Origin: Rhizaria sp. SCN 62-66
Taxonomy: Eukaryota
DNA: 64,000 bases
Reading direction: 5' to 3'
Assembly: GCA_001724265.1 (NCBI GenBank)
Contig: MEDY01000066.1
Location: 62,001-126,000, forward strand
Both the position numbers and the translations under genes were made by a program. Numbering within the stretch: position 1 is the first letter of the stretch; each line of letters starts with the position of its first letter. The notes beneath the pieces were generated by a model, which saw nothing but the letters and a program-made list of their open reading frames with translations, searched no databases and was not told the DNA's origin. This document shows positions 1 through 64,000 of this stretch, one piece after another.

Positions 1-1046
1 TGTTGTTGTTTGTGTTATTCAACTCACTCCAGTCACTCAGCTCGCAGTCGCTTGAAATCTTTTGAATTTGCTGCTGCTTCTGCTGCTGTTGCTGCTGGTG
101 TTGCTATTTCTGCTGCTTCTTCTGTTGCCTCAGCCGCTGTTTCTGCTCGCGCGCCGCCTTCGCCGCCTTGGCGTTGTCGTCCTGCTGCTGCTGCAGCCGC
201 GCGTCCTCGGCCCAGCGCGCTGAGGCGAGCATGTACCTTGTCAGCGATTCCTCTATCTCGTCGGCGACGTTAGCTGCAGCGGCCGCAGCAATTGCAGTCG
301 GAGCAGTCGCTGTCGAAGGCGTGTCGGGAGAGCCTGCAAGTGCACTGGCTGCGCTGTTGTGAGTGAAGCCGTTTGTGTTGGGAGGAGCCCAGCGGCGCTG
401 TAGCGTTGACAACGACTGCAGCAGTGAGTGGCTGTCGTTATCGTCGTTGTCAGCACTGGTTCTAGCAGTCGCATTATCAACCACAGGTGTGGCAAAAACT
501 GAGACAGGAGCAGTTGCGTTTATAGCACTAGGCGCAGGAGCAACTATGTTGCGACTACTGACGCCAGCGTTTCCATTAACGCTGCTATTGCTGCTACGAA
601 TGTTGGCAGTGACGCTCGCGAGTAGCAAGTCGGTCTTGACGTCCTCCGCAGTGCTGCCGTCCGTGAGCGTGGCCAGCGCGGCGTCTTCCGCGACGACGGA
701 CTCCAGGTAAGACCGCAAGCGCGTCTGCGCCCAGCTCGTGTACTCGTCCATCGGCGCAGCAGGGGTGGTGTCTGCCGTAGCGGCGGGCTCAGCGTCGGAG
801 GTAAATGTGGAGGAGGCTGGCAGCGTGGTCGGATCAGCTATGGGGACCTCGCTGAGCCAACGAACAGGAAAGAAAAAAGACGTGAATAGGGACACAGATA
901 AGCCACAGTCAAAAGAAAACACGCGGATATGAATTAAAATCGATTAACACATAGACGTACGTGTCAACACCTGCGATAGAGCAGATCATAATCTTTGTCG
1001 CGGGACTATTGTCCTTCCAGCGGACGCTCATGGTGCTCGTGTCCAT
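1..1046 (-). CDS. Hypothetical low-complexity protein with a poly-Gln tract; runs off the window edge if TAG 104-106 is read as sense. Exons 1046-961 and 851-<1
   Basis: ATG at 1046. Intron 960-852 (GTACGT...CAG) joins MDTSTMSVRW...GVDT to EVPIADP in frame. After TAG 106-104 the frame stays open for 34 codons (QHQQQQQQKQQQIQK...) to the window edge. A further upstream exon is possible (in-frame acceptor at 1077). Confidence 0.6.
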
Positions 1047-1709
1047 GGTGCTTTCCGGCGAACCGCGCTTGGAGACCTATACGTTTAAGACAGAAACTAT
1101 GATTTAAATATAGTATATAAACGTATTAGTTAAATAACTTTACTCAACCAATTTTCAACTTAACGAACAAACCACATCAAAATAGAACTTATTTGAGAGC
1201 TACTTCTTCTAGCCGTTGGAGCATCAACCGCAGTGGATCGATTGGTCAATTAGTCACCCAATCAGGCATTTGTTGTAACTCAGTGTAATGACCGCCAACA
1301 TTCACGAAATGAAACAAACGTGCACTATAATACCCCAAATCATCATGTAATCATCGTGAATCATGATCTGGCGGACAACTAACTCATCTCGACGCTTATA
1401 CAGTTGGTTTAAAAACTTTGTTTATTTGTTTATTTGTTTATTTCTTATTTTTCTTGTTCTACGCTACATAATAATAGCTTAGTAATATGATCTATGTTAC
1501 ATCCTACATATAAAGTGTTCCCCAGAATAACACCACGCGAGAAAAGAAACCTCTCACTCACATATCCCTCCTTAATCCTGCGGCAAAGCCCTCACCATTA
1601 ATCGCACACCCGACAGATCGATCGCCGCTTTATAAACTACAGCAGCAAAACCTGTTCTCCCCTCGCTTTCCCGCATCGTTAACAGTCACCAGGATCGCGT
1701 CCGAGCGCT

Positions 1710-4700
1710 TTACCAGGCGTGGCCGCCGCGGAAGCCCTGGCGCTGGTCCTGAAGCTTCTCGACGCGCTCGGAGAAAAGCTGGACCTTGTCCACGAACTGC
1801 ATCGCGAGCCGCTGCGCGCGGCTGACCGCGGGCGCAGTCACACGCAGGCACTTGCCCACGGTCGCCGCGGCCGCCGCGGCGGGGTCCTCCCACGCGGCCG
1901 AGAGCAGGCCCGCGTACATGAGCTTGGAGGCGACCGAGACGACGTCGTCCTCGGACATCTCGTACTTGGCCACGAGGTCCGAGAGCGAGATGGTGGTGTA
2001 GGCCGCGCCGTACGTCAGCAGGAACACGCGGAGCGCCTCCTTCTTGATCTTGGCCTAAGGAATATAAAACAAGCAGAGAGAGAACAAAGCATAGAAAAGC
2101 AGAGTGAGATATTGATGTGTGACGCAAGAAACACTCAACATAAGCATGCATTTTACATGTGAGATATCGAAGCGAGAATGAGCCATACCTGGAGGAGCGC
2201 CTTGACCTGCTCGCCCTGGTGGACGAAGGACCAGAGGCGGAGCGAGCACAGCGTGGTGTAGCATCCGCGCCAGTCGCCCTCGAAGAGCGCCTTGGTCGCG
2301 CGCATGATGATGTCGCGCGTGACGTCGGCCGACGTGTTGGCAGTCGACGACGCGGCGAACTTCTGGTACTCGCGGCGGAAAACGCGGGACTGGACGCGGC
2401 GGACCTGGTGCCAGCCGACCTCGGCGATGGTGGGGACCTCGACGAGCATGGCGCTGATCATCGACGTCGCGTCGATCAGGTCCGTCAGCGAGAGGTGCAT
2501 GTGGTAAGGCAGCAGGCGCTGGCGCGCGTCGCGGCTCTCCTCCTCCTTGCCCTCGCGGGAAGCAACACCCTGTGGATAGTGACAAGGCAGAGAAAAGGAA
2601 GCGAAAAAAATGAGGATAATCATTAGTACATAAGATGTGATTGATATGAATAAGAATAGAGAAATATAGAATTTAATACTGATTCTGAATATGCTGAAAT
2701 GATTGATATGATTGTTAGGCGTACCTGGCCGAGGAGCTCCTTGAGCTTGTCCTTGATCTTAGGGGTCTGCTGGAGGTCGGTGAGGGCGTGCACGGCGTGG
2801 GTGTAGAGGCCGCGGCGGAAGGCCGCGAGGCCGAGCTGCACCATCACGCGGTTGTACAGGGCGCGGGTCTGGATGTCGAGGTCGTTGATCACATCCTGCA
2901 GAGAAGGAAACAAGGCACAGGGACGATTGTCCAAGTTGAACGACGCGAGAGTTGGGAGAGCGAAAATGTGAGTTCAAATAAAAACAAAGCCATATGAACG
3001 GAATGAAATTGAAATACAGTAAACAAGCAAATAAAACAAACAAAAATACAATTAAATATAAAAGCACGTACCTGAACGTGGGCCGAGAGCAGGCGCGCGC
3101 GGGCCTCCTCGTAACGGTTGTGGATGAGCCACGAGTAGGTCTGGAACAGCAGCGCGCGCACGCGAGCGCGCATGTCGTCGCTCTTGTACAGCGTGTTGGC
3201 GAGCTCGTCGACGAGCGTGGCCGAGGGCGCGGCGGCGGCCGGGGTCGCGGCCACGGCGGGGGAAAGCACGTCGAGCTCGGTGCGGTAGTAGTAGTACTCG
3301 TACTCAATCCACAGGTGAGCGACGCGGGCCTCAAGGCGCGCCTTGTTGATGCTGCGGTAGTAGTCGCGCACGGCCGCGAAGAGCTTCACCAGCGTAGGCT
3401 GCTCGCGCAGACGGTTGACGTACTCGGGCGACGCGTAGTCGGTGTTCTGCAGCGCGCGGTAGAACTCGTTACTGATCTTGAACACATAGGCGTAGAGGTT
3501 GCCCTCGACGAACGTGTACTTGGTCGTGTCCTCGTCGCCGCCGTTGGCGAGCTGCTGCTCGCGGCGCATCTCCTCCTCGGCGCGCGCGCGGCGCTTGGCG
3601 GCCTCCTCCTCGGCGCGCTGGCGGCGGGCCGCCCAGGCCTCGTCCTCGCCGTTCTCGACGTAGTCGTCGACATCGATATCACTGGCGTTGTCCGCCGTGT
3701 CGAACGAGAAGGCGTCGTGCGAGTCGTCCTCGGCCAGCCGCACCGTGGGGTTCTCCTTGAGCGTCTGGAGGATGCGGCCGACGCAGCGCACGGCCTCGAG
3801 CCAGCCGCGCTGCGACATGAGCGAGTCGCGCTGCGCGACGTGGTCGAACTGCAGCAGCGGCACCAGCGACTGGATGCGCAGCAGCGTCGCCGTGTCAGCG
3901 GCCTTGGGCTCCAGCGCGCGCAGCTCCGCGATCGTGGCCGCGAAGTTCATGCCGCGCTTACCGCGCATCGCCATGATCTCGCGCAGGCTGAACGAGAGCG
4001 AGAGAGGAAATAAATGCAAAGATAAAATGAGATTGATGAGAGATATAAAAACAATATTTTGTGAGAATACCATATGAGAAAGAAGACGCCTACATTCAAT
4101 TGATTTGTCATGGTATGATGTGATACATCTTGTCAATTTTAGCGCGTATTTAGATATTATAACACATACCGCTTGTTCATCATGGCAGGGGTGATCTCGC
4201 CCTCGGTGGCAGCGAGCCCGGTGGCCGAGGCCGCCGCGGCCGCCGCGGAGGCCGCGGAGTAGACGTTGGCGCCGTCGGGGCGGTCCTCGTCGTCGTCATC
4301 GTCGTCGTCGTCGTCGCTGTCGGCGGCGCGACGCTGCTGGCGACGGTCGCGGCGCGTCTCCACCACCTTGGGCGCAGCCTTCTCCTTCTTGAGCCAGAAC
4401 TCGCGCGTGATAGTGCCCGAGCTGAGCAGCTTGAGGTCCACCTCGTCGTCGTCGTCGTCAGACTCCGAGTCAGACACGGGCTTCTTGGCGGCGGCGGCGG
4501 CGGCGGCGGCGGGGCGGGGCGCGGGCTCCTCCTCCTCATCCTCCTCGGAGCTAGTGTCGCCGGAGCCGAACGCGAAGCCAGACACGGCCGGGGAGGGCTT
4601 CTTGGCGCCGGCGGTGGCGGCGGGCTTCTTGGCGGGCGCGACGTCGTCATCGTCGTCCTCCTCCTCCTCCTCCTCCTCGGAGCTGGTGTCACCGGACGCG

Positions 4701-5707
4701 AAGAATCCGCTGGAAGCGGCCTTCTTGGGCGCGGCGGCCGCGGCAGGCTTCTTGGCGGCGGTGGGCGCGGCGGCGGGCGCGGCGGCGGCGGCGGCGGAGG
4801 CCTTGGGTGCGGTGACCTTCATGAGCTCCTCCTCGTCGTCGGGCAGGGGAGACTTGCGGTACTCATCGACCTTCTTGGCGAGGACCTTGATGAGCTTTGC
4901 CACGGCCGCGTTGGTGGCCGTCAGCGCGCGCTGGTCGGCCTGTGCGAGCGTGTCCTTGTAGTCCTTGTCGTTGACAGCCGTGGTGGTGCGCTCGTCGAGC
5001 TCGATCACGCAGCGGAGGTACTTCTTGGGGATGCCGGCCTCCTTGATCACCACGACCGTGGTGGGAGCCTGGAAGAGCTTCTGAAGGGCCGTGTACTGCG
5101 TGGAAACGGTCTGCCAGTCCTTCTTGCGGAGCGCAATGCGGATGCCCTTGGTGGTGATGTCGATGGCGTCAAACACCTTGTCCTTCTTGGACTTGATGGC
5201 CGTCTTGCCGCCATCGGCGTCATCGTCGTCGTCCGACTCAACGGGGCGGCGCACAACGGGCGCCTTGGGCTTGACCTGCTCCACCTCGGACTCGGAGGAG
5301 TAGTCGGACTCGGACTCAGTGGTCGTATCGCCGGTGGCAAAGAACCGGCTCGCTGCGGGGACAGCAAAGGGTGGACGAAGGGCGGGCGCAGGCGAGTTGT
5401 GGCGGGGAGTGCACGAGAGTCGGGAGGATCATATGGCGGGAGTGGATGGGGGGGCAATATACGAGGGGAAGATGAGCGCGTGGTGAAATTAAACGACGTC
5501 ATATGTGTGTAAAAGATTATGTCAAGGTTAGGATAAGAAAGAGAGAGCGAGAAGAGTTAGCGGGGACCGGGCGCGATCAAGACCCGGGTGGGCGGCCGCG
5601 CCTCATCAGGACACCTTGGAGCCGACCACTTGGGCCGGCTATATGCGGGCGTTTCAACGCTGAAAGTGACCAGAGACAAATAAATGCATAGATTGTAACG
5701 TACTCAT
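1710..5707 (-). CDS. EIF3C: Translation initiation factor eIF3 subunit c (NIP1), ~999 aa, 6 exons: 5707-5704, 5352-4170, 3987-3072, 2895-2725, 2569-2189, 2054-1710
   Basis: N-terminus MTSRFFATGD...ESES. Conserved eIF3c segments: LQNTDYASPEYVNRLR, LYNRVMVQLGLAAFRRG, RQRLLPYHMHL, and a PCI-like C-terminal region. All five introns are GT-AG; the spliced length is 3000 nt; the stop is TAA. Confidence 0.93.
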
Positions 5708-6486
5708 CTTATACAGAAAACGAGATCTGTTGCCTTAGGGACAGCACTGCTAAAGACGTGGATTTCTCCTCACCAATAGTGCGACGCAATTCGGGGCTAA
5801 GTGGGGACCGACCGCGCCGCCGCCTGCGACAGCCCGGATTTTTCGGAACCTGGCCTCACAGTCACAGATTATCACTTCGCAAAGCGTATTCTTTCAATGC
5901 TGATCTACAATGTGATATTTTCATATCGGCATAATTTTGAGATATAGTGCCTTTGGTTGCTGTTTAAGTAATTTCTTGATATTTTTATTGTCTTAGGTAG
6001 CCGTTGACGGCAAGATATCTGGTGAAGACGTAGCGGAGTGTGTCTGCATCAGACACAATCTCCAGGGAATATGACATCTTAATAAAGGCGTATACAAAAT
6101 TAAACCGCATTTTGTCGATATTAATCTTTTGTTCAGCTTATATTAGGATTTGAGTACTTTGCGTGAAAATTAAGCTTGTTTAATCGAGTCATTTGTTGCA
6201 TCTTTTGTAAGGAAAGCTGTTTCTCGAAGCCGAACTAGTCAAAGTGCAACAGCAGCGACATCTTTAAAGGTCCATAAGTCGCTCCCGTGATCGTCAAGTT
6301 TTGCCTCGTGCTGCTTGCGGATATTAAGCGTGGCACATCTTTCCGCGTTTTCAATTAAACTTTTCCTATTGCTCATTTCCCTTGATATATCGCTCTTTTC
6401 TTACGTAGACTAACTCACACTTGCCGAGCCGTTACCGACCCGTCAGCCCCTCCTTCCCGCTATCCCGCGAGCCTGTTTCAGACTGC

Positions 6487-9400
6487 ATGGCGACGCTGCC
6501 GAACGTCACCGGCGGCAGTAACCCGTACATCTCCGCCGATTTGACTGACGACGCCGTGTTCGCCCACGCCATCAACACTGCCTCGGTCATGTCTCCCCAG
6601 CAAAGCAACACCGGCGCGAGCGCTGCCTATGGCCCTGCTGCGCCTGCGCCTGTGCCTGCTGGCTCGTACTCTGCGCACCCATATACAGCCACGTCAGCGA
6701 GCCGCGGTAACCCTGTTAGCAACACGAACAAACTCAGCTACGGCGACAGCAGGAGCAGCAGCAGCGCTCGTGTCGGCAATGCTCCTCGCTCCTATGCTGC
6801 CTCTACGGCCAGCAGCGCTGGCGCCGGATCAACTGCGGCAGGCGGCTCCTTTGCGTTCCCGTCCTCGTTTTTGTCGTCGCTGTCGTCCGCCGGCAAGTCA
6901 GTCCTCGCCGCTCACAATCGCTACAACACCAACAATAGCGGCAGCAACTGCAACGGCAACTGCGCAGGTTGGCCGACGCCGGGCGCGATCCCGACCCCGC
7001 TAAACGCGCTCTCGCGGGCTCAGCTGACGCACATGCGCAAGCAGTCGCTGCATCAACACAGCGTGAGCAACGGCACCTCTGCGAACAACAGCAATAACAA
7101 CAACAACTGGCGCTTTCTATCGCCGTCGCTGCCGGCCAACTCCTTCTCCAACAACACCGGCGCCGGCAGCAGCAGCGCTAACAGCGGCTCAATCGCGACT
7201 CCCTTCACGCTGGACACGGCCCGTGTGCCCGCTTTCTCCCTGTCTCCCGTCTCTTTGCGCGCGCCCCTGCGGCCGTGGTTCCTGTTGCTGTCGACCGCGG
7301 CGTGCGCGCAACTGCTGCGTTCGCCCTGGCAGGCGCCGCTGCTCGCCATGCACGTCGCCGCGCGCCGCATCCAGCGCTGTGTGCGGCGCTGGCGCGCGCG
7401 GAGGCTGCTCCACGTGCTCGTGACCCACGTGGCCCAGGAACGCAAGACCGGGTTCCTGCGCCGGAAGCTCCCGCTCGTCGCCGCCACGGAGAACGCGCGC
7501 GAGGCGGCCTACCTTCAGCACAATAACAACAACAACAGCAGCAGTAACAGCAACGCGTACAACGGCGGAAGCTCTGGTGTTGGCGGCCTGGGCGCGAGCG
7601 CGAGCGCGAGTGCCGGTGGCGTGAGCGTCAGTTACGCCAACACGTTTTACCCGCGGCTTATCCCGCCGCCGCTGCTGTACGCAGGACCGCTGCCGCAGGG
7701 GCTGCATTACTACGACCACTTACTGCTCACAATGGCGCTGCAACAACAGCAGCAGCAGCAGCTGTTGCAAGGACTCGGACATGGAGGGAATGTAAGTGCG
7801 TCCAACGTAAGTGGGATGCCTCTGCCAGCGGGGCCGTCGCTGCAGGTCTCGCTCGGCTACTGCAGCAACGGCGACGGCGGCACCGGCGCCAACAGTGGTC
7901 ACTACGTCAGTCCGTTCCAGAAGCAGCAGCAGAAGTTGCAGTTGCAGGCTGATGGCGGGATTGGGGCGACGCGGCAATGTCTCAACAACTGCTACGCCCA
8001 GTCTCTGCAACCGCAGTCGCGGCCGCCATCTCAGGCACCGTCGCAGTCACCGTGTACTGCGGTATCACATTATCACTTCTCCCCTCAAACACTCTGCGGT
8101 AGCAGCAACGCGAACACTGTGACAATCGACACGAGCAACATGTACATCAACAACAACGTCAACAGCGGAAGCACTCAGAATGTAAATGCCTGCGGCGGTG
8201 CGAATGTAAGTGCCTTTGTGTCGTACAGCGGCTACGCCTCGGCCCCCGGCCCGGGCCCCCGCCTCACCCATAGTGCGCTCGCGACTGTACCGCTCACGGT
8301 CACCGCTGCGGCGCGCCACTCGCTCAATATCGGCAACAACAGCAAAGACAATAATCGCAACAACGTTGTCGTCTCCGGCAATGCAAGTGGTAGTTTGTGT
8401 AGCTGCGTTGGCTACTCTGCCACGATGCCCTTTTCTCGCTCCCAGTCACCATCTGCTGCCACCACTAGCGATAGCGACACCGGCACCCTGACTGTGACCC
8501 TGCTGCCGTGCTTCTGCGCCCTGTGCACCGCCGTGGCCCACAGTCACTCGCAGCAGGCGCACCAGTCGCAGCAGGCGCTGCTAGCTGCTCTTGCGCTGCC
8601 TGTGCCGCCCCCGTACATCAACCCCTACAACAACAACACGTACTCAAACGCAAACTTTACCAACAACAGTCGGAGCAATAACCCGCAGCTGCAGCACCAG
8701 AGCAGCGCGTTCAACTTGCAGGCCGCGTCCATCGCGTCGTCGTTTTTTTCAGCTCTGCCGCAGCGCGCGGCGACGCTGCACCACTACGGCGTGGACCTGC
8801 GCGAGACGGACTGCGACTACGCGGCCGTGTTCACCGCCGAGTCAGCGCCGCAGTGGGGCGTGCCCTGGCCGCCCCAGGCCTACCTGCCCCTGTCGCAGTC
8901 GCCGCTCACGAACGCGCTCGATGGCCACGAGCAAAACAGCAACAACAATAGCGATCCTAATATTCCTGACCAAAGCAACAACAACAACAACAACGCAAAC
9001 ACTACTGCTATGAATAACGGAGCAATGGCGACTAAGCGCATTGTTTTGGCGCCCGGCTCACTGTCCCTAACGCGGCTTGACTTCTTCTACGCGCACCCGA
9101 TGTACACGGTCGCCGCCGTCTCTCTGCAGCGCGCGTGGCGAACCGCCCGCGCCCGGCGCAGCGCGCGCCGCGCCCGCCTGCCGCTGCTGCTGGCCGTGCG
9201 CGCGGCGCGCAAGATCCAGCGCGCGTGGCGCGCCTACTGCGACAAGCGCGTGTACCGTTACTTCCGCGATTTGGCGCTCGGCCGGCGGCTGGGTGACACG
9301 CTCGCGCTGCTGCGCGCGCTGAACCCGCGCGAGGCGGGGCTTGTGGACGGGGCCTCGGGCGTCTACGTGCGGTTCCGGCTAGCTGGGTTCCCCCCGCGTC

Positions 9401-10791
9401 TGTACTATAAGCTCTACACGGCGCGGCCAGTGACTGATGTTGGCGCGTTCGCGCCGAGGAACTACGCAGCCATCGCCGCGTCGGGCGCCGCGAGCACCGC
9501 GGGCGCCAACAGCAACAGCTCTACCAACAACGGCAAGACAACTGCTGCTACTGGTGCGAATGCAGTGAGTGTGGCGTCAGATCCGAGTAAAGAGTGGTAC
9601 TTGCGTCAGGACAACAACAACTGGCGCCCCGTGGCGACCCACCACATCGCCACGCACCTGAAGCCCAACTTCCAGTCGATCCTGCTCATGACGGCGTCCG
9701 CGCACTCGGCCGCCGCGGCGCACCACCGGGCGTACTATGCCGGCAAGGCGGGGGAGATTGTTAGCGGCAACGAAGGCAAGGCAATGCGCCAATGGGCTCG
9801 GCCTTCTCACACCACGAATGGCAACGGCAAGAGTACTCGGTTCACGAGCACTGCCGGCTCCTCCGACACGACTGTGGGCACTGCGACCGAGGTGAGCGCG
9901 CTCAAGCCGTACCACCCGGACCGGCTTGTGCGCCAGTGGCAGGCAGTTAAGGCGCGCAAGCGGGCCAAGCTGCGCTGGCTGCAGAAGCTCTTCCTGGGCC
10001 GCGGCGGCGCCACAGGCACCGTTATCGTTCCCGTGAGCAACAACAGCGATGCGAGCACGGGTGTGATCTTGAGTGCTCAGAGCGAGCTTAAGCCTCAGGG
10101 CGGCGCAGGTAGTGTAAGTGGGTATGTCAGCGCTAAAGGTCGCTTCAACGGCGGTGAAATGAGCGCTAACAACGCCAGTGTGTACGATTACGGCGATGAA
10201 GATGAGGACGAAGATGCTGACTTTGAATACGACACAAGCAAGCGTGATCGTGGCGATATTCGCATTGCTCCCGGCCAATTCAACCCATATGAATTCTTCT
10301 CGACGAATCTCATCACAACTGGCAACGCTGACTCCACTAACACCGCTGCCCGCGGTCACGGTCGCTCTGCGGGCGCGAGTGCCCCGGGGCGACTGGTTGT
10401 GACCACGGCGGCCGCCGCGGCGTTCCCTACCCTGGCCGCGCTCCTCAGCAACGCCACCGGCAGCGAGAAAGAAGTATTGACGGCTGCGTTCTGGGCGACG
10501 TTAGACGCGGCGGCACAGAAAGATGCCACTGTGGCGCTCAGCAAGAGGGTGAACGCGGAGAAGGCGCGTCAACAACAGCAGCCGCAGCAACGGGCGCAGC
10601 TGCAGCAGCACTCTGATCTCGACAGCGACCTTCTGGGTGATATGAACGGCGATGGCAACGGCAATGTTGACACTGAAGCCATGCTGTCGTGGGCGCGCGC
10701 GCTTGATTACGATAGCTACAGCAGCGGATGGGGACTTGCGGCCACGACAAGGCCTGCAGAGGAGCCGCAGCCTCAGATGAAGCGTCCGTGA
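6487..10791 (+). CDS. IQ-motif protein with a C11orf65/MFI-like domain, 1434 aa, with long low-complexity extensions
   Basis: IQ motifs (ARRIQRCVRRW, SLQRAWR, RKIQRAWR). LNPREAGLVDGASGVYVRFRLAGFPPRLYYKLYT, WYLRQDNNNWRPV and the C-terminal WARALDYDSYSSGW match my recollection of C11orf65/MFI. Single exon; TGA stop. Confidence 0.8.
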   Translation: MATLPNVTGGSNPYISADLTDDAVFAHAINTASVMSPQQSNTGASAAYGPAAPAPVPAGSYSAHPYTATSASRGNPVSNTNKLSYGDSRSSSSARVGNAPRSYAASTASSAGAGSTAAGGSFAFPSSFLSSLSSAGKSVLAAHNRYNTNNSGSNCNGNCAGWPTPGAIPTPLNALSRAQLTHMRKQSLHQHSVSNGTSANNSNNNNNWRFLSPSLPANSFSNNTGAGSSSANSGSIATPFTLDTARVPAFSLSPVSLRAPLRPWFLLLSTAACAQLLRSPWQAPLLAMHVAARRIQRCVRRWRARRLLHVLVTHVAQERKTGFLRRKLPLVAATENAREAAYLQHNNNNNSSSNSNAYNGGSSGVGGLGASASASAGGVSVSYANTFYPRLIPPPLLYAGPLPQGLHYYDHLLLTMALQQQQQQQLLQGLGHGGNVSASNVSGMPLPAGPSLQVSLGYCSNGDGGTGANSGHYVSPFQKQQQKLQLQADGGIGATRQCLNNCYAQSLQPQSRPPSQAPSQSPCTAVSHYHFSPQTLCGSSNANTVTIDTSNMYINNNVNSGSTQNVNACGGANVSAFVSYSGYASAPGPGPRLTHSALATVPLTVTAAARHSLNIGNNSKDNNRNNVVVSGNASGSLCSCVGYSATMPFSRSQSPSAATTSDSDTGTLTVTLLPCFCALCTAVAHSHSQQAHQSQQALLAALALPVPPPYINPYNNNTYSNANFTNNSRSNNPQLQHQSSAFNLQAASIASSFFSALPQRAATLHHYGVDLRETDCDYAAVFTAESAPQWGVPWPPQAYLPLSQSPLTNALDGHEQNSNNNSDPNIPDQSNNNNNNANTTAMNNGAMATKRIVLAPGSLSLTRLDFFYAHPMYTVAAVSLQRAWRTARARRSARRARLPLLLAVRAARKIQRAWRAYCDKRVYRYFRDLALGRRLGDTLALLRALNPREAGLVDGASGVYVRFRLAGFPPRLYYKLYTARPVTDVGAFAPRNYAAIAASGAASTAGANSNSSTNNGKTTAATGANAVSVASDPSKEWYLRQDNNNWRPVATHHIATHLKPNFQSILLMTASAHSAAAAHHRAYYAGKAGEIVSGNEGKAMRQWARPSHTTNGNGKSTRFTSTAGSSDTTVGTATEVSALKPYHPDRLVRQWQAVKARKRAKLRWLQKLFLGRGGATGTVIVPVSNNSDASTGVILSAQSELKPQGGAGSVSGYVSAKGRFNGGEMSANNASVYDYGDEDEDEDADFEYDTSKRDRGDIRIAPGQFNPYEFFSTNLITTGNADSTNTAARGHGRSAGASAPGRLVVTTAAAAAFPTLAALLSNATGSEKEVLTAAFWATLDAAAQKDATVALSKRVNAEKARQQQQPQQRAQLQQHSDLDSDLLGDMNGDGNGNVDTEAMLSWARALDYDSYSSGWGLAATTRPAEEPQPQMKRP

Positions 10792-11032
10792 GCAAAGTGA
10801 TTGTTAACAACGATCCTTGTTCGTTGTTGTTTTACTTATTACAAGTCTACTTAGTTAAAATGTTAATTGATTAATTATCAACTGTGTGTATATCCTATGT
10901 AATAAAGATCATCTTGATTCATTCACTCATCCTTTGCTACTTCAACACGCAGTCACGCGCTAAGTATAAGGAGCACTAAAACAAGAATACGGGCTATGTA
11001 ACAAAACTGGAAAACAAAATCATCCTACAAAC

Positions 11033-12951
11033 TTAAAGCGGCTTTTGTGCGGAGATAATAGCGTAGTGCATTACTCCTTTCTTTGCAACGAACCGCAGTG
11101 CAGCGGCCGTGACCAAGAACTTAATCCAGCGCACAGGCTTGATGAGCGAGCCGAATTGCGCGATATGACGCTATTAACACAAGCAAAATTAAACAAAAAC
11201 AAAATATTACGTATAATTTATCTGCATTCATCATGTTACAATCAGTTTGACTAATGTTTTCTTTCAATATAATCGATAAATCCAGCAAACAATGAATTAG
11301 TTTCATTTGTTGTCGCCAAACGTACATCAATGAAGCTCGCAAAGCCTTCAAATACGCGCGTGTGAACTTTCACGATGGAAACATTTATGAATCCAACATT
11401 TTGCAGCATCTCGGTGTACTTTGACGCCGTCGTGAGATTCTCGCGGGGAATAGACATCCCTTTCGCTGCGATACGCAGCAACTTCTCGCTCAAACCAGAG
11501 CCGGAGCTGCCGGCATCGGTGTGATCGTCGTACTGGCCGTCGGGGAGGACAAGATCGCTCAGAGCAAGCCGTCCCCCGGGACGCAGGGCGGTGATAACGT
11601 CAGCAAAAAAGCGCGCGCGTTGCTCGAAGTGGTACGCCGTGTCGACGCAGACAACGCAGTCGACAGTTCCGACAGGAGCGTGACCGACGGGCGTGTGACG
11701 AGCACGGGCTGAGCGTGCAATAATGCTGTCGGTGAAAGCTCCAGAATTGCTGTTCGCGTCGGTGGGGCGTGAGGCAGTGCTATTCATAGGCTGAACGACA
11801 TCGTCAATGTCACTGTCATAGTCACTGTCATTCATCGTTGAGCCACACGTCTGTTGCTGCTGTTGAGAGAGAATCGTGAGAATATCACTCGAACTGCCTT
11901 GTAGCAACGTGACGCTCTCACATACAACATCGGCATCAGGTACATTAAAATTGCTTGCATTGCCAGCATTCCTCAGCCGTTGATTGCATTGCTGTTGCAA
12001 TAACTTAAGCCGCCTCTGAGCCGAGACGACTTGCGTCGGCGCTAAGTTGACCCCAACAATGGACCGCGGCACTGCCCACGCATGCGGGCACAGCACTGCG
12101 TCGCCATCTAACCGTGAGCACGCGGCTGACTGTGAGCACAAAAGCGACCGCGAGCACGGCGACCTCAGCGTCAGTCCTGCGAGCATGAAGAGCTAGTCGC
12201 CGCAGCCGAACCCCACGCTCAGCACGCGGTCGGGCGCGGCCACCGCGGCGGCGGCGAAGACGGCGGACGCAAGGGACGCGCACGCGGCCGCGTATGTAAC
12301 CGCGCCGGGCACGCTCGCTGACAGCGGTGGGGGCGGCGTCGCTGTTGCAGCAGTCGCAGCGGAAGCAGAGTCAGGGTCAGCGTCTGAGTCAGAGACGGCA
12401 TCAGAGACAGGCCAGAGTCCCAAGTTGCCCCATTGTGAGTGATCAAGATCAAAATTCAGCAAAACGTGCGATAAATCAAAAATGCCGCTTTTGCCAGAGA
12501 CCACCGACGCAGAAGAAGCAGTGGCAGTATTGAGACCAAGACTTGCTGATTTGCCCAGGTCACTATTTTCTGATGTACTCGTTCTATTGGAGCTGCTCAA
12601 CGATGCCACCGCAATGTCGCGAGAGTTAAAAAGCGCGGCAAGCGCCGGAAAGGCTGCGGCGTGCGTGATCGCGTGCAGCGGAGAGAGCGGCGACCAGAGG
12701 AGAAAGCCTAGAAGAAGCAGCGCCGCCCCAGCAGGGTCGCACAAACCGAGCGCCACGGACGCGAATACACGCGCACAAACGCGAACAGCTGTGAATATAG
12801 CTAAATCAATAGAATATAATCCGAGAAATGCGGCGCTAACCGCGTAGGCGTAGGCTGTGTCGCGGAAGAGAGCGTATAAGAGAGTCGTTGCGAAGACGGC
12901 GTAGTGTGGAGGGGCAAGATTTATCACAAGGATCGCCACACCATGTAACAT
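11033..12951 (-). CDS. Class I SAM-dependent methyltransferase with N-terminal hydrophobic segments, ~587 aa. Exons 12951-11326 and 11170-11033; in-frame TAG at 12195-12193
   Basis: WGNLGLW, motif I VLSVGFGCGD*LF, VGVNL, DCVVCVDTAYHF, LRPGGRLALSDLV, LQNVGF. Intron 11325-11171 (GTACGT...TAG) gives the final exon RHIAQFG...YAIISAQKPL-TAA. The two listed ORFs (12193..12951 and 11251..12186) are in the same frame. Confidence 0.85.
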
Positions 12952-13266
12952 GTTCTGAGAGAAATATAATTAAAGGGAAAAGAAATAAATTTGGTTATTT
13001 ATCTTGTTTTTTTCTTTTTTTCTCAAATCAACGATGACATAATACCGATAAGCAAACATGAAGATAGCTCCTCTCACACATCGCAGACAAAGTAAGCACC
13101 ACAACAAGGTCACTTATGATGCATTTTTACGGCAAACACATCGCAACGCCATCCTCCAACCGCACAAATTACCACCATCCCGTCTTTAATACAGTAGGTC
13201 CCCCGTCATACTCTGAATAATACTTCATATAAGTCCATTTACGCCACTCTCGATCAAACAACAGCC

Positions 13267-16200
13267 TTAGTTACTCCCAGCAGCAGCAGCAGTCTCCTTG
13301 CTGCCGTCAGCACTGTTAGCGCTAGCACTAGCGCTCACGCTCGCAACAGCGTTGCTAGCGGCGGCAGAAGTGGCCTCCTCGTTGGGCGTCTGCCAGTGCA
13401 GCCGCAGCCCGACCAGGTCGAGCCCCGCGAGCACCTTCTCCCACTCGCTGCCCACGGTCATGGAACTCGCGCCGGCACCCGTGTTGGTACCCGTGCTGCT
13501 CGCGGTGACCTCGGAGCTGCCGCTGTTGCTGTTATCAGTCGTACACGAAGTAGCCGTGTTGTCGACGTCGTCCCCGCTGCCAGCGACAGCGCTCACGGTC
13601 ACTGCCACGGTCACTGCCACGGTCACGCCCGCGGCCGCGGCCGCCGCCGCAGCAGGCGTCAGCTGAGGCTGCTGCGCCTGTTGCGCCAGCTTATGTGACT
13701 GTAACTGCGCCTGCGCCTGCTGCGCAAGGTGGTAGAGGTCCAGCGAGGCGACCGCGTCCTCGATGCTGTTGTGCGTGCCCTGCTGGATGCGCCGGCCGAG
13801 CAGCGCCCAAGTAAGGAAACGCAGCGAGACGAACTTGCGCGGGCCCTCGAACGCGGCCGCGGCGGGGCCCGCGAGCGTATTGACAGCAGCAGAGGCAGCA
13901 GAGCGAGAGCTAGAGCTAGAGGCGACAGCAGTTGTCGTCGTCGTACTCGCAGCCAACGGCTTCCCGCTCGCGTTGCTTCTAGCGGCGTTGCTGTTGCTGC
14001 TCGCGCTCGCACCAGCGCTTGCGCTGGTGCTGTTTCTCGCGCCGTTGCTGTTGCTGCTGTTGCCGTTGCTGGTGTGGGGGTGGAGGGGGCGGGCAAAGAT
14101 CTCGGCCGTGTCCCGCACCTGGGCCGCGGGCACGGTCAGGTTCAGCTAAACGTATGGCAAAACACAGAACAAAGAGACGGTAAAAAAAGGTGATACACAT
14201 GAGATATGACGTTAAAACACAAGAAATACACATTGAATATATACATGCCACCCCGTTCTATATATATCATTGCACAAACATGTCAAGAAATCGTTCGATT
14301 CATAGTTTCATATGCGGTACTTCGAATCGTCAATGAATGCGTCTGTGAAGTATGCGCCGTACCATTTGGAAGTCCTTCTTGAGCCCGTGTCCAACAAGCA
14401 CCGCGCCGCGCGCGTGCACGAGCCAAAGCAGCACCAGGTACACGGCCTTAAGCGACGTCAGTACACGCCCGTCGCGGAGGCCCGGGCCGCCGTGGCCGCT
14501 GCCGGTACCGCCAGAGGCAGAGACAGAGGCTGAGGGGGCTGAGGGCGAGAATTGCGACGGCAACGACGAGGACGAGGATGAGGACAAGGACTGGGCCGAG
14601 GACGGGGGCGCGGGGTCCAGGTCGCCGGCGACAATGCCGCTCCACTTGGTGAGGTAGTCCACCACCGGCTCGTGCGGCTGTGAGGCGATGTACGCGTCGA
14701 GCCACACAGCGCGGCTCCCGCTGCCGCGGCCCGCGCTGCCGCCGCCGTTGCTGTTGCCGCCGGCGCCTGCATCGGCGACGCCCTCGCTGTTGCCCGCGCT
14801 AATGCTATTACTATTGTTATTGTTATAGCGCGACTTGTTGTTCCTGCCGCCGCCGCCGCCCCTCGCGCTCGCGCCGGCGCCCGCGGCCGCCGGAGCAGCG
14901 GGCGGGGGCGGGAGGTCCCAGTCGCGGACGAGCGACACGCGCGCGAGTGCCAGGCGCGAGGGCTTGAGCACGCGGCCGTCCTCGGCGCGGCGCTCCAGCT
15001 CCACGCACACGAACTCGCAATCGAGCGCAAACCGGGCGCCGAAGGGCACCGAGCTCAGGTCCACGCCGAGGCTGCCGCCCGCTATGAAGGCGCTGTTGGC
15101 GGCCGCGCTCGCAGCAGCGGCGGCGGCGGCAGCGGAGGCGGCGGCAGAGCCGTTACTGCTGACAAGCGCATTGTTATGGTTATTGTTGTTATTCGTACCA
15201 TGCTGCTGCTGTTGTTGTTGTTGCTGGAGCGGCGGCATGGCAGTAAGCGCGAGCGCGAGCGCGTCGACCGACAGCGTGACGGGGTCGCGCAGCAAGCGCC
15301 GCAGCGAGGGCGCGGGCAGGCGCAGCGGCGGCGGGCGCACGGGCGGCGCCACGGGCGCGGGCGCGCGCAGCACAGCGCGGCGCGTGCGGCTGCGGCACGC
15401 GTGGTCCACCGCGGCCATGACGTGCCCCGCGCAGCCGCCGAGCGCGCAGCCGCTGCTGCTGTTGTTACCAGCGCCCGCGCCGAGGGGGGACGAGACGAGC
15501 GAGCGGACGCCGCCGCTGCTGCCGCCGCCGTTCGCGGTGTTGCCGCTGACGGGCGTCGACGGGTGCTTGCCGGCCGCGTACGTAGTGCGGAACGCCATCT
15601 GCTTACACGCACTCGCACTCATATCAGGACCAGCGTTCGCGTGGGCGGTGTTGTTGATGACGGCGCCCGTCGGCGTGGTCGTGTAGCTCTTGACTGCGGC
15701 AGAGCCGGCGCCGGCCTTGGCTTTGCCCTCGGCCGCAGCCGCAGCCGGGCTCGAGAGGCCGCATTGCGACTGCGACCGCGAGTGACCGTGAGCGCAGACC
15801 TCACTGTCGTGCCCGTGACCGTGGGCGTGGCCGTGGGCGTGACCGTGGGCGTCAGCGTGGTGTTGATACAGTCCGGCTGCGGTGCCCGCCCCCGCGCCGC
15901 CCGCGGCCTTGGCGAGGACCTGCGCGGCGTGGCGCTGTAGCGCGCCCACAGCGTCGACGCGCGTGTAGAAGAGCGCGCACGGCTGCTTCCACAGGTACGC
16001 GTACGTCAGCGCCTCCGTCACGCCGTACACGCGCGTGCCCGCGCCACTGACGCCGGAACCCGAGCCAGAACTCGTGCCGTTACTTGTGACAGAACCAGCG
16101 GTGGTAGCGGCAGCGGCGGCGGCGAGGGCGTTAGCATGGTTGACCGCGGCCGGCGACATGTCGACGTTGGCCGAGGGCATCACGCAGAAGTCGTTGACCG

Positions 16201-19200
16201 TGTACCAGCCGCCGCCACCGGGGCCCCAGCCGCCCGCGGCCGAGAACGCCTTCACCGGGGCCGCTACATCACCGTCGGGGTTGCTTGGACTGAGCACGCG
16301 CTGCGCGGGCGCAGGCGCGTGCAGCACGTGCGCGACGAGGTGCTCGCCGGCGACGCGGTGCAGCGCGCTCGCATCGCGGCCCGCCGCCGCGGCCGTGTCC
16401 GTGATGTGCGCGATCGCCGCCGTCAGCCGGTACACGGCCGTCGTGCCGGCGCCTGCGTGTCGCGAGAGCAAGGGGGAACAAAAGCGACAAATGGGCGTGA
16501 GAATAAAATAGTAGTGGTGAGTAATTGAGATTCAAGTAAAGTTTGAGTCAAGGTTATAGAAATCCAGGTTTCATAAAACTGCTGTCCAATGATGCGATCG
16601 TGCGTACCTAAAGACGCGTACAGCGCGGACGACGACGAGTTGAGCAGTCGGCCGCTGGCCCCACTGGCCGCCGCCGCCGCCGCCGCAGTGCCGTTGCCGC
16701 TCGCACTCGCGGTGACGCCGCTGGCGCTCATTGTGGCGCCCGCGGCGTTGCCACCCGGGTTCGAGCTATTGGCGCTACCACTGCAGCCGTTGGCGTTGTA
16801 CGCGTTAACGACCGCGCTGGGGGTGACGCGCCCGGCCAGCGTCGAGCGGCGCGCGATCACAGACGGCGCCGGCAGGCGGTAGTGCGTCCTGTTCGCGCCC
16901 GCGCTCGCCCGGCCACCGTCGCTGCAGCAGGAGTCGTCGTCGTCGTCGCCGTCGTCGTCGGTGAGGACGAACTCATCGCAAACAGAGCTGCTGCTGTTGG
17001 TGGTGTTGTTGTTATTATTGCCACTGTTCCTGACGAAGCTGGGACTGCTCGCGCCGTTAGCAGCGCTGCCACTGCCACTACTACTGTTGTTGTCAGTGGC
17101 GGCGCTGAGGTCGTGGTAGTCGTCGTCGATGGGGTCCGCCTCGTCGCTAAGGGTCGGCAGCAGCAGCGGGTTCACAAACCACTCGCTCTCGCCGCCACAG
17201 TCACTGGTAATAGCAGCGACGGCGGCGGCGGCGGCGGCGGCGGCGGGGTCGCCACCGGGGCCGTTGCCCGCGCCGCCATTGCCGCTGCCCGCGCTGAGGC
17301 TGGCGGCGACGATGGCCCTGCTGCGCTCCCGCACGGCGGCGTACGACTGCGCAATCAGGGCCTCGGCCTCGGCGTCAGAGTCCACGCGCCGCACGCGCAG
17401 CCCGAAGCCCACCCCCTCGCCCGCGGCAGCCGCGGCCACGGCGGCTGCCGTCGCGGCGCTAATGCCGCTGCCGCTGCCGTTGCCGCTGCTGCCGCTGCCG
17501 CTGAGGCCGGCGGCCGCGGTGGCGGCGCTGGCGTTGGGGGGGTTCGGGCTAGACCCGGAGCCAGTGCCAGCGCCAGAGCTGGCGTTGATGGAGTTCGAGA
17601 CTGTCGCGTTGCCGTTGCTGCTGTAGGCGTCGTCGGTGGCGACGGTAGAGGTGTCGTCGCCGTCGATGGCGATGACAGGCGGCAGCCAGGCCCAGCTGTG
17701 CGCGGAGGCCTCGAGCGGCAGAGCCCACAGCGGGTCGCTCGCGGGGTGCACGAACAGACTAAGGGGGAACAGGTCCGTGTAAGTACCCTGGGCACCGAGA
17801 GTACCATGAGTACCCTGAGCGCCCTGAGACTGGGACTCAGGGCACTTAGACGCGTGGGGCGGAAGGTAGTCGAAATACCTGTCGACGGCCACAGCGGTAT
17901 TCTCACCCGCGCTCGCACCCGCGCTCGCATTGGTGATGCTGTTGTTGTTGTTGCTCGAGACTGAGGAGAACGCGGACGCGAGGTTGACCGGCACAATCCC
18001 ACTCGCAGTCGTGCTCACACCGTCACTGCTGACGCTGCCGGCGCTCGTGTTGCTGTACAGACCCGCCTGGAGCTGCTTGTGTGCAGCGGGCAAGAAAGGC
18101 GTGCGGCCGCCGATGCTGGCGCCAACCGCACTCGCGCCCGCGGCACCAGGCGCAGTCGCGGTACCACGGGCGTTGCTGTTGCTGAAGCCGCTGCTGCTCG
18201 TGGCAGAGCCCGCATGGCTGTTATTGCCCGTGGCCGCGGCAGTGGAGTAGACCGCAAAGGGCGCGGCGCCGACGTACGGCGCGGACGCTGCGGCCGCGGC
18301 AACGGCGGCGCGTGCGGCAGCGGAGGATGCGGCGCTCGCGAAGCCCCCGGGCTTGCCGCCCGCGGCGACAACGCTGACAACGCTAACACTGGCCACGCCC
18401 GACGCGTCGCCGCCGCCGGCAGCGGTGGGCGAGACGAGGGCGGTCGACGACAGCAGCGCGGGGGCGCCGAGAACGCCGGCGACGCTGCCGCCCGCGCCAC
18501 TACTGCTGGAGGCGTTGCTCGCGCCTGCGTTGCTGCTGCCGCTGCCACCGCTGGCGGCCGCGGCCGGAGTGCGCCAGAGCTCCAGCTCGGGCTCCTCGGT
18601 CGCGTTGCAGAGCACGGTCAGCACGGGGGGCAGCGCAGTAACGCGCTTGGCCAGCCGCTGCAGGTGGCTCGCGCGGCAGCTGTGGCACCACAGCCGGCGC
18701 AGAGAAGTTTCGCACAGCGAGTCGGTCAGGACTTGCGCGAACGTCGCCGGCGCCGCCGCCGCCGCCGAGGCAGGGTGGGCGACGGGGGAGGCAAGGCGCT
18801 GCGACGCGACGGGGTAGGAGAGCTTAACGGAGAAGCTGCCGCCCACCCGGACGCTGCGGTGGCCGCCGGTCACCACGGGCAATACAGCCGTCGCCGTCGC
18901 CGCGGCCGCGGTCGCCGTCGCGGTGAGGGAGTTACTATGGGAGGGGGCGGGGAGCGTGGAGGTGATGGTCATCGTCGTCGTGGCGGTGGTCGTAGCGCGG
19001 CCCTGCGAGCAGCGCAGCTCGTCGATCACGCCGACTTCGTGCAGAACCTAAAAAGTGCGAGATCGTCCAAGTGAGACAAAAAACAAAAATTAAAGACATA
19101 TGAGGCAGAAGATCATAGACTTGCAAGTTGAAAACAAAAACATAGAAAGAAATAAAACTCTGTTTTTCACGCGAATACAACGTTTTTACTTCAAAATATA

Positions 19201-22200
19201 ACAATACTAAAAAGCTATACAGTCTTTGACGAAATTACATGTTCTCGACCATACCTGCGGGACGGAGACGAGCCTGCGCTTGGCGACCTTGATGCTCTTG
19301 CGGAGCCCGGCGCGGGCGCGCTCCAGCGTCGCAAGCGCTGCCACGGCGGCCTGCGAGGGCACCGCGGCCGCGGCCGCCGCCGCGACGGCAGCGGTGAGCG
19401 CGCCCTCGCACTCGAGCAGCGACGCCTCGAGCCGGGAAAGCTCGGAGCGCGCGTCCCGATCAATGTTTGTGTACAGATACCGGATAAAATTCTGGATCTT
19501 GGCGTTGAGGATCGCGGTTGTGGGCGCCTCGGTGGGGTCCAAGACGCCGATCAGAGCTGCCTGTGGCTGGCCCAGCGCGCGCAAGAAGTTCCTGTGAATT
19601 TAACAAAGTGCGAATACAGTATTGTTATGTTAGATAAAAAGAGCATCATATTTAACAATCGAATTTCGTTAAATACCCAAACATTAAAGTTAAAATCCAA
19701 TGAATGAAGATATACATCGACAAATCACTTCAAGTCGTCTCTGTGATCTCATCGTACCTGGGCTCGACAGTGCGGTGACCGCGCTGCGTGAGCTGCAACG
19801 CGAGGAAGGCGAGCTCGCACGTCAGGCACTTCTCGGCGGGGCACGCGTGCGCCATGACGAGCGCGCGGAATGCGGGCGCCGCGCACAGCGCCTGCAGCGC
19901 GGCGCCGCAGTACGCGTGCGGGAGGAACGCCGTGAGCCCGACGAGCGGCGTGGCATTGTAGGTGTCGAAGTCGATCGACTCGAGCCCGAAGCGCGGGATC
20001 TTGACGTGCACGCGCGCGTACTCGCGGCCCACGGCGATGGCGCGCCGCAGCGGAGACGACAGCAGCTCCGCGAACGACTGCGTGTTGATGGCCTTGTTCA
20101 CGCGGCCGGCCTTGGCGCCCGCGCCGGGGACCGCGGGCAGGAAGCGCGCCAGAGAGGCCTGGTGGTTGCGCAGGAATGTCGTCAGGCGGCGGTCGGGGAA
20201 CGGCGCAGTCATCAGGCCGCCGCCGCCGCCGCCGCCGCTGTTGTTATGGCTGTGGTGGCCGTGGCTACTACTGATCGCAGCCGCCGCCGCCGCAGCAGCA
20301 GCGGCGGCGGCAGTGGCGGCGGCGGCGGCGGCGGCTGAGGGGTGGTAAGGGCCCCCCCCGCTGGCAGCGGCAGCGGCAGCGGCGGCGGCGGCGGCGGCGC
20401 GCGCGGCGGCGGTGGTGGTGGCCGATGCGGCGGCGAGTCCCGGGATGAGGCTGGGGTCGACGGGGGGGATGAAGGGCGGCGTCGTGAAGGTCGCCGCCGG
20501 CCAGCCCGCCCAAGCCGACAGCGCGGGCGCGGGCGGAGCCAGCGGGAAGAGCGAGAGGTCGGGCAGCGGGACAGCCGCGAGGTTCGACGCGTAGGCCGAC
20601 GATGACAGCAGGGAGACGGAGGACGGGTGCAGGTGGCTGTCCTTGTGGGAGCTAGCCGCCACGGTCACGTTGTTGTACGCGTCGAAAAACGTGTTGCCGC
20701 CGCCACCGCCGCCGCCGCCGCCGTTGCTGTTGTTGTTGTTCGCCCTGTTGTCCAGTCCGCTCTGGTTCCCGCCGTGGCCGTGGCCGCCGTGGTGACCGTT
20801 GTTGTGGCCGCCGTAGGGCGAGACGCTGAGCGCCCGCTTGGCCGCGGCGGACATGTAGGCCGGGTCCAGCCCCGCCACTGGTGGCGTCAGCGGCGGCGGC
20901 CGCGCGAAGGCCGTGGGCGCAACGAGCGCGCCGGTGGCGATCTCTGGCCGCTGCCCCTCTGCGAGCAGCTGGGAGGAGCCAAGCAGCGTGAGCCCGCCAG
21001 CCGAGTCGCCCACCAGCGCGCACTGGCCGGACCGCGCGACCGCAAGCGCCGTCGCCGCGTGGAAAGCCGAGGGCAGCGGCACGTGCGCCGTCGCGGCGTG
21101 CGCCACGGGCGGGGACGCCTCAGCGACGGCCAGGCTGCCAGTAGGCGAGAGTAGCAGTAGCGAGGAAGAGAACTTGGGAAGGAAGGCGGCGCGGTAGATG
21201 CCCGCCGGGTCGCGCACGGCCGACACTATCGCCGTGGGCTTGAGCGTCGCCAGGTCGAAAGTGCGCACGAACGGGTCCGGGCGGCCCGCCTTAAAGGGGG
21301 AGTCGACCAGCCCGCGGATCGGGTGGTGCACCCACGGGTTCGGGTGGCTCCACACGCTGTTGCCCGCCGCCGCAGCACTCGCGGTGGCTCCAGTGGCGGC
21401 ACCTGTGGAGCTCACAGTCGTCGTCGCCGCCGTCGTTGTCGATGCGCCCACGGCTCCTGTTAGGTCACTACTGGTACCCGTGGCGGTACTCGTGGTGCTG
21501 TTGCTGTTGTTGAGGAGCGAGGCGAGGTACGCGTGCGTGTTGAACATCGCGGGCGCGCCCGGCTGGCTGAAGGGCTTGACCGCGGGGTGCATTGTGCATA
21601 CGGCGATGGACCGCTTGACCACGATCTGAGACACGATCATGGATCCGACGCTGCCGCCCACGCCCACAGACGCACTTGCACCCGCACAAGAGCTAGAGCT
21701 AGAGCTAGAGCTTGAACTCGACTCAGAACTCGAGCTGCTGCTGTTGCTTGTGACGTGGATGACGTCGACGAGCGAGAGATCCTCGAACGACAGCGCCACA
21801 ATGCAGCCCCGGTCCGTGCCGACCAGCACGAGCCCCTGCGCGGCGGCGACGGTGATGCACACAGGGAAGCCCGTGGTCTCTGCGGTGAAGCGCGCGGGCG
21901 AGCGCAGCGTGGGCCTGTTCTCGGCCAGGTTGAACACCACAACGGCGCTCGCAAAGCCCGCGCCGGGCCCGAAGCCGACGAGCAGTTCGACGGGGTCGCG
22001 CGCGTCAAGCGGGGCGGCACAGCGCGCGTCGCGGAACTTGACGCCGCGCGAGGCCTGCTCGAGAACGCCGCCCTTGGAGTGCACGCGCAGCGAGTTGGCC
22101 GACAGCGACGCGACGCCGCCGCCGTGCGCCAGCGGGAAGAGCTCCAGCACGGCCGTGGCGTGCGCGGCGAAGGCGCTGTACTTGTGGAGGTCGGGGAAGG

Positions 22201-22999
22201 TGAACGAGAGCACGCGTCCGTCGTTAGTGCCAGCCCACACCAGGTCCTCGCTGGGGTCAAAAGCGACTGTGAGTACAGGGCTCGTGACGTGTGGCGTCAC
22301 CGTCGTCGCCGCGGAGAGCGGGTAGAAGGACCGCGCACCGCCCAGCGAGCCGGGGCCGCCCCCCAGACCACCGACCCCAGCGGCGAGACCACCACTACCA
22401 CCACCACCAGCCGCGGCAGAGGCGGAGGCGGCGGCGGAGGCTGAGAGGGAAAGCTGGGGCCGGTGTAGGGGGTGGCCATGCGGTATGCCGTGGGCCGGGT
22501 GGCCGTGCGACATCGGACCGCCGCCGCCGCCGCCGCCGCCGCTGTTGTTGCCGCTGATGTTGTAGCCTGCGACTGGGGAGGGGTACTGCGGGTAAGGGCC
22601 AGCGCCCGCGCCCGCGCCCGCGCCAGCGAAGGGCCCGGAGAGGCCGATCGAGGTCGGGTAGGAGCCAAAGCCGACGGCGCTGCTGCTCCCGTGGGGCATC
22701 ATGTGCGGGGCGTAGGCCTGGTTGCTGCTACTGTTGCCATAACTCGCGTTCGCAGCAGAGGCTGGGGGCTTCATGATATTGTACGGGGGGTTGCTGCTGT
22801 ACGCCCCGCCGCCGCCGCCGGCCCCCGCAGCGGCGCCCGACGGGCCGGAGTAGCCGGTGTAGCCCAACCCTGCCGCGGGGCCGCCGTGGCCGCCGTGGCC
22901 GTGCGCGCTCGCAGTGTTTGCACTGTGTGAGCTGTGGGGGGGCGCGTTGACGCCACCGTATGGGCCCGGGGGCGGGCGCTGCATGCCGTGGGGGTGCAT
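13267..22999 (-). CDS. PAN2: PAN2 poly(A) deadenylase subunit (WD40 + UCH-like + DEDDh exonuclease), ~2995 aa. Exons 22999-19758, 19591-19255, 19047-16608, 16452-14363, 14145-13267
   Basis: VAFDPSEDLVWAGTNDGRV (WD40). FGLESIDFDTYNATPLVGL...YCGAALQAL, C-PAEKCLTCEL (UCH-like). FALDCEFV, VVDYLTKWSGI, VGHGLKKDF, SLRFLTWALLGRRIQQGTHNSIEDA (exonuclease). Four GT-AG introns keep the frame (8988 nt); TAA stop. The start codon is uncertain. Confidence 0.92.
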
Positions 23000-23685
23000 G
23001 GCGGGCGGCAACGGGGGGTAAAACCCGTTAGAACGCGCGGAGTTGTAAGAAAACGACTGTGCAGGAACGCTAGCAAAGGGAAACGAGCGGTGCTGGCAAG
23101 CAGCACTGGGGTCGGGAAGCGGGCGGGGAAGAGGACGGGGCACGAGGTGTGAGCGGCAGCGAATACTGCAAGGTAGACGCACGTTGTAAGCGCATAAATT
23201 GAAATATAACAAAATCGTTTCACTATTCATTGTAAATATCATATCTATATCCGAATATATCAAATATATCCTGTGCCAGCATACGCCGAAGTGAGGCTTC
23301 TTTCAAACTCGATCTGACTCCTCACGACGCAGCTCCAGTCCCACGGTCATCTTGCACTCGAAAAGTTCATGCACAACAGGCTTAATAGGCTATAATCATA
23401 AGACTTGATGATGAAACTTGAATATAGTTTTATTATGAGGTTTTTATATATTATATCAAAATATCGCTTTTACTGACGGAGATCACAGTGATGAACTCGA
23501 AGTCCGATTTCAGCAAAACAAGCGTTTTACGTTTGTGGTGAACTCTACTTTTGGAAGTATAACTGAGTAATAATGCACTGGAACGTTTTAAGAATAAGAG
23601 GATCTCACAAATGCAGTGTTTTTGCATCCTACCAGTTTGCTTTAGTTTCTACAGTAGCACGCCTTGGTTGCTTTCCAGAGACGGG

Positions 23686-25228
23686 ATGGACAGTCAGCCT
23701 GCGCTCACTGCGGCGTCCGCTTCTATTTCTTTCTCTGTGGAAACACTTCCCATCACCGCCAGCGCGCCAACGACAGCTGATATCTCGCTGCATGCACCTC
23801 TTGTGGCATCTGACCCCGCGTACGTCTCATGACATGACACCCGCGCAAATGCCTCCAAACAAACTTGAACTTCAATCTCGCCGCTGCTTCGCATACTGTC
23901 ACGTGCCTTGCCGCCCCAACTGCATACCTCACCCCCACTCTCCCCCCTCTGCATGCCACTCTGTCCGCAGCCCTCCCCTGCCGCCCACATCCAACACCCT
24001 TGCGTTGAGCCCCGCGTCGGCCCCCGTGTGCGACGACAACGATCCGGACGACGGCGCCGACCACGCAGGCGCAGACCCACCGCGACCTCGCTGGGCCCCC
24101 GCGTCGCAGGGCTCCTTCTACCGCCGCGACCTCCCCGCCGACCTCGTTCCCTTCAACTCGCCCCAGGGCCGGCGCTACTTTGCCGAAGCGCTGGCTGCCA
24201 ATACCATGGAGTGCTACTTCCCGCTCGCGGAGCACTTCATCACCCAGGCCGAGCCGTCGTACTGCGCCATCTCGACCCTCGCCATGTGTCTCAACGCGCT
24301 CGGCGTCGACCCTGGCCGCGACTGGAAGCTGCCTTGGCGCTGGTTCTCCGAGGACATGCTCGAGTGCTGCACGCCGATGTCGGTGATCAAGCAAAAGGGG
24401 CTCACGTTTCAGCAGTTCAAGCGCCTCGCGCGCTGCCACGACGTGCTAGAGAGCGACTTCTACGCGCAGGAGTCGGACATCGCGCACTTCCGCTCTCTGA
24501 TCCTGCGCGTCGCGACGGCGCCGAGCGTGGTGAACCCGTCGCTGGCGTCCTCGCCGCACGGCGACCCGGCCCGCGGCGGGCTCCAGGCCGCGCTTGCTGT
24601 GGCTTTCTCGCGCAAGGCGCTGGGGCAGACCGGCGACGGCCACATGTCGCCGGTAGGGGGCTATCACGCGGCCTCGGACTCGGTGCTGGTGTTTGAGGTT
24701 GCGCGGTTTAAGTACCCGCCGTTCTGGGTGAGCGTGCCGCGGCTGTGGGCCGCGATGCTGCCCGTGGACAGCATGACGGGCAAGTCGCGCGGCTACTGTC
24801 TGCTGTCGCCGCAGACGGACCTGGCTGCGGCGGCGAGCAATGGCGCGAACAACGGCGACAACAGCGGTGGCAGTCCGAGCACTAACAGGAACGCTAACCC
24901 GGGTGCCGACTCTGACGGCGCGAATGCGAAGTCTAGCAACGATGCGGACGTGAACACGAGCGTTAGCAAAAGCACCAGCGCGAATGACGCAAGCGCTGCT
25001 GTCTTGGGCAGTGTTGCCAATGTCAATGCCAATGCTTGTGCCAGCTGCTGCAGCGGTGCAAATGACAACAGCAAGCCTGACTCGAACACGGCCGCGAACG
25101 CGAATGAAAGCAACACAGAAGCTGTGACCGTGATTGATAAATCCCAACAACAGCAGCAGAGCAATAAGCCTGTGAAAGTTGTCAAGCGTCACTGTGGGAC
25201 GGGGGAATGTGAATGCGCAACACGCTAA
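23686..25228 (+). CDS. PCS: Phytochelatin synthase (glutathione gamma-glutamylcysteinyltransferase), ~463 aa. Exons 23686-23819 and 23971-25228
   Basis: SFYRRDLP, TQAEPSYCAISTLAMCLNALGVDPGRDWKLPWRWFSEDMLECC, GQTGDGHMSPVGGYH, EVARFKYPPFWV, TGKSRG. Intron 23820-23970 GTACGT...CAG is in frame; Cys-rich tail; TAA stop. Confidence 0.93.
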
Positions 25229-25824
25229 AAGGTGGTTGATCTGTTTTGAACTGGCAAGCACTTGTAGCGTGCGCACTTGAAGTGAACGAACTAACATCGC
25301 ACATCGTCATCTTTCTATACGCGTTATCCGGAATAATAATTGCACGTCACGCAATAGTAGCGCATTTAGTTACTTATACTGAAGAATACACACGTTTCTC
25401 GTTTATCTCTATTGTGTACTTGCATGAAGTGAGTTGTGACCACAAACGTGGCAGTTGCAGTGGTTGTCGCAGCCAACGCTCTGCCAAGTCAAGAACTTCG
25501 TTGTCTAGAGAGTCGGAACATTCGTAAAATGTTAATGCGTGTCTTGAACGGATATTTCACTTGTGTCATGTGTTTTACTTTGTAATTGTGTGAGCAAGAC
25601 ACGTGATCTTGATTGCATGTTGGTTGCAAAAAGTCGCATCACTGCAATCACTTTGAGCCGTGCAGAATCCTCGCTTTGTTCGCCGCTACTACGCTACAAC
25701 AACGACAAATCCTAGAACCAGTCACCATCATGGCTACTATATGATATAACACACGCATAACTTTGCTTACAGTTTCTTAATTATCTTTCTTACACGACTA
25801 TTTCTGAGTTTAGTCTTGCTTAGC

Positions 25825-26491
25825 ATGGGCAACAAGCCGACGAAGGCCGAGAAGCAAGCCGCTAATGAGGCGTATGAGCGCGACATTGTTGCTAAGCAGG
25901 CGCGGCGTGAGCGTGAGGAGGAGGAGCGCCTTGCTGCTCTTGAGCGTAAGCGGTACGTCGAACTTATATGACCTTGCAACACCCTTTATCTTACTCACCC
26001 AGCAGTTCTTGCTTGCTGTTTAACTATCAAATTAAGGTTAATGTGCGCAGGATATGTACAAATTGCGTTAGAACCTTGTCACAACTTAAGCGTCAATCTG
26101 CACTATATGATACATGTGCTTTTGTTTGGAAATACTCTCATCTAAGTCACTGTAACCCCCTTTTTGTGTCATCTGCTTCAGTGTCGAGCGTGGCCACGAG
26201 CGCGACGAGCACACCCGCGACCTTTTGGCCGGTGGTGAGGCCGCAGCAGCCGCGATGCAGGCCCAAAAGGACAAGCAGTGGCTCGAGAACAAGGCCGCCG
26301 AGCGCCGCGAGCGCGAGGCGGCGATCGCCAAGAACAAGAAGGGCCCTACTGCGGCCGACTCTGACAATCACTACAACACGGAGCCCGACAAGGACGACAG
26401 CGCCAAGACCGGGATCGACCTCGCGGACAGCGACGGCGAGGGCAAGGAGAAGGCCACTGCGGCCGAGGACGTGGCCGACGAGCTCCGGTGA
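25825..26491 (+). CDS. Small, highly charged helical hypothetical protein (MGNKPTKAEKQ...). Exons 25825-25952 and 26182-26491; 3' end uncertain
   Basis: GC-rich coding-like blocks are joined in frame by intron 25953-26181 (GTACGT...CAG). The end is either CGG-TGA or another intron starting GTGAGT at 26488. Confidence 0.65.
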
Positions 26492-27514
26492 GTGCTCGAT
26501 CACACTCTGCGTCGGATACATCCCCATCTTTAGAGTTACGCTCCATGGCCTGGAGCTTGGTTGAATACACACCATATACTAGTACCTTTCTGGACGCTAT
26601 TTTACACGACATCCGTCAACGCGCCCTCCCCGGTGTTTGGAAACAGTATAAAATGTCGTCAATCATCAGATAATAGAGGAAATGTAATTACTAATTGAAA
26701 AGGTTCAGAGAGCAATTGCTTTTGATTACAGCCCATTTAATGTGATGTAAAGTTAATACTTCAAATTTTACTGGTTTCACCACTTGATGGATCTATGCTC
26801 GGGTGCAAACCTGTTCAGAATCTCAAAGGTTTCGGGTTCGATTTCGGACGCATACTTATTCTTTTTTTTGCTCGCTTGCACTTTTCCGAGACATAATTTC
26901 CACTGACATGCGTCGTATTATTCTTTTTTTGCGCATAAGCTTTCGTTAAGACGTTGATCTACGCGCCCAAAGTGTTCGCTCACGGTCACGTTGGGTCACT
27001 GCTCTTGCAGTCTGCGACGAATCTTTGCATCGACGGGACAGGTCGGTGACTTATTATTGACTTTTGCGCGTGCCCCGTCGGTTGTTTTCGAGTGCTGACT
27101 GAATATAATTGCACAAGGCACTATGATTTTAATTAATCCATTTTGCTGTGCTCTACAACGTGCTACTTTGTGACTTATGGGTCAGGGCAATGTCAGCGCC
27201 AAGCACGTCATTATCCCAACATCGGCAGTCTGCGGCCTGGCTGTGTCTCGCCCCCACGCGCTTCTCAGCCGGCTCTTACGCGCGCATCCTGCACATCTTT
27301 CTTTTATCCTTTGCTTTTCCGTCCCCGCGCCGGTCGTTGAGTTGATTTTGTGATGCGTATTGTGTCTTTTTAGCCCTGTCAGTTTCTCCCTCAGTACCAT
27401 CCTCGGGCCTGCCACCTTCGCACAATCGCTCTCCTTCCTGCTCTTGCCCCTCACTCCCTCTGCTTCTTTTCCTCCTACCACAATTTCCTCCTCTTCTATT
27501 GCCCCATAGGTCGC

Positions 27515-28263
27515 ATGCCCAAGCCCGGTACGTTTTTCCTCCCTTCCTTCACCGCCCTTGTTGCCCAATCCTTTCCCGCCCATCCCTCATCGTCAGTCTT
27601 CCCCAGTACAGCACCTTTTGTTCTCACTCAATCCCACCATGCCCTTCTCCCTCAACACCTATCCTCCCGCCAGGCCCCGGCGCGTACGACATTCCCTCGA
27701 CGATCGGCACCGGCCCGTCCAAGACGATCGGCCAGCGCCTGGACCGCCGCGCCCCCGGCGAGACGGTCCCGCCCCCCGGCGCGTACTCGGTCACGGCCCA
27801 CACCATCGGCACCTCGCGCCGCCACCAGTACACCATCGGCGGCCGCACGAAGATGTTCACGCCCGGCGCCGACTCCCCCGGCCCCGGCGCGTACGACCCC
27901 CGTCTGTCGCAGAAGCCCGGCGTGACGATGTCCGGCCGCCCCAAGGAGCTCACCGGCACGCTCTCTTTCCCGTCGCCCGCGCAGTACACCGTCACGGGCG
28001 AGATCCTGTCCACGCGCGCGCCCGCGTACTCGCTCACGGGCCGCCCCACGGACCCGCCCAGCAAGCTCAACACGCCCGGCCCCGGCGCGTACGACGTGCT
28101 CAAGCGCCCGCGCACGGACCGCGTCGTGTCGCTCAAGTCGCGCCACTCGAGCAAGCCCGAGACCAACACCCCGGGCCCCGGTGCGTACAACCTCACGTCG
28201 GGACCCGCGGGGCCGAAGTTCACCATGGGCGGCCGCACTCCGCTGCCCCGCGGTGACGACTAA
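27515..28263 (+). CDS. ODF3/SHIPPO-repeat (PGPGAY) axonemal protein, ~200 aa. Exons 27515-27527 and 27674-28263
   Basis: Repeated PGPGAY, PPPGAY and PSPAQY units, each followed by an xxT(I/M)xGR-like motif. Intron 27528-27673 GTACGT...CAG restores MPKPGPGAYDI; TAA stop. Confidence 0.85.
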
Positions 28264-29024
28264 GGGCTCCAGAGAGATCTCTCTGAGAGAGGTCTTCGCT
28301 GAACGCCAACTAAAGCGAAATGAACAATAACAAGCGCGGGAGAGAGGGATGGATGATAGAGGGACCTTGAGTCCGCCAAGCAAACAGAGCTTAGGGTGCC
28401 ATTGCGCATTGTTGTCGTCTCCCCCACTGACTGACTTGACTTTGGTCGTCAGCAGACGCAGAAAATGGGGAAGTAACAATGCCTCCACTTGAGGGACTCT
28501 TTGACTGTGGACGAGAGGAGAGTAGACCGCGAATAACAAACAAAAATGACACAATTGCCCTGAAGAGACATAGGCAATATGTTTCTCATCACTACGAGTA
28601 CATAGACGGAAAGTGCCGTACGCACACAGGTTGCGTATTTCCAAATAAATTCACAATTTTTGACTTCGCTGACGCCACTTCGCAACTTGAACATCTTACG
28701 CATTTGCGCGAGTATATGCACTTCATGCTTACTTATCGCATTAACAACTTGATATGTCATTTATCATGACTAATAATACGTTATATTGCAGAGATATCGA
28801 TATTTACTGGGATTACGTTCGTCAAGTGCTGCTTCAAAATCAGCGTAGCGGACGTGGCAAAGCGTTGCGATGACTAGCTTCGAGACGATCTCAAAATCGG
28901 CCTGACTTGCAGCAAGTGCAGCGTTGTGTAGCTTCCGTCTATGCATTTATCCTTTTCGATTATGATATTCAAGCTTATATTATATCTACTCCCTTCATTA
29001 TTTTTTTCTCTTGAGTTTAGGTAG

Positions 29025-32000
29025 ATGTCGGGACAGGAGATCGTGTCGATCCACCTTGGTCCGTACGCCAATTATGTCGCGGCCCACACCTGGAACCTCG
29101 ACTACACCCGCACTTTCGGCTCTCCCCTTGCGCCGTCCTCTTCCACGCAGAGCAGCTCAGACTTCTCGTCTCTTGCCAGCGACGGCAGCGCCGCGCCGCC
29201 CCCGCACGTGCTGTTCCGTCGCCTCAAGTCTGGCGCTGGCTCCAAATCTAGCTCCGGCTCTGGCTCTTCCTCTTCTTCCTCCGCAGACTGCTACATCCCT
29301 CGCGCCGTCTTTTGCGACCACGTTGGCTCAGTCCCCACGGCTCCGCTCTCTGTACTGGTTGCCCACGAGCAGGCCAAGGCCGTGAAGGCCGCCGCCGCCG
29401 CTACCTCGAGCGACTATGACGACCCTTTGGCCTTCTCCTGGTCCTCCTCCTCTTCCTCTGCTGCCAACGCCTACGCGTCCCCGTTCTCGCACCACGCAAC
29501 CTCTTCCGCCTCCGCCGGCGCCAGTGCCGCCGCGTCGCAGCAGCAGCACCAGGCGTCCAGTGCCGCGGCCGTGGCTAGCTGGCATGACGTGTTGCTGCCG
29601 TCCTTGCGCCCGCGCGCGCGCTCCCTGTGTCTCGCGCCCCCAGCCCACCAGCTGCCCTCCGCCTGCGAGCACTACACGCAGGGCGCGTCGCTGGCCGCCG
29701 CTACCGTGGCCTCCGCGGGCGGCGCACAGGAGAGCTACTTAGAGAGCGTGCTGGAGGCGTTCCGCTGGCACGCAGAGGACTGCGACTTTTTACAGGGTGT
29801 AAGGCTCTTCTGCGACGCTGACTCGGCTTGGGCGGGGCTCGCGGTCGCCATGATTGAGGCCGTCCGCGACACCTACCCGTCTACGCCCATCATCGTGCTC
29901 GCCGCGTGCCCGCCCGTCGGCCTGTTCGAGCCCTCGCCGCGGTGGATCGCGCCCGCGCTCTGGGCCCTGCGCGAGACTGACCCCGCGGCCGCAGCGCTCT
30001 TCCTCGCGCCGCCCAACAGCAACAGCGACGGCGACGGCAGCGGTGGCGGCAGCGGCAGTCGGCGCGCGGGCGCAGGCGCGGGCTCGGGCAACAGCTTGCG
30101 TGCACGACTTCTCCAGCAACAGCAGCGCGGCGGCCAAACTTTCGGCATCGGTGGCGGCCAAACTTACGAGCGCGAAGATGGGTACTCGTACGCCGAGGCG
30201 GCCGCGAGCTTCACGCCCTCGGCCATCGCGACGATCACCGCGCGCCGTGTGTCGTCGCTGGCGCTGCTGCTGGCGCTGGGCGCCAACAGCGAAAGCGCCG
30301 GCCGCGTCCTCGTGATCCCGCTCAGCGCGCCCTTAGACGCGGGCATCGTCGCGCAGTACGCCGCGCTGCACGCGCCGTCGCTCGCGCCAACTTACATCTC
30401 CCCCTCAGACGGCGGCAGCAGCAACGCGAGCAACGTCAACGCCCGTGTCACCGCCGCCGTGTCATCCTCCTCTGCTTCAGCAGCAGCTGTGTCAGCGGAC
30501 CCAGCGACCGTGAGCGCGGTCTCCGCGACTGCCGACTCAGCCACGGGCCGCGCTCTGACGGCGCTTTCCCACAGTCACCCCTCAACGTCCTACTCGCTGC
30601 TCTCGACCGCCGTGCTCGCTCTCGCGGTGCACTCGTTCCTCGCACCCACTTACATCCCCGGCGGCGGCCTAACTTTCCTCTCGCTCACGAACACACTGAC
30701 GGCGCGGCCCGCGCTCACAGTCGCCGGCCTCGCGCTCGCCGTGCTGCCCGCAGGCCCGCGCGCACTCGCGCACAGCGTCTTCCCCCCGTCTTCAAGCTCC
30801 AGCTCTAGTTCCGGCGCAGGCTCTCAGTCGCAGCGGCCGAAGCAGAGCTCGTCTCAGACCCACTCGTCACTCTCGCACACCGCTGCGAGCGCGGGCGCGG
30901 GCGCGATGTCGACGGCTGCGCTTGTGACCGCCTCTGCCCCCGGTTCCGCCGCGGCGGCCAGTTATCGCCTCGTCCACACGGCAGGCCTGCGGCTCTTCAC
31001 GCCGTTGCTGCCGGCCACCGCGGCCGAGACGCGGGCCTCCGCCGCCGCCTCCGCCGCGGCCGCGCAGGTCGCCGAGAGCCTCGAGGAGCGCGCGCGCGTT
31101 GCCAGCGCCAGGCTCGCCGCCAGCGCAGTCTACAACAACCTGCTTTCGCGCCGCGGCGCCGCCAGCAGCGGCCGCCAGAGCGCGAGCGACGGCGTCGCTG
31201 CTCTGTTGCCGGGCCCTGGCGCGCACGCACAGACTGAGATGCGGCGAATGGGCGTTGAGACCGTGTACCCGCTGTCGAAGCTTAGCGGCGTCTCCGTTCT
31301 GGCCGGCGTCGAGGACCTCGCGCGTGCCGCTGTGCTCTCGGGCTCGGGCGCTGCGGCCGCGGGCGCGGCGGCGACGGCCGCAGCGGGCTTCGGTGGGGGC
31401 GGCCACGACGGCCGCGGCCGCGGGCGTGCGCGAGGCAGCAACGCGAATAACAACCACGATGACGATGATGACGACGATGATGACAGTAGCAGCTCAGCTG
31501 GTAAATGGGCTTTTGAGTCCATCGACAGCTACAAAGCCCGGACCAGCGTCATCGCGAGCGCCAATAGTCACAGCGCTAGTAATAGCAGCAGCAGCAGCAG
31601 CAACAGCAGCTCTATCGTTGTCGACACCACTGCCGGCGCCGGCAACAGCGACGCCAGCGCACACCCGGAGCTTTTGGCTGCGATCGAGGAAGAAGAGAAC
31701 TCGCTCCGCCGCCAGTACCTCACCTTTATGTCTACGGCCGGCGCCGGCTCGCTGCCGCGCAACTCCGCGGCGACGTTCCTGCCTTCTGCGCCGCTGCCGC
31801 CCGGGTTCCCGCTGCCGCTGCCGCAGTACAGGCGCGACGCGCTGGCGCCCGCCACCACCGGAGACAAGGCCGCCGTCTCGGCCTCGGCCGCAGGCGGTTC
31901 GCGCTCCGGAGTTGAGGCCGGCCGCGGGTTTGCTGACGGCGACGTTTTCACCTCCTACTCACAGTTGAAGTTGTCGCAGTCGCAATCCCAGGCTGGTGGT

Positions 32001-32411
32001 GGTGCTGCGTGGTGGAAGAATGGGGTTGACGCGTTTTACGGTAACGGAACGCGGTTTTCGTGTTTTACGCCCACAGGCAGTGCTGTTGCAATTGCGCCCA
32101 CGCTTGTAGATGCGTTTGTCGCAACTGATTTTGCTTGGGGTTTCACCGCAGGAGCTGAGAGGCTCAAGAGCGCGTTCAAGGTACGTTATTGCACCGCCTG
32201 CACTCCTCTCTCAATGACTCGATTTAACTGACTATATCACACTTGCACGGGTTGAATCTTACTTTATATGATATTTTCTCCTGTTCTTTTTCAACATCTG
32301 CAGATTTCGGCGATCAAGACTGCTGCTTCCAAGGAAGGCTTTGAGGCAGATGACCTTGAAGAGGCGTTAACCCGTCTTCACACCATGGCCGACGAGTACT
32401 TAGCAGAGTAA
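29025..32411 (+). CDS. MSTO1: Misato/DML1 tubulin-like protein, ~1087 aa. Exons 29025-32180 and 32304-32411
   Basis: MSGQEIVSIHLGPYANYVAAHTWN, YIPRAVFCD, LEAFRWHAEDCDFLQGVRLFCDADSAWAGLA, and C-terminal DDLEEALTRLHTMADEY. Intron 32181-32303 GTACGT...CAG; TAA stop. Confidence 0.85.
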
Positions 32412-32732
32412 TTATATCGCACATAACAATCTTTTTTGCTTTTATTCTAATGAACCTACATAGAAAACGCATTTTTACATAATAAACACTTTGTTTTATA
32501 AAAAAATTAATCGAGATTGAACATGTAAAGTAAAGTATTAGACACATCAAGTCATTTCCACCACAAACGCTTTTTTGCGGTAGTTGGTAGTTCCGAAAAA
32601 AAGAAGCGTATTTTTGGTCCCATCCCCCGGGTGATTAATATTCCCCGCCTCTAGTATGGCAGGTCGCCCTTCGGTCAAGACGGTCGAGGTCGTGAGTTGC
32701 TTGTTTTGTCCGAACTCAGCTTTTAAGTTAAG

Positions 32733-33029
32733 GTATGTCTCTGTTTCATGCATTACGCGTTATTTCAGCACTGTATCTGTATTGTGTCAATTCCGCGTTT
32801 TCTCCTGCTCGCTTTTGTGCCCCCAAAGGCGTGTTTTCCGGGTTCGCTTGGATCTGCTCCCCTTGTCTGATGCGTGCCCCGCTTTTCCAACATTACTCCC
32901 TCTTGTTGCCCCTAATTACGTCTCTCACCTTTTTCTTTCGCTCACATGCCTCTTTTTTCCCTTTCTCTTCTCTTTTTCTCTTCTTCTGCCTCTGTCTTCC
33001 CCGTCAATTCTCTCCGTCTGCCCTGTTAG
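32733..33029 (+). other. Probable 5'-UTR intron of EF-1alpha
   Basis: AG|GTATGT donor, long polypyrimidine tract, and a TAG acceptor 14 nt before the ATG at 33043. Confidence 0.55.
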
Positions 33030-33042
33030 TTTCTCAAGCATC

Positions 33043-34644
33043 ATGTCTGCCAAGGACAAGATTCACGTCAACCTGGTCGTCGTCGGCCACGTCGATGCCG
33101 GTAAGTCGACCACCACCGGCCACATCATTTACAAGTGCGGTGGTATCTCCAAGCGCCAGATCGAGAAGTTCGAGAAGGAGTCCGCTGAGATGGGCAAGGG
33201 TGCCTTCAAGTACGCCTGGGTCCTCGACAAGCTCAAGGCTGAGCGTGAGCGTGGTATCACCATCGACATCGCCCTCTGGAAGTTCCAGACCGACAAGTAC
33301 TACTTCACCATCATTGATGCTCCCGGCCACAAGGACTTCATCAAGAACATGATCACCGGTACCTCCCAGGCCGACGTCGCCATCCTCGTCATTGACGGCT
33401 CCAACTACGAGGCCGGTATCTCTGATGACGGCTCCACCCGTGAGCACGCCCTCCTCACCCACACTCTCGGTATCCGCCAGATCATCGTCCTCGTCAACAA
33501 GGTCGATGCCTTCAACTACCAGATCGAGAAGTTCAACGAGATCAAGGCTGAGATCTCCAACGTCCTCGCCGATGCCGGCTACCAGAACGTCGACAAGATC
33601 CCCTTCCTCCCCGTTTCCGGCTTCAACGGTGACAACATCATCACCATCGAGAACGACCAGGGTGTCAACAACCTCCCCTGGTGGAAGGGTAACACCGTCA
33701 AGCAGCAGCTCGACGAGATTATCCCCCCTGCCCGCCCCTCCGACCTTGCCCTCCGTCTCCCCCTCCAGGACGTCTACAAGATCGGCGGTATCGGCACAGT
33801 CCCCGTCGGCCGTGTTGAGACCGGTATCCTCAAGCCCGGCATGGTCGTCATCTTCGCGCCCACCCAGTACACCACCGATGTCAAGTCCATCGAGATGCAC
33901 CACGAGCAGCTCGAGCAGGCTTGCCCCGGTGACAACGTCGGCTTCAACATCAAGAACCTTTCCGTCAAGGAGATCGCCCGTGGCATGGTTACCTGCGACA
34001 CCAAGAACGACCCCGGAGCTGAGGTTCCCTCGTTCGAGGCCCGCGTCATCATCATGAACCACCCCGGTGAGATCCACGAGGGTTACACCCCCGTCGTTGA
34101 TTGCCACACTTCGCACATTGCCTGCAAGTTCCGCCTCATCCGCGCCGTCATCGACAACAAGGCCTCCACCGCCAAGTCCGTCGTCGACGAGTGGAACACC
34201 TCCAAGGGTCTCTTCGGTGTCAACGGCGATGCCCTCATCGTCGAGATGGAGCCCTCCAAGCCCCTCTGCGTTGAGGCTTTCACCCAGTACGCCCCCCTCG
34301 GCCGCTTCGCTGTCCGTGACATGCGCAAGACCGTCGCCGTCGGCTTCATCAACGCTGTTACCCGCCGCGTTGTTGAGGGTAAGACCAAGAAGGAGGTCCG
34401 CGTCCCCGCCCCCGACACTGCCGCCATCGAGGAGCAGCGCAAGAAGTACGCCACCGAGGCTAACGCCTTCGCTGAGCAGCTCGCCAAGGCTGAGGCCGAG
34501 GCTGAGGGCAAGAAGGACAAGAAGGACAAGAAGGACAAGAAGGACAAGGACGACAAGAAGGACAAGAAGGACAAGGACGACAAGAAGGACAAGAAGGACA
34601 AGGACGACAAGAAGGACAAGAAGGAGAAGAAGGACAAGAAGTAA
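33043..34644 (+). CDS. EEF1A: Translation elongation factor 1-alpha (divergent, with a C-terminal Lys/Asp-rich extension), 533 aa
   Basis: [99 protein letters not shown]. Strong C/G-ending codon bias; TAA stop. Confidence 0.97.
34510..34641 (+). repeat. Coding tandem repeat (AAGAAGGAC units; 27-nt KKDKKDKDD unit x3) at the EF-1alpha C-terminus
   Basis: Read directly from the sequence. Confidence 0.95.
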
Positions 34645-35940
34645 ATTATTTGCTTCCTAGTGCCATCTCTTTGACTAATCTTTCTTTAGTTACTCTGCGC
34701 CTCTCTCCCGTTCTCTTTTTTCTCTACACTTTGTGTATGTGAAAACAAACGTGCTGTGTGCTACTTTTATTTCTCATCTTCAAAAAAAAGTCTTTGAAGT
34801 GAGCGTGTTGACCAAGCTTGAGATAAAGTTTTAGTTCGATTGATAACTTTCCCTTCCTTTTTTTTTTAATCACTGAAATGGCCACGATATTGCAATGCAT
34901 TGTGTTGAAACGTCTAGTGCTTTGAATTGGTGAAGTATTGTCGATGTTTGTCACGTATTTGACTTAGGTTTGTTACGCGTCAATCTCGCTCAGTTTGCCG
35001 TAAGATATCTCGAAACTTTGCGCTGTAACCATGTTTTGAAAGTTTCTTACGTGAGTTTTAAAGCACATAATAAATCATATAAATAGAGTTTGGACCATGT
35101 CAACTTTACTTTGGCATTTACATAAGTCGTTATATTCGGGCTTCAAGATGGGTCTCACTGCTGGACTGCCAGACTGTGACTGTGAGCGACGAGCTCGGCG
35201 GCCTAACTTCGGTCGGGGTACGAGGCCAAGAGCGGCCGGCCTCACAGCACCCATCGTCTGTCTAGTCCGACGAGCCGTGCGGGTGTGTGGCGCGATAGGG
35301 TCACCTTTAACAAGAATTCTGTTTTAAATTTGGATTAAGCGGGCACGTGAGACATCTTTGGGTATCTTTAGAAAGACGCCAGGGAGCGTATCGGGACCCT
35401 ATACGGCCGTTTTAGAGCGCCTCTCGAGGATGATTTGGGGCTCTTGAAGCCGGCAGCGAACGCCGATACTCGTCCCCGGGCGTCGTCGCCGCACGCATTA
35501 GAGCCTTTGTGCCGATTCTAGCCCTCTTTTAGTATCCTAGTAGCCGTGCTACGCGCCGCGGCGTGCCCGGGACCCCGTCCGTTTGTGCCCCTGCTGGTGG
35601 GCTTTGCTTAACTCTCCGAGAGTGCTCTTGCCCAGACAGAGAGCGAGTGTTGTCATGATGCATTGCATTCCTTGTTCTCACCCGCTTCTACTCTTCTTGC
35701 GCGCTGTTTTTCTAGCTTTGTTCCCCAGGACACGGTCTTCTCGTCCGGTTCAGTCGTTGGTTGTTCGAATCGCACTCGGTTTCTGCTGAGATTTAACTCT
35801 CCTCCGCTTCGCACCGTCCACCGTCGCTCTTCAAACCTTTCACACTTCGCGCTCGCGCTCACCTTCTGCGTCCGCGCACACCCGCGCCCGCTCGCACCGG
35901 CTTACCAGCCCGCTTTCTCTTTCACACACACACACTCCCA

Positions 35941-36942
35941 ATGTCAAACCGCCCCATCGCGGGTGGCGGTGGTGGTTTCCCTGGAGCGGGAACCCGCCGC
36001 CCGTTAGCCCAGTCCGCCCCCGCGGCCAACTTCATTCCCCCGAACCCGCCCTCCACGGGGCCCCGCAAGCCTAACTTCGACCCCCCGCCGTTTGACCTGC
36101 CCCCCTCGTACCAGAAGACCTCGATCTTCGACGACCCCGCCGCCGTGGCCGCCCTCACGGGCTCCGCTGCCGGCGCGGGCGCGGCTTCCACGGCCCCCGG
36201 CGACAGCAGCAAGCACACGACGCCCACTGGCGACGCTACCTCGGCTGCCAGCTCCATCACGGCGGGCGCTAACGGCGTCGCTGCCGGCGCCGCGCACTCT
36301 GGCGCCCGCCCCATCATTATGGGCCCCCGCGAGCAGACTGGCCGCATTGTCGCTCCCTCAACCGCGCAGGTCCAGCAGCAGCCGAACAAGTCTCTCGCGC
36401 GCTCGTTGACAAACAACACGCCGTCGTTCATCATGGCGGCGTCGTGCCCGAACCCCGAGTTCCTGTCGCAGGTCGCGCACAACACGCGCGCCGGCCTCAA
36501 CGCCACCGAGGCGCTCGCCGCCGCTGCCGCAAATGCCGACGTCGTCCGCAAGGCGCAGGACATGTCGATGGGCCGCTCGCCGACCATCTTCTCGATCATG
36601 TCGGGCGTAGAGCAGCAGCTCGCCAACATGTCTCTCGGCGGCACCAACAACAGTAACAGCAACGCCGTGGTCGGCGCCGGCCAGGCACAGGGCGGCGCGC
36701 AGCCCGGCGGTCAGCAGCAGGGCCAGCTCTCCTCGCGCGCGCGGTCCTCCTTCTCGGGCGGGCTCAACGGCGGGCCCGGCGGCCGCGTGTCGATGGGTCC
36801 CCCCGGTGTGGCCGAGGAGGGCGAGGACGAGGATGAGGACGGCGACGACGAGCTTGCGCCGGCGCCTCTCGACGGCGGCATTGAGGAGGAGGAGGACGAT
36901 GACATTGAGGAGGACGAGGAGCAACTCCAGTTTAACATGTAA
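35941..36942 (+). CDS. Hypothetical protein, 333 aa, Pro/Ala/Gly-rich with an acidic C-terminus
   Basis: GC-rich ORF from ATG to TAA, flanked by non-coding-like sequence. No family recognised. Confidence 0.75.
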   Translation: MSNRPIAGGGGGFPGAGTRRPLAQSAPAANFIPPNPPSTGPRKPNFDPPPFDLPPSYQKTSIFDDPAAVAALTGSAAGAGAASTAPGDSSKHTTPTGDATSAASSITAGANGVAAGAAHSGARPIIMGPREQTGRIVAPSTAQVQQQPNKSLARSLTNNTPSFIMAASCPNPEFLSQVAHNTRAGLNATEALAAAAANADVVRKAQDMSMGRSPTIFSIMSGVEQQLANMSLGGTNNSNSNAVVGAGQAQGGAQPGGQQQGQLSSRARSSFSGGLNGGPGGRVSMGPPGVAEEGEDEDEDGDDELAPAPLDGGIEEEEDDDIEEDEEQLQFNM

Positions 36943-38786
36943 AAGGTTTGTTTGTGTGTGTGTGTATGTGAGATCTCTTTCTTTTTCTCTCCGCAAAAAC
37001 AATACCGTTGAACTAAATCTCTCAAGCAGTGACTATTGACGCAGCTTTTATGTTGACAGTTCCTGCGAGTTGTTATCTAAATGTGCACTCTCTCTTTCTC
37101 TCCCTATCTCTTTCGCAACATATCCAACTTGTTGCACAATGTGAAGATCAGTGAAGGCTCCCTCAACGTAGTCAGACATCTGTGCATGCGTCTTTAAGTT
37201 TTATCGACGCATGCAAAGGAGAACAATGAGAAAAACATCAGAAGAATTAGAAATCAGAAGCACTTTATGCTTGTGTTAGGTTATGATATGAGATCATCAT
37301 GGTTCAGATAGCAGCATTAGCAGCAGCGACAACAGCAGCAACATGTGTCACTAATTTTAACGATCACACTTCGACTCGGTAGGAACTGCACGTTTACCAA
37401 AGAGTTTGTGACCACGCTCACTTGTTACATTGTGTGACACTGAGTTTGTGCGTTCTTACTCGACGAGTGTCAGTTTTCCTCCATTTTGTTTTGTGACTGC
37501 TGTTGTTTTGCTGTGCCTTTTGAGCTGTATCGCTGTTCGGTTCGTTCTCTTGTCTGTTGACTTTATCACACCTACTCTTTTTTTTTTCTTCTTCGTGGTC
37601 CTCTCTGGGTTGTCAGTCACTCCCTCAACTGTCACTGTCGTTGCTCCCGCGATTAGCTCTTGCTCCCGCTGCTGCAAAAGCTCCATGCTGCCTGTTTGGT
37701 GCTGTCGCTCTGTACACTTTGTCAGGATGCTGCCTGTCACCGTTGTTGTCGTTGCCGCTGTTTGCCTGTCGCTGTTGCTGCTGTTGCTCTCTGTTGCTGT
37801 CTTTTTTCTGCTGTTGTCGTCGTAACTGTTTTGGTTTTGCTTGTTTGTCACATGCATGCCCGTTTACTGAACCACGCTTCCCACACAACACCAGCACACA
37901 TTGCACACAACGACAGACTTACTTTATTTTATGTTTTCGTAAGAAAAAATTGTAGTCGTAGAAGGTATAGTAGTAGTCCTTTTTTTTGTCTCTCTGTGTT
38001 TTGTCTTATTGTTTTTGTCTCATATGTCGTCTTCGACATTGTTCGTACACAAGTCGTCACTGCGGCCCCCTGCAGTCAGTCGCTCTTTGTCGTCATTCGT
38101 CGTCAACGTCGCCGGATCAGATATCTTTTTTTGCTCTGTCTGTCTGTGTATGCTGTTTTCAGTAGTGTATGCTCGTTTTCTTTTTCTTTCTTCTTTTTTG
38201 GGCCCATTTGGCTCCCCCCTAACAAGAGTGCTTTTTCCCTTCTCTAGCAATCACACTCTTACACGCGCGTACGCCAGCACACATGCACGTACTCGTTGCG
38301 ATAAATATAATAATAATGATGATGACCAATACAAATAATAACTTTCAATGATACTCTTCTCAACACACTCTTTTGTAGACGTATCCGTTTCTTTCATACG
38401 TGCTGTATTGCTGAGCTGTTTGACAATCGTAGACTTGCAATAGTTGTTGTCAATTTGTATTTGAGCTAAATCTGAATAAGTTACTCTATGCTTTGCTTTC
38501 CGTGTCATAACACATCAGTTCCAACATCAACAGCAGCAACAAGTCACGAAGCTGGCCATGAAGCAGCAACACCGAGCTCAACATGGTAATCATGCATTGG
38601 CCAGAGCGCTAATAGCAATATATAGACATAATTTTAACTTGGCACAAACAACTTGGCACAAACATAACTAAATACCAAAGAAAATAAGGTATATTAATAC
38701 CATGAATCGTCATAACACACCATCGTGACTCAGCAGTGGGAGCAGAACCGTGCAATTATGCTGGATCTCTCGCTCGTCAGTGTTTT

Positions 38787-41735
38787 TCACTTCCACAGCG
38801 ATGCGCCCCACTTGGCGACGGGCCCGCCCTTGGCCACGGCAACGGCGACGGCGACGGTCCAGGCGCGTTGGGCCCACTCCATCGCAACGGGGTCCTCGCG
38901 CAGCCTGCTCACGATCACCGCCACGGCCACGGTGAGGCCGACATGGATCGCGAGCTTGAGCAGAGCGCGGACAATGCGCCACAGCACGGACAGGACGCGG
39001 CGCCAGAGCGGCCGCGGCCTGGGTGCCTGCTTACCGTGCGCGCTGGAGCAAGTGGCGCAGTTGCTGTGGTCGTTGGCAGCATTGGCAGCACTGTTAGCAG
39101 CAATGATACTGTTGCTGCCGCTGGTATTGTGCAAAGCAGAGAGCACAGGCGCAGTCGCGGCGTTCACGTTGACGGCCAGCTGCTCATAGTCGCTCACTGC
39201 ATCGCCCTTGCTCTTGCTACTGTTTACAGCAGCAGCAGCGTGCGTCGCAGTATTCAGTGCAGCGCTGGTCGCCGCCTCCGCAGCCGCCTCGGCCTCCCCC
39301 GCGGCCTCAGCGGCCTCCTCGGCCGCNNNNNNNNNNNNNNNCGGAGCCGGCCTCGGCCGCCGCGGCCCCGGCCGCGCCCGCCGCGGCCCTGGCGGCGCCC
39401 GCGGCGCGCTGCGCGCCCTCCGCGGCCGCCTCCGCCGCGCCGGCCGCGGCCCGCGCGCCCGCAACGGCACCCACGACGCTGTGCGAGGCTGCCTCTAGCG
39501 CCTCGAGCCGCCGGTAGAGCCGGAACAGGTGCCGCTTGACCGCGATCTCGGAGCGAGCGCCCTCGCGTGCGAGCAGTTCGTCGCCCGCGCCGCCCGTGGC
39601 CGCGGCGGTCGAGCCAGTGGCGGGGGGGAAGTAATACTTGCGCGCGTCCCCGCCGGTCTGGGCCGCTGCCGAGTCAGCAGGAGCAGAAACACCGCTAGCA
39701 GCACCATGCGACGCAGCAGCAGAGTCAGCCGCAGCCGACTCGGCGCCTTGCGCTGCCGCCTCGGTCGCAGTGGCCGCGGCGGCCGCGGCGGCGGCGCCGG
39801 TGCGGAGGCGGTAGCGCAAAAGGCTCTCCTCGGCCAGGTGCTGCGACTGGGCCAGCAGCTCGGTCAGGCGGTGGCGGCGCTGGCGGTCGAGCGAGCGGCG
39901 CGTGATGTTCTCACTGTTGCCGCCCGCAGCAGCAGTGGCCGGTGCAGTCGCAGTCGTGGAGGCAGAAGCAGTTGCGTCAGCGATGTTGTCTTTCGCTTCA
40001 TCGTCGTCTTCATCGTCGTCAGCGTTGGCGTTGGCAGCGGCAACGGCGGCAAGCAGCGGCGCAGGCACAGCACACAAGCTACTGCTGCTACCGAGACTAT
40101 AGCCAGCGTTAGCGCCGGTGCCGATACTTGCCCGAGTGCCCGCATTATTGCGGCTGCTTTCGGTCTCAACCTCGCCGGTGCCGTTACTGTCCCCGGTGTT
40201 GTTGGCGAACACATCGGAGCTGTGCAGCGACACGTGCAGGGCGAGGTGCGGCTCGTCACACTGGGGCGGCAGCGCCTCGTGGAGTGCGACGCGGACCGAC
40301 GACGGCGAGGGCGCGCCCAGGCTGCCCGTGCTCACGGTCATCGCGCCCCCGCCCAGCGCGGCGCGCACGTCGCTCAGCTGCCGCGCGCGCGGGGCCGGCC
40401 GCGGGAGCGCCGCGTCGGGCCCCGGCCGAGAGCTGCTGCTGCTGCTGGTGCTGCCCCGGGTGATGGTGTAGCTAGATGACGGACTGAGGGGGCTGGGGCT
40501 CGAGACGGTGGCCGAGGCTGAGACTGGAGCGGGCGCGGGCGCGGGGGCGGGGGCGAGCGCGGGGACAGCAGTGGCGGAACTAATGGCAGCGACGCCAAAC
40601 GCGTTCTCGTGGACGCCGCGGCTCGGCGTCGCGCTGTTGCTGTCCTTCACAGCCGCAGCCACAGCCGCCGCACTGTTGTGACTAGGAGTGTTCGCGGAAC
40701 TCGTGCCGGTACTCGTGCTGGCCCGCATGGGGCTGTGCGGGGCGGGCGAGGAGCCGCGGCTGTGGGTAAACGGGTCTGTGTTGGTCAGGTACGAGTGCTT
40801 GTACACTCTCTTGCCATCGGCGCTGTGGGTAGGACTGCTGGAGGGAACGTCGCTCGGAGGGAAGGCGCCCGGAGAGCGGGGAGCACGGATAGGAGACAAC
40901 GAGGACGACGACGAAGCAGCAGCAGCAGCGGATGCAACGGGAGAGTTTGAGTCATCGTCAGTGTCCAAAGCAACGTTGATGACTGCACCGACACTCACGC
41001 TCCCATCATTGGGAGCAGCAGCGGCTGTCACCATGTTCGCGCTAGCGTTGGTGTTGATGCTATTGTTGTTGTTAGCGGCAGCGTCGGCGTCAGCGTCGGG
41101 CAGAGCCACCAGGCCGGCGGCCTCGGCCTTGCGCAGCAGCGCCAGCGTCGCCGCCTCCGCCGCAGTCAGCCGGGCCGCGACGCCCGCGTTGCCAGCGGGG
41201 TTGGCGGTCGCCGCGGCGCTGCGAACAGGGCCAACGCCGGGAGTCTTCTTAATCGCGCTGTTCGAACCAGCAAAGTTAGATTGAGTGTTCAGAGTCGCAG
41301 TGCCGGCGTTCGCGGTCACGGCCGTGCGGGCGCGGGAGCGGGCGGTCGCAGGGGTCACGAACGCACTGCCCGGGCGGCTACTTGCGCCCACGGCTCTCGA
41401 CGCAGTCCGACTCGCACTGGCACACGCAGCAGGCGTGTTGACATAGCCCTGAGTGCGGGGGCGCGCCGGCGTGGGGGCGGCAGAGACGGCTTGCGATTGC
41501 GACTGGGACTGCGTGTCTTGCTGCGAGTTGAACACAGACGCAAACGCGATCTTGGCCGTGTGGTCGCCGCCGTTGACGTCGCCAGTGCTGACAGCGCTGT
41601 GCACGACGTCGTTCGCGGCCGCGGCGGCGACGGGGGCGAGAGCGGCCGCCTCGGACAGCAGCGCGTGCAGCTCAGTGGCGTACTCAGCCGCAACGCTACT
41701 GTTCTTTGCGGTACTCGCGTTGCTGCTGCTGCTGT

Positions 41736-41790
<55 letters not shown>

Positions 41791-42430
41791 AGGGTTGGAG
41801 CGCGCTTCAGAGACGGCTTGCAGCAACAGCGCCAAGTAGGACGCCATCGCGCTCGCAGTGCTGCTGCCGCGCGCGCGCCGCCATGACAGCCATTTGGCGC
41901 GGTCCGATGCCGACGCCACGGTCGAGGTGTGGTGCGCGGGCGTGTTGGGGATGTTGCCGTTCGCGTTGCCGCTGGTGGCGGTGTGAGAGAGGGCGGAACG
42001 GGAGGCGAAAGCGGCCACCATTGCTTCGGGCGTGGTGTAAGGGTTGTCACCGGCGGTGGCCTGCTTGAAGTGGCCGTAGAGGCGCATGGCCACGGACGGG
42101 GAGGGCTGCACGGGAAAGGAGTCCGCTGTTATGACGCAGAGCAAAGAGCGGGAGAGAGGAGGTGGAGTTTGTGGTAGAAGAGGAGGGGGACAGATTTGAA
42201 AATGAGGATGCTAGTTAAAAGTGTCCAACACGTAGAAAATAATAGAGATAAACACGTCAAACATGGGAGTTAAATTTTCTAATGATGGTCAACGATTCGT
42301 ATTGTTAGACAGTGAGATACGTACCGCGCTCATCCTTGAGGAGTTTGACGACGCGGTAGAAGTAGGCCGGCAACTGGGGGTTTTGCTCATCTGCAGCAAG
42401 TGCAGGAGAAGCAACCGCAACGGATGCCAT
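38787..42430 (-). CDS. Large acyl-CoA-binding-domain (ACBP) protein with C-terminal hydrophobic segments. Exons 42430-42325 and 42125-38787; spans an assembly gap
   Basis: MRLYGHFKQATAGDNP ... DRAKWLSWRRARG...AMASYLALL is an ACBP signature. Intron 42324-42126 GTACGT...CAG. The frame changes across the N run, and Ala/Glu-rich sequence continues on both sides; TGA stop. Confidence 0.75.
39327..39341. other. Assembly gap (15 N) within a very GC-rich Ala-repeat coding stretch
   Basis: Run of n characters. Confidence 1.
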
Positions 42431-43029
42431 CTATTGTCGCGCAAAACATGTGTTGCATTTGAAGAGGGTATGAAGGTAAATCAGAGTGAGCTATGAAAGG
42501 AAACGGCGCGTGGTGGCAGGGGCACGTTGCATGTTGACCCACAACAAAGCAAAGACGAGCATCTAAAGTGCATTGCTTACAAAGAGCAATAATAAAGTTA
42601 GAACAAAACGTAGCGGTAATATCGCAAAAAAGCATCGGCAGTTCGCCATTACGACGGGTATAGTCACAGTCAGCCCTTTCCTTCGTCTCTCTATCTTCAA
42701 GCCTCCCTTTCTGTTGCAACGGCTCTCCGAGACTGTCACTCTCATGCAAACCACAATTTCATTGATATACACTGCGTATCACGTTCCATTGAGTTTGAAA
42801 ATAAGACAGTGTACTAAAATACTGTGATTTGCATGAGATGAATATATTGTGTATTTCTCAAAAAGAACTCTCAGTGGCCTTGTGTCTACTTTCTTATCTA
42901 AGTATAAATGCATATGCGCGCATAACACAGCTCTTGTGCGTTGTCAGCACGCATACACTTTCTTTAAAAAACGCGGTTAAATATATATTTCATTCGATAT
43001 CACAGTTTGCAGTAGTTTGGCAGGGTCGC

Positions 43030-45564
43030 TCACTCGGCCTTGACCGCAGGCGTCTTGCTCGCCCCCGACTTCTTGCCCTTCTTGCCAGTCGCAGCGCCAC
43101 TGCTACTGCCGCTGCCCTCGGCGCCACTGCGGCTGTGAGAAGAGGTCGGCTGCGGCTGCTGCTGCAGGAGGTTGACGGCGCGGCGCGCGGCAACAATGCT
43201 CCAGCCGCCGAAGACGTCCTCGTCCTCGACCTCGTCCACCAGAGCGGCCTCGCGCTGGAACCCAGCGTAGTCGCGGTTGTCATCATCGTCGTTGTCGAAG
43301 CTGAGGTCGGCGTGGTTGCCGCTGTCGCGGAGGACCTTCCTGGCCTGGACAACGCCAATGACGAGGTAGAGCGCGATGCTCTCGACGACGGCGAAGACAA
43401 CCAGCGCCGGTAGCCCGAACACGGTCGTGGCGGCCCAGCTCTGGCTCTTACCGGCAGCGTCCGCGTTGTTGTTCCCAGTGCCGAGGAGCGGGTCAACGGG
43501 GGTAGAGAAGAGGTTGTTCATGGCGTGCAACGCGATGCAGAGCCAGAGGCGGCCGGGCGCGAAGAGCTGGAGTGCGTAGACGAAGCCGATGAGGCCGCCC
43601 ATGACGACCTGCAGCAGCACGTACACGCGCGAGAACTTGGGCGAGAAGAAGTTGACCAGGTGCAGCGCGGAGAAGAACAGCGACGCGGCAAGCGCGGCCG
43701 TAAAGCGCAGGCGGCCACGGCGGGCCGCGCGGGCAGCGGCGCGCGTGCGGGCGCGGGCCAGCCGCGCGGCCGAGGCGGCCGCGGTGCGATCGGCGATGGC
43801 CGCCAGCAGGAGCTCCTTCTTGCGCTGCTTTTCACTAGTAACAGCAACAGCGGCAGCGCCAATGCTGGCAGTGTTAGTATTGTCAGCGTTCTCACCGTCA
43901 TCGGTGTTGTTATTGTTGTTATTAACAGCGGAGGGGTCGACTGTGATGGCCGCGAAAGCAGCCTTGTCCTCGGCCTCGGCGTCGGCCTCAGCCTTGGCCT
44001 CCGCGGCCTCGGCGGCCTCGTCCTCGTCCGCGTACACCTGGTGCAACTTGAAAAAGAAATGCGCCATGATGACGCCGCGGAACACGATCTCCTCGCAGAA
44101 GGGCGCGGTGAACCACAAGTCCAGCAGGCGCAGCCAGTCGACGCGGCTCAGGTCGATGCCGAGCGGCGACGCGGCGGCGGCGGCGGCGGACGCGGCGGCG
44201 GCAGCCACGGCGGCGGCGTTGGCGGCGGCCGTCGCGGCAGCGGTCTCGGAGAACGTGTCGAAGCCAGCACTCGCGCCCGCGGGTGTGACCGTGGGCAGAG
44301 GCGTCATGAGGTTCTCGGTCGAGTAGAGCCACACGCCCGACTGCTTCTGCAGATACCACATCACGGCAGTGCTGACGACGTGGAGCACAACGACGAGCAG
44401 GAAGAAGGGCGACAGACACGGCCACTTGCTGCCCTTACTGCTGCTGTTCTTGCTGCCGTTCGCGGAAGTGAGGCCGCGCGCGCGCGCGTTGGCTTCTGCG
44501 TCGTCCTTGCTGGCCCAGGGCAGCGGCTGCGGCGGCGCGAGCGGGACGAGCCCCAGCTTGACGGTGAACACAAACACGCGCCAGAGCCAGGTCCCGCCGT
44601 CGCCCGCGCCGTCGGTCGTCGCGCGCAGCGCGGGCCCGCGGGCGCGCAGCGCGGTCAGCGTCGGGACGCTCGCGGGACCTGTGGTACCCACGGTACCCGG
44701 GCTGCTCACGGTCGCTGTCGCGGCGGCGGAGTTGCTGTCGGCGCTGTTCTCAGCATTTGCGGCCGCGGGGGCCGCGGAGGGCGGCGGGCGGCGGCCGGGC
44801 GCGGCGGGGTGGCCGTAGGCGGCGAGGCGGTGCAGCAGCGAGGGCACGCAGGGCTTGGGGACGCTCTTGCCGGCGTGCACGGCGGCGTCAAAGGCCCAGA
44901 CCGCCGCGGCCGAGGCGTCGACGGCGAGCGGCGCGCGGGCAACGGGGCGCGTGCGCACTAGTAACGCGAGAACGATGAAGACCGAGGTGAGCGAGCCCAG
45001 CAGCGAGCAGACGAAGCGCAGGGTGGTGGCGCGCACAATGCCGTCGGTGTAGCTCACGGCGCCCGTGTCAGGGTCGATGACCGTGGAGACGTTGAAGAGC
45101 GGGGAGAAAAACATGAGGTAGAGAGAGCGGAGCAGGACGCTGGCGAAGACGAACTGCATCATCGCGAAGAGCGACTCCAGGACGGCGATCTGGATGGCCA
45201 GCATGAAGCCGCGGCGGCGAGTGGCGCTGGCGTCCACGGTCGCGGCGGCGGCGGCGGCGGCCGCGGTGGCCTTCTTCTTCGCGGATTTGGCGGACTTGAT
45301 GAGCGCAGTGGCGGACGCGGCAGCGTCGACAACGGCAGTCGTGGACGAGCCCGAGGCCTCTGAGTCAGCAGCAGTGCCGCCGTTACCGTCGCCGTCCGCG
45401 AGGGGACTGGCGGTAGAGACGGGAGCGACGGGCACGTCGCCCTTGCGCCGACCGCTCACGGAAAAAGCCGGGGCGGAGACGGGGGCGGTGGCGGAAGCAG
45501 TGGGAGCGACCGGGGCGGCGGCGGACGCGGAGCTCGCGCCGTCGTCGGTGGCCGAGGAGGACAT
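43030..45564 (-). CDS. CPBP/Abi family (type II CAAX prenyl protease-like) intramembrane protease, ~844 aa
   Basis: APFCEEIVFRG (EExxxR), FFSALHL (FxxxH), LHAMNN (HxxxN) and several transmembrane segments; TGA stop. Confidence 0.85.
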   Translation of the reverse strand: MSSSATDDGASSASAAAPVAPTASATAPVSAPAFSVSGRRKGDVPVAPVSTASPLADGDGNGGTAADSEASGSSTTAVVDAAASATALIKSAKSAKKKATAAAAAAAATVDASATRRRGFMLAIQIAVLESLFAMMQFVFASVLLRSLYLMFFSPLFNVSTVIDPDTGAVSYTDGIVRATTLRFVCSLLGSLTSVFIVLALLVRTRPVARAPLAVDASAAAVWAFDAAVHAGKSVPKPCVPSLLHRLAAYGHPAAPGRRPPPSAAPAAANAENSADSNSAAATATVSSPGTVGTTGPASVPTLTALRARGPALRATTDGAGDGGTWLWRVFVFTVKLGLVPLAPPQPLPWASKDDAEANARARGLTSANGSKNSSSKGSKWPCLSPFFLLVVVLHVVSTAVMWYLQKQSGVWLYSTENLMTPLPTVTPAGASAGFDTFSETAAATAAANAAAVAAAAASAAAAAASPLGIDLSRVDWLRLLDLWFTAPFCEEIVFRGVIMAHFFFKLHQVYADEDEAAEAAEAKAEADAEAEDKAAFAAITVDPSAVNNNNNNTDDGENADNTNTASIGAAAVAVTSEKQRKKELLLAAIADRTAAASAARLARARTRAAARAARRGRLRFTAALAASLFFSALHLVNFFSPKFSRVYVLLQVVMGGLIGFVYALQLFAPGRLWLCIALHAMNNLFSTPVDPLLGTGNNNADAAGKSQSWAATTVFGLPALVVFAVVESIALYLVIGVVQARKVLRDSGNHADLSFDNDDDDNRDYAGFQREAALVDEVEDEDVFGGWSIVAARRAVNLLQQQPQPTSSHSRSGAEGSGSSSGAATGKKGKKSGASKTPAVKAE

Positions 45565-45989
45565 TGGCGCCAGAAGGGATAGACGCCTTTGTCTGCAAGC
45601 ACACAACAAATAAGAAATAAAACAGAAAACTAGAGAGAGATGATTAGACCAACACCGAAACCTGAAGCTGTTGATGATGCGGATAGCGAGATATTTTCAA
45701 ATGACAGTTGAATTTCGGTGTCACCAGACGACGGGCTTTGGTGGCCGCCAACTGTCGAGCCGATCCCAGATGCGCTTGTGGTGGGACGGAGAAAAAAGAG
45801 CTTATCACAAGCAAAACTTTACTTCTAAGACCTATAATTAGAGTATATTATACTAAAACAACGATTGCGTTTTGTTTTGTTATTGAAATCCAGACTGACG
45901 GATCTTCTGAACTTCTGCACTCTTTTTCCGCACGCCCTCCGCCACGGCCCCCCACAGCGCCTCGTTCGCTTCCCCCTCTCGCTGCGCCA

Positions 45990-48900
45990 ATGTCCGTGAC
46001 TGGAATCTGGTCCACGGGCCTGACGCACATCTCCGGCGACGCCGCCCTGGCGGAGGAGACGCCCGACCTCCCCTGGAAGCAGATGGACTGCACGGCGTTC
46101 GACTTCCTGTTCCTGCCCGGGTCCACGAAGGAGCGCCTGCGCTTCGTCTCGGCGCACGTCGACGGCACGCTGCGCTGGCACACTGCGCGCGCGACCGATG
46201 ACTGGTGGGCCCCGTCCAAGTACGAGGACGAGGACGACTACGACGGCGACGCCGACTCGGCCGATGAGGACGCACGGCTCGACTTCCTCGAGGACGACAA
46301 GAACGCCTTCACCGAGACCCACCGCGTCAAGATTTCGGCGCTGTCGATCCGCAGCCTCGACCTGCTGCAGCCGCTCTCCGCGCCCGCGGGCTCGCTCGCC
46401 ACAACCACGAACCTTATCGCGGCCACCCGCGACGGCGCGGCGGTGCTGGTGGACCTCGAGACGGGCCGCGCCGTGTCCCGCCTCACAGTCACCTCGGCCC
46501 GCTCCGCCGCGCGCCACGGCGCCTTCTCGGAGACGTTCCCCGCGCTGGGGCCCGTGTCGAGCTTCACGCCCATTTCCGTGCTCGCCGCGGCCACCGTCGC
46601 GGCCGAGGTCGCAGCCGAGCAGAGCGCCGCCGCCGCCGACGTCGCCGCCGCCGCCGCGCTCACCGCAGGCCCGGGCGCCGCTGCCCTTGCCGCCGGCGCC
46701 GGCGCTGGCGCTGGCGCTGGCGCTGGCTCCGGCGCCGGCGTCGCGAGGATCCCGCTGGCGTACGGCCTGCCGTTCGCGCCTACGTCGTCGTCGTCGCTGC
46801 ACGGCTCCTGGGCGGCAGGGTCCTGGGCGCACTCGCCCTACGCCTACTCCACGGCCTCGTCCTCGGGCTGCGGGTTCGAGGTCGTCAAGGCCTGGGGCGA
46901 CAGCTGCGCGCTGGTGGGCACCGAGGAGGGCGGCATTGTCGGGTTTGACGTCCGCACCGCCGGTGAGGGCACGGGCGTCAAGTTCGCCGCCAAGAAGGCC
47001 GAGAACGTGCGCGCGATGGACAAGCACAAGTTCAACCAGAACAAGAACCACAACCTGAGCAAGAAGCAGCAACAGCAGCAGCAGTTCAACAGCAAGAACG
47101 GTGGCAAGTTCGGCGGCAAGAACGGCCAGAACAACAGCGGTAAGGGCAAGAACGGTCAGACCAAGGGCTCCCACCGCCTCTACGAGGAAGAAGAGGAGGA
47201 GGACGACGACGACGAGGAGGTCGACGACGACGCGCTGATGGCCCCCAGCGGCGCGCTGGCGTGCTCCACCTGGGCGCGGTCCTCGCATTTGTGCCCTCGC
47301 TGGGGCGCGCACGACCACGCAGACTACATCTGCGCGCTGGCGCTCAACGGGCCGCGCGCGCACCTGGTGGCCACGAGCGCCGACGCGCACTTCTCGGTCT
47401 ACGACATGCGCCGCGGCGAGTTCTACGGCATCTCGACGCGCCAGGGCGACGAGCTGACGGCCGTCGAGGTGCTCGAGACGGGCGAGGCGCCCAGCTGGGT
47501 GCGCCCCGACGCGGTGCAGGACAGGGCGCTGGAGGAGTTCGCCAAGTCGCACGAGGAGGACGACGAGTCCGAGTCCGACGACGCCGCGGGCGACGACGAC
47601 GAAGACGAGGACGGTGACGACGATGATGATCAGGCGAGCGACAAGAGCAACGGCGGGCGCAAGGGCGTCGCGACCGCAGCGCCCGTCGTGGTGGCCACTG
47701 GCGTCACCGCCTCCGGTAGCGGCGGCGCACCGATTGGCGAGTCCCCGGCAGTGGCGCAGCGGCGGCGCCGCACGGGACTGCTCATCGGCACCGACAAGGG
47801 CCCGCTCAACTTCTACAAGTACGACCAGTGGGAGGAGTACAAGGAGCGCTGCATCATGCAGAAGGGCTCCATCGACACCATCGCGCTCGTGTCGGATAAG
47901 ATGGGCTACGTCGCCGGCGAGGACGGACTCGTACGTTTTATTGTGTTTTCATATACTCTCGCAATAATGACTGATTTGATATTTTACCGTTCTATTGAGT
48001 TGTCAACCTCTATTTTCTATATTTAAGACATCTCGATAATATTCAAAACTCCTATCTTGCAACATCTTCTCACTCACCCTTCGCTCTTATTGTTTGTCTT
48101 TGTTTCGTTTTGTTTCACTGTAGGTGCGGCTGATGATGTTCCGGCCGGTGTGGCGCGTGCTGGGCGTGGTGGGCATTCACCAGCAGGAGGGCGTGTGCAA
48201 GGTGCGCGTGATGCACGGCGGCACGACGGGCACCCACGTCGTCGGCTCCATCGGCTTCGACGGCACCGTGCGCTTCTGGGAGAGCGAGGGCATCCAGTTC
48301 TCCAAGATGACCAGCAAGCGCGCGCAGGAGGCCGGCATCAGCAACAAGGACGATGCCGCCGAGGACGACGACGACGACGAGGACTTTAGCGACAGCGACG
48401 ACGACGACGACGAGGACGATGATGAGGACGAGGACAGCGAGGTCGACAGCGACGACGACAGCTACGTCAACAGCAAGAAGCGCGCGCTCAGCAAGAAGCA
48501 GCGCGCGGACGAGCGGCGCCGCGAAAAGGACCGCGTGCGCTCGCTCAAGGAGCACGCCGAGAAGATGGCTGCCGCCGCCGCCGCGGTCGCGAGTCTCAAG
48601 GGCAAGGCCACAGTGATCATCAAGACGCAGGCCAAGGTGCACAACATCATGCCCGTCGCGGTGCCGCTCAGCAGCAGCACCAGCACGTTTCCCGCGACCA
48701 ATACTGACTCCAGCTCCAGCTCTAGCTCTAGTTCTAGTTTGACTGCGAGTGTGCCTGCGACGGCGACTGGTGCTGCGAAGACAGGCGGTTTCTCTGCGGG
48801 CGGCTTTTCCTTTGGCGGCTACACGGTCACGGCGACCGGCAGCATCGTGAAGCAGGCCGAGGTGCCCTTCCACAAGGCCAACCGCGCCGCCGAGGCCGCC

Positions 48901-50040
48901 GCGGTGGCCGCCGTGGCCGTGGACTTGCCCACGGTCGCGCTTAGCCGCAAGGAGCGACTCGCCCAGGCGCGCCAGCTCGCCGCCGACGCCGAGGCCAGGG
49001 CCGCGGCAGAGGCCAAGGCCGCCGTGGCGGCCGGCGATAACGCCGCCGTCACCATGGCCGGCGCGCTCGGCCTCTCCCTCAGTGGCGGTAGCAGTGGCAC
49101 TGCGAGTGTGAGTGATAAGGCGACGACGGGCGGCGGCGTCAAGCGCGCTTTGGAGAACGACAACACCAAGAGTGGCGACGACGACGACGATGAGTTTAGT
49201 GACAGCGAGATCAGCGTCGACGCTAATTCAGACTCTGACGCTGACTCGAGCTCCGACTCCGAGTCCGACGCCCCCGCTAACGTTAAGGGGGCCAAAGGCA
49301 AGCTCGCTAAGGGAGCTGCGCCCGCCGGCACCAAGGCTCAGGGCAAGGGCGCAGAGCAGTCCAAGGGCCAGGCTAAGGGCCAGAACAAGTCTTCTAAGGG
49401 CAAGTCTAAGGGCAAGCCCAAGGGCGGCAACAGCGACGACGACGAGGAGGAGGGCGAGGAAATCGACCTGGACGCCATCGCCGTGAGCGACAGCGAGGAC
49501 GACCACGACAACAACAGCGCCGTCAGTAAGAAGTCCAAGCTCGCGGCTGCGGCCACCTCGACGGACCCCGTCGTCGCCGCCGCGGCCGCGGCCGCCGCCG
49601 CTGCCGCTGCGGCCGCCGACAAGGCGCGCGCGGAGGCCCGCGCGCTGCGCCGCAAGAAGAAGGCCGTGTACTCGCTGCTCGACCGCGAGAAGCTCCACAT
49701 CAAGCTCGTCTTCGGCGACGACCCCAAGACGGCGCGCGCCAAGGCCGAGGCCGCGGCCGCTGCAGCGGCCGCTGCGGCCGCCGCCGCGCCGGTCAAGACG
49801 GAGGCCGAGCTGGCCGCCGAGGCCGCGGCCGCGAAGGCGCTGGCGCAGGCCGCGGCCGAGGCCGCCGCGGCCGAGGCGGCGGCGCGCGCGGAGGCCGAGG
49901 CCGCGCTGGGCGAGGCGGCCGCGATCGCGAAGCGCACACAGAGCCTGACGTACGCCGTCGAGACGGGCTCGCAGCGGCACAAGGTCAAGATGGTCGCGCC
50001 CAAGTACGGCAAGGGCTTCTTCAACGGCTTCAAGAAGTGA
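45990..50040 (+). CDS. WDR55: WD40 protein, WDR55/JIP5-like (ribosome biogenesis), ~1285 aa. Exons 45990-47930 and 48124-50040
   Basis: HADYICALAL...LVATSADAHFSVYDMRRG...DELTAVEV...SIDTIALVSD...GEDGL|VRL...VLGVVGIH...SIGFDGTVRFWE and C-terminal GFFNGF. Intron 47931-48123 GTACGT...TAG; TGA stop. Confidence 0.78.
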
Positions 50041-50458
50041 GCGCAAATGCAAGGACATGTGGGGAGTGCAATTTTATCAATACACATTGCTAGTGTCGTT
50101 TTACGCTTGAGAGGTTTATGCATGGCACTGTCAGTTGAATAGAATTTAGGATGTATTGTATTGAAAAAGAGGGAGAGATGACGCGCACAATGGGAACTAT
50201 CTATCTCTCGATACAAATATCTGTTTTTTGTTGTTGCTGTGACGCTCACATATCACTGCAAAGCGTCACAACAACTCTGCAACCACCGACAAACATACTG
50301 CCACTGCGAGTCCATTCACACTCTCGCCAGCAGCAGCGACAACAATCAAACAACGACGACGATGACGACGACAACGACAACAACAGGCCAAGCCTTATTA
50401 GTCTGCGCTTGTGCCTCTGCGTCACCTAACAGCGAAGCACGGCTGAGGGGCGCTTGGC

Positions 50459-51517
50459 TTAGAAGGTGAGGAGGTTGTCGACCTTCTTCTCGTCGAGCTG
50501 GTAGGCGTTCATCTGCTTGATGCGGAGGTGGCGCATCTTGTCCTCGGCCTTAACCACCTGGCGGGGGGTGACGGGGAGGACGGACTTGGGCACGCGGACC
50601 TGCAGGGGGGAGCAAGCAGGCACAAGCAGGCACAAGCAGGAGCAAGAGGAGAAATGTCGGAGCAAGAAGAGAAAACGAAGGAGAATTGAAGGAAGAAGTT
50701 AATGTGAGTATAGATCATCAAGGTGATAATTTTAGACGTTGAAACCAAGCATACCGATAATGAGTCGCATTTTACACACTATAGTAGAACAAGAGTTCAT
50801 AATGCGACTACATCAGAGCGCTATGTGCGTCTCGATGCCACGTACCTGCTCGTGGGTGAAGCCGTAGTTAATGTCACGGTACTCGGACTCCTCGTCCATC
50901 TTCTGCGCCTGCTCCGTGGGGGTCATAGGATAGAGCGTCTTCGGGCGCGGGGGCCACGTGTACTCGAACTCGGGCGCCGTGACGGGGGCCGAGGAAGGCA
51001 GGTTGGGGTCCTTCTCAGTGCCGGCAAGCTTGACGAGAGTGTTGATCTCGGCCTTGGCGGCGGGAGTCATCGGGGTCGCCTTCTTGGGGGCCGCGACGGT
51101 GGCAGCCTTCGTCAGCTGGGTCAGGCGCTCCTTGAGGGAGCCGGCCTGTGTAAGCGGGAGCGGGCAGCGGGCGTCAGGAAGGGTTGGGGACGCGACGGGA
51201 GTGGAACAAAGGCAGTGCAGTGGAAAGTGGGTGCAGAAAGGGGGAGGGATTCGAGGGGATAGAGAGCGGTAGAGCGAATGAGGAAAAATGGGAGAGAGTC
51301 GTGAGCGAGAGTTGTGATGGATAGCGCCGGTATGGGGCACGTGCACGGTCGCAGAGGGCCAGGGCGATGGCCAGGACGGGCGAAGCAAAGGGGGACAAGG
51401 TCACTGGGAGGGGACTAGAGCAGCACTCAAAGGGGTGTGGAAACGTACCTCGACAGAGCAGAGGAGCACAAGGAGTGCCACCACTGCAAACACACAACGC
51501 TTCAGCTGCATCTTCAT
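50459..51517 (-). CDS. Predicted secreted hypothetical protein, 169 aa. Exons 51517-51449, 51145-50846, 50599-50459
   Basis: Exon 1 encodes MKMQLKRCVFAVVALLVLLCSVE, which looks like a signal peptide. Two phase-0 GTACGT...CAG introns; strong codon bias; TAA stop. Confidence 0.8.
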
Positions 51518-51953
51518 TGCACCAGAAGCTTTACAACACCTGTGGGGAGCTGTGCAACCGATTTTAATGCCCGCTCGAGGGTCGTCTCAGTCAGAGCCCA
51601 GTCGGTCGGGCGAAGTTAGGCCGCGATCACTTTTTGATGGCCGGTCAGACAGAGCTTGACCAAGTGAACCACAAGAACTTGAATCTCGATCGAGAATTCA
51701 AAGTGCTCTGCAGGTAATCCGTTGTTCTCAAAAATAGTTTATGCACAGGACTGAAAACTTATTTTCCCATCTATTCTTCTTTTATATTCTTCGCAAATGG
51801 CATTATAGCCGGCGCTTCAGTCGGTTCTAAATTTCGACTTGTCGACTCTGCGAAGGCACACCGCCGACTCCACTCTGTCCCGAAGCGCTGCCGCCTCCCT
51901 CTCTGTACTCTAACGCCCACCAGCGCGCACCCGCGCGCCCTACGCACGTTACA

Positions 51954-54900
51954 ATGCCCCCACCTTGGCGCCGCGCGCTATGGTGGCTGCGCTGGTCTCT
52001 GCCGCTCGTTGCCGCGCTGCTCGCAGCCGTTGTCACCACGTCCGCAGCGTTTGCAGCCGAGCCCACTCCAGCCCCCGCGCACGCCACTATGACGTCCGCA
52101 GCCGCAGCAACTTCACCCACACAAGCCCCCGCGCTTGTTGCAAGTGTCAGCAACGTACTGAGCGGGGACAGAGCTGGCGGCGCTGATAGCAATAGTCCAC
52201 ATGACAAGACTGTTGTCACTCCCTCTCGGTTCGCTCGCGCGCAGCAGTACTTCACCGCACCGTCCAACTGGGACCACTACATCCTGCAGCTCCTTATCGG
52301 ACGCTACCACAGCTGGAACCACTTTACTGTGAAGCACCTGATCGTGTTCGTTTGCGCGGTCACGGCAACGCTGTACGTGTATATCATGATCAGCCGCTTC
52401 AAGGCGGTGCGCTTCGGCAAGTACTTGAACAAGATTGCGCCTATTCTGTTCCCCATGACACAAGACGGCCTTCCCTTGAACGGATTCGTCTCGATGATTG
52501 CCACGGTCAACGCGACGACGGCCATTCGCGCCGCGCGGCTCCTGTTTCCCGCGCCGCTGCAGCCCGACACCGCGGGCGCGCCCGCCGTCAAGCACTCGAA
52601 GGAGTACGCGAACTCTTACATCAGCAGTCAAACGCAGAGCACTCTAAGTGGCGCTGGTAGCGTTGTGAGCGACGCAGGGGATAAGCAGGGTGCGCGCGGC
52701 AGAGGCAGCCACAGCAACAACAACAGCGCTGCTGCTGCTGCTGCTGTTGCTGCTGAGACCGCGGCTGTTGCCGTTTTCGCAGGCAACAGGACTGTGTCTA
52801 TCCCCGTCTGGGCAACTCTGGCCCCGTATGCAAGCATTACCACGCTGTACAACACTCACAACGCTGCTTACAGTAGCAGTGTTGACAGCGTTAGCAACAA
52901 CAAACACATACCCTCGCACTCGCGCTTGCAGTCGCAGTTGCTCACTTCAGAGCAACACCTGCCACAGTGCGGCGCTGCTGGTGCTGCCACATTGACTGCC
53001 AACGCTAGCGCTGGTGTTGCTGCGTTGCCAGAGGCCACGGTGCCGGTTGCGGCTGTGGTCGCTGCTGCCGCAGCCCCCGTTGTTGCACAGGTACTTTCAC
53101 TTCGGATTTCTTTGCTAAATTTATGTCAATTTAACCAAAACGTACATTTTTTAATCCTATACTGTGCTTGTATATGAAATTTTACCCATTTTCTCAACAA
53201 TTGTATGAACATATTTTTAACTCTAATCTTTGTGTCTGTGCCGTCTCTCTCAGAGTCACATGGCTGGCTGGGCCTTGCTGTCCCCCACTGCGACCGGCTC
53301 AGTCACAGCATCAGCGCCCTCTATCACGAATAACACTGCTAGCAGCAGCAGCCATAGCGCGAGTATTGCCCACAACCAAGTCACGCTTGGAGGCATCAGC
53401 ACGAATATCGCCTCCTACGGCCATGGCAACAGTGCTGCCTTGAGTCCTGCCGCCGCGGCCTCGCCTCGCAGCGCCACGAGCGCGGGCGCTCACGCTCACG
53501 CCGGGGCAGTGAGCAGTGGCAGTAGTGACACCAGTCCCCGCTCCGGCGCCGGCGCTGCACCGCACGCCGCTTCCCCGCTCGCGCCCCATCACCAGTCCCC
53601 CACCCCCAAGAGCCCCCCCCCCGGCGCCGGCAACGCCGCCACGGCGCCTACCGCGGCCGCCAGCCCAGCCGCGGGCGAGGCCGCGGCGGGCGCCCTCACC
53701 GCATCCGCCCCTGGACTTGGCACCGGCCTCCCGACGTCGAGTTCGTTCGTGGTGGGCTCGGGGCGCGGCGCAGCGCGGCTGCCGCTGCTGCCTGTGCCAG
53801 TGTATGCGCACAACCACCCCTCGATGCGGCTGCTGCGTAACGCGCAGGCCAAGGCGCAGGCCGAGCAGCAGCAGCAGCAGGCGCAGCATACGCCGGCGAC
53901 GCCCGCCGTCGGCGCAGGCACAGGCGCGGCGGCAGCGGCGGCCAATGACGGCGGCAAGATGGGCCACGACGACGACGACGACGAGGCTGACGCCGAGGAG
54001 AAGGACGACACGGATCTCGGTGCGGCTGCGGCGGCTGCGGAGGCCGACGGCGATGGCGCTGGCGGCAAGAAGACGGCGGACAACGCCGCTGGCCTAGCTG
54101 CAGCTGATGAGAACGCTTTAACAGCAACAACGGCGACGACAGTGACAACGGCGAATGCCACCACCGGTGCCGCAGGCTCTGCTCCCGGCGGCGACACGAG
54201 TGGCTGCTGCTCGAGCTCCAAAGCCAAGCAGCCCCGGCGCAAGCTCACGCGCGCTGACAAAGCCAGCGTCATTGCTGCGCTGCCCATCACGCCAGCGCCG
54301 GCGCCCGCGCTTTCCTTGGCTCCGGAAGCGGCGGGTGCCGGCGACTCGGCCGCCGCTGCGGCGAGCAGGGGCGTAGTTGGCCCTTTAGGCACCTCGCTCG
54401 GCGATTCTGCAATGAGCAAGAACAGCCGTCCGGGGGCAGCAGCTCATGCTGGTGTGGCCGTGGCGAGCAGCGGTGTCGTGAAGTTTGTCGACAACAGCGG
54501 GCCAGTGCTGGTGGCGGTGCTGCTGCCATGCTCGCTGCCCACCATCACTCTCGACCCCTTGACTGAGAGCAATGTCAACAAGAGAGGCAACAATAATAAC
54601 TGTAAGACGAACAAGAGCTGCGTTCAGAGCGCGAGGGCGAATGCGAATGATAACCCGAACATGTTGAGTATCAACGTCCTTGGACCGGGTGTCAACAGCG
54701 TTGTCGGTGATTGCAACAATGATGCTGCCGTTCTTGGTTGTGGCGGCGTCGCTCGTGGCGCGAACAGTTTGAACCACAACATGGGCAGTGTTGCTGTGGA
54801 TGCCCCTCTTGCTGCGGCTGATGTTGCTGCTGCGTCTGCCAATGCGATCGTTCAGGAGGAGCTCGACGACGACGAAGAGGAGGAGGACGATGGTGTTCTG

Positions 54901-57798
54901 GTTTACAACTCGATTGCTGCCGCTAACATGAACTCTTTGAATAACAACGCGAATGCTGCTGCTGCTGCTGTTGGCGGCGGCGTTTACGCTGCTCCAACGG
55001 CGGCAACAACCACCACGGGCGCGCCTCTCAACAGTGATCACGCTCTGCATCAGCCGAAGCCGCAGTCGCAGTTGCTTTATTCTCATTCGCAGCTGCAGCA
55101 GAGACTTGGCCTCGGCCTCGGCCCTGACCAGCAAGCACAGACTCAAACGCAGACCCAAGCACGGACGCAGGAGCCAGCGCAGGGACAGGGTTCCGGCTTG
55201 AGTCAAGGGCCAGGTCCTCGGCAACGGCGGCGCAACAAGCACAACTGCACTGGAGGCTATGCTGCCGGTGCTGGCGCGAGCCGCCGCCCGGAGTGGCGGT
55301 TCAGTCCCATCGCGCTGTCGGCAATGCAGAGCGCGACCGCTGTTGCCGCGCCCGCCGCCATCGCGACTGCGCCCGTTGCGCCCGAAACCATGTACACGAC
55401 CGCGCTCCCGCAGCCACTGCCGCAGTCTCAACAGCCCCAGTCAGAGGCTGGGACGGCGGCGGTGGCAACATCTGTCGGCGGCAGTGACCCCGTGAGCGGC
55501 GTCGTCACTGGAGCGGACGCGGGCGCGGCGGCGGCACTGTGGGCGCTGCTGGGCGACGCGTTCGCGACGCTGGAGCGCGACTGCTCGCTCTGCGGCGGGC
55601 TCCCGCTGCCGCTGCCGCAGCCGCTGCCGCTGCCGCAGTTTTATACGCAGTTGCAGCCGCATGTGGTGGTGTCGCTGAGTCGGTCGGGCGGGTATAACCC
55701 GATTTACCCTCCGCATTGCCACTCGCACGCCGCGGACGCTGTCGCGCACGGCGTTGGACTGCGAGTGAGCGAGTACCACGGCTGCCCTCAGTGCGGGAAC
55801 GGGTCTCTGCGCAAGAGCAAGCACAGTCATCATAACCACCGTCATCACAGCAGCGCAGTTAACAGCGCCGTCAATAGCCCGAACAAGCAGTTCAAGCACG
55901 TTATTTCGAGCTATAACAACACTGGCACAACGCTCTACTCACACCAGCAGCAGCAGCTCCAGCAGTTGCAACAGCAGCAGCAGCAGTACCATGCTCACAG
56001 CCCGAGCCGCATCGTCGCCGACCGCGGCCTCAGCTCTGACCGTGAGCAGCACAGCCCCGACCGCGCCCACGGTCGCGACCGTGAGCAGCGGTCGCAGCAG
56101 CCGTATCGGCCGCAGTATCAGCGCGGGCGCGACCGCGGGCGCTGGGCCAGCCGATCCGTGGCGATGGAGGGCGCGACCGTGAGCGACATCGGCGGGCACA
56201 GGGTCTCGCTGTTGCCACTGTTCGCACCTCCGTCACCGCAGCCTGTACAAGCGCCCATCCAACAGCAACATCTGCATCAGCAGCAACAACCTCAGCCCAT
56301 GCAACCGCTGGCAGCTATTGCAGGCCCTCCAGTCGTGAAGTCTCTCGCAACGGCGACGGCGAAAAACAGCGCGAGCACCGCGAGCGCGAGCGCGAGCGCG
56401 AGCACAAGCACCGCGGCCAGTTCGTGGTGTTTGCACAAGTGCGTGACGGAGACGCTGTCTTGCCGCTGTTTGCTCACACTCACGTCTTTTGCCGCACCGC
56501 CGACACCGCCTTTTGCGGATCCTCCCACTGCATCTGACAACAGCAACGCTGATGGCACTACACAAGCACAGCAGCAGCTCCCGTCGTCATCGTTGCCACA
56601 GCCACGGCCGCAGCCGCGCCTGCTGCCGCCGCCCGCGGCCCCGCAGCCCCCGCGCGTGTCGGTCCCCTCGGCGCCGCTGCTGCTCTCGTACCCGCGTCTG
56701 CTCGCCGCGCTACCCACGGTCACGCGCTGGGTCGTCGCGCGTGCGGTCGCGCCCGCCGCCGCCGCCGCGCGCGCCGCTCTTAACGCAGCCGTCTCCGACA
56801 ACAGTTTCAATACCAGCGCGAATGCCAGCGTTACATTGCCGTCAGGCGCAAATGCACGCGTGAGCGGGCGCGAGCGCGAGCAAGAGCTCGGGTTCGAGGA
56901 GCAGCAGCAGCTGTGGCTGCGTGCGCGGCGGCGCCACGAGGCCCGCGCTGAGCTGCTGCGGGCGCAGTCGCGCGCGCTGCGGCGGCCGGGGCTGTTGTGG
57001 TGGCATCCAGACCCGCAGCGCCGCGGCGGCGGCTTCGGCGGCGACCTGGCCCGGCTGCTGCTCACGGTGAGCGCCGCCGCCGGGATCGGCAGCGAGGGCC
57101 TCGGCGCGACTGCGGCGGCGGCGACTCAGAACGAGCATGCTGCTGCTCATGCTGGCGCTGGCCACAGCCGGAGCGCAAGTGATGGTGAGCTGTTCAGTGC
57201 GAGCGCGGGCGCGGGTGCGAGTTCGAGTGTGAGTGAGGGTTCCAGTGGCGATGGTGGTGCCAGACAGCGAAGTGTTGATGAGCTAGCATATGCCTATGCA
57301 TACTCGAGCTCTGCGTGTGCGCAGTCGCTTGCACCTGTGCTCCTGTCTCTCTACGCGTTGTACTCCGCTTCCGTTCCAATCCCGCATACTCACAACTTTG
57401 GTAACAGCACAAGCGCTCCTTCTAACGAGGTGACTGTGAGCAGCATGGGTACCGCTGTCACGGGCCAACTGACCGTTAGCCATCAAGATCTCCACTTGGC
57501 GCTCCACTTGCTGATCGCTCTTGCCCGCTGCACGCGGCGCGAGGCGTGGCGCGCGTACCATTCCGCGGCGGCCACTGCGGCGGCGGCAGCGGGCGCGGTT
57601 GCCGCGGCGGAGGCGGCGGAGGCCGAGGCTGAGGCTGAGGCAAGGGCCAGGGCCGAGGCGCAGGCTGAGGCTGAGGCGGAAGCTGCAGCCGCGGAGGCTG
57701 AGGCGGAGGCGCGGGCTGAGGCCGAGGCAGCTCATATGAGCTATAGCTACGTCAATCGCGACGGTAGTTTCTATGGCTATCGGTAGTACCCCAAGTAA
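51954..57798 (+). CDS. Large hypothetical membrane protein (signal peptide, one TM helix, long low-complexity region), ~1890 aa. Exons 51954-53090 and 53254-57798 (ends at 57786 if TAG is a stop)
   Basis: Hydrophobic N-terminus and a TM segment (LIVFVCAVTATLYVYIMI). Intron 53091-53253 GTACTT...CAG joins the two ORFs in frame. Ends CGG TAG TAC CCC AAG TAA. Confidence 0.7.
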
Positions 57799-58120
57799 CT
57801 CGAATAGACTTGTCAACATTGACAAGAACTTGTACATTTTAAAAATAACTCTTTATTTAGCAACGGTGTATTCTTTATCTAGCACGTTTAATACAACAAT
57901 TGTTTCCATCTTCTAGGTTTTAATACGGAGTGGTATTACAAGCATGACACACGTACGTGTTGAGGTAAAATATAATATTACATTGTATGTATAAAGTGAC
58001 CTGAGTAACAATGAAGCATGAAAACAAGAAATTAATAAATTACTTACACAAATATCAAATAACAATACTAACGGAGTCATAAACAACAAGTCTACACAGC
58101 ACGACGCATCGCTGTTGCGT

Positions 58121-61036
58121 TTAGTGACGTGCAATGAGCGGGAGAATATCCTCCTCTTCCTTGCCCTTCCCGCCGAAGTCCTCCCACTTGTAGACGACAA
58201 TGCCGACGGGAATGAGTACCACCGCGGCGATGGTGAATGCGTCCAGCTCCTGCGCATGCGAGCCCACCAGTGCGGTCGACGAAAAAGCCAGCGCAGACAG
58301 CGGCGTGACGAGCGTGTTCGCGATGGCCTGGAACGCCGCGCTCTCGTGCTTGACAACAACGGCGGCGACGTAGAAGTAGACGACGATGCAGAGCACAAAG
58401 CCGATGACGGGCGCCCACGCGCCGGCCTGGCACCCGGGCGGCAGGTTGTCGGGCGAGTTGCCGTGGAAAAAGCACTGGAACGCGAGCTTCTGGATCTCCA
58501 TCGTGGGCAGCGCGGCAAGCTCGGGAAGCTGACCAGGGCTATGACGGTCCAGCGGCGCCATGGAAGCGTAGCCAAAGAGCGTGAGCAGGTTCGTAAAGGC
58601 GAGGTAGTGGATCTCGTCGGCGTGGTGTGGCGCCGAGAACGCGACTTCCTCGATTACGTTGACGAGCGCCGAGGGGATATCGGAGAGCAGGAAGATAAAG
58701 GTCCAGAACGGCGAGTCCATGCCGCTCACGGTCGCGCCGGAGACAACGGCGCCCGCGGCCCTGGCCGCCGCCTTGGCCGCCTTGGACGAGTGGTGGCCTG
58801 CCGTCGCGGCCGCCGCCGACGCCGTGGAGACCAGCGCGTCTGACGCGGACGACGCTGAGGACAAAAGAGCGTCCACAGCGGCGGTCGCCTCGCCGGACCA
58901 GGTCTGCGCGAGCAAGGGCAGCAGCGGCAGCACCGAGGCGAAGACGACGATCGCGGCGCCGATGACCTCGACCTTGGAGAACTTGTGTCCACGCAGCATC
59001 CACGCGAAGAGCGCGGTGAGCGGCAGCGTGAGCTGGTTGATCACGCTCTGCAGCGCGCCGGACACGTGCGGGTCCGCGAACTGGGAGCACGCGCCACCCA
59101 CGGTCACGAGTGCGCCGACGAGCAGGTACACGCGGCCCAGGCCTGTGGTCAGCAGCGGCGCCAGCGAGGACGGCGGCAGCGGCTTCGGCTTCAGGCAGGA
59201 GCGGGTCGCTACGGGAATGTTCACGTTAGCGTTGCTGTTACTGACAGTAGTAATGGCGTTGTTGTTGTTGTTGTTGCTGTTGCTGTTGGCGCTGGTGAGA
59301 GGAGTTTTGAGGTTGAGCTCAGTGATGGTCGGGGTATTCGTGAACGAGACAGTCTTGTTTGCCTTAGCAGCACCGTTGCTCGAGTTGGCGTTCAAGTTCC
59401 CCACATCATCATCGCTGTTGATGTTGTTCAGCAGGTTGTTCTGACTGCCCGACAGCGACGACGAAGACGACAGCAGCAGCGGCATCATTTCGTTTTCGAC
59501 CTCACCTCCACCCGGGCTCGCGCTACTGCTGCTGTTTTTGTTGTTGCGCAGGAGCTCCTCCGGCGTCAGCGCGCGCGTGCCCTCGTCGTTGTACCCAATG
59601 GAGCGGTTCCACTTGACCGCAGCGGCCGTGTTGGCGCGCTGGCGCAGCGCCCACCACACGCAGTAGATGACGACGTAGAGCAGCGTGGTGAAGTACAGCA
59701 GGAATGAGGGGTAGCCTACCATGGCGTGGCCCATCTTGACGAACATGACATTGTTGAGCACGCCCGCGAACGCGCTCAGCGCAACGAGAAAGATGAGGCG
59801 GAACACGCGGAACTCGTCCTCTTCCTCGTCCTCATCGGAGTCGTAATCCGATGAGTCCGAGTCCGAGTCAGCGCGGGCGTCGGCGCGGCGACCCTTGTCC
59901 TCGCCCTCGCCCTCGTGGCCGCCGTCGCCGCTTCTCGCGTGGTGGCGGCGGTGCGAGTGCGAGCGCGAGCGGGACCGCGAGCGCGACTGCTGCCGCGAGC
60001 GCCGCTGACTTCCGCTGCCGCTGCCTCTGCCGCTGGGCTTGGCCTTGGCAGCGCGGTGGTGGCCGGCGCGAGACCGCGACTGAGACTGGCCGTGACGAGG
60101 ACATGCGGACACGTCGTCGCTCGCAGCGCTGCCCGCAGCAAGGCCGTCGGTCGAGCCGTAGCCGCTGGAGCTAAGACTGCTGCTCAGGCTGCTGCTGCTG
60201 CCATTGGTGTTGTTGTTGCAGGTGCAAGGCGGCTTGCCGTCCCCGTCTTCCTCTTGGTCTTCGTCGTCGTTATTGGAGCTGTTGTCATCCTCGTCGTAGT
60301 CGTAGTCGTAGCCGTCGTTGCGGTGACGGCTGCGGCGCTGACTGCGGCTGCGGCTGTGACCGCTGCGGCTGAGAGGGACAGCGTTGTCGGAGTCCGAGTC
60401 AGACTGGTAATGCAGGATATTGCTCTGTCCCGCATCATCATCGCTTCCGTTCACAGCACGGCGGTTAGCGTTGTTGTTCGCGTTACTACTACTACTACTA
60501 CTACTGCTGCTGCTGTTGCCGTAGCCTGACTTGCTGCCGTTCTCGTCGAGATCGAGGTCGAGCACTGCGTTCGTGAGCCGAGCCTTGCGGAAACACAGCG
60601 AGATGAGCGCATCGGGGCAAAAGACCCACCAGAAGGTCGACTTGCGGATGAACACAACGCTGAGGTCGCAGTTGACGCGGGCAGCGCGGCGCCGGCTGCT
60701 GCTCCGGTTGCCGGACTTGCTGTTACTCTTGCCATTGCTCTTGCTACCATTGCTGTTGCTGCTGCTGTCAGCCGCCGCCGCAGCAGCAGGACTCGCAGCG
60801 GTAACAGCGTTAGCAGTCACAGCACTATCACTGACAGCAGCTGGAGAGGCTTGCTCGCGGACACGGTTGTCGCCGTCGTCGTAGTGGTCGTCGTTGGTGG
60901 CCGAGGCAAAGGAAGGAGACGAAGGCGACGGCTCGGGCCTCAGAGCCGCAGAAGAGAGCGCGGATGAAGACGCGCTCGACGGGATGCCCTCCGCAGCGTC
61001 GCCATAGCCCGTTGAGGAGACGGGAGGAGCGCTCAT
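58121..61036 (-). CDS. CRT-like (chloroquine-resistance-transporter-like, DMT superfamily) transporter, 971 aa
   Basis: About 10 TM segments: GVLNNVMFVKMGHAMVGYPSFLLYF, PHVSGALQSVINQLTLPLTALF, IPSALVNVIEEVAF, AFQCFF..G...LPPGC, VVKHESAAFQAIANTL. TAA stop. Confidence 0.8.
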   Translation of the reverse strand: MSAPPVSSTGYGDAAEGIPSSASSSALSSAALRPEPSPSSPSFASATNDDHYDDGDNRVREQASPAAVSDSAVTANAVTAASPAAAAAADSSSNSNGSKSNGKSNSKSGNRSSSRRRAARVNCDLSVVFIRKSTFWWVFCPDALISLCFRKARLTNAVLDLDLDENGSKSGYGNSSSSSSSSSSNANNNANRRAVNGSDDDAGQSNILHYQSDSDSDNAVPLSRSGHSRSRSQRRSRHRNDGYDYDYDEDDNSSNNDDEDQEEDGDGKPPCTCNNNTNGSSSSLSSSLSSSGYGSTDGLAAGSAASDDVSACPRHGQSQSRSRAGHHRAAKAKPSGRGSGSGSQRRSRQQSRSRSRSRSHSHRRHHARSGDGGHEGEGEDKGRRADARADSDSDSSDYDSDEDEEEDEFRVFRLIFLVALSAFAGVLNNVMFVKMGHAMVGYPSFLLYFTTLLYVVIYCVWWALRQRANTAAAVKWNRSIGYNDEGTRALTPEELLRNNKNSSSSASPGGGEVENEMMPLLLSSSSSLSGSQNNLLNNINSDDDVGNLNANSSNGAAKANKTVSFTNTPTITELNLKTPLTSANSNSNNNNNNAITTVSNSNANVNIPVATRSCLKPKPLPPSSLAPLLTTGLGRVYLLVGALVTVGGACSQFADPHVSGALQSVINQLTLPLTALFAWMLRGHKFSKVEVIGAAIVVFASVLPLLPLLAQTWSGEATAAVDALLSSASSASDALVSTASAAAATAGHHSSKAAKAAARAAGAVVSGATVSGMDSPFWTFIFLLSDIPSALVNVIEEVAFSAPHHADEIHYLAFTNLLTLFGYASMAPLDRHSPGQLPELAALPTMEIQKLAFQCFFHGNSPDNLPPGCQAGAWAPVIGFVLCIVVYFYVAAVVVKHESAAFQAIANTLVTPLSALAFSSTALVGSHAQELDAFTIAAVVLIPVGIVVYKWEDFGGKGKEEEDILPLIARH

Positions 61037-61759
61037 TTGCGGTCAGGCAGAGTAGCGGCGATGGCGCGAGAGGGGGCCGACAGGAGGCGGGAAGGGACTG
61101 AGTCGCCGGGGAGAAATGAAACAGTTGTGTTTACGTTGGAGTTAAGAACAAATCAAAAGAAAAGCGCGGTTGTAGAAGGTTCTGCGCAAGGATAAATAAG
61201 TAAAATGGAGAAAGCCACTTAAAGTGAGGCAGGAGAGTCACTGGGAGCGAGGTAAAGAAGTGCATGCGGCGTCGGCGTCGGCTCATCCATGTGCGCGGTT
61301 ATTTTGCTATGACCCGACGCATATAGCTTGTGTTGCAAAAAATCATTTTAATATCATACATTGAACGCAAATTTCACCCGTTTTTGCAGGGCCTCATACG
61401 GGACTTACGAGTTGATATTGAGATATCTCTCTTTTTAGTTGGCCCCTCCAACGAGTCCAACCCTACGGCGCATTTTTTTGTGCGCTGCTGTCGCAAAATT
61501 GCCATTACGTTGACGCAAACATGGCAGGACAAATCACTGTGAAGCAAAAATTTGAGATGTTATGTAGAAAACATCGCATCATGTATTATTAAACGCACGG
61601 TTTGACCAAAAGGAGCGGATATCCCGCCGTATCCTTCTTAAAACAGTTTCTATGTAAAATCTCTGGGCCCGACATCCTTGCTATATCACAACAAGAAGGC
61701 ATGTCAAGACACAACCCGTGCGTATTTCTTCGGTTTCTGGTGTGAATCACATGCTATAC

Positions 61760-63538
61760 TCACACCGCTTTGCGCGCCCGCTTCGATGTGTGCGTCACGT
61801 CCTCATCCTCCGCCTCAGCCACACCGGCGCTGCTTGCAAACTTGCCAGCTGCAGCGGCGGCCGCTGCAGCCGCGGCAGGGCCAAGGCCAACGCTGCCGTC
61901 GGACATCGCTGCGGGCGGCTGCTGCGCGGCCTTGACGGGCGACAGCGGCGGCGTGACGTCAGACCAGCTGGACCCAGTCGCAGCGGCAGCCCCAGACGCA
62001 GCCACAGGAACAGTGTCAGTGACAGCTGTGGCAGCAGCATCGGCAGCGGGAGCAGTCGCGTTGCTTGCCCTCTCGGCACTTCCGCTGCTGACCGATACAG
62101 CCAAAGGCGCGGCCACAGGCACAGGCGCAGGCGCGACGCCGACCCCCGGGATCTTGGCCTCAATCGCACCCCGCCCAATACCACTTCCAGCGCCAGCGCC
62201 AGCGCCAGCTGCCGGGTCGGCGTTCGCGTAGGAGTGTGGCAGCTGCGGGAGCGCCGCGGCGGCGGCGGCGGCGCCCTCGAGCGCGTCCCTGGCGGCTTCG
62301 GTGGCGGCCTCGGCCAGCCGCGCGGCGGCGTCGCGGGCGGCGCGGCGCACGGTGTCGCCCGCGGCGGCAACGGCGGCGGGTCGGCCGCGCAGTGCGGACG
62401 CGATGAAGGCCTCCGCCGCGGCGGCCACGGCCTGCTGCAGCGCCGCGCGCGCCTCGGCCACGGAGACCGAACCGACCCGACCTGCAGCGCTGCTGCTCTC
62501 GGTGGATGCGCTGCTATCCGCGGGGTCTGATTCGGGGGTCAGGGCGGCGGCGGGGAGCGCGAGCGGGACGCTGGCCGCCAGCGCCAAGAGCCACACGGGG
62601 GCGGACGCGGCGGCCGGCGCGGCGGAGGCGGCGGCGGCGGCGGCGGCAGATGCTGCAGCCGCCGCAGGCGCCGCGGCAGCAGCTGGAGCAGGAGCAGGAG
62701 TGGGGACTGCGGCGCCAAAGGCGGGGGCGGCCGCGCCAAACGAGGGCGCCGCAACGCCGAAAGCGGGCGCGGCAACGCCGAACGCCGCCACGGGGGCTCC
62801 AAAGCCACTGCCGCCGCCAACAACAGCAGCAGCAGCAGCGCTAGAAGCAGCAGCGCCGTAGGGCGGCGCAGAGACACCAGCGGCAGCAGCATGAGCCGCC
62901 GTGGGCGTGTGCGCCGGCTTGCCGTGGGCAGCGGCCCCGGAGGCAGCGGCAGCGGCGGCGGTGGCGGTGGGATACTCCTTTTGGTCGGTGAGGAGGTTGT
63001 AGTCGACGCCCAGCGCCGCAGCGAGCCCGCGCACGACGGCGGGGTTCGGCGGGATGCAGCGCTTCTTCCAGATGCCCAGCTGGCGCTTGATGGCAAGGAA
63101 GGACACCGAGTTGGGCGCGAGCACGAGCGCGACGCGCGCCACGGCGGCGGGCAGCACGGCCGAGAAGGCGTCCAGGTAGGGCGCGCAGTCGCGGTGCTCG
63201 GTGCGCGTCGAGCGGGTCATGATCTCATTCGCGAGGTAGAAAAGCGCAAGAATCTTGTCGCCAGAGGTCTCGGACTCGACGGCAGAGAGCCAAGTAGACT
63301 GGGGTAGGAGCGCGGGGCAGTGCAGAGCAGAGGGAAGATAAGTTGAGAGACATGAGCGGAGGCTGGACTTCAGACGAATGTAGTGAGTGGCGATATAGGT
63401 GTTTTGATCGTTAAGGAAGCAGTTTTAGAGACGTACACTAACTTCCTCAAACTTTTTAAAGAAAATAGCCCACTCAGTGATTGCACCGATCGAGGTTGGG
63501 TCGCCTTTGAGCTTGGCGAGTTTGTCGCGGAAAGACAT
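61760..63538 (-). CDS. RNA polymerase II CTD-interacting domain (CID/RPR) protein, ~546 aa. Exons 63538-63437 and 63298-61760
   Basis: MSFRDKLAKL..PTSIGAITEWAIF, KILALFYLANEIM and IKRQLGIWKKR are CID hallmarks. Intron 63436-63299 GTACGT...CAG; TGA stop. Confidence 0.8.
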
Positions 63539-64000
63539 CGCACACCCAAGGGATCTGGAGAAGGAGTACGAAGCAGAGATGACATTGTGAACAAACATCT
63601 CAAATAGAGCGCAGAGTTTAGTATGTATATTATATGGAATCGGAAGCGATTTGTCAATTAACGGATTCTTGAGCGCTTTGGCTCTCACTCAATTTCGTGA
63701 CCGTTGTGTGGCCACAGGTGCTTCCTCTTGCAGCTGGCTAAGCAACACGCATACAAAAACACTCTTTTAAGTTAAAATCGTTGAAAGTAGAGTGTTTTAA
63801 GGCAGAACCTTGCATGCGGCACTGAATACACATGTTTCATATAATAACTTATATTTTAGTTGCTGAAGTGTGTATATAAACGCGATTTGTATTGCCGCAA
63901 CCAACCCAACTCGAGCGCTCAAAAGTAGATCGCTTTCTTTGGCATAGGTGGCGTAGGTGCTCCACGAAAAAAAGAGCAGCCTTTCAAAGCGAGAAGATAG

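Follow-up and report, generated by a model that had tools for sequence, protein, structure and literature searches.

The window, the whole stretch of 64,000 nucleotides analyzed here, carries two TAG codons within or at the end of apparently coding sequence, and it raises the question of whether its host reads UAG as glutamine or follows the standard genetic code and carries a nonsense mutation. One TAG interrupts a methyltransferase gene (12193-12195) and the other lies in the glutamine- and lysine-rich tail of an orphan gene (104-106). At both sites the plus strand reads CTA, and the codons lie on the minus strand. We favor the standard code, with the methyltransferase TAG being a CAG>TAG nonsense allele, at a probability of roughly 0.6. 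An earlier note on this DNA had graded a code with UAG as glutamine as probable; this grading is too strong, and "possible, about one in eight" describes it better.

Gene content and host of the window

The window consists of eukaryotic DNA with 53-68% GC per 4 kb; its exons are rich in GC, its introns and spacers in AT. Near-identical sequence is present in bioreactor, wastewater and activated-sludge metagenome runs, and the host is an uncultured, intron-bearing, GC-rich eukaryote of bioreactor and wastewater metagenomes. Genes were named by sequence search against Pfam or PDB. They include a five-exon eIF3c gene (1713-5428, minus strand), a very large PAN2 gene (13267-23302, minus strand), an eEF1A-like (EF-Tu-like) gene (32635-34641) and genes for phytochelatin synthase, a SHIPPO-repeat protein and a Misato-like protein, together with others encoding ACBP-domain, Rce1-like, WDR55-like, CRT-like and CID-domain proteins. 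The EF-Tu-like gene was considered as a release factor and rejected, being eEF1A-like, and no eRF1 gene lies within the window. Searches of the window returned no tRNA gene (ARAGORN) and no Rfam match.

Introns in the window begin with GTACGT, GTACGG or GTACGA and end with YAG, and many of the in-frame TAGs at the borders of its open reading frames (ORFs) are merely such splice acceptors. For example, the in-frame TAG at 14146-14148 (minus strand) serves only as the acceptor of PAN2 intron 14362-14146, and further acceptor TAGs occur at 48121, 42211, 19048 and 2055. Apart from the TAGs at 12193, 104 and 57784 described below, the remaining in-frame TAGs that border modeled coding segments are likewise splice acceptors or intronic. 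A further TAG, at 6406, borders an ORF within AT-rich sequence. Simple scans by codon score for stops with coding sequence on both sides were abandoned as too noisy, as antisense frames passed and the true site failed.

A methyltransferase gene with an in-frame TAG in place of a conserved glutamine

The methyltransferase gene occupies 11033-12951 on the minus strand. Exon 1 (11326-12951) extends from an ATG at 12951-12949, matching the start of database protein P0003 (MLHGV...), to the codon before a GTACGT donor, and is covered by two tblastn high-scoring pairs in one frame. The intron (11171-11325; 155 nt, GTACGT...AATAG) contains a TAG at 11251-11253 at which the raw ORF stops. The last exon (11033-11170) is in a different frame from exon 1, ends with TAA at 11035-11033 and matches residues 389-423 of the homologue P0002 (46% identity over 35 amino acids, E = 4e-7). 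Because the last exon is read in a frame other than that of exon 1 and is homologous to the C terminus of P0002, TAG 11251 is intronic and not the gene end; consequently, the TAA that the strain of run X4 carries at this position is uninformative about the code. Pfam PF08241 (Methyltransf_11) matched at residues 420-469 (E = 3.1e-6). With motif I (GxGxG) and the C-terminal part of the fold in one frame, the predicted product is a class I SAM methyltransferase with an N-terminal membrane segment. Apart from TAG 12193 the frame is intact, the intron correct and the last exon conserved. PolyA-RNA contigs of a strain diverging by 1-2% cover portions of the gene, and one from run X5 is colinear with 11510-12159.

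The TAG at 12193-12195 (minus strand) is codon 253 and directly follows motif I, standing between GFGCGD and LFML. Alignments of P0002 and P0001 by tblastn cross it in a single frame; opposite the stop, P0002 has Q (GFGCGDQLFML) and P0001 has E. A metagenome scan with the methyltransferase alignment retrieved 20 loci, all of them distant (22-47% identity) and none a second copy of the locus. Nineteen loci bear the motif, and in all 19 (13 distinct sequences) the residue that follows it is Q, a residue that was not included in the search pattern. No stop occurs at this column in any homologue compared (P0001, P0002 and the 19 loci).

We considered whether the TAG might lie inside an intron and rejected this, because the GFGCGD and LFML flanks are both homologous and contiguous. 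The sequence 3' of the TAG is GC-rich and resembles an insert in P0001, which, with the colinear X5 polyA-RNA contig, identifies this stretch as exonic. As no intron could excise exactly this codon, the mRNA has an in-frame UAG at a conserved glutamine. Fungal-type A-to-I editing of UAG to UGG would place tryptophan at this glutamine column. An in-frame UAG thus coincides with a conserved glutamine column at the one codon that is testable (n = 1). Such a placement would be expected from a CAG>TAG mutation as well.

Recurrence of the interrupted methyltransferase frame

The evidence points to the TAG base at 12193 being genuine. P0003 is a 252-residue fragment that ends in GFGCGD and is present on three contigs (Logan, ENA), and P0009 is a 311-residue fragment, identical to the window, that starts at an ATG three codons past the TAG and is found on two further ENA contigs. 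Every database contig over the site breaks the ORF at this point, and this recurrence makes a one-off assembly error unlikely, with the proviso that the Logan and ENA contigs may share reads or derive from one reactor lineage. The read-through form of the protein was absent from a search that scored 8,000 candidates and gave two matches, with identities of 40% and 29%; a "shorter" protein search gave six matches, none full-length. No CAG allele at 12193 was found in the assemblies searched.

Among the contigs listed for runs X2-X5 (positions 1-20000 of the window), none crosses 12193-12224. This comparison skipped positions 1-111 as repeat, and runs X2 and X3, whose rows were the same throughout, probably represent a single data set. 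An X2 contig terminates exactly at 12192, and no repeated 20-mer was found at that point.

A second TAG in the tail of an orphan gene

The orphan gene, hereafter gene A, lies at 107-1046 on the minus strand. Its exon 1 (1046-961) and exon 2 (851-107) are separated by an intron (960-852, GTACGT...CAG). Its Q/K-rich tail leads into the TAG at 104-106 (minus strand), which is either a terminator or an in-frame codon; the tail reads ...QQKKQQK*QHQQQQQQKQQQ, and the sequence past the TAG reads QHQQQQQQKQQQIQK. Among 1.84 billion representatives, gene A had a single match, itself, as P0010, which corresponds to query residues 40-254. An ORF of 215 residues that stops at TAG 104 is present on six contigs (JGI/IMG, Logan, ENA), and its cluster holds no longer variant. 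TAG 104 may simply be the terminator of gene A. The earlier note had placed both TAGs where glutamine is expected. Both are present and that at 12193 does occupy a conserved position, glutamine in P0002 and in all 19 motif-bearing loci; for that at 104 there is no homologue to compare.

Past TAG 104, a stretch of 34 codons (2-103, minus strand) stays open to the window edge and scores as coding-like, with an in-frame codon score of 0.34 compared with -1.02 to 0.24 after 17 TAA or TGA ends. A GTGAGT lies near position 27 of this stretch. The score is a weak measure, being partly driven by CAG repeats and giving -0.37 for the sequence after 12193, a region that homology shows to be coding.

Stop codon usage at gene ends

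Our gene models end in nine TAA, eight TGA and one TAG (57784), to which the TAG of gene A adds. The tally in the earlier note, of 10 TAA, 5 TGA and 1 TAG, was thus roughly right and differs in detail from these models. Five of the eight TGA ends lie in a donor-like context (G followed by TGAG), so some of them may be false. A TAA at 48024 was rejected as a gene end, as splicing from a GTACGT donor at 47931 to 48124 keeps the frame.

The TAG at 57784 (plus strand) terminates a 1519-codon ORF (53227-57783) and is followed by TAC CCC AAG TAA, the whole spanning 57784-57798. That this is the only long ORF ended by TAG, with a TAA four codons on, had been reported previously and is confirmed by reading the sequence. 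The C-terminal 404 residues of ORF 53227-57795 gave no match. For comparison, another TAA or TGA lies within four codons of 1 of 16 computed TAA or TGA ends, and a stop of any kind within four codons of 2 of 16, or 2 of 17 if the methyltransferase is counted. The next stop after the methyltransferase TAA is a TAG at +13.

TAG frequency and the expectation from mutation

To gauge how often UAG would be used as a sense codon, we tallied codons in 31 coding segments comprising 15,706 codons from about 20 genes. There were no stops inside these segments. Glutamine was encoded by 425 CAG and 73 CAA (498 codons), and TAG in sense position amounts to one certain and one possible case, at most 0.4% of glutamine positions. 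The TTG:CTG ratio of 93:478 predicts about 83 TAG codons if TAG were an ordinary glutamine codon. In-frame UAG is thus not widespread in conserved genes, as a variant code would have it. The roughly 20 genes also contain no in-frame TAA or TGA, and no frameshifts were noticed in long ORFs.

Nonsense mutation alone would favor the same codon at the same residue. Under the codon usage of the window, TAG is the outcome of 69-70% of nonsense changes at a single base, and CAG is the codon struck in 18-42% of TAG-creating changes, so a TAG at a glutamine position is the likeliest look of a plain nonsense mutation. With about 70% of random nonsense changes in this GC3-rich genome leading to TAG, and CAG being the codon hit in as many as about 40% of those, one or two sites with TAG at glutamine are the expected product of ordinary mutation and cannot support a claim about the code.

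A probable nonsense allele under the standard code

Under the standard code, a recent C>T change would have turned the conserved CAG after motif I into TAG 12193. Normal reading of the mRNA would cut the protein to 252 residues, ahead of most of the methyltransferase fold, which would make this a null or nearly null allele of an otherwise intact, still transcribed gene. A near-cognate tRNA-Gln could rescue some full-length protein at UAG-C. The TAGs at 104 and 57784 would be ordinary terminators, and two TAG ends among 19 genes is within the normal range for a stop codon. A nonsense allele had been named in the earlier note as an alternative to a variant code; it stands, and it fits the counts better, with at most two sense TAGs against 498 CAG or CAA codons.

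Some observations run against a nonsense allele. The gene is otherwise perfect and has polyA-RNA coverage from the 1-2% divergent strain; TAG is the sole kind of stop found in frame within about 20 genes; gene A is open and coding-like for 34 codons past its TAG, and the TAG at 57784 is backed by a TAA at +4. As an allele, the TAG would be the major form in the sampled populations, and these samples may represent one reactor lineage.

Alternative explanations

In a genuine variant code, a cognate tRNA-Gln(CUA) would read UAG as glutamine throughout the genome and UAA and UGA would serve as stops; we consider this possible but unlikely. The same doubt attaches to its specific form, in which the host would be an uncultured, flagellated protist living in wastewater reactors that keeps UAA and UGA as stops and reads UAG as glutamine at fewer than 0.5% of its glutamine positions. 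Usage this low could reflect a young change or ambiguous decoding of UAG. Such a code would account for a TAG at a glutamine column (19 of 19 loci, P0002) in an intact, transcribed gene, for the reproducibility of the stop on three plus two contigs at 12193 and on six contigs at gene A, for the second TAG, which lies in a Q/K tract and is followed by coding-like sequence, for the absence of in-frame TAA and TGA from the genes tallied, and for the TAA at +4 behind the sole clear TAG end (57784). Against such a code, the favorable score of gene A comes from a weak measure that misses the coding stretch after 12193, and a stop within four codons also follows 2 of 17 TAA or TGA ends. The window has no tRNA gene of any kind. 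The counts also speak against it: at most two TAGs against 498 glutamine codons (at most 0.4%) compares with 8-32% in the documented cases (PMC5304391, PMC11687900).

If UAG does encode glutamine here, the reassignment would have only just begun or have been arrested at its outset, with UAG possibly still partly terminating. It would add one more independent case in which UAG alone is reassigned, of the known kind with UAG as glutamine and of unusually low usage, and it would be the first such case with almost no sense usage. As such, it would inform how the capture of a stop codon starts, by an ambiguous intermediate or by codon disappearance.

Leaky termination under the standard code seems improbable to a slightly greater degree. 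On this account the methyltransferase UAG would be tolerated because a near-cognate tRNA-Gln reads it at a useful rate in the context UAG-C, possibly as a means of regulated expression. A C after the stop is the weakest termination context in eukaryotes, and the TAGs at 12193 and 104 both have it; apart from its stop, the methyltransferase gene is intact, and it is transcribed. Against this, the site lacks a motif of the CAR-YYA type, the downstream codons being CUC UUC, and the 103 nt from the UAG have a folding z score of +1.43, with 192 of 200 shuffled sequences folding at least as well. The homologues compared have no stop at the 12193 column, which also counts against this reading.

Finally, a sequencing or assembly error at 12193 with CAG as the true codon, an alternative that the earlier note had raised and to which the very GC-rich stretch adjoining the site and the absence of a listed X2-X5 contig across 12193-12224 would lend themselves, is very improbable given the same truncated ORFs on three (P0003) and two (P0009) contigs, which weaken it subject to the uncertain independence of their reads.

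Comparison with known systems

Among known codes, those with UAG as glutamine (Iotanema, Hartmannula and Trochilia; the pattern of NCBI table 15) resemble what a variant code in the window would be: UAG alone would be reassigned, UAA and UGA are kept, and the one testable TAG of the window lies at a conserved glutamine. The difference lies in frequency, the window having one or two TAGs in about 20 genes and one or two apparent TAG ends. In the fornicate Iotanema spirale, by contrast, PMC5304391 describes 204 in-frame UAGs in 126 genes, about 8% of glutamine codons, and UAG at none of 119 apparent coding-sequence ends. For the ciliates Hartmannula sinica and Trochilia petrani, PMC11687900 gives UAG as 18.5% and 31.8% of glutamine codons, respectively, with UAG in 78-84% of genes.

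Codes with UAG as leucine (the rhizarian exLh and the TARA phyllopharyngeans) share with this case a UAG-only change, uncultured protists and environmental sequence. They differ in the amino acid and in having many in-frame UAGs per gene; suppressor tRNA genes are described in two of the three TARA phyllopharyngean genomes (PMC11687900).

Leaky UAG codons of yeast and plant viruses likewise have C after the UAG, and they differ from the site at 12193 in their stimulatory elements, as the latter has neither a known stimulatory hexamer nor a downstream structure. Glutamine is commonly inserted at such leaky UAGs, in yeast and in plant-virus read-through, by near-cognate tRNA-Gln.

Natural nonsense alleles and young pseudogenes form the remaining comparison. 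The methyltransferase differs from them in that a CAG allele is unseen in the assemblies searched and in that a second TAG, with coding-like sequence 3' of it, lies 12 kb off. Like them, it would have undergone one CAG>TAG transition in a gene that is non-essential and intact in all other respects.

Sequencing runs and indels against another strain

Among the runs whose contigs were compared with positions 1-20000 of the window, X2 and X3 yielded identical contigs at identical depths, although they are filed under different coded studies. The two are probably one data set deposited twice, to be counted only once. In the comparison with the strain of runs X4 and X5, two indels fall in coding sequence, both multiples of three (+3 at 8357 and -12 at 11809); the latter lies in the methyltransferase gene, downstream of the in-frame TAG at 12193-12195. 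Indels not divisible by three were found at 1249, 5510, 5754, 5760, 11198-11203 and 13015.

Gene structure and gene ends

The PAN2 gene (13267-23302, minus strand) has at least five exons, separated by AT-rich introns such as those at 14362-14146 and 19757-19592 (minus strand). It carries long low-complexity inserts, and its final exon (14145-13270, minus strand) encodes the DEDDh exonuclease part. In the WDR55-like ORF (45705-50040, plus strand), TAA 48024 is not the true terminus: a donor (GTACGT) at 47931 and an acceptor with its last base at 48123 form a phase 0 junction, joining in the downstream part of the gene, an acidic or lysine-rich ORF at 48124-50037 (plus strand). Five of the eight TGA "gene ends" (10789, 26489, 43030, 50038 and 61760) sit in a G|TGAG context, GTGAGT or GTGAGC, that resembles a splice donor. 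At some of the five it may be an exon, and not the gene, that ends.

A run of 15 N at 39327-39341, a scaffold gap, falls within the ACBP-domain gene. Because the frame shifts between its two sides, the ORFs at 39310-42210 and 38790-39494 are a single gene, ending at TGA 38787.

The eEF1A-like gene (32635-34641, plus strand) matched a solved eEF1A over ORF residues 139-586 (E 6e-181); the protein continues in a tail of about 80 residues, the final part of which consists of K/D repeats (KKDKKDKDD...). A SHIPPO (sperm-tail PG-rich) repeat protein is encoded at 27673-28260 (plus strand), which suggests that the organism builds flagella or cilia.

Follow-up and report, generated by a model that had tools for sequence, protein, structure and literature searches.

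An in-frame TAG at the glutamine column of a predicted class I methyltransferase gene in an uncultured eukaryote, probably a young nonsense allele

The methyltransferase locus and its predicted product

The window, by which we mean the whole 64-kb stretch of DNA that was analysed, is found in sequencing runs labelled as bioreactor, wastewater and activated-sludge metagenomes. Its genes consist of GC-rich coding sequence and AT-rich GT-AG introns (155-207 nt, 27-31% GC), and those that can be recognised encode eIF3c, a PAN2-like giant protein, phytochelatin synthase, a SHIPPO-repeat flagellar protein, Misato, eEF1A, ACBP, Rce1-like, WDR55-like and CRT-like proteins and a CID protein. Both eRF3 and HBS1 were considered as the identity of the eEF1A gene and rejected. 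The minus strand carries a methyltransferase gene in two exons (Table 1), which between 12225 and 12184 reads GTG CTG AGC GTG GGG TTC GGC TGC GGC GAC TAG CTC TTC ATG, that is VLSVGFGCGD, a stop, and LFM. The in-frame TAG that the initial annotation had placed directly after motif I is thus present, and it splits one frame into two open stretches of 258 and 313 codons. Exon 1 comprises an N-terminal hydrophobic region, a WGNLGLW motif, motif I, the TAG, lineage-specific inserts and the methyltransferase core. The spliced final exon ending in TAA, also proposed in the initial annotation, is confirmed by homology, since the product of exon 2 is identical to the C-terminus of the related protein P0003 at 16 of 35 positions (46%, E 1e-9). 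With the codons of this exon added to the 313 of the open frame, 358 open codons lie 3' of the TAG. Under the standard code the methyltransferase frame ends at codon 253, past motif I, so that no uninterrupted complete domain is encoded. Gene callers split the locus into two separate proteins, named P0008 and P0007.

Table 1. Positions of the features discussed in the text, numbered along the window.
Feature	Position	Strand	Remarks
In-frame TAG	12193..12195	-	codon 253 of the 587 of the methyltransferase gene; Gln column of the family, where the helix behind the glycine loop begins
Motif I, VLSVGFGCGD	12196..12225	-	strand beta-1 and glycine loop; directly 5' of the TAG
Exon 1	11326..12951	-	542 codons
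Codons 254-296	12064..12192	-	LFML matching the family, then an insert of ~30 residues shared with P0002
Conserved core, VDCVVCVDTAYHFEQRARFFADVITALRPGGRLALSDLV	11548..11664	-	downstream of the TAG; Pfam match at residues 414-463
Phase-0 GT-AG intron (GTACGT...AATAG)	11171..11325	-	155 nt, 27% GC
Exon 2	11033..11170	-	45 codons, then TAA at 11035..11033
Second TAG	104-106	-	...RLRQQKKQQK-TAG-QHQQQQQQKQQQIQK...; Gln/Lys-rich tail
ORF-ending TAG	57784-57786		closes ORF 53227-57783; then sequence of 33% GC, with TAA three codons later

If the TAG is read as a residue, the gene product is, as judged from profile searches and a structural model, a class I SAM-dependent methyltransferase of the Methyltransf_11 type, related to RebM, AtmM and MitM. 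Read with Q at the TAG, the protein scored 28.2 bits with PF08241 (Methyltransf_11; cut-off 21.2, E 3e-6), and the match is confined to residues 414-463 because the inserts split the domain. Residues D437, A439, Y440, H441, F442, R445, P458, G460, R461, L462 and D466 of the core are invariant, and the glycine loop of motif I (hh[DS]hGxGxG) is present, its three G columns being conserved in 134, 142 and 137 of the 144 aligned homologues. A profile of the family found 3bus (RebM) with E 3.7e-38, and MitM and a glucose O-methyltransferase with about 1e-36. An NCBIfam search of the methyltransferase returned no model (equivalog) at or above its cut-off.

An AlphaFold model of residues 158-542, again read with Q, reached a pLDDT of 77.3 and a pTM of 0.79, with 182 of its 385 residues at a pLDDT of at least 90. 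Its top structural matches in Foldseek were AtmM (6uv6, E 1.2e-7), RebM (3bus, 7e-7) and MitM, all with a probability of 1.00, and phosphoethanolamine methyltransferases were also among the best. According to the model, the protein would adopt a Rossmann-like alpha/beta fold only if an amino acid is inserted at the TAG; a strand (85-89), a loop (90-94) and a helix (95-100) succeed each other there, and the TAG position is model residue 96. Like RebM, AtmM and MitM, the methyltransferase has the glycine-loop motif I, a DxAYHF...RPGGRL core and a C-terminal W...YV.V.A.K tail. Unlike that group, it carries an N-terminal hydrophobic region of ~100 residues, which is shared with P0003, and long low-complexity inserts that are predicted to be disordered (model pLDDT <50 at residues 106-123). 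Close relatives are few, only P0002 (53%) and P0003 (46%) lying above ~41% identity among 1.84 billion representatives, of which 778 match at E up to 1e-3.

The interrupting codon and its column in homologues

A TAG of this kind might arise from a sequencing or consensus error, or be one allele of a heterozygous or polymorphic site in a population that also carries CAG. Sequencing depth in related runs is only ~2-7, and a contig from X2/X3 (the same data) ends exactly at 12192, next to the TAG, as it would at a branch of the de Bruijn graph, should there be one. Contigs of X4 and X5, which are open at 12140-12224 and at 12160-12318, respectively, also break between 12139 and 12319. These breaks, however, coincide with a block of 70-87% GC at 12190-12340, enough on its own to account for them. 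Moreover, the exact product of 252 residues ending at the TAG is on record from three contigs, the longest of 101,322 nt, whereas a near-identical full-length allele was not found at 311-993 aa in a collection of 5.8 billion proteins. Protein searches for an intact allele or another strain returned only the window's own fragments together with P0002 and P0003, and an exact-pattern scan of prokaryote genome contigs gave 0 matches. In an independent assembly of X1, the possible source run, 230 of 230 sampled words were present (1.00). A sequencing or consensus error is unlikely in view of the three contigs with the truncated product, the lack of an intact allele among the proteins searched and the complete recovery of the sampled words, and we regard error or polymorphism together as improbable. 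The TAG may also persist, provided that the three contigs stem from independent samples.

The TAG is not removable by splicing, in line with what had been claimed for it. Conserved residues touch the codon on both sides (GFGCGD and LFML), as seen in the aligned region of P0003, GFGCGDQLFMLS, set against GFGCGD-stop-LFMLA. The 30-nt bins around the TAG have 60-87% GC, compared with 27-31% in three verified introns of the organism, so an intron over the codon was ruled out on both counts. The insert of ~30 residues that follows LFMLAG has its length and end motifs in common with P0002; it sits 3' of the TAG and, even if it were an intron, could not remove it.

Glutamine had been expected at this position, from relatives reading VLD(V/L)GFGCGDQ, and the homologues bear this out. 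In alignment A3, made from the best 150 of the 778 matches after removal of six (P0007 and P0008 as fragments from the window itself, a protein of 1035 aa and three that were short), the column has Q in 99 of 144 sequences, S in 23, E in 16, G in 2, T in 2, P in 1 and A in 1. The patterns QWGNLG[LF]W and [DS]VGFGCGD, both of which exclude the TAG codon, led to 20 metagenome loci (L001-L020), several of them near-duplicates and one without the motif. At the codon after GFGCGD, the motif-bearing loci have CAG (12) or CAA (7) in 19 of 19 cases; all of these loci are relatives only, with ~22-47% identity. Of the two nearest relatives, P0002 shows E at this position and P0003 shows Q. A Gln following GFGCGD is a typical feature of the subfamily to which the methyltransferase belongs, in distinction to RebM and MitM, which have no Q there.

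State of the downstream part and translation past the TAG

The initial annotation had described the gene as otherwise intact, and this description stands. All 12 of the 12 near-invariant (>=90%) family residues downstream of the TAG are kept, and neither another lesion nor a frameshift was found in the gene. A second strain, represented by DNA contigs (X4) and contigs from a polyA library (X5), is ~1.1% diverged, with 17 substitutions in 1539 coding bases, of which 8 are synonymous and 9 non-synonymous. The dN/dS of the whole gene against this strain is 0.38 (P = 0.043 against neutrality), in a comparison that sums both lineages since their split and in which the X4 and X5 contigs do not span the TAG codon. 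Divided at the TAG, as had been proposed as a check, the ratio is 0.46 for the part upstream of it (P = 0.20) and 0.31 for the part downstream (P = 0.10), where the test is underpowered, with 4 synonymous differences and as many non-synonymous ones. Each of the nine replacements is at a variable column, the sole coding indel is an in-frame deletion of 12 nt, and the X4 indels that are not divisible by three are restricted to the intron and the flanks. Within the comparison of the two strains, no relaxed constraint and no second lesion could be measured. The methyltransferase gene thus appears, from its sequence, to have been under constraint until very recently, which is also compatible with a tolerated TAG.

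The GC3 of the gene (0.58-0.59) is the lowest in the window, most neighbours having 0.72-0.89, and this fits weak expression and dispensability. Codon usage is poor over codons 254-296, and the 60 codons after the TAG score -0.49 and -0.35. RIP-like C-to-T mutagenesis was considered and rejected, the ratios TpA/ApT (0.61) and (CpA+TpG)/(ApC+GpT) (1.23) being both within the range of neighbouring genes.

The lack of decay downstream would also suit a leaky gene, in which the TAG is tolerated via partial readthrough by near-cognate tRNAs or a weak suppressor inserting Gln, Tyr or Lys, so that some complete and active enzyme would still be made in small amounts. In eukaryotes, termination is least efficient when C follows the stop, and Gln is commonly inserted at UAG. 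The base after the TAG is C here, an inserted Gln would restore the family residue, and the column admits S and E as well (39 of 144 homologues), RebM and MitM being other than Q. Contigs from the polyA-RNA library of the X4-type strain flank the site (11510-12159 and 12319-12588), but they stop short of the codon, come from another strain and may include DNA. Known leaky UAG contexts include the TMV type, UAG-CARYYA, and UAG combined with a pseudoknot, as in MuLV. The present TAG resembles them in the C that follows it and in the Gln expected as insertion. It differs in that its context, GAC-UAG-CUC-UUC, matches neither CARYYA nor the CUAG motif as these are usually defined, and in that no stable RNA structure was found when the 126 nt from the TAG onward were folded against shuffles (minimum free energy -50.4 kcal/mol vs a shuffle mean of -52.3, z = +0.55). 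The TAG lies, furthermore, in the middle of the catalytic domain and not at a gene end, and no relative conserves the stop as programmed readthrough would have it, P0002 having E, P0003 having Q and all 19 loci having CAG or CAA. The intron 870 nt downstream would, in addition, flag the mRNA for nonsense-mediated decay if this pathway is active here. Taken together, these points make leaky readthrough a rather unlikely explanation. Pyrrolysine and selenocysteine were judged not viable for a eukaryotic UAG at a column of Q, S and E.

Translation past the TAG might also yield two polypeptides, a membrane part of 252 residues and a C-terminal part restarted at an ATG, which would reassemble into an active enzyme. 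An ATG is available at codon 256 (TAG CTC TTC ATG), two codons past the TAG, and the gene callers made P0008 and P0007 from the locus, but P0007 begins at a different, later Met. In the model the break would separate the glycine loop from its helix and so cut through a single Rossmann unit, and 0 of the 144 aligned homologues are split there. Reinitiation after an ORF of 252 codons is, besides, inefficient in eukaryotes. We consider it extremely improbable that the enzyme is assembled in this way.

TAG elsewhere in the window and the origin of the allele

The initial annotation had implied that the TAG is decoded as Gln, and the window lends this part of it no support, for want of in-frame TAG in 20 other ORFs, of a conserved stop and of a readthrough context or structure. 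A code of this kind has a precedent in Iotanema spirale, in which UAG means Gln and UAA and UGA are stops; there, 204 in-frame UAG were counted across 126 genes, and at least one was present on 348 of 730 contigs (PMC5304391). In Amoebophrya, reassigned codons occur in about half of the transcripts (PMC6394959). If the organism studied here read UAG as Gln and kept UAA and UGA as stops, the codon would have to be very rare. Among 20 other ORFs of the window (15,165 codons, with 391 CAG and 87 CAA), in-frame TAG was not found, whereas ~90 would be expected from the ratio TTG:CTG = 104:452 if TAG were a neutral synonym of CAG. Since these ORFs were delimited from stop to stop, the actual test was whether a TAG joins an ORF to a long in-frame neighbour. 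No such extension was seen among the 20, and beyond the upstream TAGs at most 30 open codons followed. Compared with the ~1.6 in-frame UAG per gene of I. spirale (PMC5304391), the window offers one clear case in ~17 genes.

The likeness to I. spirale lies in an in-frame UAG at a Gln column and in UAA and UGA as the codons that close genes. The stops of 23 other ORFs in the window, some of which may be exon ends, are TGA (13), TAA (8) and TAG (2); both TAGs are ambiguous, and TAG as a terminator is accordingly not proven here. One of them, at 57784-57786, borders directly on AT-rich sequence in the manner of a genuine gene end, which speaks against a sense codon. The other, at 104-106, lies within a Gln/Lys-rich tail, and a run of CAG and CAA continues in frame after it, the frame being open to the window edge, as a UAG read as Gln would allow. 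The GC content 3' of this TAG (46%) is, however, inside the range found after real gene ends (28-52%), so that it may be an ordinary stop before a CAG-rich 3' end; a search for homologues of the gene that carries it gave none beyond its own product. In-frame UAG at Gln columns is thus clear in the methyltransferase gene and ambiguous at 104-106, instead of being spread over many genes, and the 64-kb window contains no tRNA gene. An I. spirale-like code in this organism is, on these grounds, highly unlikely.

Three further stops were tried as in-frame or recoded stops and rejected, as the TAG at 42211 and the TAA at 63425 are each within an AT-rich GT-AG intron, and the TAG at 29022 belongs to a 5' leader. 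A scan that used codon usage to pick out stops flanked by coding-like sequence was noisy and, with a threshold of 0.2 bits per codon, kept two TAG and two TAA; the TAG of the methyltransferase gene failed it because of the low scores of the 60 codons that follow.

This free-living wastewater eukaryote might instead read UAG as Gln at low frequency, by a weak suppressor tRNA-Gln(CUA) or by efficient near-cognate decoding of UAG-C, with UAA and UGA as its terminators. We see little chance of this. If it were true, the methyltransferase would be functional and the TAG at 104-106 would be a second instance, and the organism would stand at an early point, with low usage, of the decoupled reassignment of UAG and UAA described for I. 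spirale (PMC5304391). If the codon is read, a reassignment of UAG to Gln could be seen, as is rarely possible, in its incipient state, in a GC-rich eukaryote in which UAA and UGA are kept, and the ambiguous-intermediate route of code change could be tested in an organism found repeatedly in samples from bioreactors and wastewater.

The most economical reading of the locus, and to our mind the probable one, is a nonsense allele of recent origin. One C-to-T transition would have changed the family Gln codon CAG to TAG at codon 253. The gene that was hit would be a dispensable, probably weakly expressed gene for a membrane-anchored class I SAM methyltransferase related to RebM, AtmM and MitM; its host is an uncultured, intron-bearing eukaryote from bioreactor and wastewater metagenomes that also encodes a flagellum-type SHIPPO-repeat protein. 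Translation by the standard code would halt after motif I and leave a product of 252 residues without nearly all of the Rossmann fold, so that the enzyme would be lost in this strain or haplotype. The mutation would have to be recent enough for the rest of the gene not to have decayed yet.

Such an allele would be comparable to a strain-specific nonsense allele or a young unitary pseudogene, in which one disabling transition hits a conserved codon and the gene is otherwise intact; the low codon adaptation and the narrow distribution of the methyltransferase fit this comparison. The methyltransferase gene departs from that class in that neither a second lesion nor a measurable relaxation of constraint was found. 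A plain nonsense allele would be of local interest only, in that one strain of an uncultured protist would have lost an orphan-like methyltransferase anchored in the membrane. The locus also illustrates, with P0008 and P0007, that metagenome gene callers split stop-interrupted genes into two proteins.

TAG at the ends of reading frames

Among the 23 window ORFs other than the methyltransferase gene, TAG is the rarest terminal stop (TGA 13, TAA 8, TAG 2). One of only two ending in TAG is the 1519-codon ORF (see table), where a TAA follows three codons further on, the sequence reading TAG TAC CCC AAG TAA (57784-57795).

A second TAG is located at 104-106 on the minus strand, in a gene extending from about 1046 to 1, for which a homologue search returned nothing beyond its own product. 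This TAG is embedded in a Gln/Lys-rich tail (...RLRQQKKQQK * QHQQQQQQKQQQIQKISSDCELSDWSELNNTNNN); past it, a CAG/CAA run and an open frame reach the edge of the window, and a GTGAGT donor-like site lies downstream, near position 25. Two readings fit: the codon is an ordinary stop and the 3' end after it is rich in CAG, or it is a second instance of an in-frame TAG in a Gln-like position.

Sequence surroundings of the methyltransferase TAG

In the 12140-12320 region, contigs of three other data sets are all interrupted: X2 (the same data as X3), X4, from a strain about 1.1% diverged from that of the window, and X5, a polyA-RNA library of an X4-type strain. The X2/X3 contig ends exactly at 12192, and the breaks in all of these data sets coincide with a block of 70-87% GC at 12190-12340. 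An in-frame 12-nt deletion at 11798-11809 of the methyltransferase gene, common to the X4 strain and the X5 contigs, falls in a repeated GACAGTGAC... (DSDYDSD) tract.

Third-position GC in this gene (11326-12951) is the lowest in the window (0.58-0.59 vs 0.72-0.89 in most neighbours), and codon usage is clearly non-preferred in the 60 codons 3' of its TAG.

Other features of the window

Features located in the window
Feature	Position	Strand	Remarks
eEF1A gene	33028-34641	plus	ORF residue 132 onward matches solved eEF1A chains (E about 1e-181)
PAN2-like gene	13270-23302	minus	PAN2_N, UCH_1; exonuclease-like motif HNSIEDA at the C-terminus
1519-codon ORF	53227-57783		terminal TAG at 57784-57786

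The PAN2-like gene consists of four long ORFs separated by AT-rich introns, and its product would exceed 3000 residues because of very long Ala/Ser/Asn/Gln-rich inserts. The stop-to-stop ORF of eEF1A runs about 130 codons 5' of the likely start. At the 3' end of the long ORF of an ACBP-domain gene, 15 consecutive N (39327-39341) represent either a scaffold gap or a masked stretch.
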